The notes below the pieces were generated by a model that saw nothing but the letters and a program-made list of their open reading frames with translations, was not told the DNA's origin and did not search any database. Both the position numbers and the translations under genes were made by a program. A DNA stretch of 64,000 bases from a virus. Of the stretch, positions 1 through 64,000 are shown one piece after another; position 1 is the stretch's first letter, and every line of letters begins with the position of its first letter. The stretch is taken from IMG/VR virus record IMGVR_UViG_3300035698_024280; one strand, given 5' to 3'.

Positions 1-15
1 CACCTATTATTTAAT

Positions 16-1011
16 ATGAAAGACAATCAAACAAAAACAGCTCTGGTATTAGGGGCAGGTGGATTCATCGGGAATCACCTTGTTAATAGATTAAAGGATG
101 AAGGTTATTGGGTTCGGGGGGTAGATTTAGTACCACCAGAATATGAAAAAATATCCTCCGCAGATGAATTTATTATAGGTGATTTAAGAGATACCGGATT
201 TACATCTGTATGTATGACCTCCCCAAATCAAATATCCAAGACTGCAGGAGGCTTTGATGAAGTATACCAATTAGCGGCTGATATGGGTGGCGCTGGGTAT
301 ATATTTACTGGAGATCATGACGCAAATGTGATGCATAATTCTGCTACAGTTAATCTTAATGTAGCTCACCACTCAAATCTGCTGGGGGTAAAGAAATTAT
401 TTTACAGTAGCTCTGCATGTATGTATCCTGAGTATAATCAACTTGATCCTAATAACCCTAATTGCTCAGAAGATTCTGCATATCCAGCCGCTCCAGATTC
501 AGAGTATGGATGGGAAAAACTGTTTAGTGAGCGACTGTATTTAGCTTATGCTAAAAACTATAAATTGAATGTAAGAATCGCGAGATTTCATAACATATAC
601 GGCCCTAAGGGTACATATAAGGGAGGGAGAGAAAAGGCTCCGGCTGCAATATGCAGAAAGGTAATTACTGCTACAGATACTATCGAGATTTGGGGTGACG
701 GGAAACAAACTAGATCATTTTTATATATAGACGAATGTATTGAAGCTATTCGAAGAATTATGGAGAGTGAGGTAACGGAACCACTCAATGTTGGCTCGGA
801 TGAAATGGTAACAATAAATGAATTAGTAAATATAGCTGAGACCGTAGAAGGTAAACAGTTACGTAGAGAATATAAACTAGACGCACCACGGGGAGTAGCT
901 GGTAGAAATTCCTGCAATAAACTAATTATGGAAAAACTTGGTTGGGCCCCAAACTTTTCGCTTGAAAAAGGTATAGGTATAACCTATAATTGGATAAAGA
1001 ACCAATTATGA
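16..1011 (+). CDS. NAD-dependent epimerase, GDP-mannose 3,5-epimerase-like
   Basis: GAGGFIG Rossmann motif, QLAADMGGAGYI, SSAC.YP, YGWEK (YxxxK), REKAPAA: typical of the GME family. Confidence 0.85.
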   Translation: MKDNQTKTALVLGAGGFIGNHLVNRLKDEGYWVRGVDLVPPEYEKISSADEFIIGDLRDTGFTSVCMTSPNQISKTAGGFDEVYQLAADMGGAGYIFTGDHDANVMHNSATVNLNVAHHSNLLGVKKLFYSSSACMYPEYNQLDPNNPNCSEDSAYPAAPDSEYGWEKLFSERLYLAYAKNYKLNVRIARFHNIYGPKGTYKGGREKAPAAICRKVITATDTIEIWGDGKQTRSFLYIDECIEAIRRIMESEVTEPLNVGSDEMVTINELVNIAETVEGKQLRREYKLDAPRGVAGRNSCNKLIMEKLGWAPNFSLEKGIGITYNWIKNQL

Positions 1012-1601
1012 AATTAACAAATATTCCAGTATATGACGGAGAAATGATCCACGATCGCTTTGCGTATAAATACTTCCGAGAAAATACATCACCGTTAGGC
1101 AATATTGTAGCTTTTAGAGCTCCAATGGATGTACCCGTACATAATATGATTGATCTGGAGGATGTGCTTGAAGAGGATACTATTACTAGTAGAGATGCCA
1201 TTAATTTTTGTTGGGAAATACCCAACCTTTGCGCACTCGGCGCTGTAGCATTTCAAAGATTATTTAATACTCATATAGCATCAATTTTATCTTCTAAAAT
1301 AATAAATAAGCCTATTGCTGTAGATGGTGATGACCTAATGGTTCCAGAAAAGTTTACAGGGCATGACGGCGTTCAATATGACGAAGGTAAGTGTAGTGTT
1401 TCTATTACATACTCAAAATACGACGTCGCATTAGGACATACGGGTATTAATGTTGTTGCTGGTACAAAGGCACCAGGATTTGCATATTCTACTAATATGA
1501 ATGATGAGCAATGTGAAGAATTTATGCGTCTATGTATTGAGCAGTTTTACTTTATTTTAGGAGGCCTTTTTACTGCTACGACTAAAATTATAATAAAATG
1601 A
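1008..1601 (+). CDS. DUF366-like protein (BPL/LplA-like fold)
   Basis: YDG..IH..FAY, DLED, F.WEIP, GDDL, SVSI..GH.GIN recalled for DUF366; start at 1008 gives an ATGA overlap with the epimerase stop. Confidence 0.6.
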   Translation: MKLTNIPVYDGEMIHDRFAYKYFRENTSPLGNIVAFRAPMDVPVHNMIDLEDVLEEDTITSRDAINFCWEIPNLCALGAVAFQRLFNTHIASILSSKIINKPIAVDGDDLMVPEKFTGHDGVQYDEGKCSVSITYSKYDVALGHTGINVVAGTKAPGFAYSTNMNDEQCEEFMRLCIEQFYFILGGLFTATTKIIIK

Positions 1602-1975
1602 CCATATTTAATATTTTAAATTCTATATTATTTTCTAAAAAATATATAGATTTAAATCAGGACGACGAATCGCAGTTTAATTGTTATATGGTTAATAGAT
1701 GGATGTCTATGTACTCTATAGATATGGTATCTATTATTAATGATACATCAAATAGATATGGACATATAATAAAAACCAAAAGAGATCAATTCAATTGGCT
1801 CTATAATTTCTTCCCCCGCCTCCGTTTTAAGAGGATATCTTATATTAAAAAAGCAAAGGCAGCTGAAGATCAAGATAACTCTATCTCAAATGATGAGTTA
1901 TTATTTCTTGCAAAAAATATGGAAATAAGTTCTAGAGAGTTGAGAGATTATAGATCCTTAGGGTTAATTAGTTGA
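1598..1975 (+). CDS. gp62: Sliding-clamp loader small subunit (T4 gp62-like)
   Basis: FN.YMVNRWMSM...N.......Q...L....P..R.K...Y.KK pattern and size. Confidence 0.6.
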   Translation: MTIFNILNSILFSKKYIDLNQDDESQFNCYMVNRWMSMYSIDMVSIINDTSNRYGHIIKTKRDQFNWLYNFFPRLRFKRISYIKKAKAAEDQDNSISNDELLFLAKNMEISSRELRDYRSLGLIS

Positions 1976-2005
1976 TATTTTTGAAAAAACCGATAATTAT
2001 ATTAT

Positions 2006-2431
2006 ATGAGAGAATCCATTGATAAATTAATACCAGAGAGAGGCTTAATCCAATTATCTGCCGAAACTTCGATCGATTTTAATATCGACGATTTTCAACT
2101 ATCACGACTTAACGGTGATGTACTATTATGCGAGTATATAGATATTACAGAAGATGGTGATAGTATCTATAGAAACGGTCTACATGTACCAATTCATAGC
2201 CAGACAAAAGCCTGGAGGAAAGCGAGAGTTGTACTTACCGGTCAAGATACTCAATGGTCAAGTGTAGGGGATGTTGTTATATTCCCGAACAACTTTGGAG
2301 TGGAAGTACATAAAATGGACGTGAAGGGTCACGGGTCGTTAAAGCATGGGGTATTTCTGAACGAGTCGCGTATATTTGGTGCATGCGAAGCAAAGGCATC
2401 ATCTAAGGTGAAAAGTAAGGTTAAAGCTTAA
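2006..2431 (+). CDS. GroES-like co-chaperonin
   Basis: L.GD.LL...(GLHVP loop)...ARVV..G......VGDVVIFP....V......FLNES.IFG. Confidence 0.7.
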   Translation: MRESIDKLIPERGLIQLSAETSIDFNIDDFQLSRLNGDVLLCEYIDITEDGDSIYRNGLHVPIHSQTKAWRKARVVLTGQDTQWSSVGDVVIFPNNFGVEVHKMDVKGHGSLKHGVFLNESRIFGACEAKASSKVKSKVKA

Positions 2432-2442
2432 TATTATAATTA

Positions 2443-2820
2443 ATGAAAATAGCTAGGGCAAGTTTACAATCTCTACTACTACAAAATGTAGCAGAGATTA
2501 GATTTAGACGACGAACTATGGATTCCATTAGATCACCATATAGAACTATGCTGTGTACTAACAGTAATGAGATTTTATATGGAGTAAATGGTAGAACAAC
2601 TCTAAATTTTAAGCCACCGAAAAAAGCTATAAAATATATACCAGCTGCAAAAAATATAGTACTTACTTGGGACTTATTAATGCAAGAGTTTAGGGCAGTA
2701 TCTATGGAGGATTGCGAGGTTATTAATAAATATCCAGCCACCGACGAATTTTGGAAGATGTTTAATGAGAAATTTTTTATAATGTCCCCTGAACAAAAAC
2801 TTTTATATATGAACGCATGA
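2443..2820 (+). CDS. Conserved T4-like phage SH3 beta-barrel protein (DUF2693-like)
   Basis: L...V.EIRF.R....R.M.CT....VLTWDL....FR pattern. Confidence 0.55.
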   Translation: MKIARASLQSLLLQNVAEIRFRRRTMDSIRSPYRTMLCTNSNEILYGVNGRTTLNFKPPKKAIKYIPAAKNIVLTWDLLMQEFRAVSMEDCEVINKYPATDEFWKMFNEKFFIMSPEQKLLYMNA

Positions 2821-3188
2821 TTAATTCTTTTTCTCTTAATGGAATGATTAACACCGAGAAGCTGGAAAAGAAGTTGGAGCACTTATTGCAGCGCGAAGTT
2901 AGATTTGAAGTAAACGGGAAGGTATTACGGCGAGGGAAGCTCCAGATATATCAGGTGAAAGATTTTTATATAAATTTTACAATTATTAATGATCGGGGCG
3001 ATATTAAGAAATATGATGTACCGTATCCATTCGCAATAAATATAACCGAAGATAGCGCATTTTTAAGCTACACTTTAGAGCATTTAGCGTGCGGTAATAA
3101 AATGCTACATCATAGGCTTAAGTGTGTTAATAAAATTAAGAAAAATAAATTATATAATAGTATTTTAAAAATTATACCTGATATTTAA
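2817..3188 (+). CDS. Hypothetical protein
   Basis: 123 aa ORF with ATGA overlap to upstream gene. Confidence 0.6.
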   Translation: MINSFSLNGMINTEKLEKKLEHLLQREVRFEVNGKVLRRGKLQIYQVKDFYINFTIINDRGDIKKYDVPYPFAINITEDSAFLSYTLEHLACGNKMLHHRLKCVNKIKKNKLYNSILKIIPDI

Positions 3189-3204
3189 AGTACTATTTAG
3201 ATTG

Positions 3205-3236
3205 ACTTATCTATTTTATTTCCTATAATATAATAG
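3205..3236 (+). promoter_or_regulatory. Sigma70-like promoter of the helicase
   Basis: TTGACT-16 nt-TATAAT, 7 nt before the ATG at 3237. Confidence 0.6.
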
Positions 3237-4823
3237 ATGACAATCTTAAAGGACTTCCCTGATGGCTTTCAGCCACGACCTATTCAAATTAAGCTTTTAA
3301 ATGATATTGAAAAAGCTTTTAAGGAGTATAATATTGTTATTTGTTCTGCTCCTACTGGTACAGGTAAATCTTTCTTAGCGAAAACTCTGAGTAATTCAGG
3401 AGTTGAAGTAGATAATGATTTTGTAGATAGTGTAAACTCATACAGCGCGTATACCAATACCGGGACAAAATCACAATATCAAGGCACTGCCTGCTTAACT
3501 ATAACAAAAGCCCTTCAGGAGCAATATAAAGAGCTATTTACTGACGGTGAATCGCTGAAGGGTAAAAGTAACTACCAATGCAAGGTAGATCCAAATGTAG
3601 ATGTAGAGTTAGGGCCATGTGTATGTCTACCCAAGATAAAAAAAGATTGCTGGAGTAATGATATCTGCCCATATTTTTCTCAACGTAATAGATCCCTAAC
3701 AAGTAAGTTTTCGATATATAATTACAATATGTTTATGGCATTGCCTGATCATCTTAAGAATCAGGAGTATATAATATGCGATGAAGCTAGTGAAATAGAG
3801 GATCAATTAGTACAACATTTTTCACTATCATTAAATTCTAAGACTTTAAAATATCTTGAGATACCATCCCCAGAGCTCCCTAAGATCACAAACTATAAAA
3901 ATTTCTACGATTGGCTAGTAACACTTGAAGCAGATATTGTAGATAGCTTAGATAAATACAAAGTTATAGTTCAATCAAATACAAAAACAGAATCAGCAGT
4001 TTCTAAATATAGAGCCTTGCTGAGGATGAGTGATAAGATAAATTTAATTATAAACTCCTGGAGCGAGTGTGAGTATGTGCTATCTATTACTGAGGGTAAT
4101 CTTAATATTGTACCATTGTATGTATCAGCCTTAAGCTCTGAGATATTTAAATATGGTAAAAAAATATTATTAATGTCTGCTACTATTATTGACCCTCAAC
4201 ATTTTGCAAAGTCTCTAGGTATTGAACGATATAAATTTGTTGAGGCTAAGTCTACTTTTCTTAGTGAGAAGTCCCCTATTCATATCTCTAATAAATTTAA
4301 ATTAAATTATAAAAACCTCCAAGCTAATCTACCGAAGGTAACAAAAGCAATCCAAGATATATGTGATTTTCATGGAGAAGAAAAAGGCGCTATTCATACT
4401 CACACTGGGAGAATTACAGACTATTTACGTGATAATTTACTAGGTGATCGTTTTCTATTCAGATTTCAAGATAACAATAATGAAAAACTAATTTTATCTC
4501 ATACATTATCAGAGCTACCAACTGTAGTTGTCAGCCCGTCGATTACACATGGTGTTGATTTTAAGGATGATTTAGCCAGATTTCAGATTATAGTAAAATT
4601 ACCATATCTACCGCTTGGAGATGCACGTGTCAAAGCGTTGTTTGAGGTTGATAGTGATTGGTATACAAACAAGATGCTAAGTACGTTAGTACAGTCCTCT
4701 GGAAGAGGTAGTAGAAGTCAAGATGATTGGTGTACTACATATATATTAGATGGTACAGCCGCCGCCGTAATTAATAGATCGAAAAACAAAATCCCAGAAT
4801 CATTCCTAGAACGGATTCATTAA
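3237..4823 (+). CDS. DinG/XPD-like superfamily 2 helicase
   Basis: Q motif PRPIQ, Walker A APTGTGKS, CDEAS (DEAH-like), C..D....C..C...C Fe-S-like cysteines, MSAT, GVDF, QSSGR..R. Confidence 0.85.
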   Translation: MTILKDFPDGFQPRPIQIKLLNDIEKAFKEYNIVICSAPTGTGKSFLAKTLSNSGVEVDNDFVDSVNSYSAYTNTGTKSQYQGTACLTITKALQEQYKELFTDGESLKGKSNYQCKVDPNVDVELGPCVCLPKIKKDCWSNDICPYFSQRNRSLTSKFSIYNYNMFMALPDHLKNQEYIICDEASEIEDQLVQHFSLSLNSKTLKYLEIPSPELPKITNYKNFYDWLVTLEADIVDSLDKYKVIVQSNTKTESAVSKYRALLRMSDKINLIINSWSECEYVLSITEGNLNIVPLYVSALSSEIFKYGKKILLMSATIIDPQHFAKSLGIERYKFVEAKSTFLSEKSPIHISNKFKLNYKNLQANLPKVTKAIQDICDFHGEEKGAIHTHTGRITDYLRDNLLGDRFLFRFQDNNNEKLILSHTLSELPTVVVSPSITHGVDFKDDLARFQIIVKLPYLPLGDARVKALFEVDSDWYTNKMLSTLVQSSGRGSRSQDDWCTTYILDGTAAAVINRSKNKIPESFLERIH

Positions 4824-4836
4824 CTAAATATAAGTA

Positions 4837-5970
4837 GTGAAAAATAGAGCATTTCATTGGGAGACAAAAGATATAATTGCGCAATTCATTGCGGCTTTTG
4901 ATGATGTAGTAATCGGCAGGTATAATAGAGATAGAGAAGAGAGGGATACAATAGCGGTTGCATATGTGTATTCCCCTAAGCGTCGAGTAATTCATGACCT
5001 AGAAAATAGATCGCAAAATTTAAATTTACCCATAGTCGCTGTAACTATGGGAGGTATTACTAGAAATGCATCTCGTTCCTTTAATAAGGCTGAAGGTTTT
5101 ACATACCCTAATACGAGATACCCCGGGCAGAATGCAACATCATCTGCAAGAATTCCTCCCGCGGTGCCTATAGATATTGATGTTAATATGTCTATATTGA
5201 CGTCATATCAGTCTGATCTTGATCAAATTGTAAGTAACTTTGCTGCTTACGCGAACCCATATATAATGATATCATGGAAGGTACCAGAAGCAATGGGCCT
5301 ACCAGCAGGAATGATTATAAACTCGAAGGTTGAGTGGTCTGGATCTACCACGTTTGATTACCCCGTGGATATAAATCACGCTTCAAGATCAGTAATTACA
5401 GCGGATACTTCCTTTAGAATAGAAGGTTGGTTATTTAAAGAAGAGGTAGATCCGCTAAATCATATATATTATATAGAATCTAATTTCCATAGTAACAACT
5501 CATTATCTGCAGGCAATTATATTACATACGATAGTTATAATACATTATCTGGAAGTAATTCAGTATTAGATACTATAACATTGTCAGGGACACCAACTAT
5601 AACAAACGCTTATTTCCGTCCGGAAGATAGATCAAAGGCAATTAATATAACTAATACTAATTACACTATTAGTACCCCTGGTAGTATAGTTTTATATGGT
5701 ACGAGATTCGAGGAAATAGATTATGTAATGCTTAGTGGTGGTAATAATTTTTATGGCAACAATACATCCCTTTCTGGGTTTGATTATTTCCCAGATTTAA
5801 CAGCAGCGATAATACCATTGAGTTCATATAGGGTTGTAACCGATAATATTTTAGAAATTGATATAGTTAACGAATTAAATAATTCAGGTAAATTTGATAT
5901 AGTTGTAGTTACGCCAGCTGGCTGGTTTACATCATACGAAAGTATAGCTGGTCATTTCATAAAACCCTAA
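4837..5970 (+). CDS. gp15: Tail sheath stabilizer/terminator (T4 gp15-like) with C-terminal extension
   Basis: I.QF.A.FDD..I.R....I.V...YSPK, LP, Q..SNF..Y.NP, F..EGWLF. Confidence 0.75.
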   Translation: MKNRAFHWETKDIIAQFIAAFDDVVIGRYNRDREERDTIAVAYVYSPKRRVIHDLENRSQNLNLPIVAVTMGGITRNASRSFNKAEGFTYPNTRYPGQNATSSARIPPAVPIDIDVNMSILTSYQSDLDQIVSNFAAYANPYIMISWKVPEAMGLPAGMIINSKVEWSGSTTFDYPVDINHASRSVITADTSFRIEGWLFKEEVDPLNHIYYIESNFHSNNSLSAGNYITYDSYNTLSGSNSVLDTITLSGTPTITNAYFRPEDRSKAINITNTNYTISTPGSIVLYGTRFEEIDYVMLSGGNNFYGNNTSLSGFDYFPDLTAAIIPLSSYRVVTDNILEIDIVNELNNSGKFDIVVVTPAGWFTSYESIAGHFIKP

Positions 5971-5984
5971 TAAATATATAATAG

Positions 5985-7781
5985 ATGGCTAAGAATTTTA
6001 CTGGATCAGGAAAAGAATCAACTTTCGGTCGCAACTTAATGAATTATGTTGCAGCAAAACTACCATACTCTGGGTATAGTGCAATAGACCTCACATCAGA
6101 GACAAACCCAAAATTTAAATATTTTGAAAATATGGGGTCACGGAGAGCAGAAGTTCTCTCTAAACATTCAATCTCACAATCTAATGATTATAATGAGCAA
6201 GGTGTAGGCGAAATTGGTGCTGATAGTAACTTTAGCGAGATGATGTACGCTAATGTACAGAAGGATAAAGATTCCAGAATACAAGATTATAGAGTAATGG
6301 CCGCCTTTGCGGAGGTTTCTGATGCATTAGATGAGATTTGTGATGAGATAATCAACATAGATGATCAGGGTGAGATAGTTAAGTTGCATATCGATAATAG
6401 ATTAGAGACTGAGCTCAGCGCTGAGTTAAAAACTCAGTTAACTGATGAATTTCATAAGTACATTCAGTACTACGAGTTAGATGATAAAGGTTGGAATTAT
6501 TTCCGAGACGTATTAATCGAAGGGGAAGTATATTTTGAGCATATTATGCACTCAAAGCACCCAGCTGAAGGGGTGTTAGGTATTGTAAGAGTCCCATCTG
6601 AATTAATAGACCCTATTTATACTAATATACAAAATATGTTAATAAAGGGCTTCTTATATCGAAAGCCTATTATGGAGCCAGATAAATTAATTCAGGGTGA
6701 AGACTTCGAATTTATACCTCTTGACTCTAATCAGATTGTTTATTCGGATAGTGGTATTTGGAATGAAAATAAATCTATTAAGATGCCCTTTATTGAAAAT
6801 GCCAGAAGAGCATATAGACAATTATCTCTAATTGAGGATGCTATACTTATATATAGATTAGTCAGAGCGCCTGAACGGTTAGTATTTAATGTAGATGTCG
6901 GTACTATGTCACCGCCTAAAGCTGAGCAGTACCTTAGAAAGCTAATGTCGCAATATTGGTCCACAAAAACATTTGATGGCAATCAAGGCGATATTGTTAA
7001 TAAATTTAACCCACAATCGATGCTAGATGCTTTCTGGTTTGCAAAAAGAGCTGGATCCGAAGGTACAGAGGTCAGTCAGTTAGAGGGAGGTGCTAATTTA
7101 GGTGAGTTAGCTGACTTAATGTATTTTGTTAAGAAATTATATAAAGCTCTTAAGGTACCTACCAACAGATTAGAAGCAGAATCTACATTAACAGATTCAA
7201 GTGCGATGCTTAGAGAGGAATTAAAATTCGCAAAGTTTGTTGTTAGGTTGCAGAGAAAATTTGCAGGTGGGTTAAAGCTGGGATTTATAACTCATTTAAA
7301 AATGATCGGAGCCTGGAAGGATTTAGATATGAAGGAGCATGATATATTCCTCGAGTTCAACCCCCCTTCAAACTTCTATGAGCTACGTGAAGCTCAAAAA
7401 TTAGGAATAAAAGCTGATAACTACAATAATATGGCCAGCTCGGAACTGGTATCTCCTACCTATTGTCAGAAAAAATATCTCGGTTGGGATGATAGGGATA
7501 TACTTGCAAACCGAAGTTATATGAGAGCCGATGCCTCATTTACATGGGAGAAGCAACAGATTGAATCATTAGGGCCCGACTGGGAGAAGCAAATTGCTGC
7601 TCAGGCTGACCAATTGGCTGGAGAAGAACCGATGGGTGATATGGGTATGGGTGGTGGAGATCTAGGAGCAGGAGGACCACCTGCTTTTGGAGGTGGTCCT
7701 GGCAATCTAGATTCAGATGATGCTATAGTAGACGAACCTATATCGGGTGAGGTCGAAACAGTAGAGGCTCCAGAGTTGTAG
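5985..7781 (+). CDS. gp20: Portal protein (T4 gp20-like)
   Basis: EV.DA.DEI.DE, LIEDA..IYR.VRAPER..F.VDVG.M...KAEQY, GGANLGE..D..YF..KLYKAL.VP. Confidence 0.95.
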   Translation: MAKNFTGSGKESTFGRNLMNYVAAKLPYSGYSAIDLTSETNPKFKYFENMGSRRAEVLSKHSISQSNDYNEQGVGEIGADSNFSEMMYANVQKDKDSRIQDYRVMAAFAEVSDALDEICDEIINIDDQGEIVKLHIDNRLETELSAELKTQLTDEFHKYIQYYELDDKGWNYFRDVLIEGEVYFEHIMHSKHPAEGVLGIVRVPSELIDPIYTNIQNMLIKGFLYRKPIMEPDKLIQGEDFEFIPLDSNQIVYSDSGIWNENKSIKMPFIENARRAYRQLSLIEDAILIYRLVRAPERLVFNVDVGTMSPPKAEQYLRKLMSQYWSTKTFDGNQGDIVNKFNPQSMLDAFWFAKRAGSEGTEVSQLEGGANLGELADLMYFVKKLYKALKVPTNRLEAESTLTDSSAMLREELKFAKFVVRLQRKFAGGLKLGFITHLKMIGAWKDLDMKEHDIFLEFNPPSNFYELREAQKLGIKADNYNNMASSELVSPTYCQKKYLGWDDRDILANRSYMRADASFTWEKQQIESLGPDWEKQIAAQADQLAGEEPMGDMGMGGGDLGAGGPPAFGGGPGNLDSDDAIVDEPISGEVETVEAPEL

Positions 7782-7825
7782 TATTTACCATCAAAGAGTC
7801 ACTGTTACATTAAATAGATATAACA

Positions 7826-9001
7826 ATGGCTTGTAATATTACACCGGTATCTGCGTTCCAGACAACAAATCTAAATAATAAGATTGATACATTCAATCGA
7901 TTAGCAGATAGAATTGTTCGATCTTTAGGAGCGCCTCTCGTTCAAGTTGAACTACATCAAGATCAATTATTTGAAAATATCTCTATTGCGGCTGAGATGT
8001 TTTCAAAATTTGCTGGTTATACGGAAGAGTATTTGGTATTTGACTCTAATTTATATGAAGCAAATGTAGGCTTACGGTTAGATCATTTGTTTACATTAAC
8101 TAATCCTACATTAACTATCCAGGATAAAGTGGATAATAAAATAACTGCTCCTGAAGCAGGATATTACTTTGAAGATAGATCTACTATGTATATAGCTACT
8201 TCTACAATACCCGCTACTACATTTTCCAGCGTATCGGCTCTGAGTGCGATATTTGATGAGGGTATATTTCAACATCAAATATTTGACGATTTGACATATA
8301 CTAGTGTTATTACAGCTTTTGCTGCTACACCTAGTACTAGTACTATACCGATATCGTCTCACTTTATAGAATCATATGTAACAAAAAGAACAAGATCTGG
8401 AGATGAGATAACTCCAGATTCTGAAACCCGCTCTAATAATATGTTCGATTATGATCTTCTAGATTATAGAAAAGTTATTGCTGTCAGTAACTTCGAGGAA
8501 GGTTCTTCTACTGGCATAAATACTCTATTTACAATAGAGCAGACTATGGCGCAACAAACATATTTTTCTTATGCTATGGGTAATAATGGTTTCGATCTAG
8601 TATCTTGGTATACTTTAAAGGAGTGGATGGAAATGAGAGAAAAATTATTAGCATTAAAAAGATCATTTAAATTTGATGAAAGAACTCAAATTCTCCAAAT
8701 ATACCCCGAGCCTAAAAATACGAGATTTTACGGAGTTATCTCCTGTTATGTCGAAAGACCTATCAGAGATATTATCAAAGAACAATGGGTATATCAATAT
8801 GCACTAGCTTTATGTAAGATAACTTTAGGGCAAGTTAGAGGTAAATTTGGTAATATAACTCTCTTCGGGGGTCAGACATTTAATGCTACTGACATAATGA
8901 CTGCTGGAATCTCAGAAAAAGAAACTCTAGAGACTAAGTTGTATGAAGGCGCATCTCCGGGGTTTGGAGACGCAGATCCAATTTGCTTTCTTGTTGGTTA
9001 A
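7826..9001 (+). CDS. gp13: Neck protein (T4 gp13-like)
   Basis: LG.P...VEL..DQ....I..A, WV..YA.AL.K...G..R.KF.N..L.GG..FN. Confidence 0.85.
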   Translation: MACNITPVSAFQTTNLNNKIDTFNRLADRIVRSLGAPLVQVELHQDQLFENISIAAEMFSKFAGYTEEYLVFDSNLYEANVGLRLDHLFTLTNPTLTIQDKVDNKITAPEAGYYFEDRSTMYIATSTIPATTFSSVSALSAIFDEGIFQHQIFDDLTYTSVITAFAATPSTSTIPISSHFIESYVTKRTRSGDEITPDSETRSNNMFDYDLLDYRKVIAVSNFEEGSSTGINTLFTIEQTMAQQTYFSYAMGNNGFDLVSWYTLKEWMEMREKLLALKRSFKFDERTQILQIYPEPKNTRFYGVISCYVERPIRDIIKEQWVYQYALALCKITLGQVRGKFGNITLFGGQTFNATDIMTAGISEKETLETKLYEGASPGFGDADPICFLVG

Positions 9002-9065
9002 TATTTTATTGTTTGTAATATTTACACTATGATATAAATACTATGGTATATACTAAAAAATTATT

Positions 9066-9383
9066 ATGATAGGAAATGAAGATACAAAATTAATGATGGA
9101 GGCTTGGAAGAAGTATAAGGACGAATGTGAGGAAACATCATCTAATACCCTACTCTCAAAGGCTACTGTAGATCCAAAATCTTACGAATTGAGACTAATG
9201 AAGATGTATGGGTTGGATTGGGACGATATACAAGAGGAGTGGGATGAATATGTGGGGTTTATATATCCCATAGATGAAGTGGGAGTAGTTGAGTCAGTTC
9301 CGGAAGAGGTCACTGGTAGAGACTTAAAGCAGTTGATTAATATATTCCAATCCGATGCTCCAGAGAATATAGATACAAATTAA
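9066..9383 (+). CDS. Small acidic protein, candidate internal head protein
   Basis: N-terminal D..L..EAW motif; TATAAATA upstream; lies among head genes. Confidence 0.5.
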   Translation: MIGNEDTKLMMEAWKKYKDECEETSSNTLLSKATVDPKSYELRLMKMYGLDWDDIQEEWDEYVGFIYPIDEVGVVESVPEEVTGRDLKQLINIFQSDAPENIDTN

Positions 9384-9391
9384 ATAAAATT

Positions 9392-9697
9392 ATGCACAAT
9401 AATGACGTAGAATTAATATGGGAAGCTTTATCATCCTCACAATATGCTGGTACAATGGCATCTCTAATGAGCACACCTTGTGAGTTTACGATTGAAATAA
9501 GTTATACCCCAGACATGGACTATGATGGGAATGAAATTTCCAGAGTAGAGGGTAATCTATTTAAAGGTGATGAATTTTTAGAGAGATTATATGGATCTGA
9601 ACTTGAAGACGCTATAGATAAATTAGAGTCTGAGTGCCCAGATAATATTATTGATAGGGACTCTCAAAATGCGATCGCTGGCAGAACTACTTATTAA
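9392..9697 (+). CDS. Small acidic protein, candidate internal head protein
   Basis: N-terminal NDVELIWEAL motif; TAAATA just upstream. Confidence 0.5.
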   Translation: MHNNDVELIWEALSSSQYAGTMASLMSTPCEFTIEISYTPDMDYDGNEISRVEGNLFKGDEFLERLYGSELEDAIDKLESECPDNIIDRDSQNAIAGRTTY

Positions 9698-10035
9698 TGG
9701 TAACATTCAGGCAATATATTATGGGACCGATTAATGAATCATGCAGCTCTCCTGCTTTCTTTAGAGCAAAAAAGTTATTACTATCTGCTTTACCTTATAT
9801 CCCTAGAAAATTTAACAAAAAAGTAAAGATTTGGGAAGATACTCTAAACTCCCCTAAACTAGTAAGGTCGAAGATCAATATACATTATATAGCAGCAGAT
9901 ATAATAGATACTTTAGGCCCAGGTACTCGTCGAGTTTTTCCAAAGATAATAGGGAATGATATATATACTTTAGCAAGAGCAGTATCTTCTAAATACAAGC
10001 CACGGCCAAAGACTGACCCTGATAATGATGCCTAA
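9697..10035 (+). CDS. Hypothetical protein, candidate internal head protein
   Basis: MVTFRQY...INES N-terminus; TAATG coupling. Confidence 0.5.
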   Translation: MVTFRQYIMGPINESCSSPAFFRAKKLLLSALPYIPRKFNKKVKIWEDTLNSPKLVRSKINIHYIAADIIDTLGPGTRRVFPKIIGNDIYTLARAVSSKYKPRPKTDPDNDA

Positions 10036-10489
10036 GAAAAGAAAAAAGCCATCTACACAATATAAGCAAGGTATATTTAAACCAAAAAATTCTGATAAAT
10101 TTGATGGCACAGCTGCAAAATATAGAAGCTCATATGAATTAAAATTTTTTAGATGGTGTGATGATAATATAAATGTACAAAAGTGGGGATCGGAAAATGT
10201 AGTAGTCCCTTATTTGAACCCACTTACTAATAAAGTTTCTCGGTATTTTGTAGATAATTTTATAGTCTTAACGGAAGGGTGTAATACAAAAAAATATCTT
10301 ATAGAAATTAAGCCAAAACGCCAAACAAGGCCACCATGTGTAAATAGATATAGGAATAATAAAAACCTCATATATGAAACAAACATGTGGGAGCAAAATC
10401 AGGCGAAGTGGTCTGCTGCAGATAAATGGGCTAAAAAACACGGTGCAGAATTTATCATATTAACTGAAAAGGAACTTTTTAATAAATAA
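10025..10489 (+). CDS. gp4: Head completion nuclease (T4 gp4-like, TnsA endonuclease fold)
   Basis: YKQG.F.PKN..K, YRSSYE..F..WCD, WGSE...PY, RYFVD, IEIKP..Q, N.AKW.AA..W. Confidence 0.9.
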   Translation: MMPKKRKKPSTQYKQGIFKPKNSDKFDGTAAKYRSSYELKFFRWCDDNINVQKWGSENVVVPYLNPLTNKVSRYFVDNFIVLTEGCNTKKYLIEIKPKRQTRPPCVNRYRNNKNLIYETNMWEQNQAKWSAADKWAKKHGAEFIILTEKELFNK

Positions 10490-10549
10490 TTATAATTATT
10501 ATTTTTAATTAACGGTAGTTAATAATGATTTATACTAAATATAAATATT

Positions 10550-10828
10550 ATAAACGATACCGATACAGACCTTATATATGAAGCGTATGCCGATAGATTG
10601 TTAACTGAAGGGTTAATCGATAAATTACAAGCTGCATTAGATGTTGCAGGTCTAGAGCCTACTATAGGTACTGGTGCAGATGCCGTCAATACTGCAATAT
10701 CAGCCTTGAGAGCGATAGCAGCAAAAGAGCCAGATGATCGTAATAAGCATATAATTAATGCTGGTATATCTGCGATATCTCTTATACCATTTGGAGATGT
10801 AGCAAAGATGTTAAAAATAAACATATAA
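10550..10828 (+). CDS. Hypothetical virion-associated protein, probably with atypical ATA start
   Basis: Frame open from ATA at 10550 (INDTDTDLIYEAY, same motif as neighbours); TATAAATA 2 nt upstream. Confidence 0.5.
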   Translation: MNDTDTDLIYEAYADRLLTEGLIDKLQAALDVAGLEPTIGTGADAVNTAISALRAIAAKEPDDRNKHIINAGISAISLIPFGDVAKMLKINI

Positions 10829-10866
10829 AGTAGCGGATAAAGTGCCGACACGTAATAAATAACTAT

Positions 10867-11550
10867 ATGGGATTTCGTTTGATTACTGATGAGGCAGCTG
10901 CCACACTCGATGAGTTTGAGTATATTTTTGAGGAGAAAGGCCGTAATGAGCCAAGATCATTGTATATACAAGGACCTTATATGGTAGCAGATGTAGTTAA
11001 TAGAAATAAGCGAAAGTACCCCATACACGAAATGCGTAGGGAAGTCGATAGATATCGAGAGGAAATGATTAATAAAAAGCGGGCGATGGGAGAGTTAAAT
11101 CACCCACAGTCACCTGATTTAGATTTAGAGCGTGCCTGCCACATGGTAGAGAATTTAAAAGAAGAGAAGGAAGGTGAAAAATATATATTTACCGGTAGAT
11201 CGAAAGTACTAACAACGCCATGCGGGAAAATTGTACAATCATTAGTTAACGACGGTGTGTCTGTTGGAATGTCATCCAGAGCATTAGGTCAATTAAATGA
11301 GAAAGTGACCTATAACGAAGTTAGTCAGATGAGATTGGTTGCAGTCGATTGCGTTGCAGACCCATCATTTACAGAAGCTTTTGTAAATGGTATATTAGAA
11401 TCTAAGGAATGGGTATTAAAAGATGATGGGCAGTTTGAAGAAGATTATGACAAATTTAGCAAGTCTTTAAGGAAGCTACCTAAGGGATCGGTTGCGACAA
11501 AAGACCATATTACAGAACAAATTATAAGTTTTATAAAAAATATTCACTGA
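10867..11550 (+). CDS. gp21: Prohead protease (T4 gp21-like)
   Basis: LYIQGPY...D..NRN.R.YP, GELNHP, GVS.G.SSR.LG, D.VADPS...AFV.GI.E..EW. Confidence 0.95.
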   Translation: MGFRLITDEAAATLDEFEYIFEEKGRNEPRSLYIQGPYMVADVVNRNKRKYPIHEMRREVDRYREEMINKKRAMGELNHPQSPDLDLERACHMVENLKEEKEGEKYIFTGRSKVLTTPCGKIVQSLVNDGVSVGMSSRALGQLNEKVTYNEVSQMRLVAVDCVADPSFTEAFVNGILESKEWVLKDDGQFEEDYDKFSKSLRKLPKGSVATKDHITEQIISFIKNIH

Positions 11551-11591
11551 GTAGTATAAATATTCATTGGGAAGCATAAATATATATTAGA

Positions 11592-11747
11592 ATGGACGCA
11601 CAATCTAGAATACACGTAAAGAAATTGATAGGGGCTATTCTAGATAAGAATTATAATAGCGCTCAAAAGCACCTGCAAGAAGCTGTTGATACAAAAATTA
11701 AAAACAGAATTAAGCTTGCAAGTAAAAATAAACTTTTTGACAAATAA
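11592..11747 (+). CDS. Small prohead core protein candidate (gp67/gp68 position), 51 aa, missing from ORF track
   Basis: MDAQSRIHVKKLIGAILDKNYNSAQKHLQEAV...; TAAATA upstream and TAATG coupling to scaffold. Confidence 0.55.
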   Translation: MDAQSRIHVKKLIGAILDKNYNSAQKHLQEAVDTKIKNRIKLASKNKLFDK

Positions 11748-12685
11748 TGGATCCGAAAAAAATTAAACAACAGGGGAGTGATATTAAGCGAATATTAAAG
11801 GAGGCCACTAATGGTCTATTAGACTCTGAATCGCTGGCAGCTATCGAAGAAGCCTTCAATCATGAGGTCGAAGAGAGGTCGGTATTGAGAGAGTCAATTG
11901 CCTTAAATATTCAAGATGAGGAGTATTCTACTAAATTGATCGGAGTACTTGAGGCAGTTGATCGTGATAATGCTAAAAAGCTCATTAAGGTTGTCGAATC
12001 TGTAGATAAGAGTAATGCTCGCAAGCTTAAAAAAGTAGCCCAGAAGTTTAAGACAGCTCTAAATTCAGATGCTACTGCCTTTAAGGAATCTACTATTACT
12101 CATATAAGTGATTACTTAGATCTGTATATTGAAGAGAATATTCCGCAATCGGCAATTAATGAAGCTGTAAAAAATAAACAGGCGATGTCTGTACTAAGCG
12201 CTTTACGTGATCAACTATCCATTGGTACATCTCTATTAGATGAGTCAGTTAGAGCTGCCGTCCTAGACGGTCGAAGCCAGCTGGACACATTGACTGAATC
12301 TCTTAAAGCTAAAGATGAGCAATTAACTTTAGTAAATGAAAAGCTGAGAGCAGTTTCTGCTAATTTACTTCTCGAACAGAGGAGTGCAGGTCTACCAGCT
12401 AAAAAGAAAGAATATTTAAAGAGAGTACTCAATAACAAGTCGCCGGAATTTATACAAGAAAATTTCGACTATACTTTAAAGCTATATGAGCGGAAAGATA
12501 ATGAACATCGCTCAACTTTAAAGGAGGAGGCTATGACTAGCAGAACAACGCAGGAAGATACTGTAGAGACTACTAGATTCCGTCACCCAGCTAATAGAGA
12601 AAAACTAATTAACGAGCAAGCCTCTTTAACTCGATCGAGAGAAGCAATTAACCCATATTTGGAACAATTGGCTAAATACAACTAA
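11747..12685 (+). CDS. gp22: Prohead scaffold (T4 gp22-like)
   Basis: Long helical Glu/Lys-rich protein directly before the capsid gene; YLD.Y.EE and C-terminal PYL..L motif. Confidence 0.8.
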   Translation: MDPKKIKQQGSDIKRILKEATNGLLDSESLAAIEEAFNHEVEERSVLRESIALNIQDEEYSTKLIGVLEAVDRDNAKKLIKVVESVDKSNARKLKKVAQKFKTALNSDATAFKESTITHISDYLDLYIEENIPQSAINEAVKNKQAMSVLSALRDQLSIGTSLLDESVRAAVLDGRSQLDTLTESLKAKDEQLTLVNEKLRAVSANLLLEQRSAGLPAKKKEYLKRVLNNKSPEFIQENFDYTLKLYERKDNEHRSTLKEEAMTSRTTQEDTVETTRFRHPANREKLINEQASLTRSREAINPYLEQLAKYN

Positions 12686-12742
12686 TTTTTAACTAATTTT
12701 AATGAGGCTCAAAGGGCCTGAACTAAGGAAACAAAACGAAAC

Positions 12743-14236
12743 ATGAAAAATAACTCATACATCGACGGGAATAAGGCAAAAGCGCTTCTTGAAAAGTGGG
12801 CTCCAGTATTGGACTACACTTCAAAGAACATTGCACCTATTGAGGATGAACGTACTCGCACGAACACAGCGATCATGCTCGAGAACCAAGAAGACTGGTG
12901 TCAAGACCCGGATGGAGGCCTCCTTATGGAGACTTCGTATGCCGGTTCTAAGGCAGGTGGTGCTTTTGGTTCAAGCCAGCAGGGAACTGCTGGTGTAAAG
13001 AGTGGTGATAACTATGCTTCAGGTGACGCACGTCTTCCGAAGATTCTCATCCCGATGATTCGTCGAACTTTCCCTGAATTGATAAGTAATGAGATCGTTG
13101 GAGTTCAACCAATGAGCGGACCTGTCGGACTTGCCTTCGCTTTGCGATACAAGTACAACAGTGAAACTTTAGGTGATACTGTCATCGACGGTAAGTCAGG
13201 CGCTGCGGATAACCGTGCCGGCAGACAAACCGCCCCAAACTTTGGTTCCGGTAACGGAAAAAATGAGCTTGGGTGGCAACATCTTGATACTCGCTTTACG
13301 GGCGTGTCTACAAATCAACTTTCAGGTGATGGAAATTACTTCAATTTTTCAGCTCAGGATCAAGGCGTTGCCGAGATTCTTAAGAACTGGGAAATTAGTA
13401 ACAAAATCCCTCAGGTTGATATCTCTTTTGAGAAGACCGCTGTTGAAGCAGGTACTAGACGCCTCGGTGCACGCTGGAGCGTTGAACTGGAACAAGACCT
13501 CAAGAACATGAACGGTATCGATGTTGATGCTGAGATCACAAACGCCATGGCGTACGAGATCCAAGCTGAAATCGACCGCGAAATGATTATCCGGATGATA
13601 CAGACTGCGCTTAATGCCGGTTATGGTTCTGGATTTTCTATCTGGTCCCCAGCTTCTGCTGATGGCCGATGGATTGTTGAGAGAAATAGAGATTTCTATC
13701 AAAGACTTATCGTCGAAGCGAACCGAATTGCTACACGTAACCGTCGTGGTGCTGCTAACTTTATTGTTTGTACGCCACGTGTTGCCGCTATTCTCGAAAT
13801 GCTTCCGGAGTTCCAATGGGCTCCGGTACAAGGCAACGTGAATACACAGCCAGTTGGGATCGCCAAAGTCGGTAATCTTGGTGGACGTTTTAATGTCTAT
13901 CGCGATACTCGTACAGAGGCTCAAAACGCTAGCGTTTATGGAGATCAAGGATATGGAAACCAGCCTAATGGTACTGCCTACACAGAGGGTGTAGAATATG
14001 CATTGCTAGGCTATAAGGGTCCAGAATTCTATGATACCGGTATTATATACTGTCCATATATTCCAGTGATGGTCCAACGTACTATCGGTCCGCAAGATTT
14101 TGCGCCTCGTGTCGGTCTTTTGACTCGATACGGTGTTGTAGATAATATCTTCGGTGCAGATTTGTACTACCACGTTATCATTGTTCAGGGATTAGGAGCG
14201 GCTTTTACGCCTGCTTCACAGAGTGTATACTTCTAA
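12743..14236 (+). CDS. gp23: Major capsid protein (T4 gp23-like)
   Basis: L.EKW.P.LD, LIPMIRR.FP.LI...IVGVQPM.GP.G..FA.R, R.L.A.WS.EL.QDL, EI.AEIDRE, YCPYIP, F.PR.G..TRYG. Confidence 0.98.
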   Translation: MKNNSYIDGNKAKALLEKWAPVLDYTSKNIAPIEDERTRTNTAIMLENQEDWCQDPDGGLLMETSYAGSKAGGAFGSSQQGTAGVKSGDNYASGDARLPKILIPMIRRTFPELISNEIVGVQPMSGPVGLAFALRYKYNSETLGDTVIDGKSGAADNRAGRQTAPNFGSGNGKNELGWQHLDTRFTGVSTNQLSGDGNYFNFSAQDQGVAEILKNWEISNKIPQVDISFEKTAVEAGTRRLGARWSVELEQDLKNMNGIDVDAEITNAMAYEIQAEIDREMIIRMIQTALNAGYGSGFSIWSPASADGRWIVERNRDFYQRLIVEANRIATRNRRGAANFIVCTPRVAAILEMLPEFQWAPVQGNVNTQPVGIAKVGNLGGRFNVYRDTRTEAQNASVYGDQGYGNQPNGTAYTEGVEYALLGYKGPEFYDTGIIYCPYIPVMVQRTIGPQDFAPRVGLLTRYGVVDNIFGADLYYHVIIVQGLGAAFTPASQSVYF

Positions 14237-14282
14237 GAAATTAGAGATATTATCTTTGCCTAGTTAAGACAATCAAACAACC

Positions 14283-14316
14283 GAAGGCCGTGTAGGGAAA
14301 CCTACACGGTCTTTTC
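14283..14316 (+). terminator. Rho-independent terminator after capsid gene
   Basis: GGCCGTGTAGG-GAAA-CCTACACGGTC then TTTT. Confidence 0.85.
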
Positions 14317-14323
14317 GTGTATA

Positions 14324-15082
14324 TTAAGATTCCCCTAAAAGAAACTCTTGAGTACGAATCATCGATTCTGGAGTACCCATATCTGACCAGAAATTATTAA
14401 ATGCATACCATTCAGTTTCTTTACGATTTGCATAATACTTATTTATATCTGTGATCTCTAATTCACCTCTAAGAGAAGGTTTCAGCTGATCTGCAACTGT
14501 ATAAACTTGCGATGTATAATAATACATCCCAGTTACTGCCGAATCGGATATAAATGTTTTAGGTTTTTCTATTATATCAATTATCACAGAGTCAGTAAAA
14601 CCATCAAATTTAGCAATACCAAATCGTTCCCATTCGTCAGTATGTGATAAAAATAAGCCAGACTTTACATCTGGAGAGTTGGAGCACATATTTATGAAAT
14701 TAATTATGTTGTTGTCCTCTTCATAGAAGTTATCCCCTAAGATCACTATGAAGTCTTCAGAATTTGTAAACCCTTGGGAGAGCTTAAGAGCGCTTGCGAT
14801 TCCAGGGGGTCTCGATGGATCGCTCATGTCTTGTATTTTATAAGAAAAATCTAACCCGCTCGCAAATCCATCCCCCAAATACTCGACTATTTTACCGCAG
14901 TGCTCTTGAGAGGTAATTATTAAAATGTCTGTTATACCAAGCGACTTCAATGTATTCACAGGGTATTGTATCATTGGCGTTGCTCCTGATTTAGAATATA
15001 CCGGAAGTAAATGTTTATTTGTTGAGCTCGTGGCTGGGTTCATTCGAGTGCCTAAGCCCCCCGCTAGTATAATACCTTTCAT
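14324..15082 (-). CDS. rfbA: Glucose-1-phosphate thymidylyltransferase (RmlA/RfbA-like)
   Basis: MKGIILAGG.GTR..P.T...NKHLLPVY, LGDN, ERFG, KPS.RGELEITD, W.DMGT. Confidence 0.9.
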   Translation of the reverse strand: MKGIILAGGLGTRMNPATSSTNKHLLPVYSKSGATPMIQYPVNTLKSLGITDILIITSQEHCGKIVEYLGDGFASGLDFSYKIQDMSDPSRPPGIASALKLSQGFTNSEDFIVILGDNFYEEDNNIINFINMCSNSPDVKSGLFLSHTDEWERFGIAKFDGFTDSVIIDIIEKPKTFISDSAVTGMYYYTSQVYTVADQLKPSLRGELEITDINKYYANRKETEWYAFNNFWSDMGTPESMIRTQEFLLGES

Positions 15083-15939
15083 AAATTATTTGCTGCTGCA
15101 ACATCAATTAGTCGTTGGTGAGCACTTGGTATAGGTCTACCTAACGCTTCAGTTATTTTATCTACTGATAATACACAATTGCTTCTTCTACATTTCATAA
15201 TATTCTGTGACAAAAGATCATCTGTTGAGTAAAATCTCTTTTTATAAATATAACTACTACAAGTATTGAGTATATCTTGTGCAGTTTTAGCGCCAGGGTT
15301 GACTATATTATATATGCCTGGTTTCGGTCTTAGGGATATAATATCATTTACGCAATCAGCCAAATCGGGTATATATGTTAGAGAATTAGGGTAATTTACG
15401 AGTTTATTATATTTGAGAATCTTACCGATATAATTTTTATCCTCTGAAATATTATTATCAAACGGCATTCGAATTCTTAATAGATAATCACGATTTAAAT
15501 AGCCTCCATATTTTAATCTCTCTTCAAATTCGGATTTACATTGCGAGTAATACGAAGCCGTGGGGTTTGATTTTCCAAAGTTATGAGGGTCATCTTCACT
15601 ATAAGCTACAATTTCATTTGTATCATTATTATATATACACCCAGACGAAATAGTTATAGTTGGGGTTGGTGAATTTTTATGGATAACTAAATTATCCATA
15701 ACATTACGAGATCTACACTCGATCTTATTATCTTCACAGCTATCTACATTCGGCCGACCAGTATAACCGTAGCAATTTACAATAATATCAGGATTGTATT
15801 GCTCTTTAATTTGCGCTAACCCGCATAAACTAGTATAGTCAATATCCTGCCTAGATATTAAATTAGTATTATGCACCCTACTTAATATTGGTAAAATTTT
15901 AGTTCCAATATACCCTCTACCTAATATGACCACATTCAT
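15079..15939 (-). CDS. NAD(P)-dependent sugar reductase/epimerase (RmlD or NRS/ER-like)
   Basis: ILG.GYIG, NC.GYTGRPNVD.CE, SSGCIY, YS..K, LRIRMP. Confidence 0.8.
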   Translation of the reverse strand: MNVVILGRGYIGTKILPILSRVHNTNLISRQDIDYTSLCGLAQIKEQYNPDIIVNCYGYTGRPNVDSCEDNKIECRSRNVMDNLVIHKNSPTPTITISSGCIYNNDTNEIVAYSEDDPHNFGKSNPTASYYSQCKSEFEERLKYGGYLNRDYLLRIRMPFDNNISEDKNYIGKILKYNKLVNYPNSLTYIPDLADCVNDIISLRPKPGIYNIVNPGAKTAQDILNTCSSYIYKKRFYSTDDLLSQNIMKCRRSNCVLSVDKITEALGRPIPSAHQRLIDVAAANNL

Positions 15940-15991
15940 TACTATCATATTTAATATACATAATAAGCTTATCAACAACCTAAATACTAAT

Positions 15992-16525
15992 ATGGTTTGG
16001 TTTACGGCAGATACACATTTTTTTGAAGATATTAATACTATGAAATATTACGGTCGTCGATTTAGATCTGTAGCAGAGCAAAATGCCACAATAATAGACA
16101 ACATAAATGAGATGGTATCTGTAGAAGATACCTTATGGCATATCGGTGATGTATTTAAGGGTAGTAACGATCAAGGTTCAGAAGTATTATCCAAAATTAA
16201 GTGTAAAGACAAATATTTAGTTCGTGGGAATTATGATACTGATGAAAGATTGCCGGTTTTAACACAATATTTTAATCGCGTTTTTGACGCTGATGCTACT
16301 ATAGAGATTGACAATCAATCAATATATATGAATCATTACCCGATAAACTGCCCAGAGACAAAATTTTCTATAACTGGACATATTCATGAGAAGTGGAAAA
16401 TAAAAAAAGAAATGATTAACGTCGGGGTAGACGCCAATCATTTCTTTCCGCTATCTTTTACAGATATTATGTTTTATAAGAACGCAATGGATAACCATTA
16501 CGACGATAATGTATTTACTGCTTAG
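15992..16525 (+). CDS. Calcineurin-like metallophosphoesterase
   Basis: ADTHF, HIGD, GNYD, HYP, GHIH motifs; TAAATA 5 nt before ATG. Confidence 0.85.
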   Translation: MVWFTADTHFFEDINTMKYYGRRFRSVAEQNATIIDNINEMVSVEDTLWHIGDVFKGSNDQGSEVLSKIKCKDKYLVRGNYDTDERLPVLTQYFNRVFDADATIEIDNQSIYMNHYPINCPETKFSITGHIHEKWKIKKEMINVGVDANHFFPLSFTDIMFYKNAMDNHYDDNVFTA

Positions 16526-17477
16526 GCGTTTTTACATGAGGTATTTTAGGATCGCTTAACGCTACGTGCATTAAGGAATTTTTACTAACACGCTCTGGAT
16601 TAATATCTATACCACCGCGTCGTGCATATAAGCATTTTACACTAAGCTCTTCAGGCTTTAATTTATCCCATATACGCTTATATATAGTTTCACAAATTTC
16701 TTCATGAAAGTGACACTCATCACGGAACGATATAATATATTTTAGCATACTAATAGGATCGATTGTTTCGCCTTCCTTCTTAATATATATATAAACATCT
16801 CCCCAATCAGGTTGGGATGTTACTCTACAATTAGATTTCAGTAGGGAGCTATGGTAACATACTCTTGCACATTCGGATTTAACAACTTTAAGTAGTTTAG
16901 GATCCTCTTGATATTTTGTAAAATTAACTTCGTTTAGTACATAATCTTCTTCAATAGTACTATACACTGGCAGTAGCGAGTCTTTAGCATGTGTGTAGTG
17001 CTCCTCAGATGAGCTATTTGATATACCATGGTCCCACTCCCAATATGGCGATATCTTACACTTCAATATCTGAGAATTTGTGGCGAATACAACCTCTACT
17101 TCAGTATCTAATAATTGAGATAAGTCCTTTATGACAACTTGCTGTATATTAGCAGCAACTTCAGTAGCAGTATCCCCCAGGGGGGTCATATTGAAGGAAT
17201 TTAAATATAGTTTAAAGGATTTTGATTCTACAATATACTTACTAGTACATCCGTACACCATTTTAATTACCCCAGTCACCGGAAGACCTGAGTCTGTTAA
17301 AGCTGATACTTCGTATGCATTCCATACATCAGACCCTTTAAAGGGTAAGTCATCATCCTTTATCTTTAAATGTACTCTATTGGATGATCTCTCCTCTCGC
17401 ACTAATAGACTTGAATCATATTTAGATTTATATTTAGAGGTTTTACCCAGGTGTTTGCTAATTTTTGTATTATCCAT
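16515..17477 (-). CDS. queF: 7-cyano-7-deazaguanine reductase, bimodular type
   Basis: WNAYEVS, VESKSFKLYLNSFN (QueF motif), LLKSNC.VT.QPDWG, FHEE.CE, YARRGGIDINP. Confidence 0.93.
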   Translation of the reverse strand: MDNTKISKHLGKTSKYKSKYDSSLLVREERSSNRVHLKIKDDDLPFKGSDVWNAYEVSALTDSGLPVTGVIKMVYGCTSKYIVESKSFKLYLNSFNMTPLGDTATEVAANIQQVVIKDLSQLLDTEVEVVFATNSQILKCKISPYWEWDHGISNSSSEEHYTHAKDSLLPVYSTIEEDYVLNEVNFTKYQEDPKLLKVVKSECARVCYHSSLLKSNCRVTSQPDWGDVYIYIKKEGETIDPISMLKYIISFRDECHFHEEICETIYKRIWDKLKPEELSVKCLYARRGGIDINPERVSKNSLMHVALSDPKIPHVKTPKQ

Positions 17478-17478
17478 T

Positions 17479-18030
17479 TTAAAAATTTATTAAAGTCTTC
17501 CTAATTTTTTCCATTCTCTCATTTACAGTTCCAGATAATATAGTATAAGATACTTTACCCTCTAGCCTCTCGAGTCTCTTCTCAAATATTTCAATTATAT
17601 CTTCCCGAAATGTTTCATTTACGCTTCTCACACCATCGTCTTCCATAGTAATATCTGCATCAGGGTATGTATAAAATATATGATCTATTTTTGTAATTAA
17701 CTCTTCAAATACATTCTCAGCATAATCTAATACCCAACCGTCTACACTTCCCTGATCATACAGCCACTGCGTATAGACTACCCCATCTAAGATGCATCTA
17801 TCCATAACAGTACTATATTTTGCCTCTAAGTAATTTTGAAGATGTTGATGGATGATACATAATTGAGTAATATTATCACCACTCTCATTTATGTTTAAAT
17901 TATGCTTCCGCTTTACTTGCCTAGTTACTTCTAACACAAAGTCGAAATTTTCAAAAGAGCGATCATTGCGGCAAAGATTCAGTAATGTTGTTTTGCCTGT
18001 ATTCTGAGCACCTGTAAATGATATTATCAT
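17479..18030 (-). CDS. P-loop nucleotide kinase-like protein (AAA_28/dNMP kinase-like)
   Basis: GAQNTGKTT P-loop, DRC.LD...Y, DDG.R. Confidence 0.7.
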   Translation of the reverse strand: MIISFTGAQNTGKTTLLNLCRNDRSFENFDFVLEVTRQVKRKHNLNINESGDNITQLCIIHQHLQNYLEAKYSTVMDRCILDGVVYTQWLYDQGSVDGWVLDYAENVFEELITKIDHIFYTYPDADITMEDDGVRSVNETFREDIIEIFEKRLERLEGKVSYTILSGTVNERMEKIRKTLINF

Positions 18031-18599
18031 ACTATTAGTTTAAGCTTTAATCTTAAAAAATCAACCCATAGATTTAAGGAGTGGGCCCTTATTTCTTTAT
18101 TTAACCCCTCTATATTAATAAAAGATGTTTCTGATAGATTAAACGATGATTCACTTATTATCTTCCCTTCATCTACAGCGGGTACTACTTCATGTATAAC
18201 AGAGCCAGCCTCGGTATAATTATCTATATTAACCCATATTCTCTCAACTGGATCTTTACCTCGTAGTTCCGGATATTGTGAAATAAGACCCGGATGACCG
18301 TTATATATATTATAATTACTACAAATCTCAGGTGGTATAATTTTTAACCATCCATTTAAAGTAACTATACACTTACTACCGCAATCTTTTAAAATTTCCT
18401 TATATGTATCTATTGTAACATTAGGACCAGTCATAATACATCGATTTTTATCTGAGTGTTCATACTCAGATAAAAGTTTCGGTGATATATTTGATATGGT
18501 ATTATTAGAAACAATAACGTCTGGAAATCTTCCGATGCGTCTAGATATATCCAATATCTCTGAACCAGTTTGACTAAAAAATGCTATCCAATACTTCAT
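18027..18599 (-). CDS. PurN-like formyltransferase, candidate preQ1 formyltransferase (DpdN-like)
   Basis: FSQTGS, L.GWL.I.P, YN.HP, G.VIH.V...VDEG.I; located between the DpdA-like gene and queF. Confidence 0.75.
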   Translation of the reverse strand: MKYWIAFFSQTGSEILDISRRIGRFPDVIVSNNTISNISPKLLSEYEHSDKNRCIMTGPNVTIDTYKEILKDCGSKCIVTLNGWLKIIPPEICSNYNIYNGHPGLISQYPELRGKDPVERIWVNIDNYTEAGSVIHEVVPAVDEGKIISESSFNLSETSFINIEGLNKEIRAHSLNLWVDFLRLKLKLIV

Positions 18600-18607
18600 A
18601 AGTTATA

Positions 18608-19411
18608 TTAAGGGTTTAGTATATGATTAAATTTCCGCATATTGTATTCTATTAAATCCAGTGTATCCTTAGACGGTGTATCCCCATCAATGAAATCCTC
18701 ATTATCAGCTAAATGTACTTCTTCTGTGAGACCTAAATTACCTGCATATTTTAGCGATTTAAGTCCAGCTATAACAGGGTTGCTCGTATCTACAGACCTT
18801 ATATTATATATATTATTATTTTTGTAGTAACTAAACTCTCTAGCAAGAGAGCAACCTAAGAGATGGTGAGGCTTATCCCAGTTCCAAATTCCAGCTGATA
18901 TGAGGGTTTCAATTAACCTAATTCTACCACTTACTCTCATATCTGCTACAGACTTACCATGGCCAGTATATTCAAAATATTTCATATCAAATGATATGGC
19001 AATATAATCGGCATTTTCGCTCATATGCTTATAACAGTTTACAATTTCTTGGTATGTTGTCCCTTGTACCGTTCCAATCTGTAGACCTGCTACATTTTTA
19101 AAATTAGCGTTCCAACGCTGAAAATTAAATATGGTCTCTTCCGAGTCTTCTAATACATCTGGAACTATATAATATGTCGGTTCTAGTTTATCAATCCATT
19201 TTGAATATTGCTTAGGGTCAAATGATTTTTTGAGCTCATATATACTATTATCTAAGATTACCTCACGATCATTTAATAAAGCTACCTTAAAAAAATTATA
19301 ATATCTATCGTATCTGTCAAAATGATGTACCAGCGCATAATCATAATCTGTGTGTTGTTGAACCATCCCCATTAAATTTATAGGGGCCTCATGAGCTTTC
19401 ATTATATTCAT
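18608..19411 (-). CDS. TGT-fold protein, candidate 7-deazaguanine insertion enzyme (DpdA-like)
   Basis: LDNS, PDVL, VQG, HHLLG, S.DTS.P motifs of the TGT barrel; adjacent to queF. Confidence 0.65.
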   Translation of the reverse strand: MNIMKAHEAPINLMGMVQQHTDYDYALVHHFDRYDRYYNFFKVALLNDREVILDNSIYELKKSFDPKQYSKWIDKLEPTYYIVPDVLEDSEETIFNFQRWNANFKNVAGLQIGTVQGTTYQEIVNCYKHMSENADYIAISFDMKYFEYTGHGKSVADMRVSGRIRLIETLISAGIWNWDKPHHLLGCSLAREFSYYKNNNIYNIRSVDTSNPVIAGLKSLKYAGNLGLTEEVHLADNEDFIDGDTPSKDTLDLIEYNMRKFNHILNP

Positions 19412-19460
19412 ATATTAATTATACGGTGGATCCTTTGAGTTTCCACAATAAATATAATAA

Positions 19461-20030
19461 ATGATAAGTTCATCAATATTTAATTTTCTATTTGTAAAGA
19501 ATGATTTGTTTTTTATATTAACTGACAATATAACTGTATATAGTAGCCAAATTTTAAATTTACTTGAAGACCGTGTAACTGAGAATAAAACTAACAAATC
19601 GCGTAATATTGAAGCCGCCGCAGTTTTACGAGATTTATATAATAGTAATATAAGTATTCCGAGAATTAAGGCAGAACGAGTAATACCGACAAGCGACTCA
19701 GTCGCTTCCGTTGCCGCAATTTTCGAGTTCAGATTAGACACTGAAATTTCGAGGTTATTAGCTAATTCAACTGTAGCTAATATAAATAAATTAAAGAGAT
19801 CTCAACAGTATTTTGCAGATAGTTTTATTAGGGCAGTATATACTGCAGAGTCTGGAATAATAGAAGATGTTTTGATAACATCTGGGTTAAATATAGATAT
19901 ACAAAACTTAAGTGCAGTAAATAAAGAAAATCTTAAGAATTCAAACCTCGGCACACATGGTAAACTGGATATACGAGACAAGACAGATGATTTTGCAACA
20001 CTTACACGGGAGAAATGGTACATACAATAA
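19461..20030 (+). CDS. Hypothetical protein, late
   Basis: 189 aa; TAAATA upstream; stop abuts the gp5-like start. Confidence 0.6.
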   Translation: MISSSIFNFLFVKNDLFFILTDNITVYSSQILNLLEDRVTENKTNKSRNIEAAAVLRDLYNSNISIPRIKAERVIPTSDSVASVAAIFEFRLDTEISRLLANSTVANINKLKRSQQYFADSFIRAVYTAESGIIEDVLITSGLNIDIQNLSAVNKENLKNSNLGTHGKLDIRDKTDDFATLTREKWYIQ

Positions 20031-23000
20031 ATGGACGATAATAACGAAAAACAATACCACGGATTCTATAAGGGTCTAGTTGTTCAAAATAACGATCCAG
20101 CCAGAGCTGGTAGAATAAAGATTTTTATACCTAGTATAATGTCTAATGTTATTGAGAAGGAAAAATTAACGAATGAAGATACAAAAGAATATATAGATTT
20201 CAAAAATTTATTTAGTGACGGCACTGATGCATTTAAAGATAAAAAAGCATTAACTTTTCTTAAAAATAACTTATTATGGGCCCGGCAAATGTCCCCTCTT
20301 CTGGGGACCGGGAGCGGGGTAACTTATAGGCATCAGGATAATCTAAATACTACATCTGATAGTAATAACCGAGAAGAGTTCCCAGATAATAAAAAAATGG
20401 AAGGTTATCCGTTATCTATACCACCATTTTTTCAGCCGGGGGGTCATCAGGGCATAGAGCCAGCAATAACTGGTAATAAAAATTTAAAAGATGTACCTAC
20501 GATTCGTACAGACTTAGATAATAAATCGTTCGCTCCAGAACTAGGGTCAGGTCAAGCTAAAGGCATTTTTTCTATCCCAAGTGTAAATGCATATGTTTGG
20601 GTATTTTTTGATGGGGGCGATTATGATAAGCCAGTATATTTTGGATATGATCATAGTGATGACCAATGGAGAGGCATGTATGAAGCCGATCAAAAGGGAC
20701 ATAGAGGCGACAGCTATCCTAATATATATGAAAATGGTAAGACTGATGAGATTGAAAAGGATAGTATTTTATTAAGAAATAAGATTATATTTAATTTTAA
20801 ATCGGGACGTTTATTGTTTGATGAAACAGATTATAAGCAGCGTATACAATTATCATATAGAAATGGCTCTAACTTTGAATTTGACCCTACAGGCTATAAG
20901 TTATATGTTCAAGGTAAGGGTAGTGAGCTAGTGAATGGTAATAAATTCTTGACAGTAAATGGAGACTATATTGGAAGAATTAAAAGAAATTCTAATATCA
21001 CTATTGATAAAGATCTAGATCTCCGCGTAGGTAGTAGAAACGAAGAAACCTATAGAGAAGCGCGACGAGTATATTTAGATCGTTCTAAGATGCTTCATAA
21101 TTTTAGAAAAAAAAGAACAGCTGGGCCTATACAGGAGCCGGAAGATGTGGATTATTATAAGCCGGTTCCATTTAATTATCTGCTAGGTATACATAGCCCG
21201 TTAGATCCAGGGTCTGAAGCTAGAATACACAATCTTAGTTTATATAATTCCGCTGCTAATAATAAGACCAATATATTACTGCCTGGTACCCCGCTATATA
21301 CCCCAGCTACATTCAACAGAATATATTCTTCTTCTGCTAGTGTTAGGGGGCAACTCGCCCCTACTCCGGATTGTTCATTTACATTTGCAAATACCCACTT
21401 AGGTATATCTGAGACATCGAGAAACATGCCAGCTTTTTTGTTAGACTCTTACGATGGTAATATAGTATCTTCAGACTATAATTATAATAATTCCAAATTT
21501 AGAGTAGGTTTAGGTGACCCCAGAATGCCTATAAATGCGAAGAGTAAATCTAATAAACTTTACAAACAACGACATTGGCTATTCAAAACTAATCCAAAAA
21601 AATCAACAGGGTCTCCATTAGCTTTTAATAGAAAGAATCGTATATCTCGGGTTGATATGAGAGATCAACAAAACAAAAGCCCAGCGTCTGCAGGAGGTAT
21701 ATATGAGGATAACCCTAAAACTTCAAAGGAAGATAGGGCGCAGGAGCTAGTCAAGCTTAATATTCAATTAGATAAAATATTAGCGGAAGATGAAACTGGA
21801 GGTGATGCTCGATTTGAAGTTACAAGAGATGCTTATTTTGATGTTGGTGTAATTACAAACGACTTCCCGGCAATTAGAGTAGACCCAGAAGGGGGATTGG
21901 TTTTTGCTGGCGTACATACTACAGCATCTGGCGGTTCTAATGTTTATAAATCTACGCCGATATATGAAGAGACTCAAAATAGCTCTAATATACCAGTAGG
22001 TAACGTTGGATTTAACTTTGGAAATTCATTTAGTACTACAGTTGGGTCGGGAGGTATCACATTTAAAACGACCGGAGTTGTAGAGTGTAATGGCATAGCT
22101 ACTAGATTGTCAGGTACACACTCGCTAGAGCTAACAACTGGAGGCAATGCGAGGCTGACTGCCGGTAGATCACTTATAATATCTGCAGATACTATTTGTA
22201 TGAAGCAATCAAACGATATGCAATTAGGTATAGGCGGGTCTATGGGGATTGAGAATAATCTGACCGTCGCAGGTAGCACTATTTTAAATGGTGAGACTTA
22301 TGTGCAGCACATCACTGCTCCGGTCGAGATGCAGGTAACTGAGCAAATCAGTAATTTACAGGCTCGAACAAAATCCACAGAGCATGTAGCATATTTTCCG
22401 GAGGGTATGGTAATAGGTAAATTATCCACTCAAGATTGTCAAGCTATTGTTGCTGCTGCAGAGTCTGGGTCTGGTTCGGTATCTATTAGAGCATGGACTG
22501 ACACAGATGGTAGTGCAAAATTAGGAGAGCCCCCATCATATAAATATAGTATGGAGTTAGACGAATATATAATTGAGCCAGGGACTGGGTATAATGATAT
22601 AACAGATACTAATAGATCTGGGGATAGACGAAACTCTAAACTACTCAATGATGATGGTCTACCTACTACATCTTGGAAGCTACAGAATGACAACTGGGTG
22701 CAGATTGCCGGTAAAAGTAGTAATTCGGTACCTATATTTGGTACTGATAGACTAACATCAATTGAAGTAGAGATGCACAGCCATCAATTTAAGAATTTAC
22801 CGCTCTCTCTAAGAACATCTCATGAAGATGTATGTCTAGAAGCTTCTGATGTAGAATCCTATGCAGATATTAAATCTATAAGGAAAGGAAATAAACATGG
22901 TAAGGTCTTAGTGAAAGACTATGGGGATTCAGAGAGGCATAAAAATATTATGAAGCATCTTGAAAATAGTAGAGATTTGAAAACTACTACAAGTAATGAA

Positions 23001-23078
23001 ATAAAAAAAGCGCAGCTCCGAGGAACTGCGCTACCATCAATGATGGATGAAGTACAAAATAAAGTAAATATTAGCTAA
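20031..23078 (+). CDS. gp5: Baseplate hub/central spike (T4 gp5/VgrG-like)
   Basis: N-terminal OB fold Y.G.V.QNNDP...GR.K..IP, F.IP.V...VWVFF..GD...PVY.G; beta-helix-like repeats. Confidence 0.8.
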   Translation: MDDNNEKQYHGFYKGLVVQNNDPARAGRIKIFIPSIMSNVIEKEKLTNEDTKEYIDFKNLFSDGTDAFKDKKALTFLKNNLLWARQMSPLLGTGSGVTYRHQDNLNTTSDSNNREEFPDNKKMEGYPLSIPPFFQPGGHQGIEPAITGNKNLKDVPTIRTDLDNKSFAPELGSGQAKGIFSIPSVNAYVWVFFDGGDYDKPVYFGYDHSDDQWRGMYEADQKGHRGDSYPNIYENGKTDEIEKDSILLRNKIIFNFKSGRLLFDETDYKQRIQLSYRNGSNFEFDPTGYKLYVQGKGSELVNGNKFLTVNGDYIGRIKRNSNITIDKDLDLRVGSRNEETYREARRVYLDRSKMLHNFRKKRTAGPIQEPEDVDYYKPVPFNYLLGIHSPLDPGSEARIHNLSLYNSAANNKTNILLPGTPLYTPATFNRIYSSSASVRGQLAPTPDCSFTFANTHLGISETSRNMPAFLLDSYDGNIVSSDYNYNNSKFRVGLGDPRMPINAKSKSNKLYKQRHWLFKTNPKKSTGSPLAFNRKNRISRVDMRDQQNKSPASAGGIYEDNPKTSKEDRAQELVKLNIQLDKILAEDETGGDARFEVTRDAYFDVGVITNDFPAIRVDPEGGLVFAGVHTTASGGSNVYKSTPIYEETQNSSNIPVGNVGFNFGNSFSTTVGSGGITFKTTGVVECNGIATRLSGTHSLELTTGGNARLTAGRSLIISADTICMKQSNDMQLGIGGSMGIENNLTVAGSTILNGETYVQHITAPVEMQVTEQISNLQARTKSTEHVAYFPEGMVIGKLSTQDCQAIVAAAESGSGSVSIRAWTDTDGSAKLGEPPSYKYSMELDEYIIEPGTGYNDITDTNRSGDRRNSKLLNDDGLPTTSWKLQNDNWVQIAGKSSNSVPIFGTDRLTSIEVEMHSHQFKNLPLSLRTSHEDVCLEASDVESYADIKSIRKGNKHGKVLVKDYGDSERHKNIMKHLENSRDLKTTTSNEIKKAQLRGTALPSMMDEVQNKVNIS

Positions 23079-23089
23079 TACTAAATATA

Positions 23090-23353
23090 TTACTTATTAT
23101 TTGACCCACGTCTTATTGTATTATTTTCGTTTAAATCTGTTATTGATTGATCTAAAAACGCTCTCCAGGCTACCAGTCCAGGCATTGTTACTGAAGCAAA
23201 TTTAGTAAACCAATGCATTATATGCATATTTGCTATATCTTCTATTGGTATACTGTTAAATTCGTTTATCATTGTCGTAAGCATAGCTATGACAATATAA
23301 AGAATTAACCTCATGTTAACGCCACGGTTTGAAGGCTTGTTACTTGTGCTCAT
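23090..23353 (-). CDS. Small two-TM membrane protein, holin candidate
   Basis: Two hydrophobic stretches, basic C-terminus, TATAAATA 5 nt before ATG. Confidence 0.4.
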   Translation of the reverse strand: MSTSNKPSNRGVNMRLILYIVIAMLTTMINEFNSIPIEDIANMHIMHWFTKFASVTMPGLVAWRAFLDQSITDLNENNTIRRGSNNK

Positions 23354-23413
23354 CCATATATTTATAGCGTATACAAGTATAACCTCCAATTCTGGAGGTT
23401 ATTTGTATATATA

Positions 23414-24415
23414 TTAGAAATCGTCATCTAGAGCTCCCGCTGACTGATAGTCAATTACCCGAGTCTCAAAGAAGTTTTTTGCTTTAATAAGATCTTGTAC
23501 CTCTGATAAGAAGTCGAAGGGGTTTGTATCATTAGGGAATCTATAATCTAGACCGATACCTTCAAGCCTTCTATTACCTATATATTGCATATATTTAACA
23601 AACATATCTGAATTAAGCCCTAACACACCACGAGGTAATACATCCTTTGCATACGCAATCTCTAAATCGACAGCTGTCTTTAAATACCCAACCAACTCAT
23701 CCTGAAAGTCTTTAGTCCATATTTCCGGATTTTGCTTTATTATAGTTCTTATAAGTTGGGAGCCAAATTGAATATGTAGAGATTCATCTCTGAGTGTATA
23801 TTCAATTTGCTCTCCAATCCCTGGTAGTTTAGATTTTAATGCTAATAACATTGCAAACCCAGAGAAGAAGAAAGTTCCCTCACATACAATCCAGAACAGA
23901 AAGCAGGACTTTAAGAGAGCCTTAACTCCTTCAGGTGTAGATGAATCAATATCGTTGATATTGACATCTCTTGTAACTTCCATTAAAAAGTTATCTTTAG
24001 CAGCAATAGACGGTATATTTTCATATGCTTCGTATACATCTTCAGCTTTAAGATCTGTAATAGAGTCGCACATATATACAATAGTATCGTTATGCAAACA
24101 CTCCTCCCAAATCTGTCTAGCCATATATTGTCTACATTCTGGGTCAGTTATATATTTAAATAGCGTAACTAAATTATTACCTACTAAAGATTCAGATCCA
24201 GCAAAAAAACCGAGGCATCGACGCACAACCAATTTTTCATCAGCTGTCAACACACCATTACTCCAGTTTTGTATATCTCTTGTCATCCCTATATCCTCAG
24301 GATTCCAATTATTATTTTTTCCTCTCTTATACAGATCCCATGCCCATTTATTAACATGGGGTAGTATCTGATTTACCCCCTCTTGTACTTCTCCAAATAT
24401 TTTCCCTGTTTTCAT
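23414..24415 (-). CDS. nrdB: Ribonucleotide reductase beta subunit with class Ic (R2c) signature
   Basis: NNW.P, FFAGSESLVGNN, EECLHNDTI, EG.FF.SGF, RDESLH, FFE.RV.DYQ. Confidence 0.92.
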   Translation of the reverse strand: MKTGKIFGEVQEGVNQILPHVNKWAWDLYKRGKNNNWNPEDIGMTRDIQNWSNGVLTADEKLVVRRCLGFFAGSESLVGNNLVTLFKYITDPECRQYMARQIWEECLHNDTIVYMCDSITDLKAEDVYEAYENIPSIAAKDNFLMEVTRDVNINDIDSSTPEGVKALLKSCFLFWIVCEGTFFFSGFAMLLALKSKLPGIGEQIEYTLRDESLHIQFGSQLIRTIIKQNPEIWTKDFQDELVGYLKTAVDLEIAYAKDVLPRGVLGLNSDMFVKYMQYIGNRRLEGIGLDYRFPNDTNPFDFLSEVQDLIKAKNFFETRVIDYQSAGALDDDF

Positions 24416-24433
24416 ATTATTTATAGTTAAAAA

Positions 24434-26908
24434 TTATTGACAGCTTTCACATGTAGGGTCATCGATTCTGCAGACCATAGCGCTCATATCTTCTGTTGTA
24501 GTCGCTTCTAATGCACTCTGATTAATTGAAGCCTTTTCTACCTGAGATGCACTTTTATTTCTTAGGTAGTATGTAGTTTTAAGACCTATATTCCAGGCGT
24601 GCATATATATGTCGTTTAAATGCTTCATACTCGTCTTATTATTAAATATATTTACGGACATCCCCATATCAATCCATTTACCCCTTACTGCAGCTGCAGT
24701 AAGCAATGACATTTGATCCACATTAAATGCATCTCTGTATTTTAAAGCAACATCTGAAGGTATCTCAGGTATTTTAGACAGATCACCATCACATCCCTTT
24801 ATTCTACTAACCATATCATGGCTCCATAAACCTAAGGCTTTCATATCTGCAACAAACCAATCATTAATTACAGTAAAATCTCCACCTAATACACTACGAG
24901 CAAACAGCACATTAAAATAAGGCTCAGTACAAGATGAGCATCCAGCAATTTGAGAAATAGTCGCAGTTGGGGCAATAGCCATAGTATTTGAATTTCTCAT
25001 ACCGTAATTCTTAACATGGGATCTAACTATTGACCAATCTAATAGCTTACTCTCTCCCCTATATAGAGCTTCGTTCTGGCCTCCCTCTCTCTGTTTTAGT
25101 AAATCTAAATGAGTATCAATTGGGAATTTATTCTGATCCCACAGCGATCCTTTATAGGTGCTATATTTCCCTCTTTCTTTTGCAAGCTTGCTACTATTAA
25201 GTATAGTGTGATAAGATATAAATTCATATAGGTTGTCGCTATATTCTATAGCCTCCTGAGAGTCATATAGAACATCTAAAGCAATAAATAAATCGTGCCA
25301 CCCCATAGTTCCCATACCTACCGGTCTATGTCTAGTATTGGAATTTTTTGCCTCTTGCGTAGGGTAGAAATTAATATCAATGACATTATCCAGCATTCTC
25401 ATACCAGTGGCAATAGTACTAGCAATCTTATTATAATTAATTGAATATTTACCATCTAAATTTTTAATGATATGCTCTTTAAGATTAATTGAACCTAAAT
25501 TACATACTGCAGTTTCCCCATATTCATCAATTTCTCGATTATTATTTTCTTTATATTTGGTAGCTTTGCTATGTAATAGAATTTCAGTGCAAAGATTAGA
25601 GCTGTTTACTGTACCTTCATGTTGGTTTGAGTATCTTATATTACTAGGATCTTTAAAAGTAATCCATGGGTGGCCAGTCTCGAATATCATTCCTAGCATT
25701 TTTTTCCAAAGATCTTTTGCCTGTACCTCTTTAAATAATCGCAGAGTTCCAGCCTTACCTAATATTACATATTCCCAATATTTATTTTCAAACTCCTCAC
25801 CAAAAAGACCATGAAGCTCAGGAGTTTCGTCAGGAGAAAACAAATACCAAGGGCCATCTTTTTTTACTTGATTTATAAATAAATCTGGGATCCAATTTGC
25901 AGTATTCATGTCATGTGTTCGTCTCCGCTCGTCACCTACATTTTTCTTTAGAGCTAAAAAGTCTTCAATGTCAAAGTGCCATGTTTCGAGATATCCACAT
26001 CCTGCGCCCTTACGTTTACCTCCTTGGTTAATGGCTACGAGCATATCATTATATAGTTTCCAAAAATACACTGCACCTTGAGTATTACCATTAGTCCCCT
26101 TTATATATGCATTACTTCCTCTGAATGGTGTTAGGTCCATACCTAAACCTCCCGCAAATTTTGATTTCTGTGCCTCTTGATGCAGACCATCAAATATACC
26201 AAATACTGAATCCTCAAATGTATTTAAAAAGCATGAGCTTAATTGATTTCGAGTAGATCCTGAGTAAAATAACGTTGGCGTCGAACTCATATACGAAAAC
26301 GTAGATAATAAATTATAAAATTCAATAGCTCTTTTTGTTTTATTATCTTCTTTAATAGCTAACCCCATTGCTACTCGCATTACCCAAGCTTGAGGAGTCT
26401 CTACTACTTTACCATCTATTCTAAATAAATATCTCTCAGCTACTGCTGCAAGACCCTCAAATTGAAAATTGAGATCTCTGTCAGGTATTAAGGCCGCAGA
26501 AATTTCATCCATATCGAATTCAGTAAGGAGCTCTGGATTTACAATTTCTTCATCAATTAGAGACTTTAAATTGTCTATAAAGCATTTACTATATTGCTCT
26601 TCAAACGCCTTATCGTTAGTATTACTCTTAAAACAAGTTTTATATATGGTAAACAATAAAAGACGAGCAGCAACATATTTATATTGTGGGTCTTCTTCAA
26701 CTAAAGCCCTTGCAGACTTTATCAGTGACTCATCTATCTCTTGAGTAGTAACACCATCATATAACTTAACTTCTGCATTATATATAACTTGACGATGGTC
26801 TACATCATCTAGCCCCTTACAAGCCCTTTTGACAGTTTGAGTAATTTTCCTTGCATCAAAATTAACGGATTTACCGCTTCGCTTTATAACAGTTATAGTA
26901 TTGTTCAT
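24434..26908 (-). CDS. nrdA: Class I ribonucleotide reductase alpha subunit with one ATP cone
   Basis: VIKRSG ATP cone, STPTL, LSSCFL, SNLCTEI, VCNLGS.NL, APTATIS, C-terminal C..C. Confidence 0.97.
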   Translation of the reverse strand: MNNTITVIKRSGKSVNFDARKITQTVKRACKGLDDVDHRQVIYNAEVKLYDGVTTQEIDESLIKSARALVEEDPQYKYVAARLLLFTIYKTCFKSNTNDKAFEEQYSKCFIDNLKSLIDEEIVNPELLTEFDMDEISAALIPDRDLNFQFEGLAAVAERYLFRIDGKVVETPQAWVMRVAMGLAIKEDNKTKRAIEFYNLLSTFSYMSSTPTLFYSGSTRNQLSSCFLNTFEDSVFGIFDGLHQEAQKSKFAGGLGMDLTPFRGSNAYIKGTNGNTQGAVYFWKLYNDMLVAINQGGKRKGAGCGYLETWHFDIEDFLALKKNVGDERRRTHDMNTANWIPDLFINQVKKDGPWYLFSPDETPELHGLFGEEFENKYWEYVILGKAGTLRLFKEVQAKDLWKKMLGMIFETGHPWITFKDPSNIRYSNQHEGTVNSSNLCTEILLHSKATKYKENNNREIDEYGETAVCNLGSINLKEHIIKNLDGKYSINYNKIASTIATGMRMLDNVIDINFYPTQEAKNSNTRHRPVGMGTMGWHDLFIALDVLYDSQEAIEYSDNLYEFISYHTILNSSKLAKERGKYSTYKGSLWDQNKFPIDTHLDLLKQREGGQNEALYRGESKLLDWSIVRSHVKNYGMRNSNTMAIAPTATISQIAGCSSCTEPYFNVLFARSVLGGDFTVINDWFVADMKALGLWSHDMVSRIKGCDGDLSKIPEIPSDVALKYRDAFNVDQMSLLTAAAVRGKWIDMGMSVNIFNNKTSMKHLNDIYMHAWNIGLKTTYYLRNKSASQVEKASINQSALEATTTEDMSAMVCRIDDPTCESCQ

Positions 26909-26987
26909 ATATGATTTTTTTTATTAAAAGTATTGTGTAGATAAAAAAACGCATTGAAATTTTAAATTACAATGCGTTAATTATACT

Positions 26988-27356
26988 TTAGGCTTTTACT
27001 GAGCCTCTTAGCTTATTTATATATTTTAGTACAGCCGGGTCACTTTCATTAGCTGCTAAGGAGGATACTGCCTCGTAGTTAGCTAATACTCGCCGAACGC
27101 TAGAGTCTGAAGCTGCAGCTATTATTTTTTCTGTCTGTTCTGATGTTAATTTAGGTGCATCCTCGTCACTAACATCCATTAATGATCTTATGTTGTCTAT
27201 ATTATACCCTTTTCTGAGAAGCAACTCTACCTTCTTGCATACATACAAAGATAAAAATTCAGGTAATGTTATATTATCTTTTGCTGCTCTACTTTCGAGC
27301 ATTTCAGTAGTTATATAATATTTACTACCGGTTATATTACAAGTGAGTTTAGGCAT
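26988..27356 (-). CDS. Hypothetical protein
   Basis: 122 aa ORF; TATAAT upstream. Confidence 0.6.
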   Translation of the reverse strand: MPKLTCNITGSKYYITTEMLESRAAKDNITLPEFLSLYVCKKVELLLRKGYNIDNIRSLMDVSDEDAPKLTSEQTEKIIAAASDSSVRRVLANYEAVSSLAANESDPAVLKYINKLRGSVKA

Positions 27357-27372
27357 ATACTAATATTATAGA

Positions 27373-27774
27373 TTAGGGTTTAATTATTTCTACTTGTGAA
27401 ATCCTAAATTTTAAATTTTGTATTGCTTCTACAGCTTGATCTGACGATGAAAAGTTATTATCTATTTTATCTTTGAATCCGGTCTGCTCAATAGGTACAA
27501 AGTCTTCATCCTTTTTATATCTTATGTGTATATTATAACCCGAATCGTCTTCAACAATTTTGAATTGAAATGGCGTTTTAGTATTACGTACTAAATATTT
27601 ATTTGCTCCTGATATCCCTGTTGTATCGCCCATCATTTGAGTTGTAACTGTAGATGGCTTCTGCATTATACCATTTAGCGATGCCTTTGAAACACTCGAC
27701 CCTAGACCGGCACCAGAGGCCTTCGACCCGTGGTGTACAAACTCTTCACAATATTGCTTAAATGTTTTATACAT
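27373..27774 (-). CDS. Hypothetical protein, candidate internal head protein
   Basis: MYKTFKQYCEE N-terminus; TAAATA 8 nt before ATG. Confidence 0.5.
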   Translation of the reverse strand: MYKTFKQYCEEFVHHGSKASGAGLGSSVSKASLNGIMQKPSTVTTQMMGDTTGISGANKYLVRNTKTPFQFKIVEDDSGYNIHIRYKKDEDFVPIEQTGFKDKIDNNFSSSDQAVEAIQNLKFRISQVEIIKP

Positions 27775-27785
27775 TACTAATGTAT

Positions 27786-28217
27786 TTAATACATCTCCCA
27801 AGGATAGACTATCCACTCGTCTTTTTTTACAGTTTTAGCTGTGAAATCGGGAGTAAATATTGCTGAAGGTCTGTAGTGGAGGCTAGCGAATAATAGTATT
27901 GAACCATCTCCCTTATATTTCTGATAAATGCCCCCCATAGTTTCTCCAGAATCACATATATCGTCTATGTATAATGAATTACCTCTTTCTGAATTTCCAT
28001 AAATACTTAAATCCCCACGGGTCTCCCCATCATACGATTTAGCTGTTATTAAATATAGAGGTAATTTTAAAATTCTAGAAATTAAGCTGGCGGGGATTAC
28101 ACCACCTCTCTGTATGCCCACTACCTGATCAATCTCTGTATCGGATCGATTCACCTTAGCTGCAATATATGCGCAATATTCCTCGACCTCTCCCCAACTA
28201 ATATTTAACTTTTTCAT
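27786..28217 (-). CDS. Purine phosphoribosyltransferase (Gpt/Hpt-like)
   Basis: VG..RGG.IPA, PRPP loop YIDDICDSGETM, WIVYPWE. Confidence 0.9.
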   Translation of the reverse strand: MKKLNISWGEVEEYCAYIAAKVNRSDTEIDQVVGIQRGGVIPASLISRILKLPLYLITAKSYDGETRGDLSIYGNSERGNSLYIDDICDSGETMGGIYQKYKGDGSILLFASLHYRPSAIFTPDFTAKTVKKDEWIVYPWEMY

Positions 28218-28225
28218 ATGGCTAT

Positions 28226-28258
28226 AAAAAAGCGGGACCATCGATCCCGCTCTTTTTC
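28226..28258. terminator. Probable bidirectional terminator
   Basis: AAAAAAGCGGGA-CCATCGA-TCCCGCTCTTTTT. Confidence 0.65.
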
Positions 28259-28311
28259 CTATAAAGTTAAGTTACACCTTTACATTAAGCTATAACTTAA
28301 CTTTTAATTTA

Positions 28312-28848
28312 TTAAAGTGTTAATCTGCTGACACTAAGAGTAGTAATTGGGTTTGGCTCTGGAGAAGAAGCCCTAGCAGAAGAAGCAGCTACAGGCTCTA
28401 ATAGCCCATAGGAAATACCGTCAGCAATTGCAGTGAGTAAAATAACTAAATGATCGTCAATTTCTCCTTCAATGTTCTGAATATAAAAACTCCCATAGGC
28501 ACTGAGTGCTAAGCCCAAAGCACCAGAGACAATACCACTATACTTGCCGGTGCCGCTATCTGTATAAAATTCGATATTCTCCATTATATCTTCAGGGGTT
28601 AGTTCCTTTGCGCCAATTGCAGCTCTAATACCTAAAGCAGCACTCTTAAAGTATCTAGATGAATCTGGATTATTAATTAATACGGCAGCCACACTAATAG
28701 TAGTACCGGCTTTAAGTACGCTTGCGATTTGAGCGACCTTTAGACTATCGTCGAGTATATTACTACCTTCTTTGCAGCCGGTAAAAAGGGAACCGAACCC
28801 TAGACTGATAATAATTGCGAATGTAGTGAGAATAGATTTGATTTTCAT
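28312..28848 (-). CDS. Lipoprotein
   Basis: Basic N-terminus, hydrophobic core, lipobox LFTG-C. Confidence 0.65.
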   Translation of the reverse strand: MKIKSILTTFAIIISLGFGSLFTGCKEGSNILDDSLKVAQIASVLKAGTTISVAAVLINNPDSSRYFKSAALGIRAAIGAKELTPEDIMENIEFYTDSGTGKYSGIVSGALGLALSAYGSFYIQNIEGEIDDHLVILLTAIADGISYGLLEPVAASSARASSPEPNPITTLSVSRLTL

Positions 28849-28863
28849 ATAAATATATTTAAG
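28849..28863. promoter_or_regulatory. Back-to-back late promoters
   Basis: CAT-ATAAATATATTTAAG-ATG carries TAAATA on both strands between divergent starts 28848 and 28864. Confidence 0.5.
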
Positions 28864-29178
28864 ATGGAAAACCAAAACGATCAACTAAAAATACAAAGAT
28901 TATACGAAGATTTTAGAAATCCCGTGGGCTCAACTCAACCTTCACAAAATTTAGGGACGGTTCAGCACCCAAATGCTGCAAAGCCAGGATACTCTTACGG
29001 TCCTTCAGCTACAACAACTGGGCCATCTGCCGGTAAACATAATATGCTTACAGCAGAAAATGAGGAGGATGATTTAAATTTAGCTGGGGAAATCCGGGAC
29101 GTTATTAGTAACTGGACTGGCGGGAACAATTTATCCGCATTTATAGTAGCTATACAACGAGTATTACCCGAAAAGTAA
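28864..29178 (+). CDS. Hypothetical late protein
   Basis: 104 aa; ND...I..LYE N-terminus. Confidence 0.55.
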   Translation: MENQNDQLKIQRLYEDFRNPVGSTQPSQNLGTVQHPNAAKPGYSYGPSATTTGPSAGKHNMLTAENEEDDLNLAGEIRDVISNWTGGNNLSAFIVAIQRVLPEK

Positions 29179-29367
29179 TTTTTCGTTAGGTGCTGATTTA
29201 TCGGATAAATCACTATTTTCGATAAAGGCTATTGCACCATTTAGTAATGCTGCTTCGGCTTTTTTAAGTGTAATTGAAGCACCAGAAGCGTTAGTTATCT
29301 TCACCATACCGCATCCTACATCTTCGATTGTTACATTCCGTTCATTGGGGTCTATTTGTGCTGCCAT
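29164..29367 (-). CDS. Hypothetical late protein
   Basis: TAAATA upstream of ATG 29367. Confidence 0.5.
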   Translation of the reverse strand: MAAQIDPNERNVTIEDVGCGMVKITNASGASITLKKAEAALLNGAIAFIENSDLSDKSAPNEKLLFG

Positions 29368-29419
29368 AATTAATATATATTTATGGTATAAAGTTTCATT
29401 TTCTAGCATAAATAATAAT

Positions 29420-29626
29420 ATGGGCTGGCTTTTTAACTTACCGGGATTTGTACTTAGATTTGTATCTTCTGCTATTAATCGTGTAGATCAATTATTAAAG
29501 AGGCAGAAGCGTCGAAAAGAAATAGAAGAGAATGATACACATGATGCAAAAATTGATCAGCATGTAGAAGACGGGGATATAGACGAGCTCAATAAGGCCT
29601 TAGGGTGGTTCAAACCTAAGAAGTAA
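29420..29626 (+). CDS. i-spanin-like protein
   Basis: N-terminal hydrophobic helix then charged helical region, overlapping a lipoprotein gene. Confidence 0.45.
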   Translation: MGWLFNLPGFVLRFVSSAINRVDQLLKRQKRRKEIEENDTHDAKIDQHVEDGDIDELNKALGWFKPKK

Positions 29627-29886
29627 TGATTAAACATATAAATATTATATTTTTAAGCGCAATGTTCGCTTTTTCTGTAGGATGTGTTAGCGGGGACAAC
29701 CCTAGGATTAATACTATACAACCGATGCCAGCAGAACCAACCTGGATACATTTTACAGAAGCTCCGATTATAGGTAGACAAGAGTTGAATTTTATTGTTT
29801 CTTCGGAGTTTGTAAAATCCTCTATACAGCAGAAGAGATATTTAAACAAGCTGAAACGGTGGAAGGTTCTTAATCGTATACCGTAA
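29626..29886 (+). CDS. o-spanin-like lipoprotein
   Basis: Lipobox FSVG-C followed by Pro-rich segment; TAATG overlap. Confidence 0.5.
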   Translation: MIKHINIIFLSAMFAFSVGCVSGDNPRINTIQPMPAEPTWIHFTEAPIIGRQELNFIVSSEFVKSSIQQKRYLNKLKRWKVLNRIP

Positions 29887-29908
29887 CAACCGACAATCGT
29901 AAATGTTC

Positions 29909-29948
29909 AAAAAAAAGGTGTAGGGGTTAAATCCTACACCTTTTTTTG
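29909..29948. terminator. Bidirectional terminator between convergent genes
   Basis: A-run, GGTGTAGG-GGTTAAAT-CCTACACC, T-run. Confidence 0.85.
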
Positions 29949-30000
29949 TAAATGGAAATACAATACAGACCTAACTTAGTTAGGTCTGACAGCAATAATG

Positions 30001-30066
30001 TTATTGTCGCAATATTTCAAACGTCACGATTACAACAATGCAAACTATAATAATTTCAATAATCAT
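30001..30066 (-). CDS. 21 aa hydrophobic mini-protein coupled to queE
   Basis: MIIEIIIVCIVVIVTFEILRQ; TAATG overlap with queE stop. Confidence 0.4.
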   Translation of the reverse strand: MIIEIIIVCIVVIVTFEILRQ

Positions 30067-30899
30067 TATACTCCTGTAGTCTTATCCCAAGCAGATACGT
30101 GCAGTCTTGTTAATCCGCGTACTCTATATTTCTTAGCTAATTCCATACACATAGCAGTCTTCGTATGGAAGTCTTTCTGATCATCAAGCGCCGGCATAAT
30201 ACACACCTTAGAGAGCGGTATATTAAATGGTGTAATATAGCTATCTATAGCTTCTAACATATCTTCTTCTCCAGAAACAACAAATTTAAATGTATAGTTA
30301 CCATTGGCCAAAGACATTATAGATTCAATAGCTGCTGGGACAATCCGCTGCTGCTCACTCATCCCAGAATTAGAAAGTTTAGCACTACAATTAATTTGAG
30401 AAAGTTCCGCTAACAGTTCTGGACTCATCTCAATTGTACCATTTGTTTCTATTTCGTTATAGGGCAAATACCACAATTCATTATTTTCGCAGTACGCTTC
30501 AAAGTAATCCATAAAGGATATAATAGATTTAGAATTTCTAGGTAATGAAGGCTCCCCCCCTGTCCATATTAGATGAATATCACCAATAGCAATTTCCTTT
30601 ATTAAATTTTGCTCGTTCCACCTATTCAATAAATAATCCATTGGCTTCTTATGACCGAATGTCCAGACTGGAATAGTATCACAAGTCCATGTTGCTTTCC
30701 CACTCTCGTGAAGATCTCCTTTAAATGATCCAGAGTCTACAGCGCCCTCTCCTTGTGACTTAACATCTTTAACTAGAGCATTAGAAGCTCCGCATGTTAA
30801 GTTACAATCTCTTAATCTAACAAAATAAGCGGGTACTCCTGTTGAGAACCCCTCCCCCTGTATAGAATAAAAATCTTCTGATATAGTAATATTATCCAT
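30066..30899 (-). CDS. queE: 7-carboxy-7-deazaguanine synthase (radical SAM)
   Basis: E.FYSIQGEG...G.PA.FVRL..CNL.C...CDT, TGGEP, IETNGT, SAKL.NSG, FKFVV, RLHV..W. Confidence 0.92.
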   Translation of the reverse strand: MDNITISEDFYSIQGEGFSTGVPAYFVRLRDCNLTCGASNALVKDVKSQGEGAVDSGSFKGDLHESGKATWTCDTIPVWTFGHKKPMDYLLNRWNEQNLIKEIAIGDIHLIWTGGEPSLPRNSKSIISFMDYFEAYCENNELWYLPYNEIETNGTIEMSPELLAELSQINCSAKLSNSGMSEQQRIVPAAIESIMSLANGNYTFKFVVSGEEDMLEAIDSYITPFNIPLSKVCIMPALDDQKDFHTKTAMCMELAKKYRVRGLTRLHVSAWDKTTGV

Positions 30900-30952
30900 A
30901 AAACAATTGTAATATCATCTTTAAAATCTTCAACTACCTATTAAATAATAAT

Positions 30953-31219
30953 ATGAGAAAATTTAATAGAACGTTTTCAGATGCAGTTAATACTGCAAAA
31001 TATCTGAGCGATGAGGTAATTACTGAATCAGTAGATCTTCACGCTGTCGTAGCTGACGCACTCCAGGAAGATGAAGAGGCAGAAGAAGAGTCAAACCCTC
31101 TAGCTGCTGCAGTCGCCATCGCATCAGAGGTAGGCGACGATGAAGAAGATTCAGACTTACAAAATATTGAAAAGCAGGCTAAAAACACTCTTAGAGATAC
31201 TGCTAGGTATCTCCAATAG
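30953..31219 (+). CDS. Small acidic late protein
   Basis: TAAATA 7 nt before ATG; MRKFN..F....I.ES. Confidence 0.55.
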   Translation: MRKFNRTFSDAVNTAKYLSDEVITESVDLHAVVADALQEDEEAEEESNPLAAAVAIASEVGDDEEDSDLQNIEKQAKNTLRDTARYLQ

Positions 31220-31222
31220 AAT

Positions 31223-31513
31223 TTATAATCCCATTATTCTATTTGCCAATGGAGTTTGTTCTCCATGTTTCTCTCTTTGTCTCTCAAGGTCTCTCTTAGG
31301 GTAAACCTCATCGTGTAAATCCATAACCAAAGAGATTAACTTAAGCTTAGACATGCCCTCTGTACTTCCAAAGGTTACAGATCTTCTAGGGCTCTTCTTA
31401 GATAAGTCTTTTATTATTGCAGACAATGCCTCTTCTGGCAATGCCTCTAATTCAGTATTAAAATCGTCCATTGACTCTTTCATTATACTATTTGCTATTT
31501 CATCGAATTTCAT
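31223..31513 (-). CDS. Small late protein
   Basis: MKFDEIANSIMKES N-terminus shared with neighbours. Confidence 0.55.
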   Translation of the reverse strand: MKFDEIANSIMKESMDDFNTELEALPEEALSAIIKDLSKKSPRRSVTFGSTEGMSKLKLISLVMDLHDEVYPKRDLERQREKHGEQTPLANRIMGL

Positions 31514-31718
31514 AATATCGGGGTCGACCACCGCAGCACCGCAGCCGCGCCGGTCTTAAAATCTTCCTATTCTACTTGAGGCCTCCTGCATCTTTAGCTA
31601 TAGGTCGGGGGATACAGCGACCAGCTGGTTTATATACCATAGATAAATTAGCCAGAAATCTCTTAAGGCCAGACTTCACAGCTTTATAATCCGTATCTTT
31701 ATATCTATTTTTCATATT

Positions 31719-32087
31719 TCAACGTTCGAATTCATCTCGATATAGCTCATCATAAGCTACGTCCATTCCGATAGAAGATACAAAACGTTCGACCATATCA
31801 CCTGTTCCACAATCCCCGTCATATCCCCAGGCGGTGTTATCAAACTCAGTAATAAACTCCTTTACTGCATCTTTTAATTCATCGTGGGAGATCTCCTCTG
31901 CATTTTCTTCGATCCCTCTCCGGATCTCTCTCTTACCAGAGTTCCTAATTTTCTTATTAATCTCGCGGCTCTCATATTTATTGCGGTGCTTGTTCCAGCC
32001 TGCGCTGTGCTTTTGTCTCTTCTCCGCTCTATGAGTTCCTGCGTTTTCTATAATAATTTTATTTGCTATTTCGTTAAATTTGTTCAT
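31719..32087 (-). CDS. Small late protein
   Basis: MNKFNEIANKIIIEN N-terminus. Confidence 0.6.
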   Translation of the reverse strand: MNKFNEIANKIIIENAGTHRAEKRQKHSAGWNKHRNKYESREINKKIRNSGKREIRRGIEENAEEISHDELKDAVKEFITEFDNTAWGYDGDCGTGDMVERFVSSIGMDVAYDELYRDEFER

Positions 32088-32090
32088 ATC

Positions 32091-32333
32091 TTAAATTTCG
32101 AATACTTCAGGGTCTTCAGTACGTAAGTAGTTTAAGACAGCCTCCGTAAAAATTTCATTATCTTCATGCCCTACGTAAAAGGCAGCGGGATATATAGACT
32201 CCTCTATAGGGGTATCGCTAACTGAGAAGGCACCTACTGCGAAGTGAGCTGCGTTAACTACTTCTACATCAGTAAAAGCCGTTGGTTGTTGCTCTCTTAA
32301 TAGAGTATCTGCAATTTTATTAAATTTATGCAT
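32091..32333 (-). CDS. Small late protein
   Basis: MHKFNKIADTLLRE; TATAAATA 6 nt before ATG. Confidence 0.6.
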   Translation of the reverse strand: MHKFNKIADTLLREQQPTAFTDVEVVNAAHFAVGAFSVSDTPIEESIYPAAFYVGHEDNEIFTEAVLNYLRTEDPEVFEI

Positions 32334-32652
32334 ATAGTTATTTATATGAATGAATGATATTTATATGCCTTCGGCATGACTTAACTCCCTATTCTCTATA
32401 TAGTCCATAGAAACAGTGTAATAAAAAAATCTAAGAAACCCCCAGGGGCCCTATAGAGTTATAGAATTTGCAAAATATAATTTTCGCGGAGCATGCACAA
32501 ACTGCTATCCAAAAACCGGCAGAGCTATTAGTCTAGTTCGCACGCCCTGGGCTCTAGAGCCCCCGCTCTCTGAGACATCGCGGCTCTCTCTAACCACCCC
32601 CCTCATTCTAAAAGCGACCGTCATAAACGATGGCGCCTGGCACAATGATACA

Positions 32653-32937
32653 TCAGTCATTGGATAGACTGATGACTGTATCCAATGACAGTGCCTTAAA
32701 AGATCTCATGTACCATGTATCACTTCGAGCGCCTAGATCGAACCACGGTCGATGGCGATGGACAGCATCACCGATGAGAGGCATTCTTATTGATCGGACG
32801 ACTGTGCCACGTTTGGCTGATTCAAATAGAACAACAACGGACGTATACCCTACCGGTAAACAGTCATTGATTACCTTACCCAGGAAAGGATATGATGGAG
32901 TGTCTGGCTTCTCCTGCTTCATCATTGTTGATTTCAT
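32653..32937 (-). CDS. Family A paralog 7 (YP..G/VLF/G..W..F motif)
   Basis: Motif shared by seven tandem ORFs. Confidence 0.75.
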   Translation of the reverse strand: MKSTMMKQEKPDTPSYPFLGKVINDCLPVGYTSVVVLFESAKRGTVVRSIRMPLIGDAVHRHRPWFDLGARSDTWYMRSFKALSLDTVISLSND

Positions 32938-32938
32938 A

Positions 32939-33415
32939 TCAGCTATTAACTAAATTGATGCTATAGTTCGCAGGCAACACTGCAAAGTCTGCTTCGTTCC
33001 AAGTGGTAGCATGGAAGCCTAAACCATACGCTTTGCCTACAATGTGTCGGGTCTGTGACCCTTCGCATTGCGATTGCGCCGTCGATTCGTCGTCGCCGTC
33101 GCCCATAAGAATTAGCTGATCATCATAAGTTTCTGTGGCGGGTTTCGGGGATGTAATGCCACCTTCATCAGAGATGGTATCATTAAATGTCGATGCAGGC
33201 GCCATCTTCTTCTTCGGAGCTGCCACCGCTTTAGGAGGGAAGGGGTGCTCTGGGTAACCTGGTCCGGGGTCAACGACTGTGCCACATTTTGGAGCGACGA
33301 ATAGTACGACGACGTCCTTCCTCCCGGAAGTGGCATAGCCTGGCTTCATAATTCCGAGGTAGGGGTAGGCTGGTTTTGCATCGTCAGTGATGCTATTAAT
33401 TTTGGTAACTTTCAT
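32939..33415 (-). CDS. Family A paralog 6, with low-complexity insertion
   Basis: YPYLG..VVLF..PK.GTV..[~70 aa insert]..G....W.E.DF. Confidence 0.75.
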   Translation of the reverse strand: MKVTKINSITDDAKPAYPYLGIMKPGYATSGRKDVVVLFVAPKCGTVVDPGPGYPEHPFPPKAVAAPKKKMAPASTFNDTISDEGGITSPKPATETYDDQLILMGDGDDESTAQSQCEGSQTRHIVGKAYGLGFHATTWNEADFAVLPANYSINLVNS

Positions 33416-33416
33416 A

Positions 33417-33683
33417 TTATGTGTTGTATGTGTTTGTTAAAATAATTTCTTCACCAACGGGCAGCTCTTTGAATGCTTTTTCATCCCACTTAGTGTGAAA
33501 TGATCCTACCCTGGTCATTACTGTGCCACTGCCGATCAGAATCACTCCTGTCTTCGGTGCTGTGAACAACACTACCGTCCCTACATTGATGGAGTGCTTT
33601 GCTTCTGTAATATATCCCAAATAAGGATATTTCCGAGGGGGGTCGTCTTGGGGTTTGTCGCTTCGTCTGCGTGTAGTCTTCAT
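33417..33683 (-). CDS. Family A paralog 5
   Basis: YPYLG..VVLFT.PKTG..GSF..KWDE..F. Confidence 0.75.
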   Translation of the reverse strand: MKTTRRRSDKPQDDPPRKYPYLGYITEAKHSINVGTVVLFTAPKTGVILIGSGTVMTRVGSFHTKWDEKAFKELPVGEEIILTNTYNT

Positions 33684-33687
33684 ATTA

Positions 33688-33951
33688 TTAGTTAGACAGA
33701 TTAACCTCGGCGGTGTTTGATAGAGCCTTAAATGATGATTCACTCCAGTCCGTCCTAAATTCTCCGATTGCACCATAGTAGCTGCTCTCGTCCCTCGTCG
33801 ACCTGCCTTGCATAACTAACGTCCCTGTATTCTTGGATATAAATAATACTACTGCATTATAGGCGTAGTCCTCAATATCATCAATACACGCGAGGTAAGG
33901 ATAAACATTATCTGTTGCTGTATCGGCTTTGTCCAGCATGGTTGATTTCAT
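33688..33951 (-). CDS. Family A paralog 4
   Basis: YPYL..VVLF...TG..GEF..DWSE.SF. Confidence 0.75.
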   Translation of the reverse strand: MKSTMLDKADTATDNVYPYLACIDDIEDYAYNAVVLFISKNTGTLVMQGRSTRDESSYYGAIGEFRTDWSESSFKALSNTAEVNLSN

Positions 33952-33952
33952 A

Positions 33953-34270
33953 TTAGCTGTTAGTGATTGTTACGGTTTTGGCGGCTGGGAGCTTTTTGAA
34001 TGAATCTTCATGCCAGTCTGGGCTATACACTCCAATAGCAAAACGTCCCGCCCAGTTCACTGTTCTGCTAGTCGTTGAGGTCCCGTCGACTCTTGGATCT
34101 ATCCCGATAACCATCCCAGAGCCTGGAGCGTTGAACAGTACAAATAATGCAATGTGATGAACAACGACGGCGCGCTCAAATGGGTGCGCATAAGGGTGGA
34201 GCTCTCCGATGAGCGGGTAAGTTGTTTCTCCCATTAGTGCGGGGGTAGTCTTTTGAACTTTCGATTTCAT
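33953..34270 (-). CDS. Family A paralog 3
   Basis: Recent duplicate of 34272..34589 (long identical DNA stretches). Confidence 0.8.
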   Translation of the reverse strand: MKSKVQKTTPALMGETTYPLIGELHPYAHPFERAVVVHHIALFVLFNAPGSGMVIGIDPRVDGTSTTSRTVNWAGRFAIGVYSPDWHEDSFKKLPAAKTVTITNS

Positions 34271-34271
34271 A

Positions 34272-34589
34272 TTAAGTGTAAGCGATTGTTACGGTTTTGG
34301 CTGCTGGGAGATATTTGAATGAATCTTCATGCCAGTTGGAGCTATACTTACCAAAAGTAAAACGTTTCGCCCAGTTCACTGTTCTGCTAGTCGTCGAGCT
34401 TCCGTCGACTTTTGGATCTGTTCCGATAACCATCCCAGAGCCAGGGGTAGTGAACAGTACAAGCAGCTCAACAGGCGTGAGCACCGACCCTGTGTCGAAT
34501 GGGTGCATACCTGGCGTGAGCTCACCAATATAAGGATATGTAACGTTTTTAACTGGTTGAGGGGCAATATTGTTAACTGTCGAGCTCAT
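34272..34589 (-). CDS. Family A paralog 2
   Basis: YPYIG..VLF..PGSGMV..WHEDSFK. Confidence 0.8.
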   Translation of the reverse strand: MSSTVNNIAPQPVKNVTYPYIGELTPGMHPFDTGSVLTPVELLVLFTTPGSGMVIGTDPKVDGSSTTSRTVNWAKRFTFGKYSSNWHEDSFKYLPAAKTVTIAYT

Positions 34590-34590
34590 A

Positions 34591-34869
34591 TTAGCTGTTA
34601 GATAAATTGACTTCTAAACCAAAAGGAAGAACAGTAAAACTAAGTTCATCCCAATCTGTATTATAGACTCCAACTTTAAAAGGAGAATTCTTCGTTGCGC
34701 CTGCTGCAACAATCATCCCACGTGAATTACCATTAAACAATACAGCAATATCATAAGGCTCAAGTACGCAATCCGTTTCCTCCGTAACAGCATTCATAAG
34801 AACACCGATGTAAGGATATACCCTTGCGGGCTGTCCGACACCTTCAATTTTTGTAACACTAGTTTTCAT
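34591..34869 (-). CDS. Family A paralog 1
   Basis: YPYIG..VLF...RGMIV..G....WDE.SF; first gene after the promoter at ~34908-34931. Confidence 0.8.
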   Translation of the reverse strand: MKTSVTKIEGVGQPARVYPYIGVLMNAVTEETDCVLEPYDIAVLFNGNSRGMIVAAGATKNSPFKVGVYNTDWDELSFTVLPFGLEVNLSNS

Positions 34870-34931
34870 ATTTAATAATTTTGTTTACCTTAGCCTCATT
34901 GGCCTTAATATAATTATACGAGGGTTCCTAT

Positions 34932-35375
34932 TTAAACGATCTTGATGCGACCTGGTCGCAGCGACAATTGTCGCATTTCAAAGATAAGTTCATTGTCAAT
35001 GAACATCGAGTTATACTTAGCTTCAGCTTCAGTGACTGCGGCTCGAGTCGCAGCTATATCAGCAACTGTCCAAACATTGTATTCATTAAGAGTATCAACA
35101 TCCGTTTGCCACTTTTGAATCAACTTAACTCTTTCATCATCGATATCATCCGCTACCTTATCCTCAGGACCTACCCTGAGCCACCCGTTACGGGCGAGCA
35201 CCGGATCTAAGGTATAATTAATGATATATTTACCCCCCATTAAAACCGATGCCGCGACCGAATAATCTGGATGGAAGGTGTCAATAATTCCGATATATTC
35301 TTGACCAATGACTAATTCATATCTTTGGACCGGTTGCGCTTCACTGTCGACGATTGTATTATTTGTTACTGCCAT
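34932..35375 (-). CDS. Hypothetical protein, paralog of 35397..35759
   Basis: RYEL....IGIIDTFHP.Y shared; leaderless promoter. Confidence 0.75.
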   Translation of the reverse strand: MAVTNNTIVDSEAQPVQRYELVIGQEYIGIIDTFHPDYSVAASVLMGGKYIINYTLDPVLARNGWLRVGPEDKVADDIDDERVKLIQKWQTDVDTLNEYNVWTVADIAATRAAVTEAEAKYNSMFIDNELIFEMRQLSLRPGRIKIV

Positions 35376-35396
35376 ACTATAATTATACGGGAGTTC

Positions 35397-35759
35397 CTAT
35401 GTCGTCGCATAATTAAATAGCGATCGATATGCATTGCGGGTCTCCATCATAGCATACATTGCTTGATGAATATCCTTAGGAGTGATAGTATTAGCATCAT
35501 TGAGCTCATCACAGTGCTTCTGCATTGTCTCGTGGAGAGTTATAGCATCGGAGTGAAGAATAAGATTAGACTCACGAGTCGACCCCTGGAGTTGGTGATG
35601 ATCGTCGATAGTATTAAATGCAACAACATATGGTGAAAGGCGATCTAACCGTTCTCTCCCTGGCTTCACGTCTGCGTACGATGGGTGGAAGGTGTCAATG
35701 ATTGCGATGCAGCGGATTCTATCATCTAATTCATATCGGTCGTTTGTAGTTGCTTGCAT
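35397..35759 (-). CDS. Hypothetical protein, paralog of 34932..35375
   Basis: RYEL....IAIIDTFHPSY. Confidence 0.7.
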   Translation of the reverse strand: MQATTNDRYELDDRIRCIAIIDTFHPSYADVKPGRERLDRLSPYVVAFNTIDDHHQLQGSTRESNLILHSDAITLHETMQKHCDELNDANTITPKDIHQAMYAMMETRNAYRSLFNYATT

Positions 35760-35787
35760 TATAATCTTTCGTTTTTGGGTGTATTTG

Positions 35788-36033
35788 TTATGACATCGAA
35801 TCATCGTCAGCTGCATCCTCGAAATCATCGATTGCGCAATCGATGATTTTGGCGATGTCTATCTCCGACACTCCCTGGTAGTAAAACTTCTCTTTTAGTA
35901 CCCTGAGATCATAAGTGGTTTTGCACATGTTTGAAACGCTCCCATTGTCCAATTTAATTTGAATAGTATTCCATTTTGACTGTTGAAGCGTCTTGTATTC
36001 CTCAGCCGTTGCAAGTCTAGTTAATTTATCCAT
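35788..36033 (-). CDS. Hypothetical protein, duplicate of 36077..36322
   Basis: KLTRLATA.EY..L..S.WNTI.IKL.NG; own promoter. Confidence 0.8.
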   Translation of the reverse strand: MDKLTRLATAEEYKTLQQSKWNTIQIKLDNGSVSNMCKTTYDLRVLKEKFYYQGVSEIDIAKIIDCAIDDFEDAADDDSMS

Positions 36034-36076
36034 ATTATTATTATACAGGGGTTACCTTTATTGAGCGTATTTGTTA

Positions 36077-36322
36077 TTACCACGAATCATCGTAATCAGA
36101 ACCTCTCAATGCCTCGATCGAAACGCAATTGGCCAATTCATCGATGTCCTCCATCGATACCCCTTGGGAGAGAAGCTTCTCCTTTATTACCCTGAGATCA
36201 TAACTGACTCTGCACAGTGTAGCTTTGCGCCCATTGGCCAATTTAATTTCAATAGTATTCCATCGAGAAGCTTTAAGCATCTCGTATTCATCAGCCGTTG
36301 CAAGTCTAGTTAATTTTACCAT
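36077..36322 (-). CDS. Hypothetical protein, duplicate of 35788..36033
   Basis: Same motif; own promoter. Confidence 0.8.
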   Translation of the reverse strand: MVKLTRLATADEYEMLKASRWNTIEIKLANGRKATLCRVSYDLRVIKEKLLSQGVSMEDIDELANCVSIEALRGSDYDDSW

Positions 36323-36329
36323 ACTATTA

Positions 36330-36638
36330 TTATACAGGGGTTCCGTCTACTATAAAATCATCTGGTGATGAGGGCAGCTTCTCCCTTTCGCCGCTCAGGA
36401 GTTGATCAATCTCAGCATCTAAATCCTCAGAAGACCTTTCGCTCAGCCCCGCCGCCAAATCCATAACAGCCCAGTCCAGGCTAGAGCTGCTAGGGTCATT
36501 TAAGATCCTTGATCTGAGGGATTTATAGCGCTCCTGACCTGCAACGAATCGCTTGTACTCTGCTAAGAGTTCGGTTTCAATGAGGGATGACACTTCGGCT
36601 TCTGTGGGCTCTGTCGAGGTATGTTCTGATTCTGTCAT
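36330..36638 (-). CDS. Hypothetical protein, paralog of 36658..36882
   Basis: RYK.L...I...WAV.D....LDA.IDQ.L; start set at the promoter ATG. Confidence 0.75.
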   Translation of the reverse strand: MTESEHTSTEPTEAEVSSLIETELLAEYKRFVAGQERYKSLRSRILNDPSSSSLDWAVMDLAAGLSERSSEDLDAEIDQLLSGEREKLPSSPDDFIVDGTPV

Positions 36639-36657
36639 ACTATTATTATACAGGGGT

Positions 36658-36882
36658 TCAGTCAGCGCCGAGTAAAAACTGATCAATCGCGGCATCTAAA
36701 TTATCTGGAGACATTGAAGTTACTTCAACTGCCCAATCCAGAACAGCCCAGGTTACTCCATCGCTGCCATCCTCGTATGTGATCTTTTCTTTGAGAGCTT
36801 TGTAGCGTCGCTCATTGAGTTCCATTCGATCGATCTTCTCTAAGACCTCCTCTAATGGTAGTATAAGTTGTGATTCTGGCAT
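36658..36882 (-). CDS. Hypothetical protein, paralog of 36330..36638
   Basis: Same motif. Confidence 0.75.
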   Translation of the reverse strand: MPESQLILPLEEVLEKIDRMELNERRYKALKEKITYEDGSDGVTWAVLDWAVEVTSMSPDNLDAAIDQFLLGAD

Positions 36883-36943
36883 AATATAATTATATGTGAG
36901 TGGCGGGGCTCGTCTTGAGATTTATCAGGAGTGAAGCTGCTTT

Positions 36944-37150
36944 TTATCTAATCCAAAAATCAGCAGTTGCATAAGCGGTATCGTCTGTAGTCTTGTCATT
37001 GACTGCAATGATCAGCTCACTCATTTGTTTGGGGGTGATCTTACGCTCGACGACCCATTGGAAGATGACCTTATTATTCTCTGCATTGGGTCTATCATTA
37101 GCAACCATCTTCGCTTTTGCTTCGTCGAATTCTTCTGTACTAACTTTCAT
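36944..37150 (-). CDS. Hypothetical early protein
   Basis: Leaderless promoter at its ATG. Confidence 0.7.
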   Translation of the reverse strand: MKVSTEEFDEAKAKMVANDRPNAENNKVIFQWVVERKITPKQMSELIIAVNDKTTDDTAYATADFWIR

Positions 37151-37193
37151 AATATAATTATACGGATGTTCCTAATATCAGCTCCACTAATTT

Positions 37194-37487
37194 TTAGTTA
37201 GTGAAATTGATCGATTTGCCTCGAACATCTCTAAAGAACTCCTCTTGAGTTAAATAATCAACTGCCCGGTCCATGCTACCTGTCCAAGAGCAGCGGTCTT
37301 CTGTAACTGAGATAGCGACCGGGTACGTCTCCCAAGCCACAACTTGATCTTCAGTGAAGCATCTCCTTTGCCCTACCCAATCAGTCCAATTGAAGACTCG
37401 TTGGAGCTCCTGCAAATTATTGCAGATCACCATGAAATCTTTTCCTGTTGCTCTAAGAGCAACTTTAACTTTTGTACGTTCTTGCAT
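37194..37487 (-). CDS. Hypothetical protein
   Basis: 97 aa, co-oriented with neighbours. Confidence 0.6.
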   Translation of the reverse strand: MQERTKVKVALRATGKDFMVICNNLQELQRVFNWTDWVGQRRCFTEDQVVAWETYPVAISVTEDRCSWTGSMDRAVDYLTQEEFFRDVRGKSINFTN

Positions 37488-37510
37488 ATTAAAAATAGGT
37501 TTAAATTATA

Positions 37511-37684
37511 TTACCAGCGATTGAGATTAACTCTATATTGGCGATGCTTGCGGATGTATGAGACCTGACAGCGGATCATTTCTCGATGATTCCGTCGAGC
37601 TGAATCTGAACAGATGTTAAATCGATTTGCCATCAGGCTTCGGATGGTACTCATAACCCTATCTTCGTAATTGTAATCTTCCAT
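37511..37684 (-). CDS. 57 aa basic early protein, missing from ORF track
   Basis: MEDYNYEDRVMSTIRSLMANRF...; promoter TAGGAACTGCTGTATAATTAGAGTATG. Confidence 0.7.
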   Translation of the reverse strand: MEDYNYEDRVMSTIRSLMANRFNICSDSARRNHREMIRCQVSYIRKHRQYRVNLNRW

Positions 37685-37723
37685 ACTCTAATTATACAGC
37701 AGTTCCTATAATGCTGCACTATA

Positions 37724-38065
37724 TCAGCTATGAATATTGAACGGCATCCCACCAATCAGCAAATGCCTCGACTTATGAAGGCGGAGTATTTTACGATTGC
37801 ATTTAACCCATTTGTTACCAGCACGACGAGCGTTTGTTTCCGCGTCTTTATTGGTCCAAAATCCAGCGAGCATCTGACTAGTTGGGCAGATGCTGGACGG
37901 AGAGAACTTAAAATACTTCTTCTTAAGAGCTTTAATCCTTTGATTTGCATCTCTGAGCTCTTCTTCTAGACTGAGAATCTGATTGTCAATGTCTAAGATT
38001 GTTTTACTATTTGTATAACTCATACTATCATTATGCGGCATTGCCGTATTAATTGCGAATTGACT
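37724..38065 (-). CDS. Hypothetical coiled-coil protein (start uncertain)
   Basis: LDIDNQILSLEEELRDANQRIKALKKK heptads. Confidence 0.5.
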   Translation of the reverse strand, partial: SQFAINTAMPHNDSMSYTNSKTILDIDNQILSLEEELRDANQRIKALKKKYFKFSPSSICPTSQMLAGFWTNKDAETNARRAGNKWVKCNRKILRLHKSRHLLIGGMPFNIHS

Positions 38066-38228
38066 CCCACAAATCGGCCCACTCAACCTCGTCATTGCTC
38101 TTTTCATCTGGTGTGAGATGATCAACTCCCTTCATGAAGTTATTTGCATCGTGCCGTTTCTTCTCTAGAACGCGCTCTTCTTTGAGTCTCTCTACGATGT
38201 TTTTATTTTGTTGCTCTATAGTTATCAT
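38049..38228 (-). CDS. Hypothetical protein
   Basis: MITIEQQNK..., co-oriented. Confidence 0.5.
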   Translation of the reverse strand: MITIEQQNKNIVERLKEERVLEKKRHDANNFMKGVDHLTPDEKSNDEVEWADLWESIRN

Positions 38229-38232
38229 AGTA

Positions 38233-38433
38233 TTAGCTCCAGTCTGTCTCACCAGCACCTCGACGAAGTACTTTCATCTCCCCTCGCTCGCGACCTTGAA
38301 CCTCATAATACTCTCTTCTGAACTTTAGAATATCACTGATCGAATCGAATTTATGCCCTGTTGAAATGTCTAGGAATTTATCTGGATGAGGGAATAAATC
38401 CTCTTGCATCTGCTTAAAAAAATCGGTGCTCAT
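38233..38433 (-). CDS. Hypothetical protein
   Basis: 66 aa, co-oriented. Confidence 0.55.
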   Translation of the reverse strand: MSTDFFKQMQEDLFPHPDKFLDISTGHKFDSISDILKFRREYYEVQGRERGEMKVLRRGAGETDWS

Positions 38434-38452
38434 ATTATAAATATATTAGTTG

Positions 38453-38695
38453 TTAAACTTGTTGGAGAGCGGCATCCCACCCGTTTTCAAATTGAGCTGA
38501 AACGATTTCGTTTAGAAATTCCCCTTCAGTTTTATCTGAAGACCAATAGAAAAGATTCTCCCATCCCCGAATAACAAATCGAGGGGCAGGAATTTTTCTA
38601 TTGAGAAGTTCTGGGCTATTAATTGATCGATCTTCGACGGTAAATCCATACCAGTCTGACATCTTACGAATGAGGGGATTGAGTGACTTTTCCAT
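38453..38695 (-). CDS. Hypothetical protein
   Basis: 80 aa, co-oriented. Confidence 0.6.
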   Translation of the reverse strand: MEKSLNPLIRKMSDWYGFTVEDRSINSPELLNRKIPAPRFVIRGWENLFYWSSDKTEGEFLNEIVSAQFENGWDAALQQV

Positions 38696-38708
38696 ATTAT
38701 AATTGTGT

Positions 38709-38921
38709 TTAATTTTCTGTGACGGGCTGGCTAATTGACTTCATCGCCGTCGAAATTGAATTAACCCAGAAATCAATCTCATTTTCCTCGATACTTTCTG
38801 GACCAATTCTGATTGTTTGCACTCCTACTTTGAGCTTAAGACAATATCTAATTTCACCGTCATCCTCCTTTAGTAGTACTTCAATATCCCAACCTTGCAT
38901 ATTGTAATCCTCACCTTTCAT
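38709..38921 (-). CDS. Hypothetical early protein
   Basis: Start at promoter ATG (MKGEDY). Confidence 0.7.
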   Translation of the reverse strand: MKGEDYNMQGWDIEVLLKEDDGEIRYCLKLKVGVQTIRIGPESIEENEIDFWVNSISTAMKSISQPVTEN

Positions 38922-38967
38922 ACTATAATTATACGGGGGTTCCAAATTGTGTTTAAATCAGAATACA

Positions 38968-39000
38968 AAAAAGGCCCTCTGTTTCCAGAGGGCTTCTTTT
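38968..39000 (-). terminator. Terminator after the 39016 gene
   Basis: AGCCCTCTG-GAAA-CAGAGGGCC then T-run on minus strand. Confidence 0.75.
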
Positions 39001-39015
39001 ATTATTTGATTGCAA

Positions 39016-39357
39016 TTAAGCAACTTTCTCAGAAGCAACGGGTGCAGTAACTTCCACAGAAGCAACGGGTGCAGCAACTTCCACAGTCGCTGCGAGCTTC
39101 GCTTCCAAATCAGCTTTCATTTTCTGAAGCTTCTCGATTGACTTTGCAGCCTTTGCAGAGCCTTTACTCTCCAGCACCAACTCTTCAATCTGTTCGCGAT
39201 CTGCACTTTGAAGCAGGGCATTGAAGAGTTCTTTATCTGTAACTCGTCCACTCTCCTCAGTCTTAATGCTGTCGCGAAGTTCAGAAAAGTCAGCACGATC
39301 GAAGTCGCTTACCATTACTGTTTTGAAACGATTTACTTTGTTGTTTTTATTAGCCAT
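39016..39357 (-). CDS. Candidate ribbon-helix-helix DNA-binding protein, paralog of 43687..43956
   Basis: FKTVMV strand plus two helices; Ala/Lys-rich tail; 27-bp tandem repeat at 39030-39083 encodes VEV(A/T)APVAS twice. Confidence 0.55.
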   Translation of the reverse strand: MANKNNKVNRFKTVMVSDFDRADFSELRDSIKTEESGRVTDKELFNALLQSADREQIEELVLESKGSAKAAKSIEKLQKMKADLEAKLAATVEVAAPVASVEVTAPVASEKVA

Positions 39358-39442
39358 AATATTTGTTTGTTTGTTTGTTTGTTGTTGGTTGTTTGTTATT
39401 CCCTACACTATTATTATATGGTAGTTCCTAAAGTGATTGTTT

Positions 39443-39679
39443 CTATTTGAGCTTATAAACGAATTGATAAGCTCTCGCTCTCTCAACATTCGAAATTTCA
39501 ATAATATCAGCTGACAGTAACGCACGAACCGTTACATCTCTAACTGCTAGACTAGGTCGAAATCCACCATCCTGCCAGGAAGCTGTCCACTTTTTTGTGA
39601 TAAAGTCTCCTTCGAGTTTTGCATATGGCTCTCTGAGAGCTACGGCGATTGCTTTTTGGGCCTTAGTGAGTTTCGTCAT
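39443..39679 (-). CDS. Hypothetical early protein, possibly winged-helix-like
   Basis: KLTKAQ..I...L start; leaderless promoter. Confidence 0.65.
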   Translation of the reverse strand: MTKLTKAQKAIAVALREPYAKLEGDFITKKWTASWQDGGFRPSLAVRDVTVRALLSADIIEISNVERARAYQFVYKLK

Positions 39680-39719
39680 ACTATTATTATATGTTAGTTC
39701 CTAATGCAGCGATATACAA

Positions 39720-40016
39720 TCACCCTTTATTGATTTGAATAATCATCTCCTCAAAAGTCGTCGACTGATACTTCCAGAAATCTTCCGTCTCTTCTTCCAG
39801 AGTGCAAATTATCTGATGACCGGTTCTCTTTGAGTGTAAAATAATTCCGAATACTTCAGGGTCTTCCCAAATTTTAATAGAAGGAGATTCGCCAGGAGCT
39901 AACCCGAACGCTGAAGCAGCAGCAATCCCAGTGACTTTAAAATACTCATCAATATCCCAAGTAAGTTTTGATGCGTCTAATTTCATTTGATTTTGCTTAG
40001 TCGTGTTAGTCATGAT
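39720..40016 (-). CDS. Hypothetical protein (start uncertain)
   Basis: Co-oriented ORF; likely start MTNTTK. Confidence 0.5.
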   Translation of the reverse strand: MMTNTTKQNQMKLDASKLTWDIDEYFKVTGIAAASAFGLAPGESPSIKIWEDPEVFGIILHSKRTGHQIICTLEEETEDFWKYQSTTFEEMIIQINKG

Positions 40017-40210
40017 TATATTTAATAATAAAGTAATTATACCCTCTCTAGAGGTGGGAGATTTCGAACAATCTCCAGCGGTAGTCACACCTTTTATAAT
40101 GCAGTCACGGTAGTTGACGAGCTCTGCGTTCACCTGCTTATTCTGAAAGATTTTCACTTTCTAGCACCCCTAGAGAAGGTATAATTAAACTATACAATAT
40201 ATGTCTGATA

Positions 40211-40444
40211 TTAAATATCGTCGTCGCTATCGACATCAAATTTGACACCCTTGGCTTTATCAACCTCTTCGACGTATGTCCATATCGCCTTCATTTTGAT
40301 CTCTCCCGGGGAATGCTGAATCGCTTCACAAAACTCAACGAGCTCTTCAATAGTATCTCTCTCAATCGACCGCGCATATCCCCCACTGTCTGGCATATTA
40401 ATATAATATACTAATTTTGTATTTCCGTATTGTACCTTCTTCAT
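40211..40444 (-). CDS. Hypothetical early protein
   Basis: Leaderless promoter at its ATG. Confidence 0.7.
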   Translation of the reverse strand: MKKVQYGNTKLVYYINMPDSGGYARSIERDTIEELVEFCEAIQHSPGEIKMKAIWTYVEEVDKAKGVKFDVDSDDDI

Positions 40445-40473
40445 ATTATTATTATATAGGGGTTCGTTTAATA

Positions 40474-40725
40474 TTAGTCTTCAGACAAAATAGTGAAGAA
40501 GTCTTTACCATCAAAGATTGGATAGTCATATGATGAATGGTCCCAATATTTATCTTCAATCTCTCTCCAAGTGATAGATCCCCAAGGCTTCAACGATTCT
40601 TCAATCTCATTAAAATTGTGAGGGCTGATATATGCTAGCGCATTTACGATCAAAAACCACATCACATTCCCAAGAAGTAATACGGTAAAGATCAAATGAT
40701 TTATTGCTGTTTTTACTTTTGACAT
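40474..40725 (-). CDS. Small membrane protein
   Basis: N-terminal TM segment LIFTVLLLGNVMWFLIVNALAYI. Confidence 0.65.
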   Translation of the reverse strand: MSKVKTAINHLIFTVLLLGNVMWFLIVNALAYISPHNFNEIEESLKPWGSITWREIEDKYWDHSSYDYPIFDGKDFFTILSED

Positions 40726-40728
40726 ATT

Positions 40729-40839
40729 CTACTGAGTTAACATCCAAAAAATTACTTTATTTACCAGCCAAGTCGCTCCTAAGATTGCTCCTAAGATTGC
40801 AAAAAAGGCGACGACAATTGTGACACATCCTGACTTCAT
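40729..40839 (-). CDS. 36 aa single-TM mini-protein, missing from ORF track
   Basis: MKSGCVTIVVAFFAILGAILGATWLVNKVIFWMLTQ; own promoter. Confidence 0.65.
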   Translation of the reverse strand: MKSGCVTIVVAFFAILGAILGATWLVNKVIFWMLTQ

Positions 40840-40880
40840 AATATTATTATATTGAGGTTCCTGAAATTATAGACCCCCTA

Positions 40881-41351
40881 TTATAATTTTCTAGTCTCAC
40901 ACTTGTGAGTTACGACGAAGGTAGTAGCTGCTTGAAACTTAGTTCCACAGGAGCAGGTAATCGTCTCATATTGAGTCTCATCTGAATCGTAATTATCTGA
41001 TAGATAGCGACTACTCATAAAGTCGTAATCACAATCTGGGCAATGAAAATCTGCTGCTACCTTGTTACGGTCGCCGTGCTTGCTTGCAAAGTCGACCCTT
41101 GCTGATGCTGCGTATAAGTCTGGAAGCCCATCAGAGAAGATAAAGCACTTACGTTGATAAAGCTGCAGTCTCTCAATCTTTTCAACAAACCACCCAAAAC
41201 CATCGTCGTGATTCTTATAAAAATCCCCATCCTTATCGATAGTATAATAATTCCAGATGGTGTCATTTGCAGACATACTGGATCCAAGACATCCGTTTTT
41301 ATCGAGCTTAACTGCCATGTATTTAGTTTTCTTAAATTGGTCGTCTTTCAT
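40881..41351 (-). CDS. Hypothetical protein with C-terminal Zn ribbon
   Basis: CPDC...CSCG..F; leaderless promoter. Confidence 0.7.
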   Translation of the reverse strand: MKDDQFKKTKYMAVKLDKNGCLGSSMSANDTIWNYYTIDKDGDFYKNHDDGFGWFVEKIERLQLYQRKCFIFSDGLPDLYAASARVDFASKHGDRNKVAADFHCPDCDYDFMSSRYLSDNYDSDETQYETITCSCGTKFQAATTFVVTHKCETRKL

Positions 41352-41423
41352 ACTATAATTATAGCGAGATTCCTAATATACTGTTACGTGTATAAAAAAA
41401 GGCCTCACATTACGAGACCTCAG

Positions 41424-41636
41424 CTAGCAAAGGGCCTCGCCGGCATTATACGCATCGGTGATACTTTCGTGAGTTGAAATTAGATGCGCAATACCTCCCC
41501 CAGTTGGTAACTCCCAAAGCTCAATCGTTGTGCCGGTAACTTTAATATACCACCCATCCTCGATATAAGCCGCCTTTTGGAGAACTGTGAAGCCGTCTCT
41601 TATATGGGCTACAAGTTGTACATTTGTTTCAGTCAT
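41424..41636 (-). CDS. Hypothetical protein
   Basis: Preceded by AGAGTAGAAGACAACACAAACAATTATTATG leader, also seen before 41881. Confidence 0.65.
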   Translation of the reverse strand: MTETNVQLVAHIRDGFTVLQKAAYIEDGWYIKVTGTTIELWELPTGGGIAHLISTHESITDAYNAGEALC

Positions 41637-41662
41637 AATAATTGTTTGTGTTGTCTTCTACT

Positions 41663-41881
41663 CTATAGCCCCTTAACGCCGTTTTCATATCCCACTGCAT
41701 AAGCGTTAGTAATAGCGGCATATATAGGGTCGTCCTTATCTATCATGTATTGCTCGCAGTATTTAATTGCTCGTTTCTGAGCACGGAAGAGATCCTCTGT
41801 GCCATCCTGCTTGACTCTCAATGATGAAATGACCTCTGAGGAGTCGAGGGTCGGGGCTGTTGCTTTGCTGAGATTATCCAT
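41663..41881 (-). CDS. Hypothetical protein
   Basis: Promoter plus A/C-rich leader. Confidence 0.65.
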   Translation of the reverse strand: MDNLSKATAPTLDSSEVISSLRVKQDGTEDLFRAQKRAIKYCEQYMIDKDDPIYAAITNAYAVGYENGVKGL

Positions 41882-41928
41882 AATAATTGTTTTTGTTGTC
41901 TTCTACTCTATTATTATACAGTAGTTCC

Positions 41929-42171
41929 TTAGTACGGCGCTTTGATTTCTTCCGCTACAATATCCCAATCAACATCAATTGGGAGCTGTCGAGCAGCTCG
42001 AATTAGAGATCGAATGGCGCGTGGGTATGCATTGATTGCTGCAGTCTCGTATGAATCAAGATCAGGTTCCGTACCTTCTTCAATATGTTCAGTGAGAGAT
42101 TCGACATTTTGCTGCAGCCCTAATAGGGTATTAGCAAATTGGCAATAGGACATGTTAGGGCTGTTTCTCAT
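41929..42171 (-). CDS. Hypothetical early protein
   Basis: Leaderless promoter at its ATG. Confidence 0.7.
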   Translation of the reverse strand: MRNSPNMSYCQFANTLLGLQQNVESLTEHIEEGTEPDLDSYETAAINAYPRAIRSLIRAARQLPIDVDWDIVAEEIKAPY

Positions 42172-42192
42172 ACTATTATTATAGTGTCGTTC

Positions 42193-42399
42193 CTATTCCT
42201 CAAACTTTAAAACTTCTACAGGAAACTGCCCTACGGGGAGGATCTTATATGATACTGATATACCTGAATATGAATCCCGACCAGACGCCTTAGACTTATC
42301 AACGACAATAGTTGCTTCGATTTGCGTCTCCTCAATGCCAATAATTTCAATACTAAAATTCCACCGTCGGCATTCTTTTCTGGTTATAATATACTGCAT
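42193..42399 (-). CDS. Hypothetical early protein
   Basis: Start at MQYIITRK after TATAAT-6 nt. Confidence 0.6.
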   Translation of the reverse strand: MQYIITRKECRRWNFSIEIIGIEETQIEATIVVDKSKASGRDSYSGISVSYKILPVGQFPVEVLKFEE

Positions 42400-42429
42400 G
42401 TTCTTATTATAAAGAGGTTTGTTAATTGA

Positions 42430-42517
42430 CGGCCCCTGCAGGATTTGAACCTGCATCTCAACATTAAATGTTTTGAAAGCATTTAACCGTCTCGCTCTAC
42501 CGTTGAGCTAAGGGACC
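42430..42517 (-). tRNA. tRNA-like RNA with elongated anticodon arm (loop CTTTCAAAA)
   Basis: Acceptor GGTCCCT/AGGGGCC, D arm GCTC-AACGGTA-GAGC, T arm GCAGG-TTCAAAT-CCTGC; 39 nt between D and T arms. Confidence 0.65.
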
Positions 42518-42576
42518 TAAAGTTTTTGCTATTTAATTTATGGCTCACTCTTATTATAAAGAGGTTTATTAATTGA

Positions 42577-42663
42577 GGGTCCCCGCAGGATTTGGACCTG
42601 CATCTCATGACGATAATGTTGCGAACATTTAACCGACCGGCTCTACCGTTGAGCTAAGGGACC
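42577..42663 (-). tRNA. Second tRNA-like RNA with elongated anticodon arm (loop TTCGCAA)
   Basis: Acceptor GGTCCCT/GGGGACC, same D arm, T loop TCCAAAT; tandem duplicate of the previous unit. Confidence 0.6.
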
Positions 42664-42756
42664 TAAAGTTTTTGCTATTTAATTTATAGCTTGTGAGAGC
42701 ATACTGAGCTTCATTGTCTCCCGCGTTCTCTCTGTGTTGATGGTTGATCTGTAATG

Positions 42757-43053
42757 TCAATCGCCTGCACCTTTGAGAAGGTTGTACGTGCAGTTGACAA
42801 TGTCGTTCTCTCTGTGTTGCATCTTATCGAGACCATTTGCAATAACTCCTGCCGGCATGCCTGTTGCTTCCGCAATCTTCTGGATACCTTCTTCATTATT
42901 CATACCCTCGAAGATATATATGGCGCTATGCGCGATGTCTGCATTCCGCTTTGCGGCCTTCACATCAACGAGCCACCATTTGGCTCGATTGAATGAACGT
43001 CGGATGCGACTGGGGATTGAGCGGGGTGATTGTCTTCTGTCTCTGGTTCTCAT
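42757..43053 (-). CDS. Hypothetical basic protein, possible HTH
   Basis: IQKIAEATGMPAGVIANGL resembles an HTH. Confidence 0.5.
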   Translation of the reverse strand: MRTRDRRQSPRSIPSRIRRSFNRAKWWLVDVKAAKRNADIAHSAIYIFEGMNNEEGIQKIAEATGMPAGVIANGLDKMQHRENDIVNCTYNLLKGAGD

Positions 43054-43056
43054 ATA

Positions 43057-43347
43057 CTAAATTTTACGGGCTTGTTTCTGATTAGCTCTTCTTCTCTGTT
43101 GAGCCATTGATTGCAGAGGCTCCTTAGGGAAGACTGAGACAACCTTTTCGTGAGTCTCTTCGCAGATATCTTTTGCTACTTGCTCATCGCACCCTTTATC
43201 GACAAGCATTCCCCACATTGCGTCGCCGGATAGATCAAAGGGCTTTAGTTCCCCACCCTCTTCTGAATGAATTTCGTTTGCTATAACTATCAAGGCTTCG
43301 CAAATCCAGCGCTCCCACTCACCTCTCGTCTTATCGTTTCCTATCAT
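43057..43347 (-). CDS. Hypothetical early protein
   Basis: Leaderless promoter. Confidence 0.7.
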   Translation of the reverse strand: MIGNDKTRGEWERWICEALIVIANEIHSEEGGELKPFDLSGDAMWGMLVDKGCDEQVAKDICEETHEKVVSVFPKEPLQSMAQQRRRANQKQARKI

Positions 43348-43372
43348 ATTATTATTATATTAAGGTTACCTT

Positions 43373-43621
43373 TTATGAGTAATAAACTTCATTCTCTGCT
43401 GCAACCCGGACCAATTCTGCATGACTCTCACATAGCGACTGGATAAAGGGAGGGCACTGGATCTTATAATCTGGAGTCTTATTCCAATTAAAAATATAAT
43501 CACCGAAGAATTGTGTTACAGTAAAATTACCGATAGTTAAATTTGCGCAGCCGACCCAGGTTTCAAGCTGCGTTGGGTCTGAGCCTTTAATAATTTGTTC
43601 CGTGTAAGATATAATTTGCAT
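43373..43621 (-). CDS. Hypothetical early protein
   Basis: Leaderless promoter. Confidence 0.7.
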   Translation of the reverse strand: MQIISYTEQIIKGSDPTQLETWVGCANLTIGNFTVTQFFGDYIFNWNKTPDYKIQCPPFIQSLCESHAELVRVAAENEVYYS

Positions 43622-43686
43622 ACTATTATTATAAAGGGGTTCGTTTTATTTTAATCTCTCTGAAGCGTTGTCAATCTTGCACAAAC

Positions 43687-43956
43687 TTAGAACTGAGTAC
43701 CGTTCGACTTAAGAAACAGTTCCTTCTCGAGCTTTTGGATCTTCTGACGATTGGCTGCTACCTTACCTGCTTGCTTAGCAGCAAGAACAGTCTTAGCAAT
43801 TACCGTGGTAGCTGCATTAGAAAACATAGCTTCAAAAAGCTCTTTATCAGACACGCGTCCCAGCTCTTCAGTTTTAAGAGAGTCACGAAGCGCTGTGAAC
43901 GCTTTACGGTTATCATCGGTTACCATTACAGTTTTGAATCGGATTGTATTAGACAT
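43687..43956 (-). CDS. Candidate ribbon-helix-helix protein, paralog of 39016..39357
   Basis: RFKTVMV...F..LRDS.KTEE.GRV.DKELF.A. Confidence 0.6.
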   Translation of the reverse strand: MSNTIRFKTVMVTDDNRKAFTALRDSLKTEELGRVSDKELFEAMFSNAATTVIAKTVLAAKQAGKVAANRQKIQKLEKELFLKSNGTQF

Positions 43957-44019
43957 ATTATTTGTTGGATTGTATTTGTTACCTTCTACTCTATTATTAT
44001 ACAATAGTTCCGTTATGCT

Positions 44020-44283
44020 TTATTTGTCTTTAATCTTTTTAGCATAATTTGGAAAGCCCCTTTCAATAGACTCTCGTAAGTTGGGAAAGAGAGTACCTTC
44101 CGGACCGTAATACACCCTGGAAGGATCCTTTTTGGGTAGTTTTTCTGATGGCTTGTCGTGTGGTTTAATATAATCAACTACCCTCGACGGGTGGAGAATT
44201 CTAAATTCGCGAGTGTTGCGCGGGATGTCAGCTTGTACTGAGCTAGCTAGAAGGAGGGCGATAAGAATGTATTGTAGTTTCAT
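44020..44283 (-). CDS. Small protein with signal peptide
   Basis: MKLQYILIALLLASSVQA-D (SPI-like). Confidence 0.65.
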   Translation of the reverse strand: MKLQYILIALLLASSVQADIPRNTREFRILHPSRVVDYIKPHDKPSEKLPKKDPSRVYYGPEGTLFPNLRESIERGFPNYAKKIKDK

Positions 44284-44351
44284 TTGATGTGTTTGAAAGC
44301 GATGATCACGCCACCTAAGGCAGCAATAAGGAGAAGATGTTCAATTTCCAT
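44280..44351 (-). CDS. 23 aa single-TM mini-protein
   Basis: MEIEHLLLIAALGGVIIAFKHIK; own promoter; ATGA overlap with the next gene. Confidence 0.55.
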   Translation of the reverse strand: MEIEHLLLIAALGGVIIAFKHIK

Positions 44352-44389
44352 ACTATTATTATAAGGGGTTTCCTTTAGCTTAGAAGATA

Positions 44390-44426
44390 AAAAAAGCGGT
44401 GAAGAAAATATTATCTTCACCGCTTA
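44390..44426 (-). terminator. Strong terminator hairpin
   Basis: AAGCGGTGAAGA-8 nt-TCTTCACCGCTT with T-run on minus strand. Confidence 0.8.
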
Positions 44427-44460
44427 TAAGCTAGTCAGCGGATTATAGTTAGCTGAGATA

Positions 44461-44480
44461 TAATAGATTGCAATCTATTA
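44461..44480. promoter_or_regulatory. Perfect 20-bp palindrome, operator-like
   Basis: TAATAGATTG-CAATCTATTA. Confidence 0.5.
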
Positions 44481-44532
44481 CCCTGCAGTCTGCACAGTTT
44501 TCCTCTAAATATATCACCCTTTGCTTTCTTTT

Positions 44533-44570
44533 GAAAAAAAGGCTACGGCGATCTGAGATCGCCGTAGCCA
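44533..44570 (-). terminator. Strong terminator hairpin
   Basis: GGCTACGGCGATC-3 nt-GATCGCCGTAGCC followed by T-run on minus strand. Confidence 0.85.
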
Positions 44571-44845
44571 TAAAATCATTCCCTCTGGCCATGCCACGTG
44601 CAACGAGCCCATCTCAAGCGGCGCCTACCGGCAATGCCTTTGATGGGTCCAAAACCATCGTTCTCTTATTTTTCTTATATTGTATAGTCTTAGGATTTAT
44701 AACCATTTTCAGTTAATACTTTAACCTGCTCATCGAATATCTCTCCGAGTATAATTAAGTAGTCCCTCAACATAAATACATATGACCGTCGTCGTTATAT
44801 AATGCGATCGTCACCGCTACAAATTGTTTAATACACCCTCGCCGT

Positions 44846-45199
44846 TTAACCATCGATCCACGCTTCTACTTTCTCTTCGAGAGGGCTAATACCCTCTTCA
44901 AGATTAATATCTACGCTTTCCTCCATAGCCGTTTGCTCCATGATGTAAAAAAGTGTATTTGAATTTTCCATTAATTCTGTCATCGGTGATGAAAGTTGGT
45001 GAGATGTGACTTCCGTGGAAGAAGATGCTCCCCCGATAATAATATAAGCACCGTCTACTTCCGTATCTCTCATCAGAGAGGCTGTTCGATATGATGGTAG
45101 ATTATCTCCTCTCGTAAAATCGATCATCTCAATGAGCTGATCTGCAGTAAATTCACCCTCTCGATCTCTCCCCCATGCCTTAAATTGAATTGCTCTCAT
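44846..45199 (-). CDS. Hypothetical early protein
   Basis: Start MRAIQF at promoter ATG. Confidence 0.7.
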   Translation of the reverse strand: MRAIQFKAWGRDREGEFTADQLIEMIDFTRGDNLPSYRTASLMRDTEVDGAYIIIGGASSSTEVTSHQLSSPMTELMENSNTLFYIMEQTAMEESVDINLEEGISPLEEKVEAWIDG

Positions 45200-45221
45200 A
45201 CTATTATTATATGATCGTTCC

Positions 45222-45422
45222 TTATTCCTCAAAGACCTTGATTGCTCTCTTGATGTCAGAATAACTAACTTCAATTGCAAGATCATGGCCTGTCATCGAA
45301 AGGTTGATGAGAGTCTCCCCTCTGTGATTGTCGGAAGCGCTGATCTTCAGTTCTGATTTAAGTGCTTCCTCATCCCAACCCTCCAAAGAGGAATTAGATT
45401 TAATTGGTATTGATACAATCAT
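45222..45422 (-). CDS. Hypothetical protein
   Basis: TAATG coupling to the RNA ligase. Confidence 0.6.
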   Translation of the reverse strand: MIVSIPIKSNSSLEGWDEEALKSELKISASDNHRGETLINLSMTGHDLAIEVSYSDIKRAIKVFEE

Positions 45423-46039
45423 TATTTAACTTTACTTTTAGGCATATCATCATCCTTGATAGTCTTCTTGAATCCTACCCCCCCAGCAACATGATAAATA
45501 ATAATGCCCTCAGGGTTCATAAACCCAGGAACAGCCGAGCTCCCATTGTATTTAAGCTCTTCTAAAATCTCATCTGGATTTACTTCAGCAAACGGACCAG
45601 TCCAAAGAACTGGTACAATATCGCAACACGGTGGAAGTTCTTCCTGCATCCTGACAATCGTAGGATTTGGCTGGCGAATCTCTTTTGGCTCATCCGCAGC
45701 GTAGTGCCATCTCTCGGTATTGAACAGACTAAATCGACGGTCGAGGAGACCATATGATCGTTGAATCTTTTGCCCCCACCACTCGCCGTAGTGTCGCCCA
45801 GGTCCTAAAGAAGTCTTTAGCTCGTCGCGATGATCTTCGACCCATTGAGCAAAGCCGTAATTATCATTTTCAGGAGTGAGCCATCGTGACCTACTCCCCG
45901 CTAGAACTGAACCATCTTCAGTGATGCACACTTGGCTATTAGTACCATCGATCTTCTCTGTGACAATACAATCCCGTGAAAAGCGGCCCATCTTCGGCCA
46001 CTCCCGAAATTCTTCTGTAATATTAGTTTGTTCTGACAT
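45422..46039 (-). CDS. RNA ligase, Rnl2-like nucleotidyltransferase domain
   Basis: Motif I TEKIDGTN, GSRSR, motif III YGEWWG, F.LFN, motif IV EGIII, motif V FKK. Confidence 0.85.
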   Translation of the reverse strand: MSEQTNITEEFREWPKMGRFSRDCIVTEKIDGTNSQVCITEDGSVLAGSRSRWLTPENDNYGFAQWVEDHRDELKTSLGPGRHYGEWWGQKIQRSYGLLDRRFSLFNTERWHYAADEPKEIRQPNPTIVRMQEELPPCCDIVPVLWTGPFAEVNPDEILEELKYNGSSAVPGFMNPEGIIIYHVAGGVGFKKTIKDDDMPKSKVK

Positions 46040-46060
46040 AATTAAATTATATGGTAGTTC

Positions 46061-46267
46061 CTATTCTTCGTGCCTACCTGTATCTTCCACCCAAAAATAC
46101 CCGCTCTCGTCGTTGTGTTCCCACTCCTCTGTAGCTTCCTCAGAATCCCTTTCATACTTAGTAAAACAAGGATGACAAAACAGCTTGCGACCATCGGTCA
46201 CTGGGCGAAGTTCAACTCCGGTAGCTGTATTACAAGCTAGGCAGATTAACGTATTCGACCTTTTCAT
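46061..46267 (-). CDS. Small Zn-finger protein
   Basis: CLAC...CHPC and acidic tail. Confidence 0.6.
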   Translation of the reverse strand: MKRSNTLICLACNTATGVELRPVTDGRKLFCHPCFTKYERDSEEATEEWEHNDESGYFWVEDTGRHEE

Positions 46268-46269
46268 TT

Positions 46270-46459
46270 ATATTTTACAAGAGTTAGTATTGTAATTGTA
46301 TTATCTAACACGGGGGGAGCTGTCTCTATCTCCGACAGGCTGTCACACCCGTTCCCCTTCCACTACTCATGACAAATTTGAGTGTTCGCCAGTTTCTTAA
46401 AGCATTTCACTCCAAGCCCCGCGTTAGATATTACATTTACTTCTTATTCCCTATACACT
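46270..46459 (-). ncRNA. Candidate structured ncRNA or cis-regulatory leader
   Basis: Own promoter without ATG; TCTAACGCGGGG(CTT)GGAG pairs with CTCCCCCCGTGTTAGA about 95 nt downstream; internal hairpins. Confidence 0.45.
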
Positions 46460-46714
46460 AATTATAACGGGGTTCCTAATAATATCTTTATGATTTCAAT
46501 TTCATAAATTTGCCAGCCACTCCAGGAGATTATTGAATTTCCTTTTAATATAATCTTCATCAGATTCATCCTCCTGATCTATCTCAGGGGGGAGTGGCGG
46601 GGGTTCCTCCATTGCGATGGCACGCCGAATGCGTTTATCAACCTTTCTAATAGCTCTGTCTATAATATTCATATGTGTTTTTTTGTGTTCGTTACAATTT
46701 GTGTATTTGACTCC

Positions 46715-46972
46715 TCAATCTTGATAAATATGTTCACAATAATTATAAACGAGTGCACCAAAACCATCAAAGTAATTAGACTCCCCAAACCTCTTAGGAT
46801 CATCTCTTAGAGCTGCTGCGAATAGATCTATGTCGAGAGGATCAATGTTACTTTGACTCTCCATAGATTCTAACGCATTGCCTTGTGCTTCAATCATGGA
46901 CGACGTAAATATACACAATGCAGCATCAACGCGCTGATTGAACATCAGAGAGAGGTCATTGGATCTTTTCAT
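46715..46972 (-). CDS. Family B paralog
   Basis: F......AL..F...A..P..F...YF......YYE-type pattern. Confidence 0.7.
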   Translation of the reverse strand: MKRSNDLSLMFNQRVDAALCIFTSSMIEAQGNALESMESQSNIDPLDIDLFAAALRDDPKRFGESNYFDGFGALVYNYCEHIYQD

Positions 46973-47222
46973 AATAATTAAAAATTAGTTCAGCTCCCCC
47001 ATCTTCGAAATAATTCCTCCCGAACCACGACGGAGCAAACTCGATCAAAGACGCAATTGTCTTCAATGCCTTCGTGTTATTCTCTTTAGCTCCTCTCATT
47101 GATGCAATCGCTTTGCATTGTGAAGCTCTCAATTGCCTGGCAAAATCAGAGAGAGGCAATTCAATCCTATCATTAAGTGTGAGAGTGGGCAGTGATAATT
47201 GCTTCATCAGCTCAGTATTCAT
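46956..47222 (-). CDS. Family B paralog
   Basis: FAPSWFGRNYFE..GAELI..YYE. Confidence 0.7.
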   Translation of the reverse strand: MNTELMKQLSLPTLTLNDRIELPLSDFARQLRASQCKAIASMRGAKENNTKALKTIASLIEFAPSWFGRNYFEDGGAELIFNYYEKIQ

Positions 47223-47409
47223 TTGTATATTGTTTATAGACGGGTTCTTCTATACCAGTGCCATCATCACCATTGTCGTCGAACCATCTTGCGGCATACT
47301 TAATCATCGAAGCAACATTATGTAGAGTGCTTTTATCAACTTCTTCGGTCACGGCCATCACTTCTAAAGCGTCATTGTGCACCTCTTCAAATCGTTTTTT
47401 CAAAATCAA
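47212..47409 (-). CDS. Family B paralog (short)
   Basis: ASMIKYAARWF. Confidence 0.65.
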   Translation of the reverse strand: MILKKRFEEVHNDALEVMAVTEEVDKSTLHNVASMIKYAARWFDDNGDDGTGIEEPVYKQYTNEY

Positions 47410-47478
47410 TAAAACTGTCCACGCTCCGATGATAATATTCGCAGCTGGCTTCTTCTGTTCTCCTGATACTCATAGGTG

Positions 47479-47811
47479 TTAAGTAACTTCCTGCAGATCT
47501 TTAATAAACGAACTCTGCCATACTATCTTTGAAATGATATCCTCCACCTTATCCTGAAACACCCGGAACGACTCCCCGGAGTTATAATGAACGAAATCAA
47601 ACACAGCGGCTAATTGATTTGCAGCATCTTGATCACCCTTCAAACCACCTCGTAATGATTCTAATGCAGCGGTCTGTACGTCAGCGAAATGATCAGTGAA
47701 ATCTACCCACGCGAAATCACAACGAAAATCATAGGAGAAAGTATCGCTTTCAACTGCCCTCATAATGCTTAATAATATGTGTTTCAAGACCCCCTTCAAT
47801 AGACCGTCCAT
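47479..47811 (-). CDS. Hypothetical protein, possibly a distant family B member
   Basis: Q.AALE.L...D.....QLAA. Confidence 0.6.
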   Translation of the reverse strand: MDGLLKGVLKHILLSIMRAVESDTFSYDFRCDFAWVDFTDHFADVQTAALESLRGGLKGDQDAANQLAAVFDFVHYNSGESFRVFQDKVEDIISKIVWQSSFIKDLQEVT

Positions 47812-47813
47812 CT

Positions 47814-48095
47814 TTATTTTCCATATCTTATTTTATCGCTGTCGAGCTCTAAGGTTTCATAATATCTATGAATGATGTCAACTTTAGAATCAAAATAGGT
47901 TGTAGCAAAAAAGGCTGGAGCACAGGCCAGCGCCCCGATCAGTCGATTTAAATCATCATGATCCGTCGGACCAGACTGTTCGAGTGCCTCTAATGACTCG
48001 GTCCGAGCTAAGCAAACTTCCGACGAAAATTTGCGAAGAGTCATCGCAGCTCGACAGTCAAATTGAGTAGCGGCGGATAATAATGATTGTGACAT
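47814..48095 (-). CDS. Family B paralog
   Basis: AP.FFATTYFDSK...YE..ELDS. Confidence 0.75.
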   Translation of the reverse strand: MSQSLLSAATQFDCRAAMTLRKFSSEVCLARTESLEALEQSGPTDHDDLNRLIGALACAPAFFATTYFDSKVDIIHRYYETLELDSDKIRYGK

Positions 48096-48096
48096 A

Positions 48097-48363
48097 CTAT
48101 AAATTATTGCTGTCGAGCTCTATGCTTTCGTAATGTTCACGGACGATGCCTAATTTTGAATCAAAGTAGGTCGTAGCAAATAAGCCTGGAGCCCACTTCA
48201 ACGCAGACACTAGTTGATTCAATGAATCATAATCCGTCGGGCCATGTTGACAAAATCCCTCTATTGCAGTCATACGCGCAATGCGAATTTGTGTAGTGAA
48301 GTCCCAAGGTATAGCCGGTTGCTTAGCAAGGCTACCCCAGGGGGATGATTTTGGGTGAGACAT
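48097..48363 (-). CDS. Family B paralog
   Basis: APGLFATTYFDSK...YESIELDS. Confidence 0.75.
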   Translation of the reverse strand: MSHPKSSPWGSLAKQPAIPWDFTTQIRIARMTAIEGFCQHGPTDYDSLNQLVSALKWAPGLFATTYFDSKLGIVREHYESIELDSNNL

Positions 48364-48371
48364 ACTATAAA

Positions 48372-48625
48372 TTATATCGCGGTGAAGCTTTCGAACCTGG
48401 TTCGAATGAGGTTAACTTTTGAATCAAAATAAAACTCACCGAAGAATATAGGAGCATACTTCATCGCAGACGCCAATTGATTTGAATCATCACAATCTGA
48501 CGGACCGTCCTGATCGAACAACTCTAATGCAACGTTCCGGGCCCTTCTGATTTGCTTAGAAAAGTCGTGCGTAGCGTTGCCTCCCGACGGTTGAACATAA
48601 TAGCAGAGTTTAATGATTGCGACAT
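48372..48625 (-). pseudogene. Frameshifted family B copy
   Basis: Near-identical to 48627..48908; 1-nt loss at cgc-ac-gac; the restored frame reads ...KYAPIFFGEFYFDSKVNLIRTRFESFTAI. Confidence 0.75.
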
Positions 48626-48626
48626 A

Positions 48627-48908
48627 CTATAAATTATATCGCGGTGAAGCTTTCGAACCTGGTTCGAATGAGGTTAACTTAAAGTTAACCAGGTTAACTT
48701 TTGAATCAAAGCAAAAATCACCGAAGAATCCAGGAGCATACTTCACCGCAGACGCCAATTGATTTAAATCATCACAATATGACAGATCATCCTGATCGAA
48801 CAACTCTAATGCAGCGTCTCGAGCCCTTCTGATTCGCGTAGAAAGGTCGCTTAGCAGTGCTGCTGCTCGATGGTCGAACATAATGAGGGAGTTTAATGAT
48901 TGCGACAT
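48627..48908 (-). CDS. Family B paralog with 20-nt palindromic insertion altering the C-terminus
   Basis: GGTTAACTTTAAGTTAACCT inserted relative to the adjacent copy. Confidence 0.7.
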   Translation of the reverse strand: MSQSLNSLIMFDHRAAALLSDLSTRIRRARDAALELFDQDDLSYCDDLNQLASAVKYAPGFFGDFCFDSKVNLVNFKLTSFEPGSKASPRYNL

Positions 48909-48916
48909 ACTATAAA

Positions 48917-49171
48917 TTATATCAGATATTCCAGCTCATAATGTTTATGAATAAGATCTGCGCCACCAACCTCCAAATAGGCATCTGCGAAGTAGCGATG
49001 GGCATGTTCTCCTACAGCCGCTAATTTATTAAAACTATCTCGATTTCCTTCATCGCTTTTAAGCTCCTCAGCAAAAGCGAATCTTAGATCATCGAGCTCG
49101 ACTGCTAATTCAGAAAGAGCCTGACTCGGTCGATGGTCAAACATAATGAGGGAGCTTAATGTTTTTGCCAT
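48917..49171 (-). CDS. Family B paralog, first in array
   Basis: SLIMFDHR shared with 48908; YF......GA.LI..HYE. Confidence 0.75.
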   Translation of the reverse strand: MAKTLSSLIMFDHRPSQALSELAVELDDLRFAFAEELKSDEGNRDSFNKLAAVGEHAHRYFADAYLEVGGADLIHKHYELEYLI

Positions 49172-49183
49172 ACTATAATTATA

Positions 49184-49390
49184 TCACTCTCTTCCGTCGC
49201 CAGGGAGCATTCCATATACCATACATATCTTAGTAGTGCGTAGAGCAGCAAGATACCCCCTATCGAAAGATTCCATCTGTAATTCGGACCCATTGGCTTC
49301 AATAAACTGTGCAATAAGGTTATCAATCAGCTGAGCTGCGTCCTCACGCTTCCATTCCACCGCCTCTTCTTTTTTATTTTCATCTTCCAT
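49184..49390 (-). CDS. Hypothetical protein
   Basis: 68 aa, co-oriented. Confidence 0.6.
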   Translation of the reverse strand: MEDENKKEEAVEWKREDAAQLIDNLIAQFIEANGSELQMESFDRGYLAALRTTKICMVYGMLPGDGRE

Positions 49391-49393
49391 ATC

Positions 49394-49720
49394 TTAGTTT
49401 ATTTCTCTCTCAGTGTCTGAGATAGCTGACAAATACCCCTGCTGATAACCAGTACCATAATGCTTAGCAGCGCCGGTGTTAAGTGCAGAAGCTGTAGCAG
49501 CATGGTTAATTGAATCAGCGCGTAGTTTACCGATTGAAGTTTTACAACTAGCGGGCCACTGAGGGCTTTTTTTAAGTATATCAATTGCCTCAGTGGCGCC
49601 GATATACCCACAGTAAAAGCCAGTGTGGTATTCTGCTAGACCTGTAGCAGCATCCTCTTCATCATCGATATCGTGGAAGCTTCCATTAGGAAAGTGAACT
49701 GGTGACTCTTTGTTCGGCAT
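49394..49720 (-). CDS. Hypothetical early protein
   Basis: Leaderless promoter; GY..GY motifs. Confidence 0.7.
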   Translation of the reverse strand: MPNKESPVHFPNGSFHDIDDEEDAATGLAEYHTGFYCGYIGATEAIDILKKSPQWPASCKTSIGKLRADSINHAATASALNTGAAKHYGTGYQQGYLSAISDTEREIN

Positions 49721-49747
49721 ACTATAATTATATAGGGGTTCCTAATA

Positions 49748-50053
49748 CTACGCAGGGTGATCCAGCTGAGCCTTAATGAGGAGTAAAATACCCTTTACTG
49801 TATCGAGTCTACCTCTACTATACGCATAGGCAAAGAGGGCGGGGTCTTCAGGTGCGCCTCGCATCCCGTTGAAGTCATTGTTTGCGTCGATGTTAAGTTC
49901 ATTTAAATCCGCCGCGCTTCGGGCCTCAGCTAATAGCTCTACTACCTCCGCTACAATATGAGTTATATCGGAGTCCCCTCTGTTGTCGCCTTCCGGTGTA
50001 TATTTGACACCATTTACTACAACAGAGGGGGCTGGGTTTCGCTCATTTTCCAT
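49748..50053 (-). CDS. Hypothetical early protein
   Basis: Start MENERN at promoter ATG. Confidence 0.7.
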   Translation of the reverse strand: MENERNPAPSVVVNGVKYTPEGDNRGDSDITHIVAEVVELLAEARSAADLNELNIDANNDFNGMRGAPEDPALFAYAYSRGRLDTVKGILLLIKAQLDHPA

Positions 50054-50088
50054 ACTATGATTATATAAGGGTTCCATACCCTAGGAGT

Positions 50089-50302
50089 GACACACTTACC
50101 TCAATACGGCTGTGCATAAAAAAATTCAGTGATTTAAGTATTTCTCGCAAAAAAGTAGAGACACACTTACCTCAATACGGCTGTGCATAAAAAAATTCGA
50201 GAATTGCCGTATTTTTTGTAAAAAAGGAGGGACACACTTACTTCAATACGGCAATAGGTCTCTATGCAAAAAAAAATTGAGCTATTGCCGTATTTCTCGA
50301 AG
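50089..50302. repeat. Three tandem ~71-bp noncoding repeats with internal inverted repeats
   Basis: GACACACTTAC(C/T)TCAATACGGC at 50089, 50160 and 50231; AATACGGC...GCCGTATT stems in units 2 and 3. Confidence 0.9.
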
Positions 50303-50359
50303 AACTCCCATCAGATCCACCCGGTTATTATATTCACCGCGCTCTCCACGAAGTTTCTG

Positions 50360-50590
50360 CTATTTTGTGAAGTTAACAGGAATATCGCCCCGTCTCCGTG
50401 CCCTGCGTGTTAGACGCTTTGCGGCCTTCTTACCAATAGGGCCATAAGCGTCTCCGTGGGGCTCATTACCTGACCAGATATCTATAGTCATCTTTCCACG
50501 TTGGACATCATTAATAAGGTCCTCCTTATCATCGGCTTCTATATCTCCACCTCTCATCCATCCTGGCAGTGCTCTTCTTGTTCTTGACAT
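50360..50590 (-). CDS. Small basic protein
   Basis: RTRRALPGWM N-terminus resembles that of 50608..50796. Confidence 0.6.
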   Translation of the reverse strand: MSRTRRALPGWMRGGDIEADDKEDLINDVQRGKMTIDIWSGNEPHGDAYGPIGKKAAKRLTRRARRRGDIPVNFTK

Positions 50591-50607
50591 TTGTTTATTC
50601 GTTAAAG

Positions 50608-50796
50608 TTATTCTTCGGTATTTGCGTTATAATCATTAAAGATGTCGCCTCTATCGTATTCATCACGTTCTAGTACGTCTGTATACTCTTCATCAGCTCT
50701 TTCTCTTTTATTGTTTGTGATAATAGCCATCCTCTCGTTAGATGAAATGTTTGCATCCTTTATCCACCATGGCATTGCTCTTGTTCTATTTTCCAT
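50608..50796 (-). CDS. Small protein
   Basis: RTRAMPWWI N-terminus. Confidence 0.55.
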   Translation of the reverse strand: MENRTRAMPWWIKDANISSNERMAIITNNKRERADEEYTDVLERDEYDRGDIFNDYNANTEE

Positions 50797-50923
50797 CTTC
50801 TTTTTGTTTGCAGGCTCTCTTATTAGACTCTTTCTTCTTATTAGGGAGACGCTTTGTTCCTTTATTTAGGACAAAAGCAGCTCCTCTCGCAAATGCCATT
50901 TTGTTTTTAAGAGCCCCTCTCAT
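50786..50923 (-). CDS. 45 aa very basic protein, missing from ORF track
   Basis: MRGALKNKMAFARGAAFVLNKGTKRLPNKKKESNKRACKQKEDGK; own promoter. Confidence 0.6.
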   Translation of the reverse strand: MRGALKNKMAFARGAAFVLNKGTKRLPNKKKESNKRACKQKEDGK

Positions 50924-50930
50924 ACTATTA

Positions 50931-51638
50931 TTATAATGAGGTTCCTTCGTTTGCCATTACAATCTCATCGATATCCAAGATGCGGAAGGTGGTGGGTCTT
51001 CTGTCATATCTGTGAGTGCAGTGCCAATGTCCTGCGTAGAAGTTCTTCACTACATTGTTTTCTGATAAGATTGAATATGCATTAAGCAGATCGGAACCTT
51101 CAGCAATCAAATCTCTCTTTAGATTACGATCTCCTTGCCGCACGAAGTGATTAATGAAGTCCCCTTCTCCTACAGGTCGAGGTGCAGCAAAGAGGGGTAC
51201 TGAGTGCGAGATGATTGTATCGATTCCTCTCACCTCTTTCAAGATCTCTTCGTTGTATTGGAACTCTTCCCCTCTCCACATGTTCTTACCTTCTACTCGT
51301 TGCAAGCGGTCTACTGATACTGCGCCCCCGAGAAATAGATAAGTACGGCTTCCTACAGTCTCTACGGAATAATCGGACATAAATTTCAACGCTCCATTGC
51401 CAAATCGTCTCCGTTCCTGATGAAAGATTGGGATGCTGTGGTTCCCACGATTAACTAGGCATCGCACTCCAGCATCATCTAGCCGCTTGCCGAGAGCTTC
51501 AAGTCTCTTGGGGTATGCTGTTGATCCGAAATCTCCAACACTAATAATAGTATCTCCCTTTTCAGCGTATTCGTCAATCCACTGTTTCACCGCATGAAAG
51601 GCGCCGTGAGTGTCTCCTATAATATATGTAGATGGCAT
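50931..51638 (-). CDS. Calcineurin-like metallophosphoesterase
   Basis: GDTHG, VGDFG, RGNH, GGA.SVD, ISH, GHWH. Confidence 0.9.
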   Translation of the reverse strand: MPSTYIIGDTHGAFHAVKQWIDEYAEKGDTIISVGDFGSTAYPKRLEALGKRLDDAGVRCLVNRGNHSIPIFHQERRRFGNGALKFMSDYSVETVGSRTYLFLGGAVSVDRLQRVEGKNMWRGEEFQYNEEILKEVRGIDTIISHSVPLFAAPRPVGEGDFINHFVRQGDRNLKRDLIAEGSDLLNAYSILSENNVVKNFYAGHWHCTHRYDRRPTTFRILDIDEIVMANEGTSL

Positions 51639-51889
51639 TAGTTCGAAATGCGGACGGTACCTGTAAATGGTATAAGGTTAGTTAGATAGTCGATGTTGTA
51701 CGACGTACCGACAGGTGCATCGCTCCGCGGATCATTAACAGTCTTCATTGTTATGCAGGCCGGCTTTCCCTTCCGATGAATTAGTAACGCTCTTCCGTCA
51801 GCGAGAATGAGGAAGATACTTTTAGTTTTGGTAGATTGCACCAAAGTCATTTTGGCATTGGGAGCAGTTGCTGCAAATGATGTTTTCAT
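51638..51889 (-). CDS. Small beta-rich protein, distant family A-like
   Basis: C-terminal PFTGTVRISN. Confidence 0.6.
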   Translation of the reverse strand: MKTSFAATAPNAKMTLVQSTKTKSIFLILADGRALLIHRKGKPACITMKTVNDPRSDAPVGTSYNIDYLTNLIPFTGTVRISN

Positions 51890-52158
51890 TAATTAGTGTT
51901 AAATTCGATTACCCCATTGAATAAGGAGTACTTAGGCTGTTCTGCCGCTGGTGTACCCTGGGGGCTATTTGTGTAAGCTGGAATCATCTGCCCAAGCTGT
52001 TTAGTTTTATCTTCAGTATACACTAGAAACTTCGCGCCTCTGAAGTTCATTAAATATACATCCCTACCACCGGTAGAAGATGTGACGAGGCACGGGGCCT
52101 GCGAAGTATCAAACTCTTCGTGGTCTATTCTTTCAGATATCATATTAAATGCAATCAA
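51889..52158 (-). CDS. Small beta-rich protein, paralog of 51638..51889
   Basis: LV.S......YL ... FNGVIEFNTN. Confidence 0.6.
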   Translation of the reverse strand: MIAFNMISERIDHEEFDTSQAPCLVTSSTGGRDVYLMNFRGAKFLVYTEDKTKQLGQMIPAYTNSPQGTPAAEQPKYSLFNGVIEFNTN

Positions 52159-52351
52159 TCCAAGAAATAGGAATAGTCAATTTTTTAAATCTAGTAAGTC
52201 TCACGGTCACTACTATTTCGTTTGAATATCTCCGGTCGAGCTTAATTACTGTTACTGCGCGAGGTAAGTGATGTCGTCCCTTTGGATTACTATCAATCCA
52301 TCGACTGATTGAAACCATATCCCCGACAATTAAATATGGATGTTCACTCAT
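52145..52351 (-). CDS. Small SH3/KOW-like protein
   Basis: L.VGD.V.I...V.V. Confidence 0.5.
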   Translation of the reverse strand: MSEHPYLIVGDMVSISRWIDSNPKGRHHLPRAVTVIKLDRRYSNEIVVTVRLTRFKKLTIPISWIDCI

Positions 52352-52353
52352 CT

Positions 52354-52599
52354 CTATGCAGGAGTATTATCTTCGTCTTCAATTTTACGAAAGCCCTTCG
52401 CTTTCAAAACAATATATGCTCCGGCAAATGTTTCTTCATCGCCTTTGCTACCATGTCGCATTTCTTCTTCAACCTCCTCTTCAATATCCTCACCAAATTC
52501 AATTCCAATTGAATCCAGCAGTGATGGGCCGCAGCCCGGATACGTCTCTAGGCCGAGGGATTCAATATATTCTTTATGTTTCCTAGCTGGTGCTTTCAT
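52354..52599 (-). CDS. Small acidic protein
   Basis: Co-oriented, 81 aa. Confidence 0.55.
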   Translation of the reverse strand: MKAPARKHKEYIESLGLETYPGCGPSLLDSIGIEFGEDIEEEVEEEMRHGSKGDEETFAGAYIVLKAKGFRKIEDEDNTPA

Positions 52600-52634
52600 A
52601 TAATCTTTATGGGTATTGGAGTTACTCTATTAAT

Positions 52635-52832
52635 TTAATATTTACTACGTTGGCGTTTCTTCTCTCCTTCTTTATTAAGCTCTGAGAGAGCATCTCCGAA
52701 GCCTAAGGCGATCAATTGCTCTTTCTTCGCTCGTGAGATGAACCGCCCTACCCCCTTACGGGGGACATTACCAATTGCTCCGGCAGCTTCAAGTTTAGTC
52801 CAGTTTGATTTAAGATCATCTTTATTCTTCAT
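52635..52832 (-). CDS. Small basic early protein
   Basis: Leaderless promoter. Confidence 0.65.
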   Translation of the reverse strand: MKNKDDLKSNWTKLEAAGAIGNVPRKGVGRFISRAKKEQLIALGFGDALSELNKEGEKKRQRSKY

Positions 52833-52839
52833 ACCTTAA

Positions 52840-53388
52840 TTATACGGGAGTTCCATTCCAACCGCAATCGCCGCAGCCGAGCAATCTACCCTCATCGAGT
52901 GCCGTCTCACCATCGTCGCAATCAGGGCAAATGCCCGTAGCTAGAGATAGCACAACAAGAGCTGCTTTATACTTAATTTTCTTTCTCTCTGACGGTGCAC
53001 CTAATAAGTTGTCTTGAATATCTGCAATCTTGATTACTGATGCAGTATAACTTCCAGACACTCGAAAAATATAACTATCATAAGACTCACCTACCTTATG
53101 TGTAATGTCGTTTACACCTTCACTGATAAAGTTGTCGAAGCCTTGCAATTCCTTTAAGGGGCAGTTGGTTTTCTCTAGGATATCATGCAACCACGCGATG
53201 GCAATTGCTTGGATACCTACCTCGCTTCTTTTCGCGACCCTCTCTGCAACCCGCGCTAGGTGAGCTGTCTCCAACTCACCACATCTCCTCTCTTGAACTC
53301 CGTGATGGGTCCGAGCAATCTTAATAGCTTTTGATAGAGCTAGAAAATGTGGGGTCGGGTCGGATCTCGCCCATGTAGGTGCTGTCAT
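52840..53388 (-). CDS. HD-domain protein (SpoT/MESH1 alarmone hydrolase-like) with C-terminal Zn ribbon
   Basis: A..IA...H..Q.R, H...VA, WLHDILEKT, KIADI.DN; CPDC...CGDC. Confidence 0.75.
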   Translation of the reverse strand: MTAPTWARSDPTPHFLALSKAIKIARTHHGVQERRCGELETAHLARVAERVAKRSEVGIQAIAIAWLHDILEKTNCPLKELQGFDNFISEGVNDITHKVGESYDSYIFRVSGSYTASVIKIADIQDNLLGAPSERKKIKYKAALVVLSLATGICPDCDDGETALDEGRLLGCGDCGWNGTPV

Positions 53389-53418
53389 ACTATTATTATA
53401 AAGGGGCTCCGAAAAAAT

Positions 53419-53489
53419 TGCCCTTTCAGGAATCGAACCCGCATCAGCGTACACTATTTGCACACCGCTCTGCCATTGAGCTAGAGGAC
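53419..53489 (-). pseudogene. Degenerate tRNA-like copy related to 53702..53772
   Basis: D arm and T loop (GGGTTCGATTCC) retained; acceptor mismatches; anticodon loop AATAG not canonical. Confidence 0.55.
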
Positions 53490-53555
53490 TTAAAGTAAAT
53501 GTATATTAAGAGCTAATAGCTCTATATTATAGAGGATGTTACCATCCGGAAAAGG

Positions 53556-53629
53556 TGCACCAGGTCGGGCTTGAACCGACGACCTAGTTTTTATGAGAAA
53601 CCCGCTCTAACCAACTGAGCTACTGGTGC
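53556..53629 (-). tRNA. tRNA-CAU, probably Ile2 (lysidine type) rather than Met
   Basis: Perfect cloverleaf: GCACCAG/CTGGTGC, loop CT-CAT-AA; C4-G69 and C5-G68 pairs; no encoded CCA (ACCT). Confidence 0.88.
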
Positions 53630-53701
53630 AAAAAGTTTTTGTTTTTTATTTATGGATTAATTTCATTTACCATATTATTATTATAAAGGGGTTCCGAAAA
53701 A

Positions 53702-53772
53702 AGGTCCTTGTAGGAATCGAACCCACATCATTGCAGTACAAATGCACTGCTCTACCGTTGAGCTAAAGGACC
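53702..53772 (-). tRNA. tRNA-Thr(UGU)
   Basis: GGTCCTT/AAGGACC acceptor, loop TT-TGT-AC, T arm GTGGG-TTCGATT-CCTAC; G27-A43 mismatch. Confidence 0.75.
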
Positions 53773-53799
53773 GTTTATTCATTTATTAAAGTTAAGCTT

Positions 53800-54468
53800 T
53801 CAGCGGGGTGCTGTAAGAGGTCCCATCGCTCTCTTTTTTGCGCGTGATGAAGGAGGTACATCAGGTAACGTAGTACTTTCTGCAAATGCAACCGCATCTA
53901 ATACGACCGGGTCTCCCATAGCGTCGTAATAGGTTCGATCGATCTCTCTACCCGCTGGGTCTAGAGTATGTAAAATGAGATTATGTTCGCGGGTATGTAA
54001 CAGCATAAAGTTATATGCGAGAGAAAAAGTATTAAACATTCTCAACCCTGCATGACTACCATCGGGAGATGAGATTGCATACATATTACCTTTAAATTTC
54101 ATAGGCTCTAGAGGGGGAGCGTTTTGAATGTGGAATGAGATTTGAAAGCAGGTGTGTATCTCTGTAGCCTTTAGCACTCGCCTGAGCTGATGACCACCAA
54201 CAATCATATGGGCGGGGTACTGCTCCAACAAGCCGCTAACAATATTATCTACCACATTTAGAGGTATTTTTGTATGTAGGGAAATTGTCCTCTCGCGGCA
54301 CTCTGGGCTGCTTAAGGTAACAATATCGAAAGCCTCGGAAAAATTAATCGCTTCAATACAGCAGTCATCTTTATTGTCATCCGAGTCAGTTATCTCCCGA
54401 ATATCTGAGATACTTGGATCAGGGATTGCATCAATATCCTTATATAGATCGTTATCTTTAATTTTCAT
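53800..54468 (-). CDS. Hypothetical early protein
   Basis: 222 aa; leaderless promoter. Confidence 0.7.
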   Translation of the reverse strand: MKIKDNDLYKDIDAIPDPSISDIREITDSDDNKDDCCIEAINFSEAFDIVTLSSPECRERTISLHTKIPLNVVDNIVSGLLEQYPAHMIVGGHQLRRVLKATEIHTCFQISFHIQNAPPLEPMKFKGNMYAISSPDGSHAGLRMFNTFSLAYNFMLLHTREHNLILHTLDPAGREIDRTYYDAMGDPVVLDAVAFAESTTLPDVPPSSRAKKRAMGPLTAPR

Positions 54469-54493
54469 AATATTATTATACAGGGGTTACTTC

Positions 54494-54748
54494 TTAATCA
54501 AAAAGTACAGACTCTACCCAGTCTCTATCTACCCCTGGCATCGCGGGTAAGACTGTATCCTCAGGTACAGCATCTACCCACTCTAAGAGTGCTAAAGCCA
54601 CCGCTCGAACTTCAGATAATACTGTCAGTGAGGTAGCCATTAATTTTATCTGATCGGGGATATTATCTGCCGCGGCCTGATATCCATCCGGGATCAAAGA
54701 CGAGAGTTGACCCTCTAAGGTCGGTGGTGTATTTGAAACGGCTCTCAT
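54494..54748 (-). CDS. Hypothetical early protein
   Basis: Leaderless promoter; LLEW.DA.P....AMPG.DRDW. Confidence 0.7.
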   Translation of the reverse strand: MRAVSNTPPTLEGQLSSLIPDGYQAAADNIPDQIKLMATSLTVLSEVRAVALALLEWVDAVPEDTVLPAMPGVDRDWVESVLFD

Positions 54749-56835
54749 ACTATTATTATACAGGGGTTCCTTAATTGTACTTTATATCACAATAAGTATC
54801 TAACTTGTCCCATACAGCGAACATAACGACAGATCTAACACTCCTTAAAGTTTTTTGTGTAAATATCGACTCTACATACTGCCGATTATGACTAAATCTT
54901 TGAGGCGTGTATAAACCTGTATCAAAAATAGTGTATGATAGCATAAGAGGCCCACTGGAAGGTAATAATAATAGCTGGTCTATATTAGGAGTATTATTCA
55001 TAGGATTTAAGCGACGCGCGCACAAATAACCCTATATTAGAGAGCTTTGTTGTTGGTGATGGTATGGGAGGCATATAAGAGGTTAGAAGATCGTGAAACC
55101 AATACCGCTCACTGCAGTTATTTGATGTAATTAAAATATTAGAGTGTGGATCTGTAGTACTATCTATTGCCGAAAAAAACTCATCGACGATCGATTTATA
55201 TTTTATTGGAATTTTGGAAGTATTAGAGAAACTCATATGAATGTAGTTTTTGTGTAATATGTAGAGCTATGCCTCTTCTTATACCGTATGAATCCTCATT
55301 AAAAAGTGCAGCTTCGTATGAATTTCTAATATTAACTAATGTACTGATTTCATAATAATAATAGTCGATAGTTTTATTGTTGATATTGCAGTCTAAGCTG
55401 TTGGAATATATTAATTCGCGCCAGTTAGAAAATGCCTGTCGCGCTTGCGTAATGAGCCGATTGAGATCAAAGGATCTTTTTTCTTTTACAGTCTTCATAT
55501 AAATGCAGTTTACAGCCCACAAAAAATTCTATATTATTATTAGTTTTAAAATGAAGCGAATCAAAGTAGGATAAATAGCTTTTTGAATCTAGAGCATATA
55601 CCACAGCAGACTGAACCTGGTGAAAAATATCGAAGACCAGTCTACGCTTACTGAGTTTGCTTTTTGTATTAAACATATGAACTAAATTTATCGTTGAGAT
55701 TTTTTATCATACTAGCTCGAGTGTAGATAGTCAATTTTCTATTAAATAATAATTTGGTTTCCTGGTAGTGGTAGTTTTGCTTATAATTGTTTGCGCCGAC
55801 GGTTAATGTATAACATTCCTCATGATCATCAAATAAATAACGTCGTCCCGGTATATATAGCCGAGATTTGGGTAATGGTCGCATTACATAATTAATGGTC
55901 TTATTTGTATCCATACAGTTTTTTTGTTATAAAATTACTTAATGAGTTTGTCAACTTCACATTAGTTTTAAGGGCATACAAACTCATAATGTCGGCATTA
56001 TCATATAACTTACAACCAGATTCCGCAGAGTAAAATGAAAAGGGATTACCCTTAGACGATATATTTCGAACTTCTTTAAACTCTCTCCAAATATTACAGA
56101 ATCGATTTAATTGCAGTGCTGTAGAATTATTCATATGTTTTAAGTTTACGATTTATAATATAATTATACGGGGGTTCCTCCCATTAAATCATTAATATAA
56201 TTATATTTTGAACTGCTTTAACCCCTATCCAAATGTTTTAGAATCAGACTGATTGTAGTGCTGTAGAATTATTTGTATGTTTCAAGTTTAAGAATTATAA
56301 TATGTACTATCGCCCATCTTTCCCGTCGCCTGGCGACGGGATTAATCGCCATTAATTCATTAATATACCTAAATTCTTCCCAAATAGATGTAGCAGCGCG
56401 GTTTATATCTGATATATTACTCATACGACTCAAGTTTAATGCATACTTGCGACCATACAGCATACTTCTTCATATATTTTTGAGATATGTTATTGTAAGC
56501 GGATGCAACATTAGTATAATTGTAATATAGTTGTTTATTGTTTGCAGTAATACACCATTTTTTGGAAATACTATGTTTATGTTTCGTTAATTGCGAAATG
56601 CAAATTACAGGTCTCACCATAAAAGTATAAACGCTATTCATATTCTTTCATTTTATCGTGTATTATGCCGCTCTTCTTATCACTAAGGCGTTCGTCTGAT
56701 TTACGCTCAAACAATATTTTAACTGTATTATACCCATACAAATTATTATGAGATTCTGTAGAAACGTATCGTGTCAGTTTATGAAAGCGATTAAATTCAG
56801 CCCAAATTAAAGCGTAATGGTATTGTCTGCTGGTA

Positions 56836-57075
56836 TTATTTTTCATAACATCTCATTTTATCTATAATCCCTGCCACAATAATATGCCGCTTTGTTTCCT
56901 CCTTGGATACACTTTTATAAATAAATGATTTAATAGAAGCAGCAATGACAGCCTCATGTACTACGATAGAAGAATCAGGGAGACAATCGACTATTCTAGA
57001 ACTTTTAAAGGTCATATAAAACATCTCACTAATACCTATCGGGGCAGCTTTTATATATATGATATTACTTTTCAT
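56836..57075 (-). CDS. Array ORF, paralog of 57180..57446
   Basis: FY.TF.SS......V.......E.VI....KSFIY. Confidence 0.7.
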   Translation of the reverse strand: MKSNIIYIKAAPIGISEMFYMTFKSSRIVDCLPDSSIVVHEAVIAASIKSFIYKSVSKEETKRHIIVAGIIDKMRCYEK

Positions 57076-57179
57076 TATGATCGTATATTCCTAACTGCAT
57101 TATGATTGATTCCTGGTGATATTGCATCGTTTTTTCTCCATAAATAGTCTGCTCATTAACAAATAATCCCGACAAATCC

Positions 57180-57446
57180 TCAGGGTATATAAGTTGTAAT
57201 AATGTCTTCATATGATTGCATTTTATCCTTAATTTTATCTTTAATAGACTGTCGAGTGGTTTCTGTCGCTTCCGCTATCTTCATATATATAAATGATTTA
57301 ACATAAGAACTTATGACAGTCTCATATAATACAGTAGGGGGATCGGTACTGTACCGGATATCCTCACTACTTCTAAAAGTCGGGTAGAATGACGGCCCGA
57401 TACCATACGGGACAACTCTAAGTTTGTGTGAGGTATTAACTTGCAT
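57180..57446 (-). CDS. Array ORF, paralog of 56836..57075
   Basis: Same motif. Confidence 0.7.
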   Translation of the reverse strand: MQVNTSHKLRVVPYGIGPSFYPTFRSSEDIRYSTDPPTVLYETVISSYVKSFIYMKIAEATETTRQSIKDKIKDKMQSYEDIITTYIP

Positions 57447-60400
57447 TAGGTTTATATGTTTCTAACTGCGTTTCAATAGAAAGCATTATTTCATATTTGA
57501 TCGGGAGCATATCAAGTTTTCCGTATATTTCCTGAACTAATAAATAATCTGTAAAGGCTTCACATGTAATCTGTTTTCCTTCAGTATTATATAATATCTG
57601 ATATTCTGATAATTTACATTTCCAAAATTCTTCCCATATTGATTTATCAGGCTTAATTAAATTTAATAAATTAGACATTATTATGTTAAATTGATTAAGT
57701 TAAACATTCTCCTGGAATGGGCGCATCCCCATCGCCCAGCGCTGTGGGGGATGCGATATGTATGTTCTTTGCTGATCACATATAGCCCACATTATAGTAT
57801 ATCGTCGCGTGTTGCTTGATTTATTATCAAATGCGGCTTTAATATATCTATAGTCGTAATTTTGTTTTTTAAATCTGTAAGCCATTTCGGTTACCATGCC
57901 ATATGATGGAAAATCCTCACCATTAAAGTTGGTGAATTCTTTCCATATTGATCTCCTAGGCTCGATTAAAATTACATTATTATTCATTAGTTTACCGCTT
58001 TAAGGTTGAAATTTGGTTTTAATCTTTATAAGAATCTAGCTTCGCATTAACTATCTGTGAAACTGTCCGTGTCCAAATTATTTGGGAGGTTGTTCGATTA
58101 AATGATGTAATGGAGTCAAAATAAAGTTCTAATAATATAATGTTATTGAGACGAGACCTGTCTGAGGTTGTCGAGTTTAACATTGTGAGCTTTTTAATAA
58201 TATTACAAGAGAATGATGTCCGAATACAGTACGGAGATTGCCTACCTATCGAATCTAATGTGCGAGGGTGCAACTGTATATTATTTTTCATTTCTGGTAT
58301 TATAATGTTTAGCGGAACTATTAATCGAAAAGTAAAAGATTTGATAGTTGTATAATTAGCCCATCAGGACCTCTGCCTTTTGTGTTTCTAAAAACTACAG
58401 GGAATTCGTTACAAAATTTTAGTTTAATTAATCTTTGACTCGGTAATGGCAATCGGTTGAATAATATATACGGAGAGTCGTCTGGAAGCTTAATAAGTAT
58501 ACGCTTTTTCATTTTATCGTTCCGTGGTCGTGTTATACCAATTTCGTAAATGGGATTCAGTGAACGAAATGCCCTTAGTGAAGGCTAAGCGGTATCTGTC
58601 ATTAAACTCAATCCTTATCAGAGCATAATTTGTATATGATAAGCTGTAATATTTCGTTAGGTTTTTTTCATCATATGCGATTCCTAGATCGTAAAAAAAG
58701 CCGTCGATAGAACACATTTGAATCAGTAATTCATCCTCTGCATTATAATATGTTTGTGCTGTATATTCCATTTAGTTAATTATACACTCTTGAGAGATTT
58801 AAATTGACTATCCAGATGCACCTTTATATGGTCCTGAGCCGGGTTGGATACCTGCATATAATTCCACCATATTTGAGCACCGACTCTAAACTTCTGGCTT
58901 ATCTCATGCTGAGTGTGTGGATCTATATTATTAATTCTACCGAAGGTATCTGCAACAACGACACCGCGTCTAACTAAACGGTCAGGTAGAGCGATTGCTC
59001 GCCAAGCCATGGTAAGGGCTGGTGGCGGGCAGATAATTATAATATTCATAATGCGATTATGGCAGCATAACTATTATGCTGTAAGGTTGTAACTCTCAGA
59101 TAAAATAAAATCACGTGAGCTATACAATAATTATAAAGAGGTTCCTTTACATTTATTAATATCAATAGCTACCTGATTTATTATTTATATGCGGCTGTAA
59201 CATGTCAGTAATCGTTCGACCAGATCGCCTCATAAATACATAAAAATTATTCTGAGGTAAATTTACATACCGACGCTCAATGTTTATAATTGTACTATCA
59301 TCAAGATTAAATACGTAACAATCTAGCTCTTTTAATAAGGCTGAAGATGGGTCAATTAAAGCTATATTATTTTTCATTATATCTCTCGAATTGTTGACTA
59401 TCAAAAAAGCTATAAATCATATAAGATATCGATGGGCCTCGTCTATTAATAAATTTTACGCGATGTGCAACATATGTAGTACGTATAGGCCCATCGCGGC
59501 CGTCGCCTGCTATGTCAGCTCGATCGAATAAGCTATTAACTGACGAGTCAGGGACATGGACCTTAATATTACGGATTACTTCTTTGTACTGCATTATAAA
59601 AGTCGTCTAGTTTTGAGAGAAATAGTATATTTAAATTCGCCGACATATTTGCTCCCGATCGCTGCAGAAATATAAATCTAGGAGTGCCGGGTAATCCCCA
59701 TTGAGTATACGTGAGATATTTTAGTGTTGGATTATCTTGAGTGATCCACAAATTACATAAAAATGGAGGCTTATGTATATCTCTTTTCGTCATTATATTG
59801 TTCTTTAAAGAGGAATTTGAAACGAGTCGCAGCATCGGTAGTGCTCCTAAATCGATACCACCTAGTATATGCTGATTTATATGCAATCGATATTGATTTG
59901 TGAGCTTGACATTCACCCCACCACCATCTAATATAAAAGAATTCCTCCCCGTTTAGATTTATTTGTCTTTTAGTACCCATGCAGCATATATATTATTTTT
60001 TATCTTTATAGGACCTCAGTTGTTTTGTAATGGCAAATTTGATAGGGGCACAGCAAAAGCATGGTAAATCAAATCGAGTACAAAACAGTTGCTTAAATCT
60101 ATAATATGAGGGGGATGCCCTCGCGCGAGGGACTTTCATTCGTATTCTGCTATTCTTATACTCCTGTAACAGGTCGCATAGTTCATCGTCTATGAAATGG
60201 TTTGGTACCTTAATTGTTACATCTTTACTTCTTTTCATTTTGCTTTAATTTTTGAGATGATTATACCATCGTATTTACAATTCATATAGTTTATGATGCT
60301 TTATATTATGTAAACGTTCTATTGCGTCACCTACAGAGTTAAAAGGGAATGGAGTTGAGGTTGAGTTAAATCGATTGCTCCAATTGTTTAGATGTGCTGC

Positions 60401-62112
60401 TTTATCTATAAAATGGAAATCTTTAAATGGGGCAGTGAGAATATATTCATATGTAGGCTTTCTATATTTTTTCATTTAGCAGTGATTGATTTATAATACC
60501 TAGTATATGCGCTCTAAATCGTTGGCTTTTTATGATTGTGGTAGATGTAAATTTGTGATTTTCCATCCAAAATTTAAGCAGTAAACTATTACCTATGGCT
60601 AAATCTGCAAATTTATGTATGGGTTCTGGATAGTTAATTGACACTTTACTTTTACTTTTCATTCCGCTCAAATTAACAGTTTCTTCTCCAGGATCGAGTT
60701 AGTTTACCAGCGAGTAATCTATTAAAAGTATTGGGATGATTTTTTTCAATAGTTTCAATATAGTTATCGCGCCAGAAGTTAAATAATACGCTTCCCCTGC
60801 CTAGAAAAGTTGCAAATTTAGATATTTCAGATCTCGGATATTTAATTGTTATTTCTCTGCGTATTTTCAAACTTTCAATTTAAGGTCAATGGTTTTAGTG
60901 TTGCAATTTGCATATCGATAGCGGTGATTATACCATCGTGTAAAAGCGATCGGAGCGCATACAGGTGTTGCACTCTTGTATGTACTATAGTTCTAACGTT
61001 GAAGAATATAATTCTCAACTCATCTGGATTTCGACCTAAATCCAACAAGTCAAAAATATTACTATGTTTTGACATCATATTTCTTAATTACCTCGAATGC
61101 ATCATTTAGCTTACTAACAATATTGCCTCGAACTTTATTGCCTCGAACTTTCTGCTTACGCATTATAAATCTTCTCCAAATATACAAAGCCTCGACACCC
61201 CCCCCTCGTTGATTCAATATATCTGCTTGTTGGGATATTACAGCTACCCAAAGCATATAAAAGACTTCTTCCCCGGGTTTGCTACCTAAGTCTTTCATAA
61301 TGCTCTTGTACTTCTCTCCCATATTTTTGTTCAAACTCCCTAAGTATGTGTATTCTTGCACTTTGATGCACGCTGCTATTTAAAATAAGAGAAATATACC
61401 AGGTTGAATGCTCAGAGGTTTTATTTCTAAGACGTGTAGGGAAATAAGCCCAAAGCATATCTGTTATTTGCTGAGTAGCTCGTTTAGGTTCAAAATCTAA
61501 GATATCATAAAACGCAGGACCGTTTATGGAACTGCCTTCAAAATTAATACTCATTATTTAATTCCTTAAATGATATAGTTAGGAACCGCATTTTTAGATT
61601 ATATGTTTGCTTATTGGCGGTGTATGAGGGCTCTCGGGTTCTATAAAATAGACTTGAGTGACCGACATACTTCATTGGGTTAGATGTTTTAGGCTCACCC
61701 GAATTAAGCCATTTAGTGGAGAGGGCAGAAACTAGACCTATATATGCTAAGCGATGTGTAAATATAGAATCCGTTAGCCTCTCAGACTGTTGTTTATTCA
61801 GCTTCATTACTCGCGTCGCGCTTAGATTTCAAAATCATGATACCTATCTACTATTAAATGCTTAAATAGAAAATTGTCTTCCCACCAATCATCGAATGTT
61901 ATAGTGTTGCTCTTATTAAGAGAATCCCAATGTATTTTACACTCATGCAGAATGCCCATTGTAGGCATTCGATATGGATACGCATCAGTGTAATGGAACC
62001 ATAACTCAGTCACATCATAATTAATTTGGCTCAAATGGACAGGTCGGCTTTGGGCTTTAGTGGTCGGGAATTGTTCTGATTTAGTAGACATTATAAATTA
62101 GACAAATAAAAA

Positions 62113-62206
62113 TGGTGCAGGTGGAGGGATTCGAACCCTCAATGTGATCATTAATCCGTGTTGGATTTTAAGTCCAATGCGTTTCAGCCAGTTTCGCCAC
62201 ACCTGC
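62113..62206 (-). tRNA. tRNA-Leu(UAA)
   Basis: GCAGGTG/CACCTGC-ACCA, loop CT-TAA-AA, long variable arm, T arm GAGGG-TTCGAAT-CCCTC; own promoter at ~62237. Confidence 0.93.
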
Positions 62207-62245
62207 ATGTTGTTAAGGGTAACTATATTATTCCTTATACTATTA

Positions 62246-63996
62246 TTATATAGAAGTTCCTTTATTTCCAAATCTATATGCATCCATCGCTTGTAATAAA
62301 CATAAATAATGCGGACGCGCCTTATGAGGGAAACGGTTGGTTACAATATTAAAAGATATTGGGCGCTGATTCAAAACGTGTATCCTTAGACGCTCGGCAT
62401 CATTTTGTTGTGATTGCTTAATAATTATCATTTTAAGGGTAGGTCCCAGTATTTTAGTATTTCTATGTGTTTCTGCCTGGCAGCTCAATGCCTTTCGTTA
62501 AAAAATATAGAGAGTTTATGCGGTTTCTGTCGTTTTTCCTCAATTTTTCACCTGATATTAAGTAAAGTGAGGCGTATAAATGCTCGCTCAGCACCTGTAC
62601 CTATAAAGCTAATAGCCATACTATATAATAACTGATCAGAGATATTTGAGTGAATAATACGCCTAATTTTATAGGTTAAATCTGGCTCATTGTAGCATGA
62701 TACACTAGTTGGGAGTACTTTCATATCTGATTGTCTTTTATTTGAAATTATGCGAATTGAGGTTACGAGCGATTATAGTCGCGAGGGGAGGCTGTAGCCT
62801 ATCACCTCTGAAGAAAAATGTAGATATTTCACGTTTAACGTCTGAGGCTAGTGGCCCGTCAATTGTCGACCAGACCAATGTTGGGATTATAATATATCCG
62901 GGTTGCGTGACCGCGTTTCTTATGGTTACTGATCTTACCATTTAAAATTGTATATTTGTAGCTGTACCTTATTTAACATCATGTAAACTAAGATAGAGCC
63001 TTTGTCTCACCGCTGATTTAATATTAGACCGTCGCTTGCCTTGAGTTTGAAAAAAAATACCAGAAATTTCCCAGACTCTGTCCTGAGAGAGTGATTCATT
63101 AATAGTCGACAAAATAAGGCCGAATGTGTTCGGCCGTTTCAGGAGCGGCATTTTATTATCCTTCATGTGAAACGGCATTCATCATCGCATAATAGCATCG
63201 CCTCATTGATTCATGATGAGAGCGGTTAATTGCTATACGCGAAACCTTCCAGACTAAAACTCCATCTACCGATTTAGTAACAGCTTCCCACAAACTCGAC
63301 TCAAATGCTATGGGTAGGCTTAGTATATCTTTAGCGTACTTCATTTAAGCGTAAGCAAGTGACGGGATTGAGTTCGTTTCTGAATTGAGTATTGCCTTCC
63401 ATACGAATTCTCGCCCGGCAGATTGACGGATTACGTTGTTTGATATCGCCCAGATTATATCTCTATCTGCCGATTTGCGAAGCATTTCTGACAAATTATG
63501 CTCAAACGGTCTGGGCGTAGCTAGCGGTATAGGTGGTGACCTTCTCATTTATGTGCGAATAGGTGACGATATACAGCTGCTCTAGTACTTATAATACCTG
63601 CAGCTGGAGGCGTCGTTCTAAATACTTTTACTGCAACGGACTGATATATATATATAGATAATTTTTCAGATATCAATTCAAAGGATGCTTTCGACAACTC
63701 AAGGTGAGGCTCTATACATATCTTTAGTTTTATTGATTTTCCATCTTTCATATTACAAATAAGCTAAACGCGTGTATTCGGTAGGGAAGTTACTATTTTG
63801 TATAAACTCATCAGTAAAATATGATATCAAAATAGTTTGATATAGCGGACTTAATTAGCTTTCGTTGAGGAATTATATCTTCGTTTTTGTACTTAGGTTT
63901 ACCATATCTATACGGACCTGTCTCTACAGCTATGCGGCACAGCGGGAAACATATCGAATCCCATACCCCAAATGGCGTGTCTTTTAAACGACTCAT
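62246..63996 (-). other. Continuation of the small divergent ORF array (about 8 ORFs)
   Basis: 62969, 63156 and 63345 ORFs share P..F...L....S.D....W.IS pattern; overlapping starts and stops. Confidence 0.65.
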
Positions 63997-64000
63997 CCGC

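Follow-up and report, generated by a model that had tools for sequence, protein, structure and literature searches.

A 27-base signal that recurs ahead of dozens of small genes, and also of some tRNAs, in an uncultured marine T4-like phage very likely acts as a promoter. The reading we favor, with a probability of roughly 0.6, is that its copies form one phage promoter class which would produce leaderless mRNAs and in which a GGAAC box would replace the –35 element in recognition by a sigma70-type host RNA polymerase.

Within the window, that is, the whole 64,000-nt stretch of viral DNA analysed, there are 38 GGAAC-N5-TATAAT matches with at most one mismatch, against 2.7 expected (100 shuffles; mean 2.69, maximum 7). 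Thirty-three of them lie on the minus strand at 34.9–62.3 kb; together with three or four further degenerate minus-strand copies (36904, 42421, 42568, and 49183), they come close to the 38 or so cassettes of the original prediction. The block and its copies are listed below, followed by the degenerate and outlying sites.

34904..62262, minus: gene block with 33 copies of WAGGAAC-N5-TATAAT-N6-(ATG), small same-strand genes
62236..62262, minus: leadered copy (+1 ATA); tRNA 62206-62116 begins 32 nt on
59121..59147, minus: leadered copy (+1 ATA); ORF start 59049, 74 nt on
56154..56180, minus: leadered copy (+1 ATA); leader 22 nt, ATG 56134
54746..54772, minus: candidate promoter; ATG 54748 at N6, ORF 84 aa
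54466..54492, minus: candidate promoter (GTAAC); ATG 54468, ORF 222 aa
53671..53697, minus: candidate promoter, then tRNA 53629-53556; 7-codon frame alone at +1
53386..53412, minus: candidate promoter (GGAGC) directly after a tRNA-like 3' end; ATG 53388, ORF 182 aa
52830..52856, minus: candidate promoter; ATG 52832, ORF 65 aa; TATAAT contains the upstream gene's TAA
50921..50947, minus: candidate promoter; ATG 50923, ORF 45 aa
50051..50077, minus: candidate promoter; ATG 50053, ORF 101 aa
49718..49744, minus: candidate promoter; ATG 49720, ORF 108 aa
46452..46478, minus: leadered copy (+1 ATA); 187 nt to next ORF start 46267
46037..46063, minus: candidate promoter; ATG 46039, ORF 205 aa with RNA ligase domain PF09414
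45197..45223, minus: candidate promoter; ATG 45199, ORF 117 aa; GGAAC adjoins upstream TAA
44349..44375, minus: candidate promoter (GGAAA) after terminator hairpin 44425-44394; ATG 44351, 23-codon frame
43987..44013, minus: leadered copy (+1 GTA); A/C-rich leader 33 nt, ATG 43956
43619..43645, minus: candidate promoter (CGAAC); ATG 43621, ORF 82 aa
43345..43371, minus: candidate promoter (GTAAC); ATG 43347, ORF 96 aa
42169..42195, minus: candidate promoter; ATG 42171, ORF 80 aa; box overlapped by upstream TAG
41904..41930, minus: leadered copy (+1 GTA); leader 25 nt, ATG 41881
41349..41375, minus: candidate promoter (GGAAT) after terminator hairpin 41421-41399; ATG 41351, ORF 156 aa
40837..40863, minus: candidate promoter; ATG 40839, ORF 36 aa
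40442..40468, minus: candidate promoter (CGAAC); ATG 40444, ORF 77 aa
39677..39703, minus: candidate promoter; ATG 39679, ORF 78 aa
39404..39430, minus: leadered copy (+1 GTA); CAAA-repeat leader 49 nt, ATG 39357
38919..38945, minus: candidate promoter after terminator hairpin 38993-38974; ATG 38921, ORF 70 aa
37682..37708, minus: candidate promoter; ATG 37684, ORF 57 aa
37148..37174, minus: candidate promoter; ATG 37150, ORF 68 aa
36636..36662, minus: candidate promoter (TGAAC; box start is the upstream TGA); ATG 36638, ORF 102 aa
36320..36346, minus: candidate promoter; ATG 36322, ORF 81 aa; tandem paralog of the 36033 cassette
36031..36057, minus: candidate promoter (GTAAC); ATG 36033, ORF 81 aa; tandem paralog of the 36322 cassette
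35373..35399, minus: candidate promoter; ATG 35375, ORF 147 aa
34904..34930, minus: leadered copy (+1 AAG); leader 37 nt, ATG 34869; heads an operon of about 7 paralogs (34869-32653)
49169..49195, minus: TATAAT-N6-ATG 49171 without box; ORF 84 aa, of a 5-paralog family (46956-49171) in which two other members (starts 48908 and 48363) keep the –10 box before the ATG
42397..42423, minus: degenerate copy (CAAAC); TATAAT-N6-ATG 42399; its sister copy at 42568 precedes tRNA-like 42517-42430
36880..36906, minus: degenerate copy (GCCAC, box lost); TATAAT-N6-ATG 36882, ORF 74 aa
19409..19435, minus: outlying copy (GGATC); TATAAT-N6-ATG 19411; heads the 7-deazaguanine operon 19411-16515

The full motif, W-A-GGAAC-c-c-C-y-n-TATAAT-w-A-T-A-G-T-ATG, is longer than originally described; in its sequence logo, conservation extends from –24 to +3, and the –35 region is flat. 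TATAAT is present in all copies and corresponds to a consensus –10 element at –12 to –7. Taking the A of the ATG as +1, GGAAC occupies –22 to –18 and the extended GGAAC(C/T)C box –22 to –16, within the would-be spacer. Among the window copies, information stays below 0.45 bit throughout –45 to –26, and TTG at the 16–17 bp spacing of a –35 element occurs in just one or two of 30; a Shine-Dalgarno-like word was found in 2 of 130 window genes. These counts agree with the earlier remark that neither a Shine-Dalgarno sequence nor TTGACA is visible. The extended –10 (TGnTATAAT, TG at –15/–14) is absent from all 33 window copies, nine of which carry TG shifted to –14/–13; relatives do show TGATATAAT. 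No RNA structure was detected in the motif (MFE –3.24 versus –3.11 for shuffles).

The ATG follows TATAAT by exactly 6 nt in 25 of the 33 minus-strand copies, and 26 minus-strand sites of the form TATAAT-N6-ATG open ORFs of 40 aa or more, close to the estimate of about 27 such copies; all 13 cases with a window ORF of 50 aa or more show a box-to-ATG offset of 6 nt. Because TATAAT ends 6 bases before the ATG, the motif-headed mRNAs are probably leaderless, and no room is left for a Shine-Dalgarno sequence. In 108 of 153 cases, a full motif is followed by ATG as the +1 codon; most of the rest have GTA or ATA, and none of the 153 has GTG or TTG. The start triplet, T(–1) A/G(+1) T(+2), conforms to the YRY start element (PMC12641261). 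Given the consensus –10 at –12 to –7, the fixed 6-nt AT-rich discriminator (AATAGT), and the T-A-T start triplet, transcription would begin on the A of the ATG, and the resulting mRNAs would have neither a 5' leader nor a Shine-Dalgarno sequence. Thus, the idea of a promoter yielding leaderless mRNA finds good support at the sequence level in the invariant –10, the fixed distance, the T-R-T triplet, the lack of GTG and TTG at +1, the scarcity of Shine-Dalgarno words in the window, and the copies ahead of tRNAs and leadered genes. Furthermore, in eight of the 33 copies the +1 triplet is ATA, GTA, or AAG and a leader of 22–187 nt comes next, and Rfam-confirmed tRNAs lie downstream of two copies (62260 and 53695, the latter an ATG copy whose frame spans just 7 codons), which argues that the motif is a transcription signal and not a translation signal.

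The dense part of the block (34.9–54.8 kb; GC 40–44%) holds 30 copies and about 56 genes, and the sparse part (54.8–62.3 kb; GC 33–36%) holds three copies, all leadered, with 33 genes up to 64 kb. The original prediction stood as to the motif array itself, but had placed a copy ahead of nearly every gene; only about 25–30 of the some 56 minus-strand genes at 34.9–54.8 kb are so headed. As 33 genes follow three leadered copies and about half of the genes are motif-headed, many units are operons of 2–10 genes instead of single-gene cassettes, and calling each gene a self-contained module was an overstatement, own copies being confined to about half of them. The stop codon of the upstream gene, said to form the motif start often, does so in 5–6 of the 33 copies; its TAA falls within TATAAT in another four, and the stop lies 5' of the motif in 19. 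This hyperplastic block, made up of small early-type genes that are mostly orphans, would be driven by the promoter class, as would several tRNAs and short operons.

Relatives bearing the box, whose capsid proteins are 68%–75% identical, contain about 80 copies apiece. In relatives, GRAAM stands at –22 in 89% of 356 TATAAT-N6-ATG gene starts, and homologs in those loci exist for just one of 120 window ORFs. This conservation of the box points to functional constraint. The flavor of the box is genome-specific, being GGAACCCC in the window, GGAAA in the relative G002, and CGAACTCCGA in G004, which fits co-evolution with a specific reader. In G002, 44 of about 49 cases have the ATG at an offset of exactly 6 nt, and TTG at a 16–17 bp spacer is also present in 13 of 73 box sites, giving composites such as TTGACT-N6-GGAAA-N5-TATAAT with –35, box, and –10. 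No box exists in the complete sister genome G005, which instead carries TTGACt-N16/17-TATAAT-N6-ATG on the same core; the motif was not found in the cultured T4-likes or bacterial genomes examined either. Box-class and –35-class sites number 36 and 12 in G001 and 55 and 8 in G002, where the ORFs behind box-class sites are small (median 85 aa) and the genes behind TTG-class sites longer (median 152 aa). Two classes heading different gene sets in one genome suggest differential regulation, possibly via a phage factor. Together with late TAAATA, box and TTGAnn-N16/17-TATAAT promoters appear to make up three classes in one phage lineage, all positioned for leaderless transcripts.

How the box is read is the point on which explanations diverge. 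In the favored model, it would take over the role of the –35 element by making the closed or open complex formed with a sigma70-type host RNA polymerase more stable, as does the Z-element, which was mapped to –22 to –18 (AACCT, AACAT), is read via the RNA polymerase beta-prime zipper, and substitutes for the –35 given a consensus –10 in three bacterial RNA polymerases; its effects are modest (2–6 fold), the tested consensus was 'loose', and natural promoters of this type were predicted by Yuzenkova et al. 2011 (PMC3173786). A box so nearly invariant looks more like a protein-specific site, which counts against a Z-type reading. A possible, though rather unlikely, alternative is a phage-encoded protein, virion-delivered or made from TTGAnn-type promoters, that defines a separate temporal class, either as an activator or sigma-appropriation-like factor recruiting host RNA polymerase to –35-less promoters or as a repressor silencing the block later. 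It would account for a box near-invariant inside a genome yet varying between genomes (GGAAC, GGAAA, CGAAC) and for the two upstream-element classes with different gene sets in G001 and G002; the MotA/AsiA middle promoters of T4 (PMC2988021) offer a precedent. The four related genomes gave no match to MotA or AsiA (PF09114, PF09010) and G001–G004 none to a single-subunit T7-type RNA polymerase (PF00940), both in searches run without a positive control. Genes shared by box-bearing genomes only encode sugar-nucleotide enzymes, a helicase C-terminal domain protein, a phosphoesterase, and RNA ligases; no product resembles a DNA-binding or regulatory protein, in a comparative screen blind to small, fast-evolving proteins. 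Moreover, a factor displacing sigma region 4 would fit poorly with composites whose –35 is correctly spaced, and the driven genes resemble the earliest ones, of the host-takeover type, for which a phage protein is normally not required. Reading by an alternative host sigma is highly improbable. GGAAC is the classic ECF –35 word, but it lies 5 nt from the –10 rather than 16–17, and that –10 is a perfect housekeeping TATAAT, not of the CGTC type. Likewise, AGGAAC-N5-T shares the block spacing of sigma54 sites (TGGCAC-N5-TTGC, the –24/–12 layout) and has the GG, yet the GC at –12 is absent from 33 of 33 copies. Spacing disfavors this rival, and in G002 the box lies within sigma70-type promoters with TTGAnn at 16–17 bp. 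The 'non-sigma70 upstream element' was therefore half right: it is not a –35, but it sits in a sigma70-type spacer at the Z-element position. Since it shares that position and co-occurs with spaced TTGAnn in G002, an exotic sigma is not needed, and a phage factor is possible.

It is doubtful that the motif is mainly a PeSL-like recombination site, at which homologous exchange between copies would excise, insert, and shuffle gene cassettes, with promoter activity secondary. The window genome has no close relatives, and breakpoints were analysed in related contigs, where 18.9% of 169 alignment ends fall within 30 nt of a motif versus 5.7% of random positions, a breakpoint is 2.5 times as frequent at motif-headed gene starts as at other ORF starts (p=5e-4), and some 10 of the 18 clean indels have an end between –22 and –46 relative to a motif. 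In the window, the tandem paralogs 36033 and 36322 were duplicated as units of motif, ORF, and 3' tail (81% identical), and spacer and flank flavors are homogeneous within a genome. Against this, no motif-to-motif indel or excision was seen in the related contigs, the far edges coinciding with ordinary ends of genes; what flanks one insertion is not the motif but a 47-nt duplication from the 3' end of the gene upstream; about three quarters of breakpoints lie elsewhere; copies share just 20–27 nt of identity; and enrichment is expected anyway if selection keeps whole expression units. The proposed recombination substrate thus retains the roughly 3-fold enrichment at the motif's upstream edge without motif-to-motif exchange, and a role in recombination receives weak support. 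Under the favored promoter model, each unit comes with start signals of its own, so that genes could be gained, lost, and duplicated as units next to the motif; this would follow from the design without being its shown purpose.

Compared with known systems, the Z-element promoters (T7 A1 and A2 derivatives) are nearest in position: they likewise have a 5-bp spacer element at –22 to –18, need a consensus –10, and can do without a –35, as judged here at the sequence level, and their composites with a –35 have a counterpart in G002. Both elements share an AAC core, here 2 bp nearer the –10, but AACCT/AACAT and GGAAC(C/T)C are different sequences, and the phage box is near-invariant over dozens of copies and many genomes. 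The T4 middle promoters (PMC2988021) similarly combine a –10 hexamer with an upstream box other than –35 and form a second class beside sigma70-type promoters. Their MotA box (TGCTT) lies at about –30, a position not conserved in the window copies, and differs in sequence; they use MotA/AsiA, with no homologs found in the four related genomes (again without positive control), and the gene sets are swapped, the –35 class here heading replication-type genes and the box class small orphan genes. PeSLs (T4-type RB49/phi1, T4/PST, KVP40/nt-1; PMC2839356, PMC4122927) are also repeated early-type promoter units amid small orphan genes in hyperplastic regions of T4-type genomes, with breakpoints enriched alongside, as seen here in the related contigs, and tandem promoter-gene duplication, as seen here in the window. 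They differ in carrying a stem-loop, present in about 4 of 33 copies here (hairpin and T-run at 44373, 41373, 38943, and 44569; mean upstream MFE –10.9 versus –9.9 for shuffles), in having both –35 and –10 hexamers, and in ending in a Shine-Dalgarno sequence and start codon, whereas here the ATG abuts the promoter; nor did the related contigs show motif-to-motif indels. Finally, leaderless mRNAs (Deinococcus deserti, PMC4007540; actinobacteria; lambda cI) have a –10 box 6–7 nt before the AUG, and share with the phage copies the fixed distance, the use of AUG only, and the lack of a Shine-Dalgarno sequence. Unlike those cases, internal phage genes also lack a Shine-Dalgarno sequence, and the layout appears to hold genome-wide in a T4-like phage and for each of the three promoter classes, the late TAAATA one included.

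Allowing one mismatch, we found 38 copies of GGAAC-N5-TATAAT in the window, whereas 100 dinucleotide-preserving shuffles of the window averaged 2.69 and never exceeded 7. The minus strand carries 33 of them, between 34.9 and 62.3 kb, which bears out the minus-strand repeat of the original prediction; the motif is a real and strongly non-random promoter class. Alignment of the copies revealed a conserved stretch, W-A-G-G-A-A-C-c-c-C-y-n-TATAAT-w-A-T-A-G-T-A-T-G, which spans positions -24 to +3 (the A of ATG being +1) and is longer than the motif first noticed; from -45 to -26 no position is conserved (information <0.45 bit). As predicted, the ATG keeps a fixed distance, exactly 6 nt past TATAAT in 25 of the 33 minus-strand copies, and the 6-nt offset from box to ATG was found in 13 of 13 cases among ORFs of at least 50 aa. 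In all, ORFs of 40 aa or more begin at 26 TATAAT-N6-ATG sites on the minus strand. The reported lack of a Shine-Dalgarno sequence also held, such a word occurring in only 2 of 130 window genes. Two further statements were too broad. The motif, said to head nearly every gene, heads about half of the ~56 minus-strand genes at 34.9-54.8 kb, and at 54.8-64 kb 33 genes stand behind just three copies, all leadered, that is, without ATG at +1 and with the gene start farther downstream. The upstream stop codon, said often to form the start of the motif, does so, within WAGGAAC, in 5-6 copies; in 4 others it falls inside TATAAT, and in 19 farther upstream.

Several familiar signals were considered and rejected. 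Sigma70-type -35/-10 pairs are not enriched in the small-gene block (47 versus 47.1 expected; 67 versus 50.7), which speaks against a classic sigma70 -35 there, and a correctly placed TGn was found in 0 of 33 copies. A hairpin or RNA-structure reading failed since the motif RNA has no secondary structure (MFE -3.24 versus -3.11 for shuffles); hairpins upstream of copies are the exception. ECF, sigma54, MotA-box and T7-type promoters were rejected on spacing, on sequence or on genes missing from four related genomes searched without positive control. The motif-dense part of this hyperplastic region is compositionally distinct, with a GC content of 40-44% in the small-gene block (32000-54000) versus 32-38% in the structural/replication parts and at 54-64 kb. 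At 19409-19480, two promoters stand back to back: a box-type GGATC-N5-TATAAT-N6-ATG (19411) before the 7-deazaguanine operon on the minus strand, and opposite it a late-type ATAAATA-N6-ATG (19461) before a plus-strand gene.

In eight copies the triplet at +1 is ATA, GTA or AAG, followed by leaders of 22-187 nt, several of them A/C-rich. Two copies lie 32 and 44 nt before Rfam-confirmed tRNAs starting at 62206 and 53629. Copies thus precede leadered genes and also tRNAs, the latter no place for a translation signal, and the motif acts as a transcription signal. After the full motif in the window and in two complete genomes of box-bearing relatives (G001 and G002), 108 of the 153 +1 triplets are ATG; most of the others are GTA (11) or ATA (9), and none is GTG or TTG. 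Leaderless mRNAs need a 5' AUG, and this preference fits that need. With the transcription start inferred from sequence, the motif is placed so that the mRNA would be leaderless. Furthermore, its start triplet, T(-1) R(+1) T(+2), matches the YRY "start element" reported in bacterial promoters (PMC12641261), which would explain why non-ATG copies keep T followed by ATA or GTA. Some leaders without a Shine-Dalgarno sequence consist of A/C-rich CAAA repeats (39357-39406, 43956-43989 and 41881-41906, minus strand; for example CAACAAACAAACAAAC) and resemble unstructured translation enhancers; two of these copies stand before a pair of paralogs (39016-39357 and 43687-43956) that share 51% identity.

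Further tRNA-like genes lie near motif copies:

42430-42517 and 42577-42663, minus strand: tandem tRNA-like pair, 87-88 nt; ARAGORN tRNA-Phe, anticodon AAA; Rfam tRNA 47 and 36 bits
53418-53490, minus strand: tRNA-Tyr, anticodon ATA, by ARAGORN; nothing in Rfam at gathering score

The tandem pair is unusual in length and anticodon. Its downstream member, at 42517-42430, follows a degenerate copy at 42568 (TAAAC-ctctt-TATAAT), and a sister copy at 42421 heads an ORF at 42399. The 3' end of the element at 53418-53490 resembles that of the neighbouring tRNA and runs directly into a motif copy.

The window codes for a gp23-type capsid protein, portal, helicase, ribonucleotide reductase and 7-deazaguanine genes. 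Its capsid protein shares only 31-34% identity with those of cultured cyanophage T4-likes, and none of 50,697 phage records gave a near-DNA match. A capsid homolog search recovered >4000 uncultured relatives, the best 83% identical and the nearest at 80-83%; the contig of the best IMG/VR relative (79%) stops just past the capsid gene. IMG/VR held no close relatives of two window cassette genes, and its matches to the window RNA-ligase gene came only from unrelated 40-50 kb phages. The exact 20-base core of the motif occurs in 65 stretches of IMG/VR contigs, most of which hold many further copies on a single strand. Among 185,579 bacterial and archaeal species (one genome each), the extended motif gave a single match, which is chance level; the motif is thus neither a host sequence nor a prophage signal. 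The box-bearing relatives G001-G004 have capsids 68-75% identical to that of the window, and the complete genomes G001 and G002 carry ~80 copies each versus 4-9 for the control. Taking as unbiased anchor every TATAAT-N6-ATG that begins an ORF of 40 aa or more, we collected 356 sites from relatives, of which 89% have GRAAM at -22 to -18; the clade consensus is aAGGAACtcTGaTATAATaatagTATG. Of 120 small ORFs in the window, a single one has a homolog in the 638 kb of relatives' loci: the signal is conserved, the cargo is not. The cultured T4-likes examined are without the motif, and 0 copies were counted in a pelagiphage, a marine SAG-derived virus and a cyanophage. On this distribution the motif characterizes a lineage rather than being a repeat peculiar to one genome. 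In a FastTree capsid tree of 31 rows, many of them fragments, every box-bearing record falls in one supported branch (SH-like 96), which excludes G007 and the complete sister genome G005; such a tree is compatible with a single origin of the box. A Bacteroidota host, suggested by the missing Shine-Dalgarno sequences, was not borne out: the motif is not enriched in a Flavobacterium phage whose deazaguanine operon is similar (3 matches versus 1 control), and the clade's TTGAnn/TATAAT promoters do not resemble the Bacteroidota TTTG/TAnnTTTG type.

Three results from G002 and G005 bear on the nature of the box. Promoter classes in G002 have sharp ATG offsets: 44 box promoters at N6, TTG-N16-18-TAnnnT peaking at N6 and TAAATA late promoters peaking at N5. 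Moreover, 13 of 73 box sites in G002 are composites with TTG at a 16-17 bp spacer, as in TTGACT-N6-GGAAA-N5-TATAAT-N6-ATG. In G005 (capsid 68%) the box is absent throughout, and the genes, small-gene block included, are headed by TTGAct-N16/17-TATAAT-N6-ATG with the same TATAAT-aatagt-ATG core. Taken together, the composites and the box-less sister indicate that box and -35 behave as upstream alternatives on a shared leaderless core, and with the class offsets they support the box as a putative spacer element of sigma70-type promoters. The TTGACt promoters of the G005 small-gene block (L196-L197, 218-229 kb, minus strand) have a conserved spacer, …CCAAAtTTCCCa/g before TATAAT. Shine-Dalgarno-like words occur in 30 of 285 G005 genes versus 6 of 269 in G002, which may point to a different host. 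In G002 (L104), two different RNA ligase genes (164886-166061 and 173958-174959, plus strand; T4 Rnl1-type, and PHA02142-OB + RNA_ligase) stand behind composite -35/box/-10 promoters; the RNA-ligase-domain gene of the window (45422-46039) is box-headed.

Alternatively, the box might be the site of a candidate phage-encoded, perhaps virion-delivered, protein that replaces -35 recognition, coupled to genome-wide leaderless expression free of Shine-Dalgarno sequences. We consider such a protein unlikely; if real, it would mean that a large marine T4-like clade, so far uncultured, has a new sigma-appropriation-like system. It would fit the genome-specific flavours of the box (GGAACCCC in the window, GGAAA in G002, CGAACTCCGA in G004) and the coexistence of box-type and TTGA-type promoters heading different genes (36 and 12 in G001, 55 and 8 in G002), with the G002 box class concentrated in one ~50-kb block of small ORFs (median 85 aa) and the TTG class heading longer genes (median 152 aa). 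However, family searches of four related genomes, run without positive control, found no AsiA, MotA or T7-type RNAP; the small sigma-like ORF that turned up is probably a late factor. Genes that G001 and G002 share and G005 lacks were screened as well; they comprise sugar-nucleotide enzymes, a helicase C-terminal domain protein, a phosphoesterase and RNA ligases, with nothing regulator-like among them, a weak negative given that small, fast-evolving proteins would be missed. On a rarer variant of this reading, which seems highly improbable, the phage replaces G by a 7-deazaguanine and the two box G would be read as modified bases marking phage DNA for the polymerase.

The shared motif had also been proposed as a recombination substrate. 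As the window cassettes have no close relatives, breakpoints were scored in related contig pairs instead. Internal alignment ends fall within 30 nt of a motif in 18.9% of 169 cases versus 5.7% for random positions, and a breakpoint is found at 13% of motif-headed starts versus 5.6% of ORF starts without the motif (p=5e-4). Of 18 clean indels, about 10 have one border at the upstream edge of a motif (-22 to -46) and the second at an ordinary gene end; around one insertion, 47 nt from the 3' end of the upstream gene are duplicated. The breakpoints in relatives lend the proposal weak support; no motif-to-motif excision was seen among the related contig pairs. Within the window, paralogs 36033 and 36322 form a tandem duplication whose unit is motif, ORF and 3' tail (81% identical); other paralog families are confined to single operons or no longer carry the box. 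Turnover of genes as units next to the motif is clear; the motif itself is a candidate substrate. At 32653-34869 (minus strand), some seven paralogs of ~90-160 aa, 27-63% identical, form a tight operon behind the single leadered copy 34928. A five-member family occupies 46956-49171 (minus strand); three members (starts 49171, 48908 and 48363) have lost GGAAC but retain a -10 box, which lies 6-7 nt ahead of the ATG within the 3' end of the paralog upstream.

The early, -35-type and late promoters all seem positioned for expression without a leader or a Shine-Dalgarno sequence, so that a T4-type phage may run entirely on leaderless mRNAs. The helicase gene of the window stands behind TTGACT-N16-TATAAT-N7-ATG (3195-3239, plus strand), an ordinary sigma70-type promoter also placed for a leaderless transcript and of a class that occurs clade-wide. 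These observations bear on leaderless translation beyond actinobacteria, Deinococcus and archaea, and on what the ribosomes of the marine host accept. In practice, the motif is a sharp gene-start marker in these abundant uncultured phages, in which gene callers miss many small ORFs.

Among known systems, the array is similar in genome role to the promoter-early stem-loop (PeSL) cassettes of T4-type phages, defined by a stem-loop, a -35/-10 promoter, a Shine-Dalgarno sequence and a start codon (PMC4122927). The window units lack three of these four parts, and the motif array is no PeSL member by defining features. The Z-element of Yuzenkova et al., at -22 to -18 of T7 A1 (AACCT) and T7 A2 (AACAT), acts via the RNAP beta-prime zipper and can substitute for -35 in three bacterial polymerases, given a consensus -10; its authors predicted natural -10/Z and -10/Z/-35 promoters and had engineered T7 A1/A2 derivatives only (PMC3173786). 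Here, hundreds of natural, nearly invariant box-plus-(-10) copies are available, and a sister genome with -35 in place of the box provides an internal control, which makes promoter-spacer reading directly testable. The box shares the position of the Z-element, beside a perfect -10 and without -35, yet differs in sequence from the tested Z-elements and is much more strongly conserved than one would expect from their modest effects. The motif would work like the predicted -10/Z promoters without being a member by defining features, and is best described as a putative natural promoter that combines box and -10, has no -35 and is positioned for leaderless mRNAs.

Follow-up and report, generated by a model that had tools for sequence, protein, structure and literature searches.

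Two tandem genes of an uncultured T4-like phage, referred to here as copies A and B, combine the body of an ordinary tRNA with an over-long middle arm. We give about even chances to the reading that the two are paralogs that descend from an ordinary class-I phage tRNA and encode small, tRNA-shaped RNAs that do not decode, resembling RNA C of phage T4 and RNA1 and RNA2 of phage T5. The DNA belongs to IMG/VR record IMGVR_UViG_3300035698_024280, of which a stretch of 64,000 nt (the window) was analyzed. The portal, major head protein, RNR, and helicase of this phage match PHROGs families and mark it as T4-like, with a major capsid protein only ~33% identical to those of cyanomyoviruses.

Tandem Repeats Finder located the repeat at 42402-42691, with a period of 146 bp, 2.0 copies, and 87% matches. 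This agrees with the two tandem units of ~147 bp claimed by an earlier reading of the letters alone (the sequence-only reading), and the genes lie on the minus strand (Table 1). What that reading called copy 1 is our copy B, and its copy 2 is our copy A. The surroundings form a block of small minus-strand early genes. Both units have the same make-up, with 29 nt of leader ahead of the tRNA-shaped gene and a promoter-containing trailer of 28 nt behind it, and the leader sequence CAAAAACTTT, previously described as shared, is indeed present in both. ARAGORN, which had been suggested as a check, calls the two copies as intron-containing minus-strand genes for tRNA-Phe(aaa) of 87-88 nt. In agreement, both exceed the gathering score of Rfam family RF00005 (29 bits), copy A with 35.9 bits and copy B with 47.4 bits. 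RF00005 is also the best-scoring model of the tRNA clan at both sites, and its alignment leaves 34 nt of copy A and 28 nt of copy B unaligned at the anticodon arm.

Table 1. Positions of the tandem units, their parts, and the neighboring promoters in the 64,000-nt window.
Feature	Position	Strand	Basis
Two 146-bp tandem units	42402..42692	minus	Tandem Repeats Finder and alignments
Copy A, 87-nt tRNA-shaped gene, upstream in transcription	42577..42663	minus	ARAGORN, Rfam, constrained fold
Copy A leader, same as that of copy B	42664-42692	minus	alignment
Copy A middle arm, GG-T-CGGT-TA-AATG [TTCGCAA] CATT-ATCG-TC	42609..42638	minus	ViennaRNA fold, constrained cloverleaf
Copy B, 88-nt tRNA-shaped gene, downstream in transcription	42430..42517	minus	ARAGORN, Rfam, sequence
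Copy B leader (GAGCCATAAATTAAATAGCAAAAACTTTA)	42518..42546	minus	alignment
Copy B middle arm, GACG-G-TTAAATG [CTTTCAAAA] CATTTAA-TGTT	42460..42491	minus	constrained fold
Early-promoter copy between A and B (AACCTCTT-TATAAT-AAGA)	42549..42566	minus	motif
Identical promoter copy after B, for a leaderless 68-aa ORF with ATG at 42399	42402..42419	minus	motif, translation
Nearest promoter upstream of copy A	43624..43641	minus	motif

The motif GG-AACCYCnn-TATAAT-AATAGT-ATG has 15-17 occurrences, none of them on the plus strand, compared with an expected 0.28, and the recurrent AACCYCnnTATAAT is evidently the early promoter of the phage. The ATG usually lies 6 nt beyond the -10 box, so the corresponding mRNAs would lack a leader. 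A copy of this promoter closes each 146-bp unit; thus, copy B has a promoter of its own, from which the predicted transcript would start ~29 nt before the 5' end of the gene. Copy A lacks its own promoter and would be made by read-through of an operon of three ORFs (82, 96, and 98 aa) starting from the promoter at 43641, and no terminator-like site was predicted in 41800-43400. For a gene call of 87 aa with its start at 42456, within copy B, the leaderless start 6 nt past the promoter that follows this copy is the better explanation. The promoter in front of copy B may be a mere by-product of the duplication, a point that counts against our preferred reading. The phage's normal tRNA(CAU) at 53629 has a related leader (CCATAAAT..CAAAAACTTT; CCAUAAAU...CAAAAACUUU). 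Thus, the two units use the promoter-leader cassette of genuine phage tRNAs.

Outside the middle arm, both copies have the features of a canonical tRNA. The acceptor stem has 7 bp in each (GGTCCCT/GGGGACC in copy A; with a U3-G70 pair in copy B) and is followed by a discriminator, C in copy A and G in copy B, and neither gene encodes the CCA end. U8-A9 is present in both copies, as is the D arm GCTC/AACGGTA/GAGC, with G18G19. The T arm (GCAGG/TTCAAAT/CCTGC) has a 5-bp stem and, in copy B, a canonical loop, whereas the loop of copy A reads TCCAAAT and thus carries the change U55C. The core of copy B is canonical throughout (U8, A14, G18G19, A21, G53, T54-T55-C56, A58, C61, and A15-U48). The variable region is short (4-7 nt), being GAGAU in copy B and the 7-nt AUGAGAU in copy A. 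As claimed earlier, normal acceptor, D, and T arms can be read directly from both copies, the one exception being U55C, and 39 nt (copy B) or 38 nt (copy A) separate the D and T stems, compared with ~22 in a normal tRNA. The copies therefore share with canonical class-I tRNAs (RF00005) the acceptor, D, and T arms, the bases of the tertiary contacts, the short variable region, an RNase P-type leader, and the lack of an encoded CCA. They differ from them in the anticodon arm, which has 5 bp in class-I tRNAs and at most 6 bp in active tRNAs (PMC7609411), with a 7-nt loop, whereas the interrupted helix found here has 10-11 bp and the loop of copy B has 9 nt.

Several other RNA classes were compared with the locus and rejected. 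A selenocysteine tRNA (RF01852), suggested by the UCA loop, would have 8/5 or 9/4 stems, a long variable arm, and a 6-bp anticodon stem, whereas the copies have 7/5 stems and a variable region of 4-7 nt. Nor is the extra sequence the long variable arm of a class II tRNA, there being no 5-bp stem around GTTAAAT. A tmRNA in one or two pieces is opposed by the absence of any such call by ARAGORN in the window, by the normal D stem, and by the size of 88 nt, which leaves no space for a tag ORF. Y RNA (YrlA, RF02553), a permuted tRNA-like module with its ends in a Ro-binding stem, gave no match at E <= 1 in 30000-64000, and the copies end in an acceptor stem and are not permuted. Group I introns exceed 200 nt and have a P1-P9 core, whereas the insert has only ~15-17 nt, and RF00005 was the only family that Rfam matched, with no intron family among its hits.

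When the cloverleaf is constrained in ViennaRNA, the region between the D and T arms can form a single interrupted helix of 10-11 bp, ~15 nt over normal length. This recovered the extended stem of the sequence-only reading, with TTAAATG/CATTTAA in its copy 1 and AATG/CATT in its copy 2. In copy B (in RNA letters G26, A, then GACG-G-UUAAAUG [CUUUCAAAA] CAUUUAA-UGUU, then GAGAU), the arm comprises 11 bp with one bulged G on the 5' side, none on the 3' side, and a loop of 9 nt, and the 7-bp inverted repeat at its top has no second occurrence within the window. In copy A (C26, then GG-U-CGGU-UA-AAUG [UUCGCAA] CAUU-AUCG-UC, then AUGAGAU), it comprises ~10 bp with bulges of 1 and 2 nt, both on the 5' side, and a 7-nt loop; the basal helix is poor and is broken in the register of copy B. 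The 5' strand CGGUUAAAUG is common to both arms and is paired in different registers, so the two arms cannot be superimposed. Both inner loops can be written U-U-NNN-A-A, and to this extent, the earlier match of the central 7-mers to YUNNNRA loops holds; in copy B, however, the inner loop has 7 nt only when C and A are counted as a pair.

Folding had been proposed as a check, and it yields one arm per copy when the other three arms are enforced, but in energy this extra helix, which is AU-rich and thermodynamically weak, does not stand out from shuffled sequence: the central 38-39 nt fold with -4.4 to -4.8 kcal/mol, a value equaled or bettered by 31% of mononucleotide shuffles for copy B and by 56% for copy A. 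Counting only single arms that begin at the start of the anticodon stem and contain at most two small bulges, we found 13 pairs in copy B (P = 0.022 against shuffles) and 12 pairs in copy A (P = 0.056), an arrangement that is uncommon in shuffled sequence but not an overwhelming statistic. The junction of copy B with the body is tRNA-like, comprising residue 26, a purine-purine mismatch (A-G) at 27-43, and then 4 bp, and the phage's own tRNA-Thr has the same kind of mismatch at 27-43. Thus, the arm of copy B can be read as the original anticodon stem with a loop that has gained ~17 nt, the last 7 nt of which are an inverted copy of UUAAAUG.

The two copies differ mainly in this arm, as had been claimed. 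Differences occupy 12 of the 42 columns in the center and 7 of the 106 in the leader, core, and trailer (Fisher p = 7.5e-4), the difference in the center being nearer 50% in a MAFFT alignment, and the flanks of the two units are 93-97% identical. This concentration implies that the center was changed by something other than clock-like drift, for which replacement, templated mutation at the palindrome, and selection are candidates. A quasi-palindromic inverted-duplication insertion is present in a gene of the same window (48672-48701), and such mutations thus do occur in this genome. DGR-type mutagenesis was rejected, the differences not being adenine-specific and no reverse transcriptase gene being found among the ORFs searched. 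Both changes in the acceptor stem preserve pairing (U3-G70 to U3-A70 and U7-A66 to U7-G66), although two such events are weak proof on their own.

Concerning the origin of the body, the 5' half of the copies differs from the tRNA-Thr(UGU) of the same phage by 1 nt in 24, and a related 5' half is found in normal tRNA-Met(CAU). The T arm together with the 3' acceptor strand matches only normal CAU-type tRNAs in IMG/VR. By these matches, the body is that of an ordinary phage tRNA, closest to CAU-type (Met/Ile2) tRNAs and to the phage's own tRNA-Thr(UGU), and no recognizable remnant of a CAU anticodon loop is left in either copy. The description of the RNAs as engineered-looking is thus at odds with a body and a promoter-leader cassette that are both usual for phage tRNAs.

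No homologue of the locus was found by blastn among 50,697 phage records, and a search of the same records with copy B alone at a relaxed E-value gave matches confined to the shared 5' half, all in the normal tRNA-Ile genes of vibriophages resembling KVP40. Likewise, exact and degenerate pattern scans of IMG/VR (for the 5' half, for the D arm with the T loop, and for the T arm with the 3' acceptor strand) gave only normal or unrelated long tRNAs, no homologue of the copies was found in GTDB genomes, and a scan of JGI metagenome contigs found no homologue and one unrelated tRNA (L032). Nine metagenome contigs from several samples (the longest of 194,996 bp) carry the locus itself; they show 100% identity across the region and no less than 99.97% over 6 kb, and thus represent one clonal population that is uninformative about conservation. 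The 98-aa ORF upstream is likewise without relatives outside this phage population, its only match being a fragment with 99% identity.

The copies do have counterparts in kind. Like the tRNA-like stable RNAs known from phages, they are phage-encoded and possess an acceptor/T-arm domain, an over-long internal arm, and no usable anticodon; this defines a kind and not a homology family, and only the T arm aligns with the named RNAs of T4 and T5 (13-16 nt). RNA1 and RNA2 of T5 (NC_005859, misc_RNA T5s03 at 30501-30644 and T5s06 at 32959-33083) are annotated as 'tRNA-like stable RNA with unknown functions'. They are encoded among or near tRNA genes, feature an acceptor stem, a D-like arm, a T arm, and a long middle arm, and their T arm is nearly identical to that of the copies (94% over 16 nt). 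However, they measure 125-144 nt, contain an additional hairpin, and are class II-like, whereas the copies measure 87-88 nt and have a single extended arm. Outside the T arm, there is no sequence similarity, and only the copies occur as a tandem pair with unlike arms.

RNA C (species 1, rnaC) and RNA D (species 2, rnaD) of phage T4 (NC_000866, 70908-71171) are, as here, small RNAs of a T4-type phage, and they are encoded beside the tRNA cluster. The T4 rnaC has a canonical T arm (CCGGG-TTCGAAT-CCCGG) as its last part, a closing stem formed by its 5' and 3' ends, and long extra hairpins; it differs from the copies in its length of 139 nt, the absence of a canonical D arm, and the lack of detectable sequence homology. 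Its function is still unknown (PMC9697503). In addition, RNA C and RNA D are late RNAs (PMC9697503), whereas copies A and B lie in an early-promoter region, 11 kb from the main tRNA group of the phage.

A wider set of look-alikes emerged when IMG/VR was scanned for the same D arm followed, after 30-50 nt, by a generic T loop. This pattern yielded 62 loci with 50 distinct sequences; ~30 of these have the shape of a tRNA with an anticodon arm that is over-long or sealed, and ~15 are UAU tRNAs with long variable arms. The former (among them L045, L050, L056, L060/L062, L061, L067, L074, and L083/L093) share with the copies an identical D arm, normal acceptor and T arms, and one long hairpin, and three pairs of relatives show pair-preserving or compensatory changes in the arm (L083/L093, L060/L062, and L081/L096). 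The set is nevertheless heterogeneous and need not form one homologous family; many members have tetraloops or loops of 3-12 nt in place of an anticodon-like loop of 7-9 nt, and none has the arm sequence of copy A or B. Applied to 596 Gb of cellular genomes, this pattern found 64 loci, about half of them in DPANN archaea, in which spliced introns in tRNA genes are normal.

We therefore favor, at the even strength given above, the reading as stable RNAs of the T4 and T5 kind. It would work as follows. RNase P would cleave the transcripts at G1, their 3' ends would be trimmed, and host enzymes would add the CCA, because none is encoded. In the resulting L-shaped RNA, the long arm would not be able to place its loop in the decoding center while the acceptor end reaches the peptidyl-transferase center. 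This geometry suggests that, should the RNA have an activity, it would serve as a stable mimic of tRNA or as a scaffold for tRNA-binding factors of the host or the phage, with the middle arm as the variable part that may provide specificity. Expression, processing, stability, and any partner are inferred here from the DNA. The idea of tRNA mimics put forward by the sequence-only reading is compatible with all of our observations and fits RNA C of T4, RNA1 and RNA2 of T5, and the ~30 look-alikes in IMG/VR, whereas the specific functions that it offered found no support.

A bolder proposal, and in our judgment an unlikely one, is that the pair is a snapshot of the diversification of a widespread class of phage 'tRNA-scaffold' RNAs. 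The tRNA body would provide promoter-independent processing, stability, and entry to partners, the arm would be an exchangeable specificity module, and two recent copies with different arms would address two targets, for example, distinct host nucleases for tRNA-directed defense or tRNA-modifying enzymes. T4 and T5 have provided examples of tRNA-shaped RNAs that do not decode for ~50 years, with their function still missing, and such RNAs recur in uncultured phages; two tandem genes that match closely everywhere but in the middle arm amount to a natural swap experiment. If the copies are expressed, the pair would point to the arm as the functional, fast-evolving part and would supply two matched variants for pull-downs or for assays of defense and anti-defense.

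The main competitor to the stable-RNA reading, which we consider possible but on balance doubtful, is that both copies are pseudogenes. A CAU-type or Thr-like tRNA would have been disabled by a quasi-palindromic hairpin insertion in its anticodon loop, and a tandem duplication that took in the adjacent promoter would have followed. The products would perhaps be transcribed but functionless, and the concentrated differences would reflect mutation-prone palindromic DNA and not selection. The structure of copy B suits such a history: its arm can be resolved into an original stem of 4-5 bp (GACG/TGTT plus the A-G mismatch, as in tRNA-Thr) and a 17-nt loop insert that ends in inverted TTAAATG, and the insertion at 48672-48701 provides a precedent for this type of mutation. 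A second, visibly degenerate tRNA lies at 53418-53490 and escapes Rfam even at E <= 1, showing that tRNA decay occurs in this genome. The same direction is indicated by U55C in the T loop of copy A and its basal helix, broken in the register of copy B, by arms that fold no better than shuffles and are out of register with each other, and by the absence of homologues in the databases searched. On the other hand, decay would have left the tRNA core of copy B flawless and both acceptor-stem substitutions compatible with pairing, and both diverged centers still fold as one arm anchored at the right place, with inner loops that fit U-U-NNN-A-A. Furthermore, phage look-alikes with elongated arms show compensatory change as a class and include known stable RNAs in T4 and T5. 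The earlier assertion that the locus is something other than simple decay thus receives support from the core of copy B, but decay remains a serious rival in view of U55C, the weak out-of-register arm, and the second degenerate tRNA. If the copies are indeed pseudogenes, the locus would document the death of a phage tRNA gene by hairpin insertion and duplication.

It is very unlikely, by contrast, that the genes encode intron-bearing pre-tRNAs, from which a nuclease would excise ~17 nt and an RNA ligase of the phage would join the halves into a decoding tRNA of 71-72 nt with, for example, anticodon UUU, UAU, or UAA depending on the junction. ARAGORN does model both copies as intron-containing, and a PF09414 RNA-ligase gene lies at 45422-46039, 3 kb upstream of the copies. 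Removing 17 nt from the 24-nt 'loop' of copy B would leave a 7-nt loop that reads AAA, AUA, or UUA, codons that are frequent in this AT-rich phage, and the unrelated metagenome tRNA L032 combines a normal 5-bp anticodon stem with a 28-nt loop. However, neither copy contains a bulge-helix-bulge motif (3-nt bulge, 4-bp helix, 3-nt bulge), the helix of copy B being continuous on its 3' side; the putative junctions and basal stems differ between the copies, and every candidate mature loop would carry G32. The ligase itself is not specific to this arrangement: its nearest relative is ~60% identical, its family is widespread, with 2684 relatives that include some in bacteria, and 23 relatives in IMG/VR have no such RNA within 10 kb. 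Short protein-spliced tRNA introns are not known from bacteria or their phages. The suggestion of an intron-like precursor for the phage RNA ligase thus fails on the missing motif, the unconserved junctions, and the ligase relatives. A practical corollary is that 'intron tRNA' calls by ARAGORN in phages, such as the 'tRNA-Phe AAA' obtained here, should not be counted as decoding capacity.

We give little credence to a role as cis-acting processing signals, in which the tRNA shape would serve as an RNase P/RNase Z site for cutting early polycistronic transcripts (tRNA punctuation) and the arm would be free to drift. RNase P and RNase Z require only the acceptor and T-arm domain, which would explain a conserved core next to a free arm, and copy A stands at the 3' end of a promoter-driven operon of three ORFs with no terminator predicted around it in 41800-43400. 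Yet the ORF downstream of copy B has its own promoter and is leaderless, so its expression needs no cleavage, and copy B lies directly behind a promoter with nothing upstream to release. Moreover, the D arm and all bases of the tertiary contacts are kept, even though they are dispensable in a minimal substrate of RNase P.

Finally, the proposal of suppressor or frameshift tRNAs, which would decode from the tip of the long arm and read UGA with the UCA loop of copy B and GCG with the CGC loop of copy A, deserves next to no credence, even though both inner loops can be put into the U-U-NNN-A-A form and copy B carries G73, as tRNA-Trp does: the arm is ~5-6 bp (15-20 Angstrom) too long for the geometry of the ribosomal A site, and the loop of copy B has 9 nt. 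The claim also finds no echo in the coding sequences of the phage, where read-through of TGA gains no more than read-through of TAG, which gives no signal of recoding. The structural genes are intact under code 11, and TGA is a normal stop here, ending 12 of the 57 long ORFs.

Over-long tRNA loci recovered from scans of IMG/VR and JGI metagenome contigs include a pair, L081 and L096, in which a normal 5-bp anticodon stem carries a conserved 17-nt loop, GCGGCCGCAA(G/U)AACAGA. The stems of the two, CGAAG/CUUCG versus UGGAG/CUCCA, differ by two fully compensatory pair changes, and on sequence grounds this enlarged-loop tRNA is under selection. The anticodon stem of a further tRNA, L032 (Rfam, 61.5 bits), is also normal (GGGCG/CGCCU) and closes a loop that contains an internal hairpin and in which TTCAG is repeated; removal of 21 nt could leave a CAU, GAU or CUU anticodon loop. 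Another odd tRNA, of 91 nt, lies at the start of the same 2.2-kb contig. A recurrent group of IMG/VR phage tRNAs of roughly 90 nt (L002, L005, L006, L007, L043, L051, L063, L065, L072, L073, L075, L076, L088 and L091) has the anticodon UAU; the variable arm of these tRNAs is long (GCRCCAGATTAGYGC) and their acceptor stem is apparently 8 bp in length, a structure similar to that of allo-tRNA. Members of this group may read the AUA codon.

Within the window, a quasi-palindromic insertion is found in one member of a paralogous gene pair and consists of local sequence duplicated in inverted orientation. By analogy, the same kind of mutation could have made the hairpin in the anticodon arm of copy B, one of the two tandem tRNA-shaped genes.

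Coordinates of the features (window positions unless a locus is named)
Feature	Position	Strand	Source or detail
Degenerate tRNA, 'tRNA-Tyr(ata)'	53418-53490	minus	ARAGORN
Early-promoter motif, example copies	43624-43641, 53676-53693, 54751-54768	minus	
Enlarged-loop tRNA pair	L081:5885-5975, L096:11723-11815		IMG/VR, two different phage contigs
tRNA with 28-nt loop	L032:1434-1526		JGI metagenome contig Ga0058899_10018434
RNA-ligase-family protein	45422-46039	minus	PF09414, 205 aa
Quasi-palindromic insertion	48652-48701		GGTTAACTT-A-AAGTTAACC-T-GGTTAACTTT

In searches of ten ORFs around the RNA-ligase-family protein, none was recognised as a kinase/phosphatase partner. The protein has 2684 relatives at E <= 1e-20, from metagenomes and some bacteria, among them Nevskia ramosa (62% identity); outside this phage population the closest relatives are at about 60%.

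An early-promoter consensus, GG-AACCYCnn-TATAAT-AATAGT-ATG, occurs in 15-17 copies between 36036 and 62258, all on the minus strand and with no conserved -35 element among them. The ATG follows the -10 box by 6 nt, which implies that the early mRNAs of the phage would be leaderless. At the copies at 46474 and 59143, GTATAG replaces the ATG, and the transcripts from these sites may therefore be non-coding. Gene callers on identical metagenome contigs split over the minus-strand ORF at 42193-42456, giving either 68 aa or 87 aa, the latter with a start within copy B; the distance from promoter to ATG favours the predicted leaderless 68-aa start at 42399 over the longer version.

Between the tRNA(CAU) at 53629, which may be a tRNA-Ile2, and its promoter lies a leaderless mini-ORF of seven codons (MVNEINP*; 53630-53693, minus strand). 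The ATA codon is very common in the phage, at 30 per 1000. A similar ORF of seven codons (MLSQAIN*), accompanied by the remnant of a decayed promoter, is found upstream of copy A, the other tandem gene, at ~42700-42678. The degenerate tRNA has no Rfam match, even at E <= 1; its pairs 1-72 and 7-66 are mismatched, its T stem has 4 bp and its loop, CAAAUAG, lacks U33. A promoter-like site of its own and a CTTTA leader are still present.
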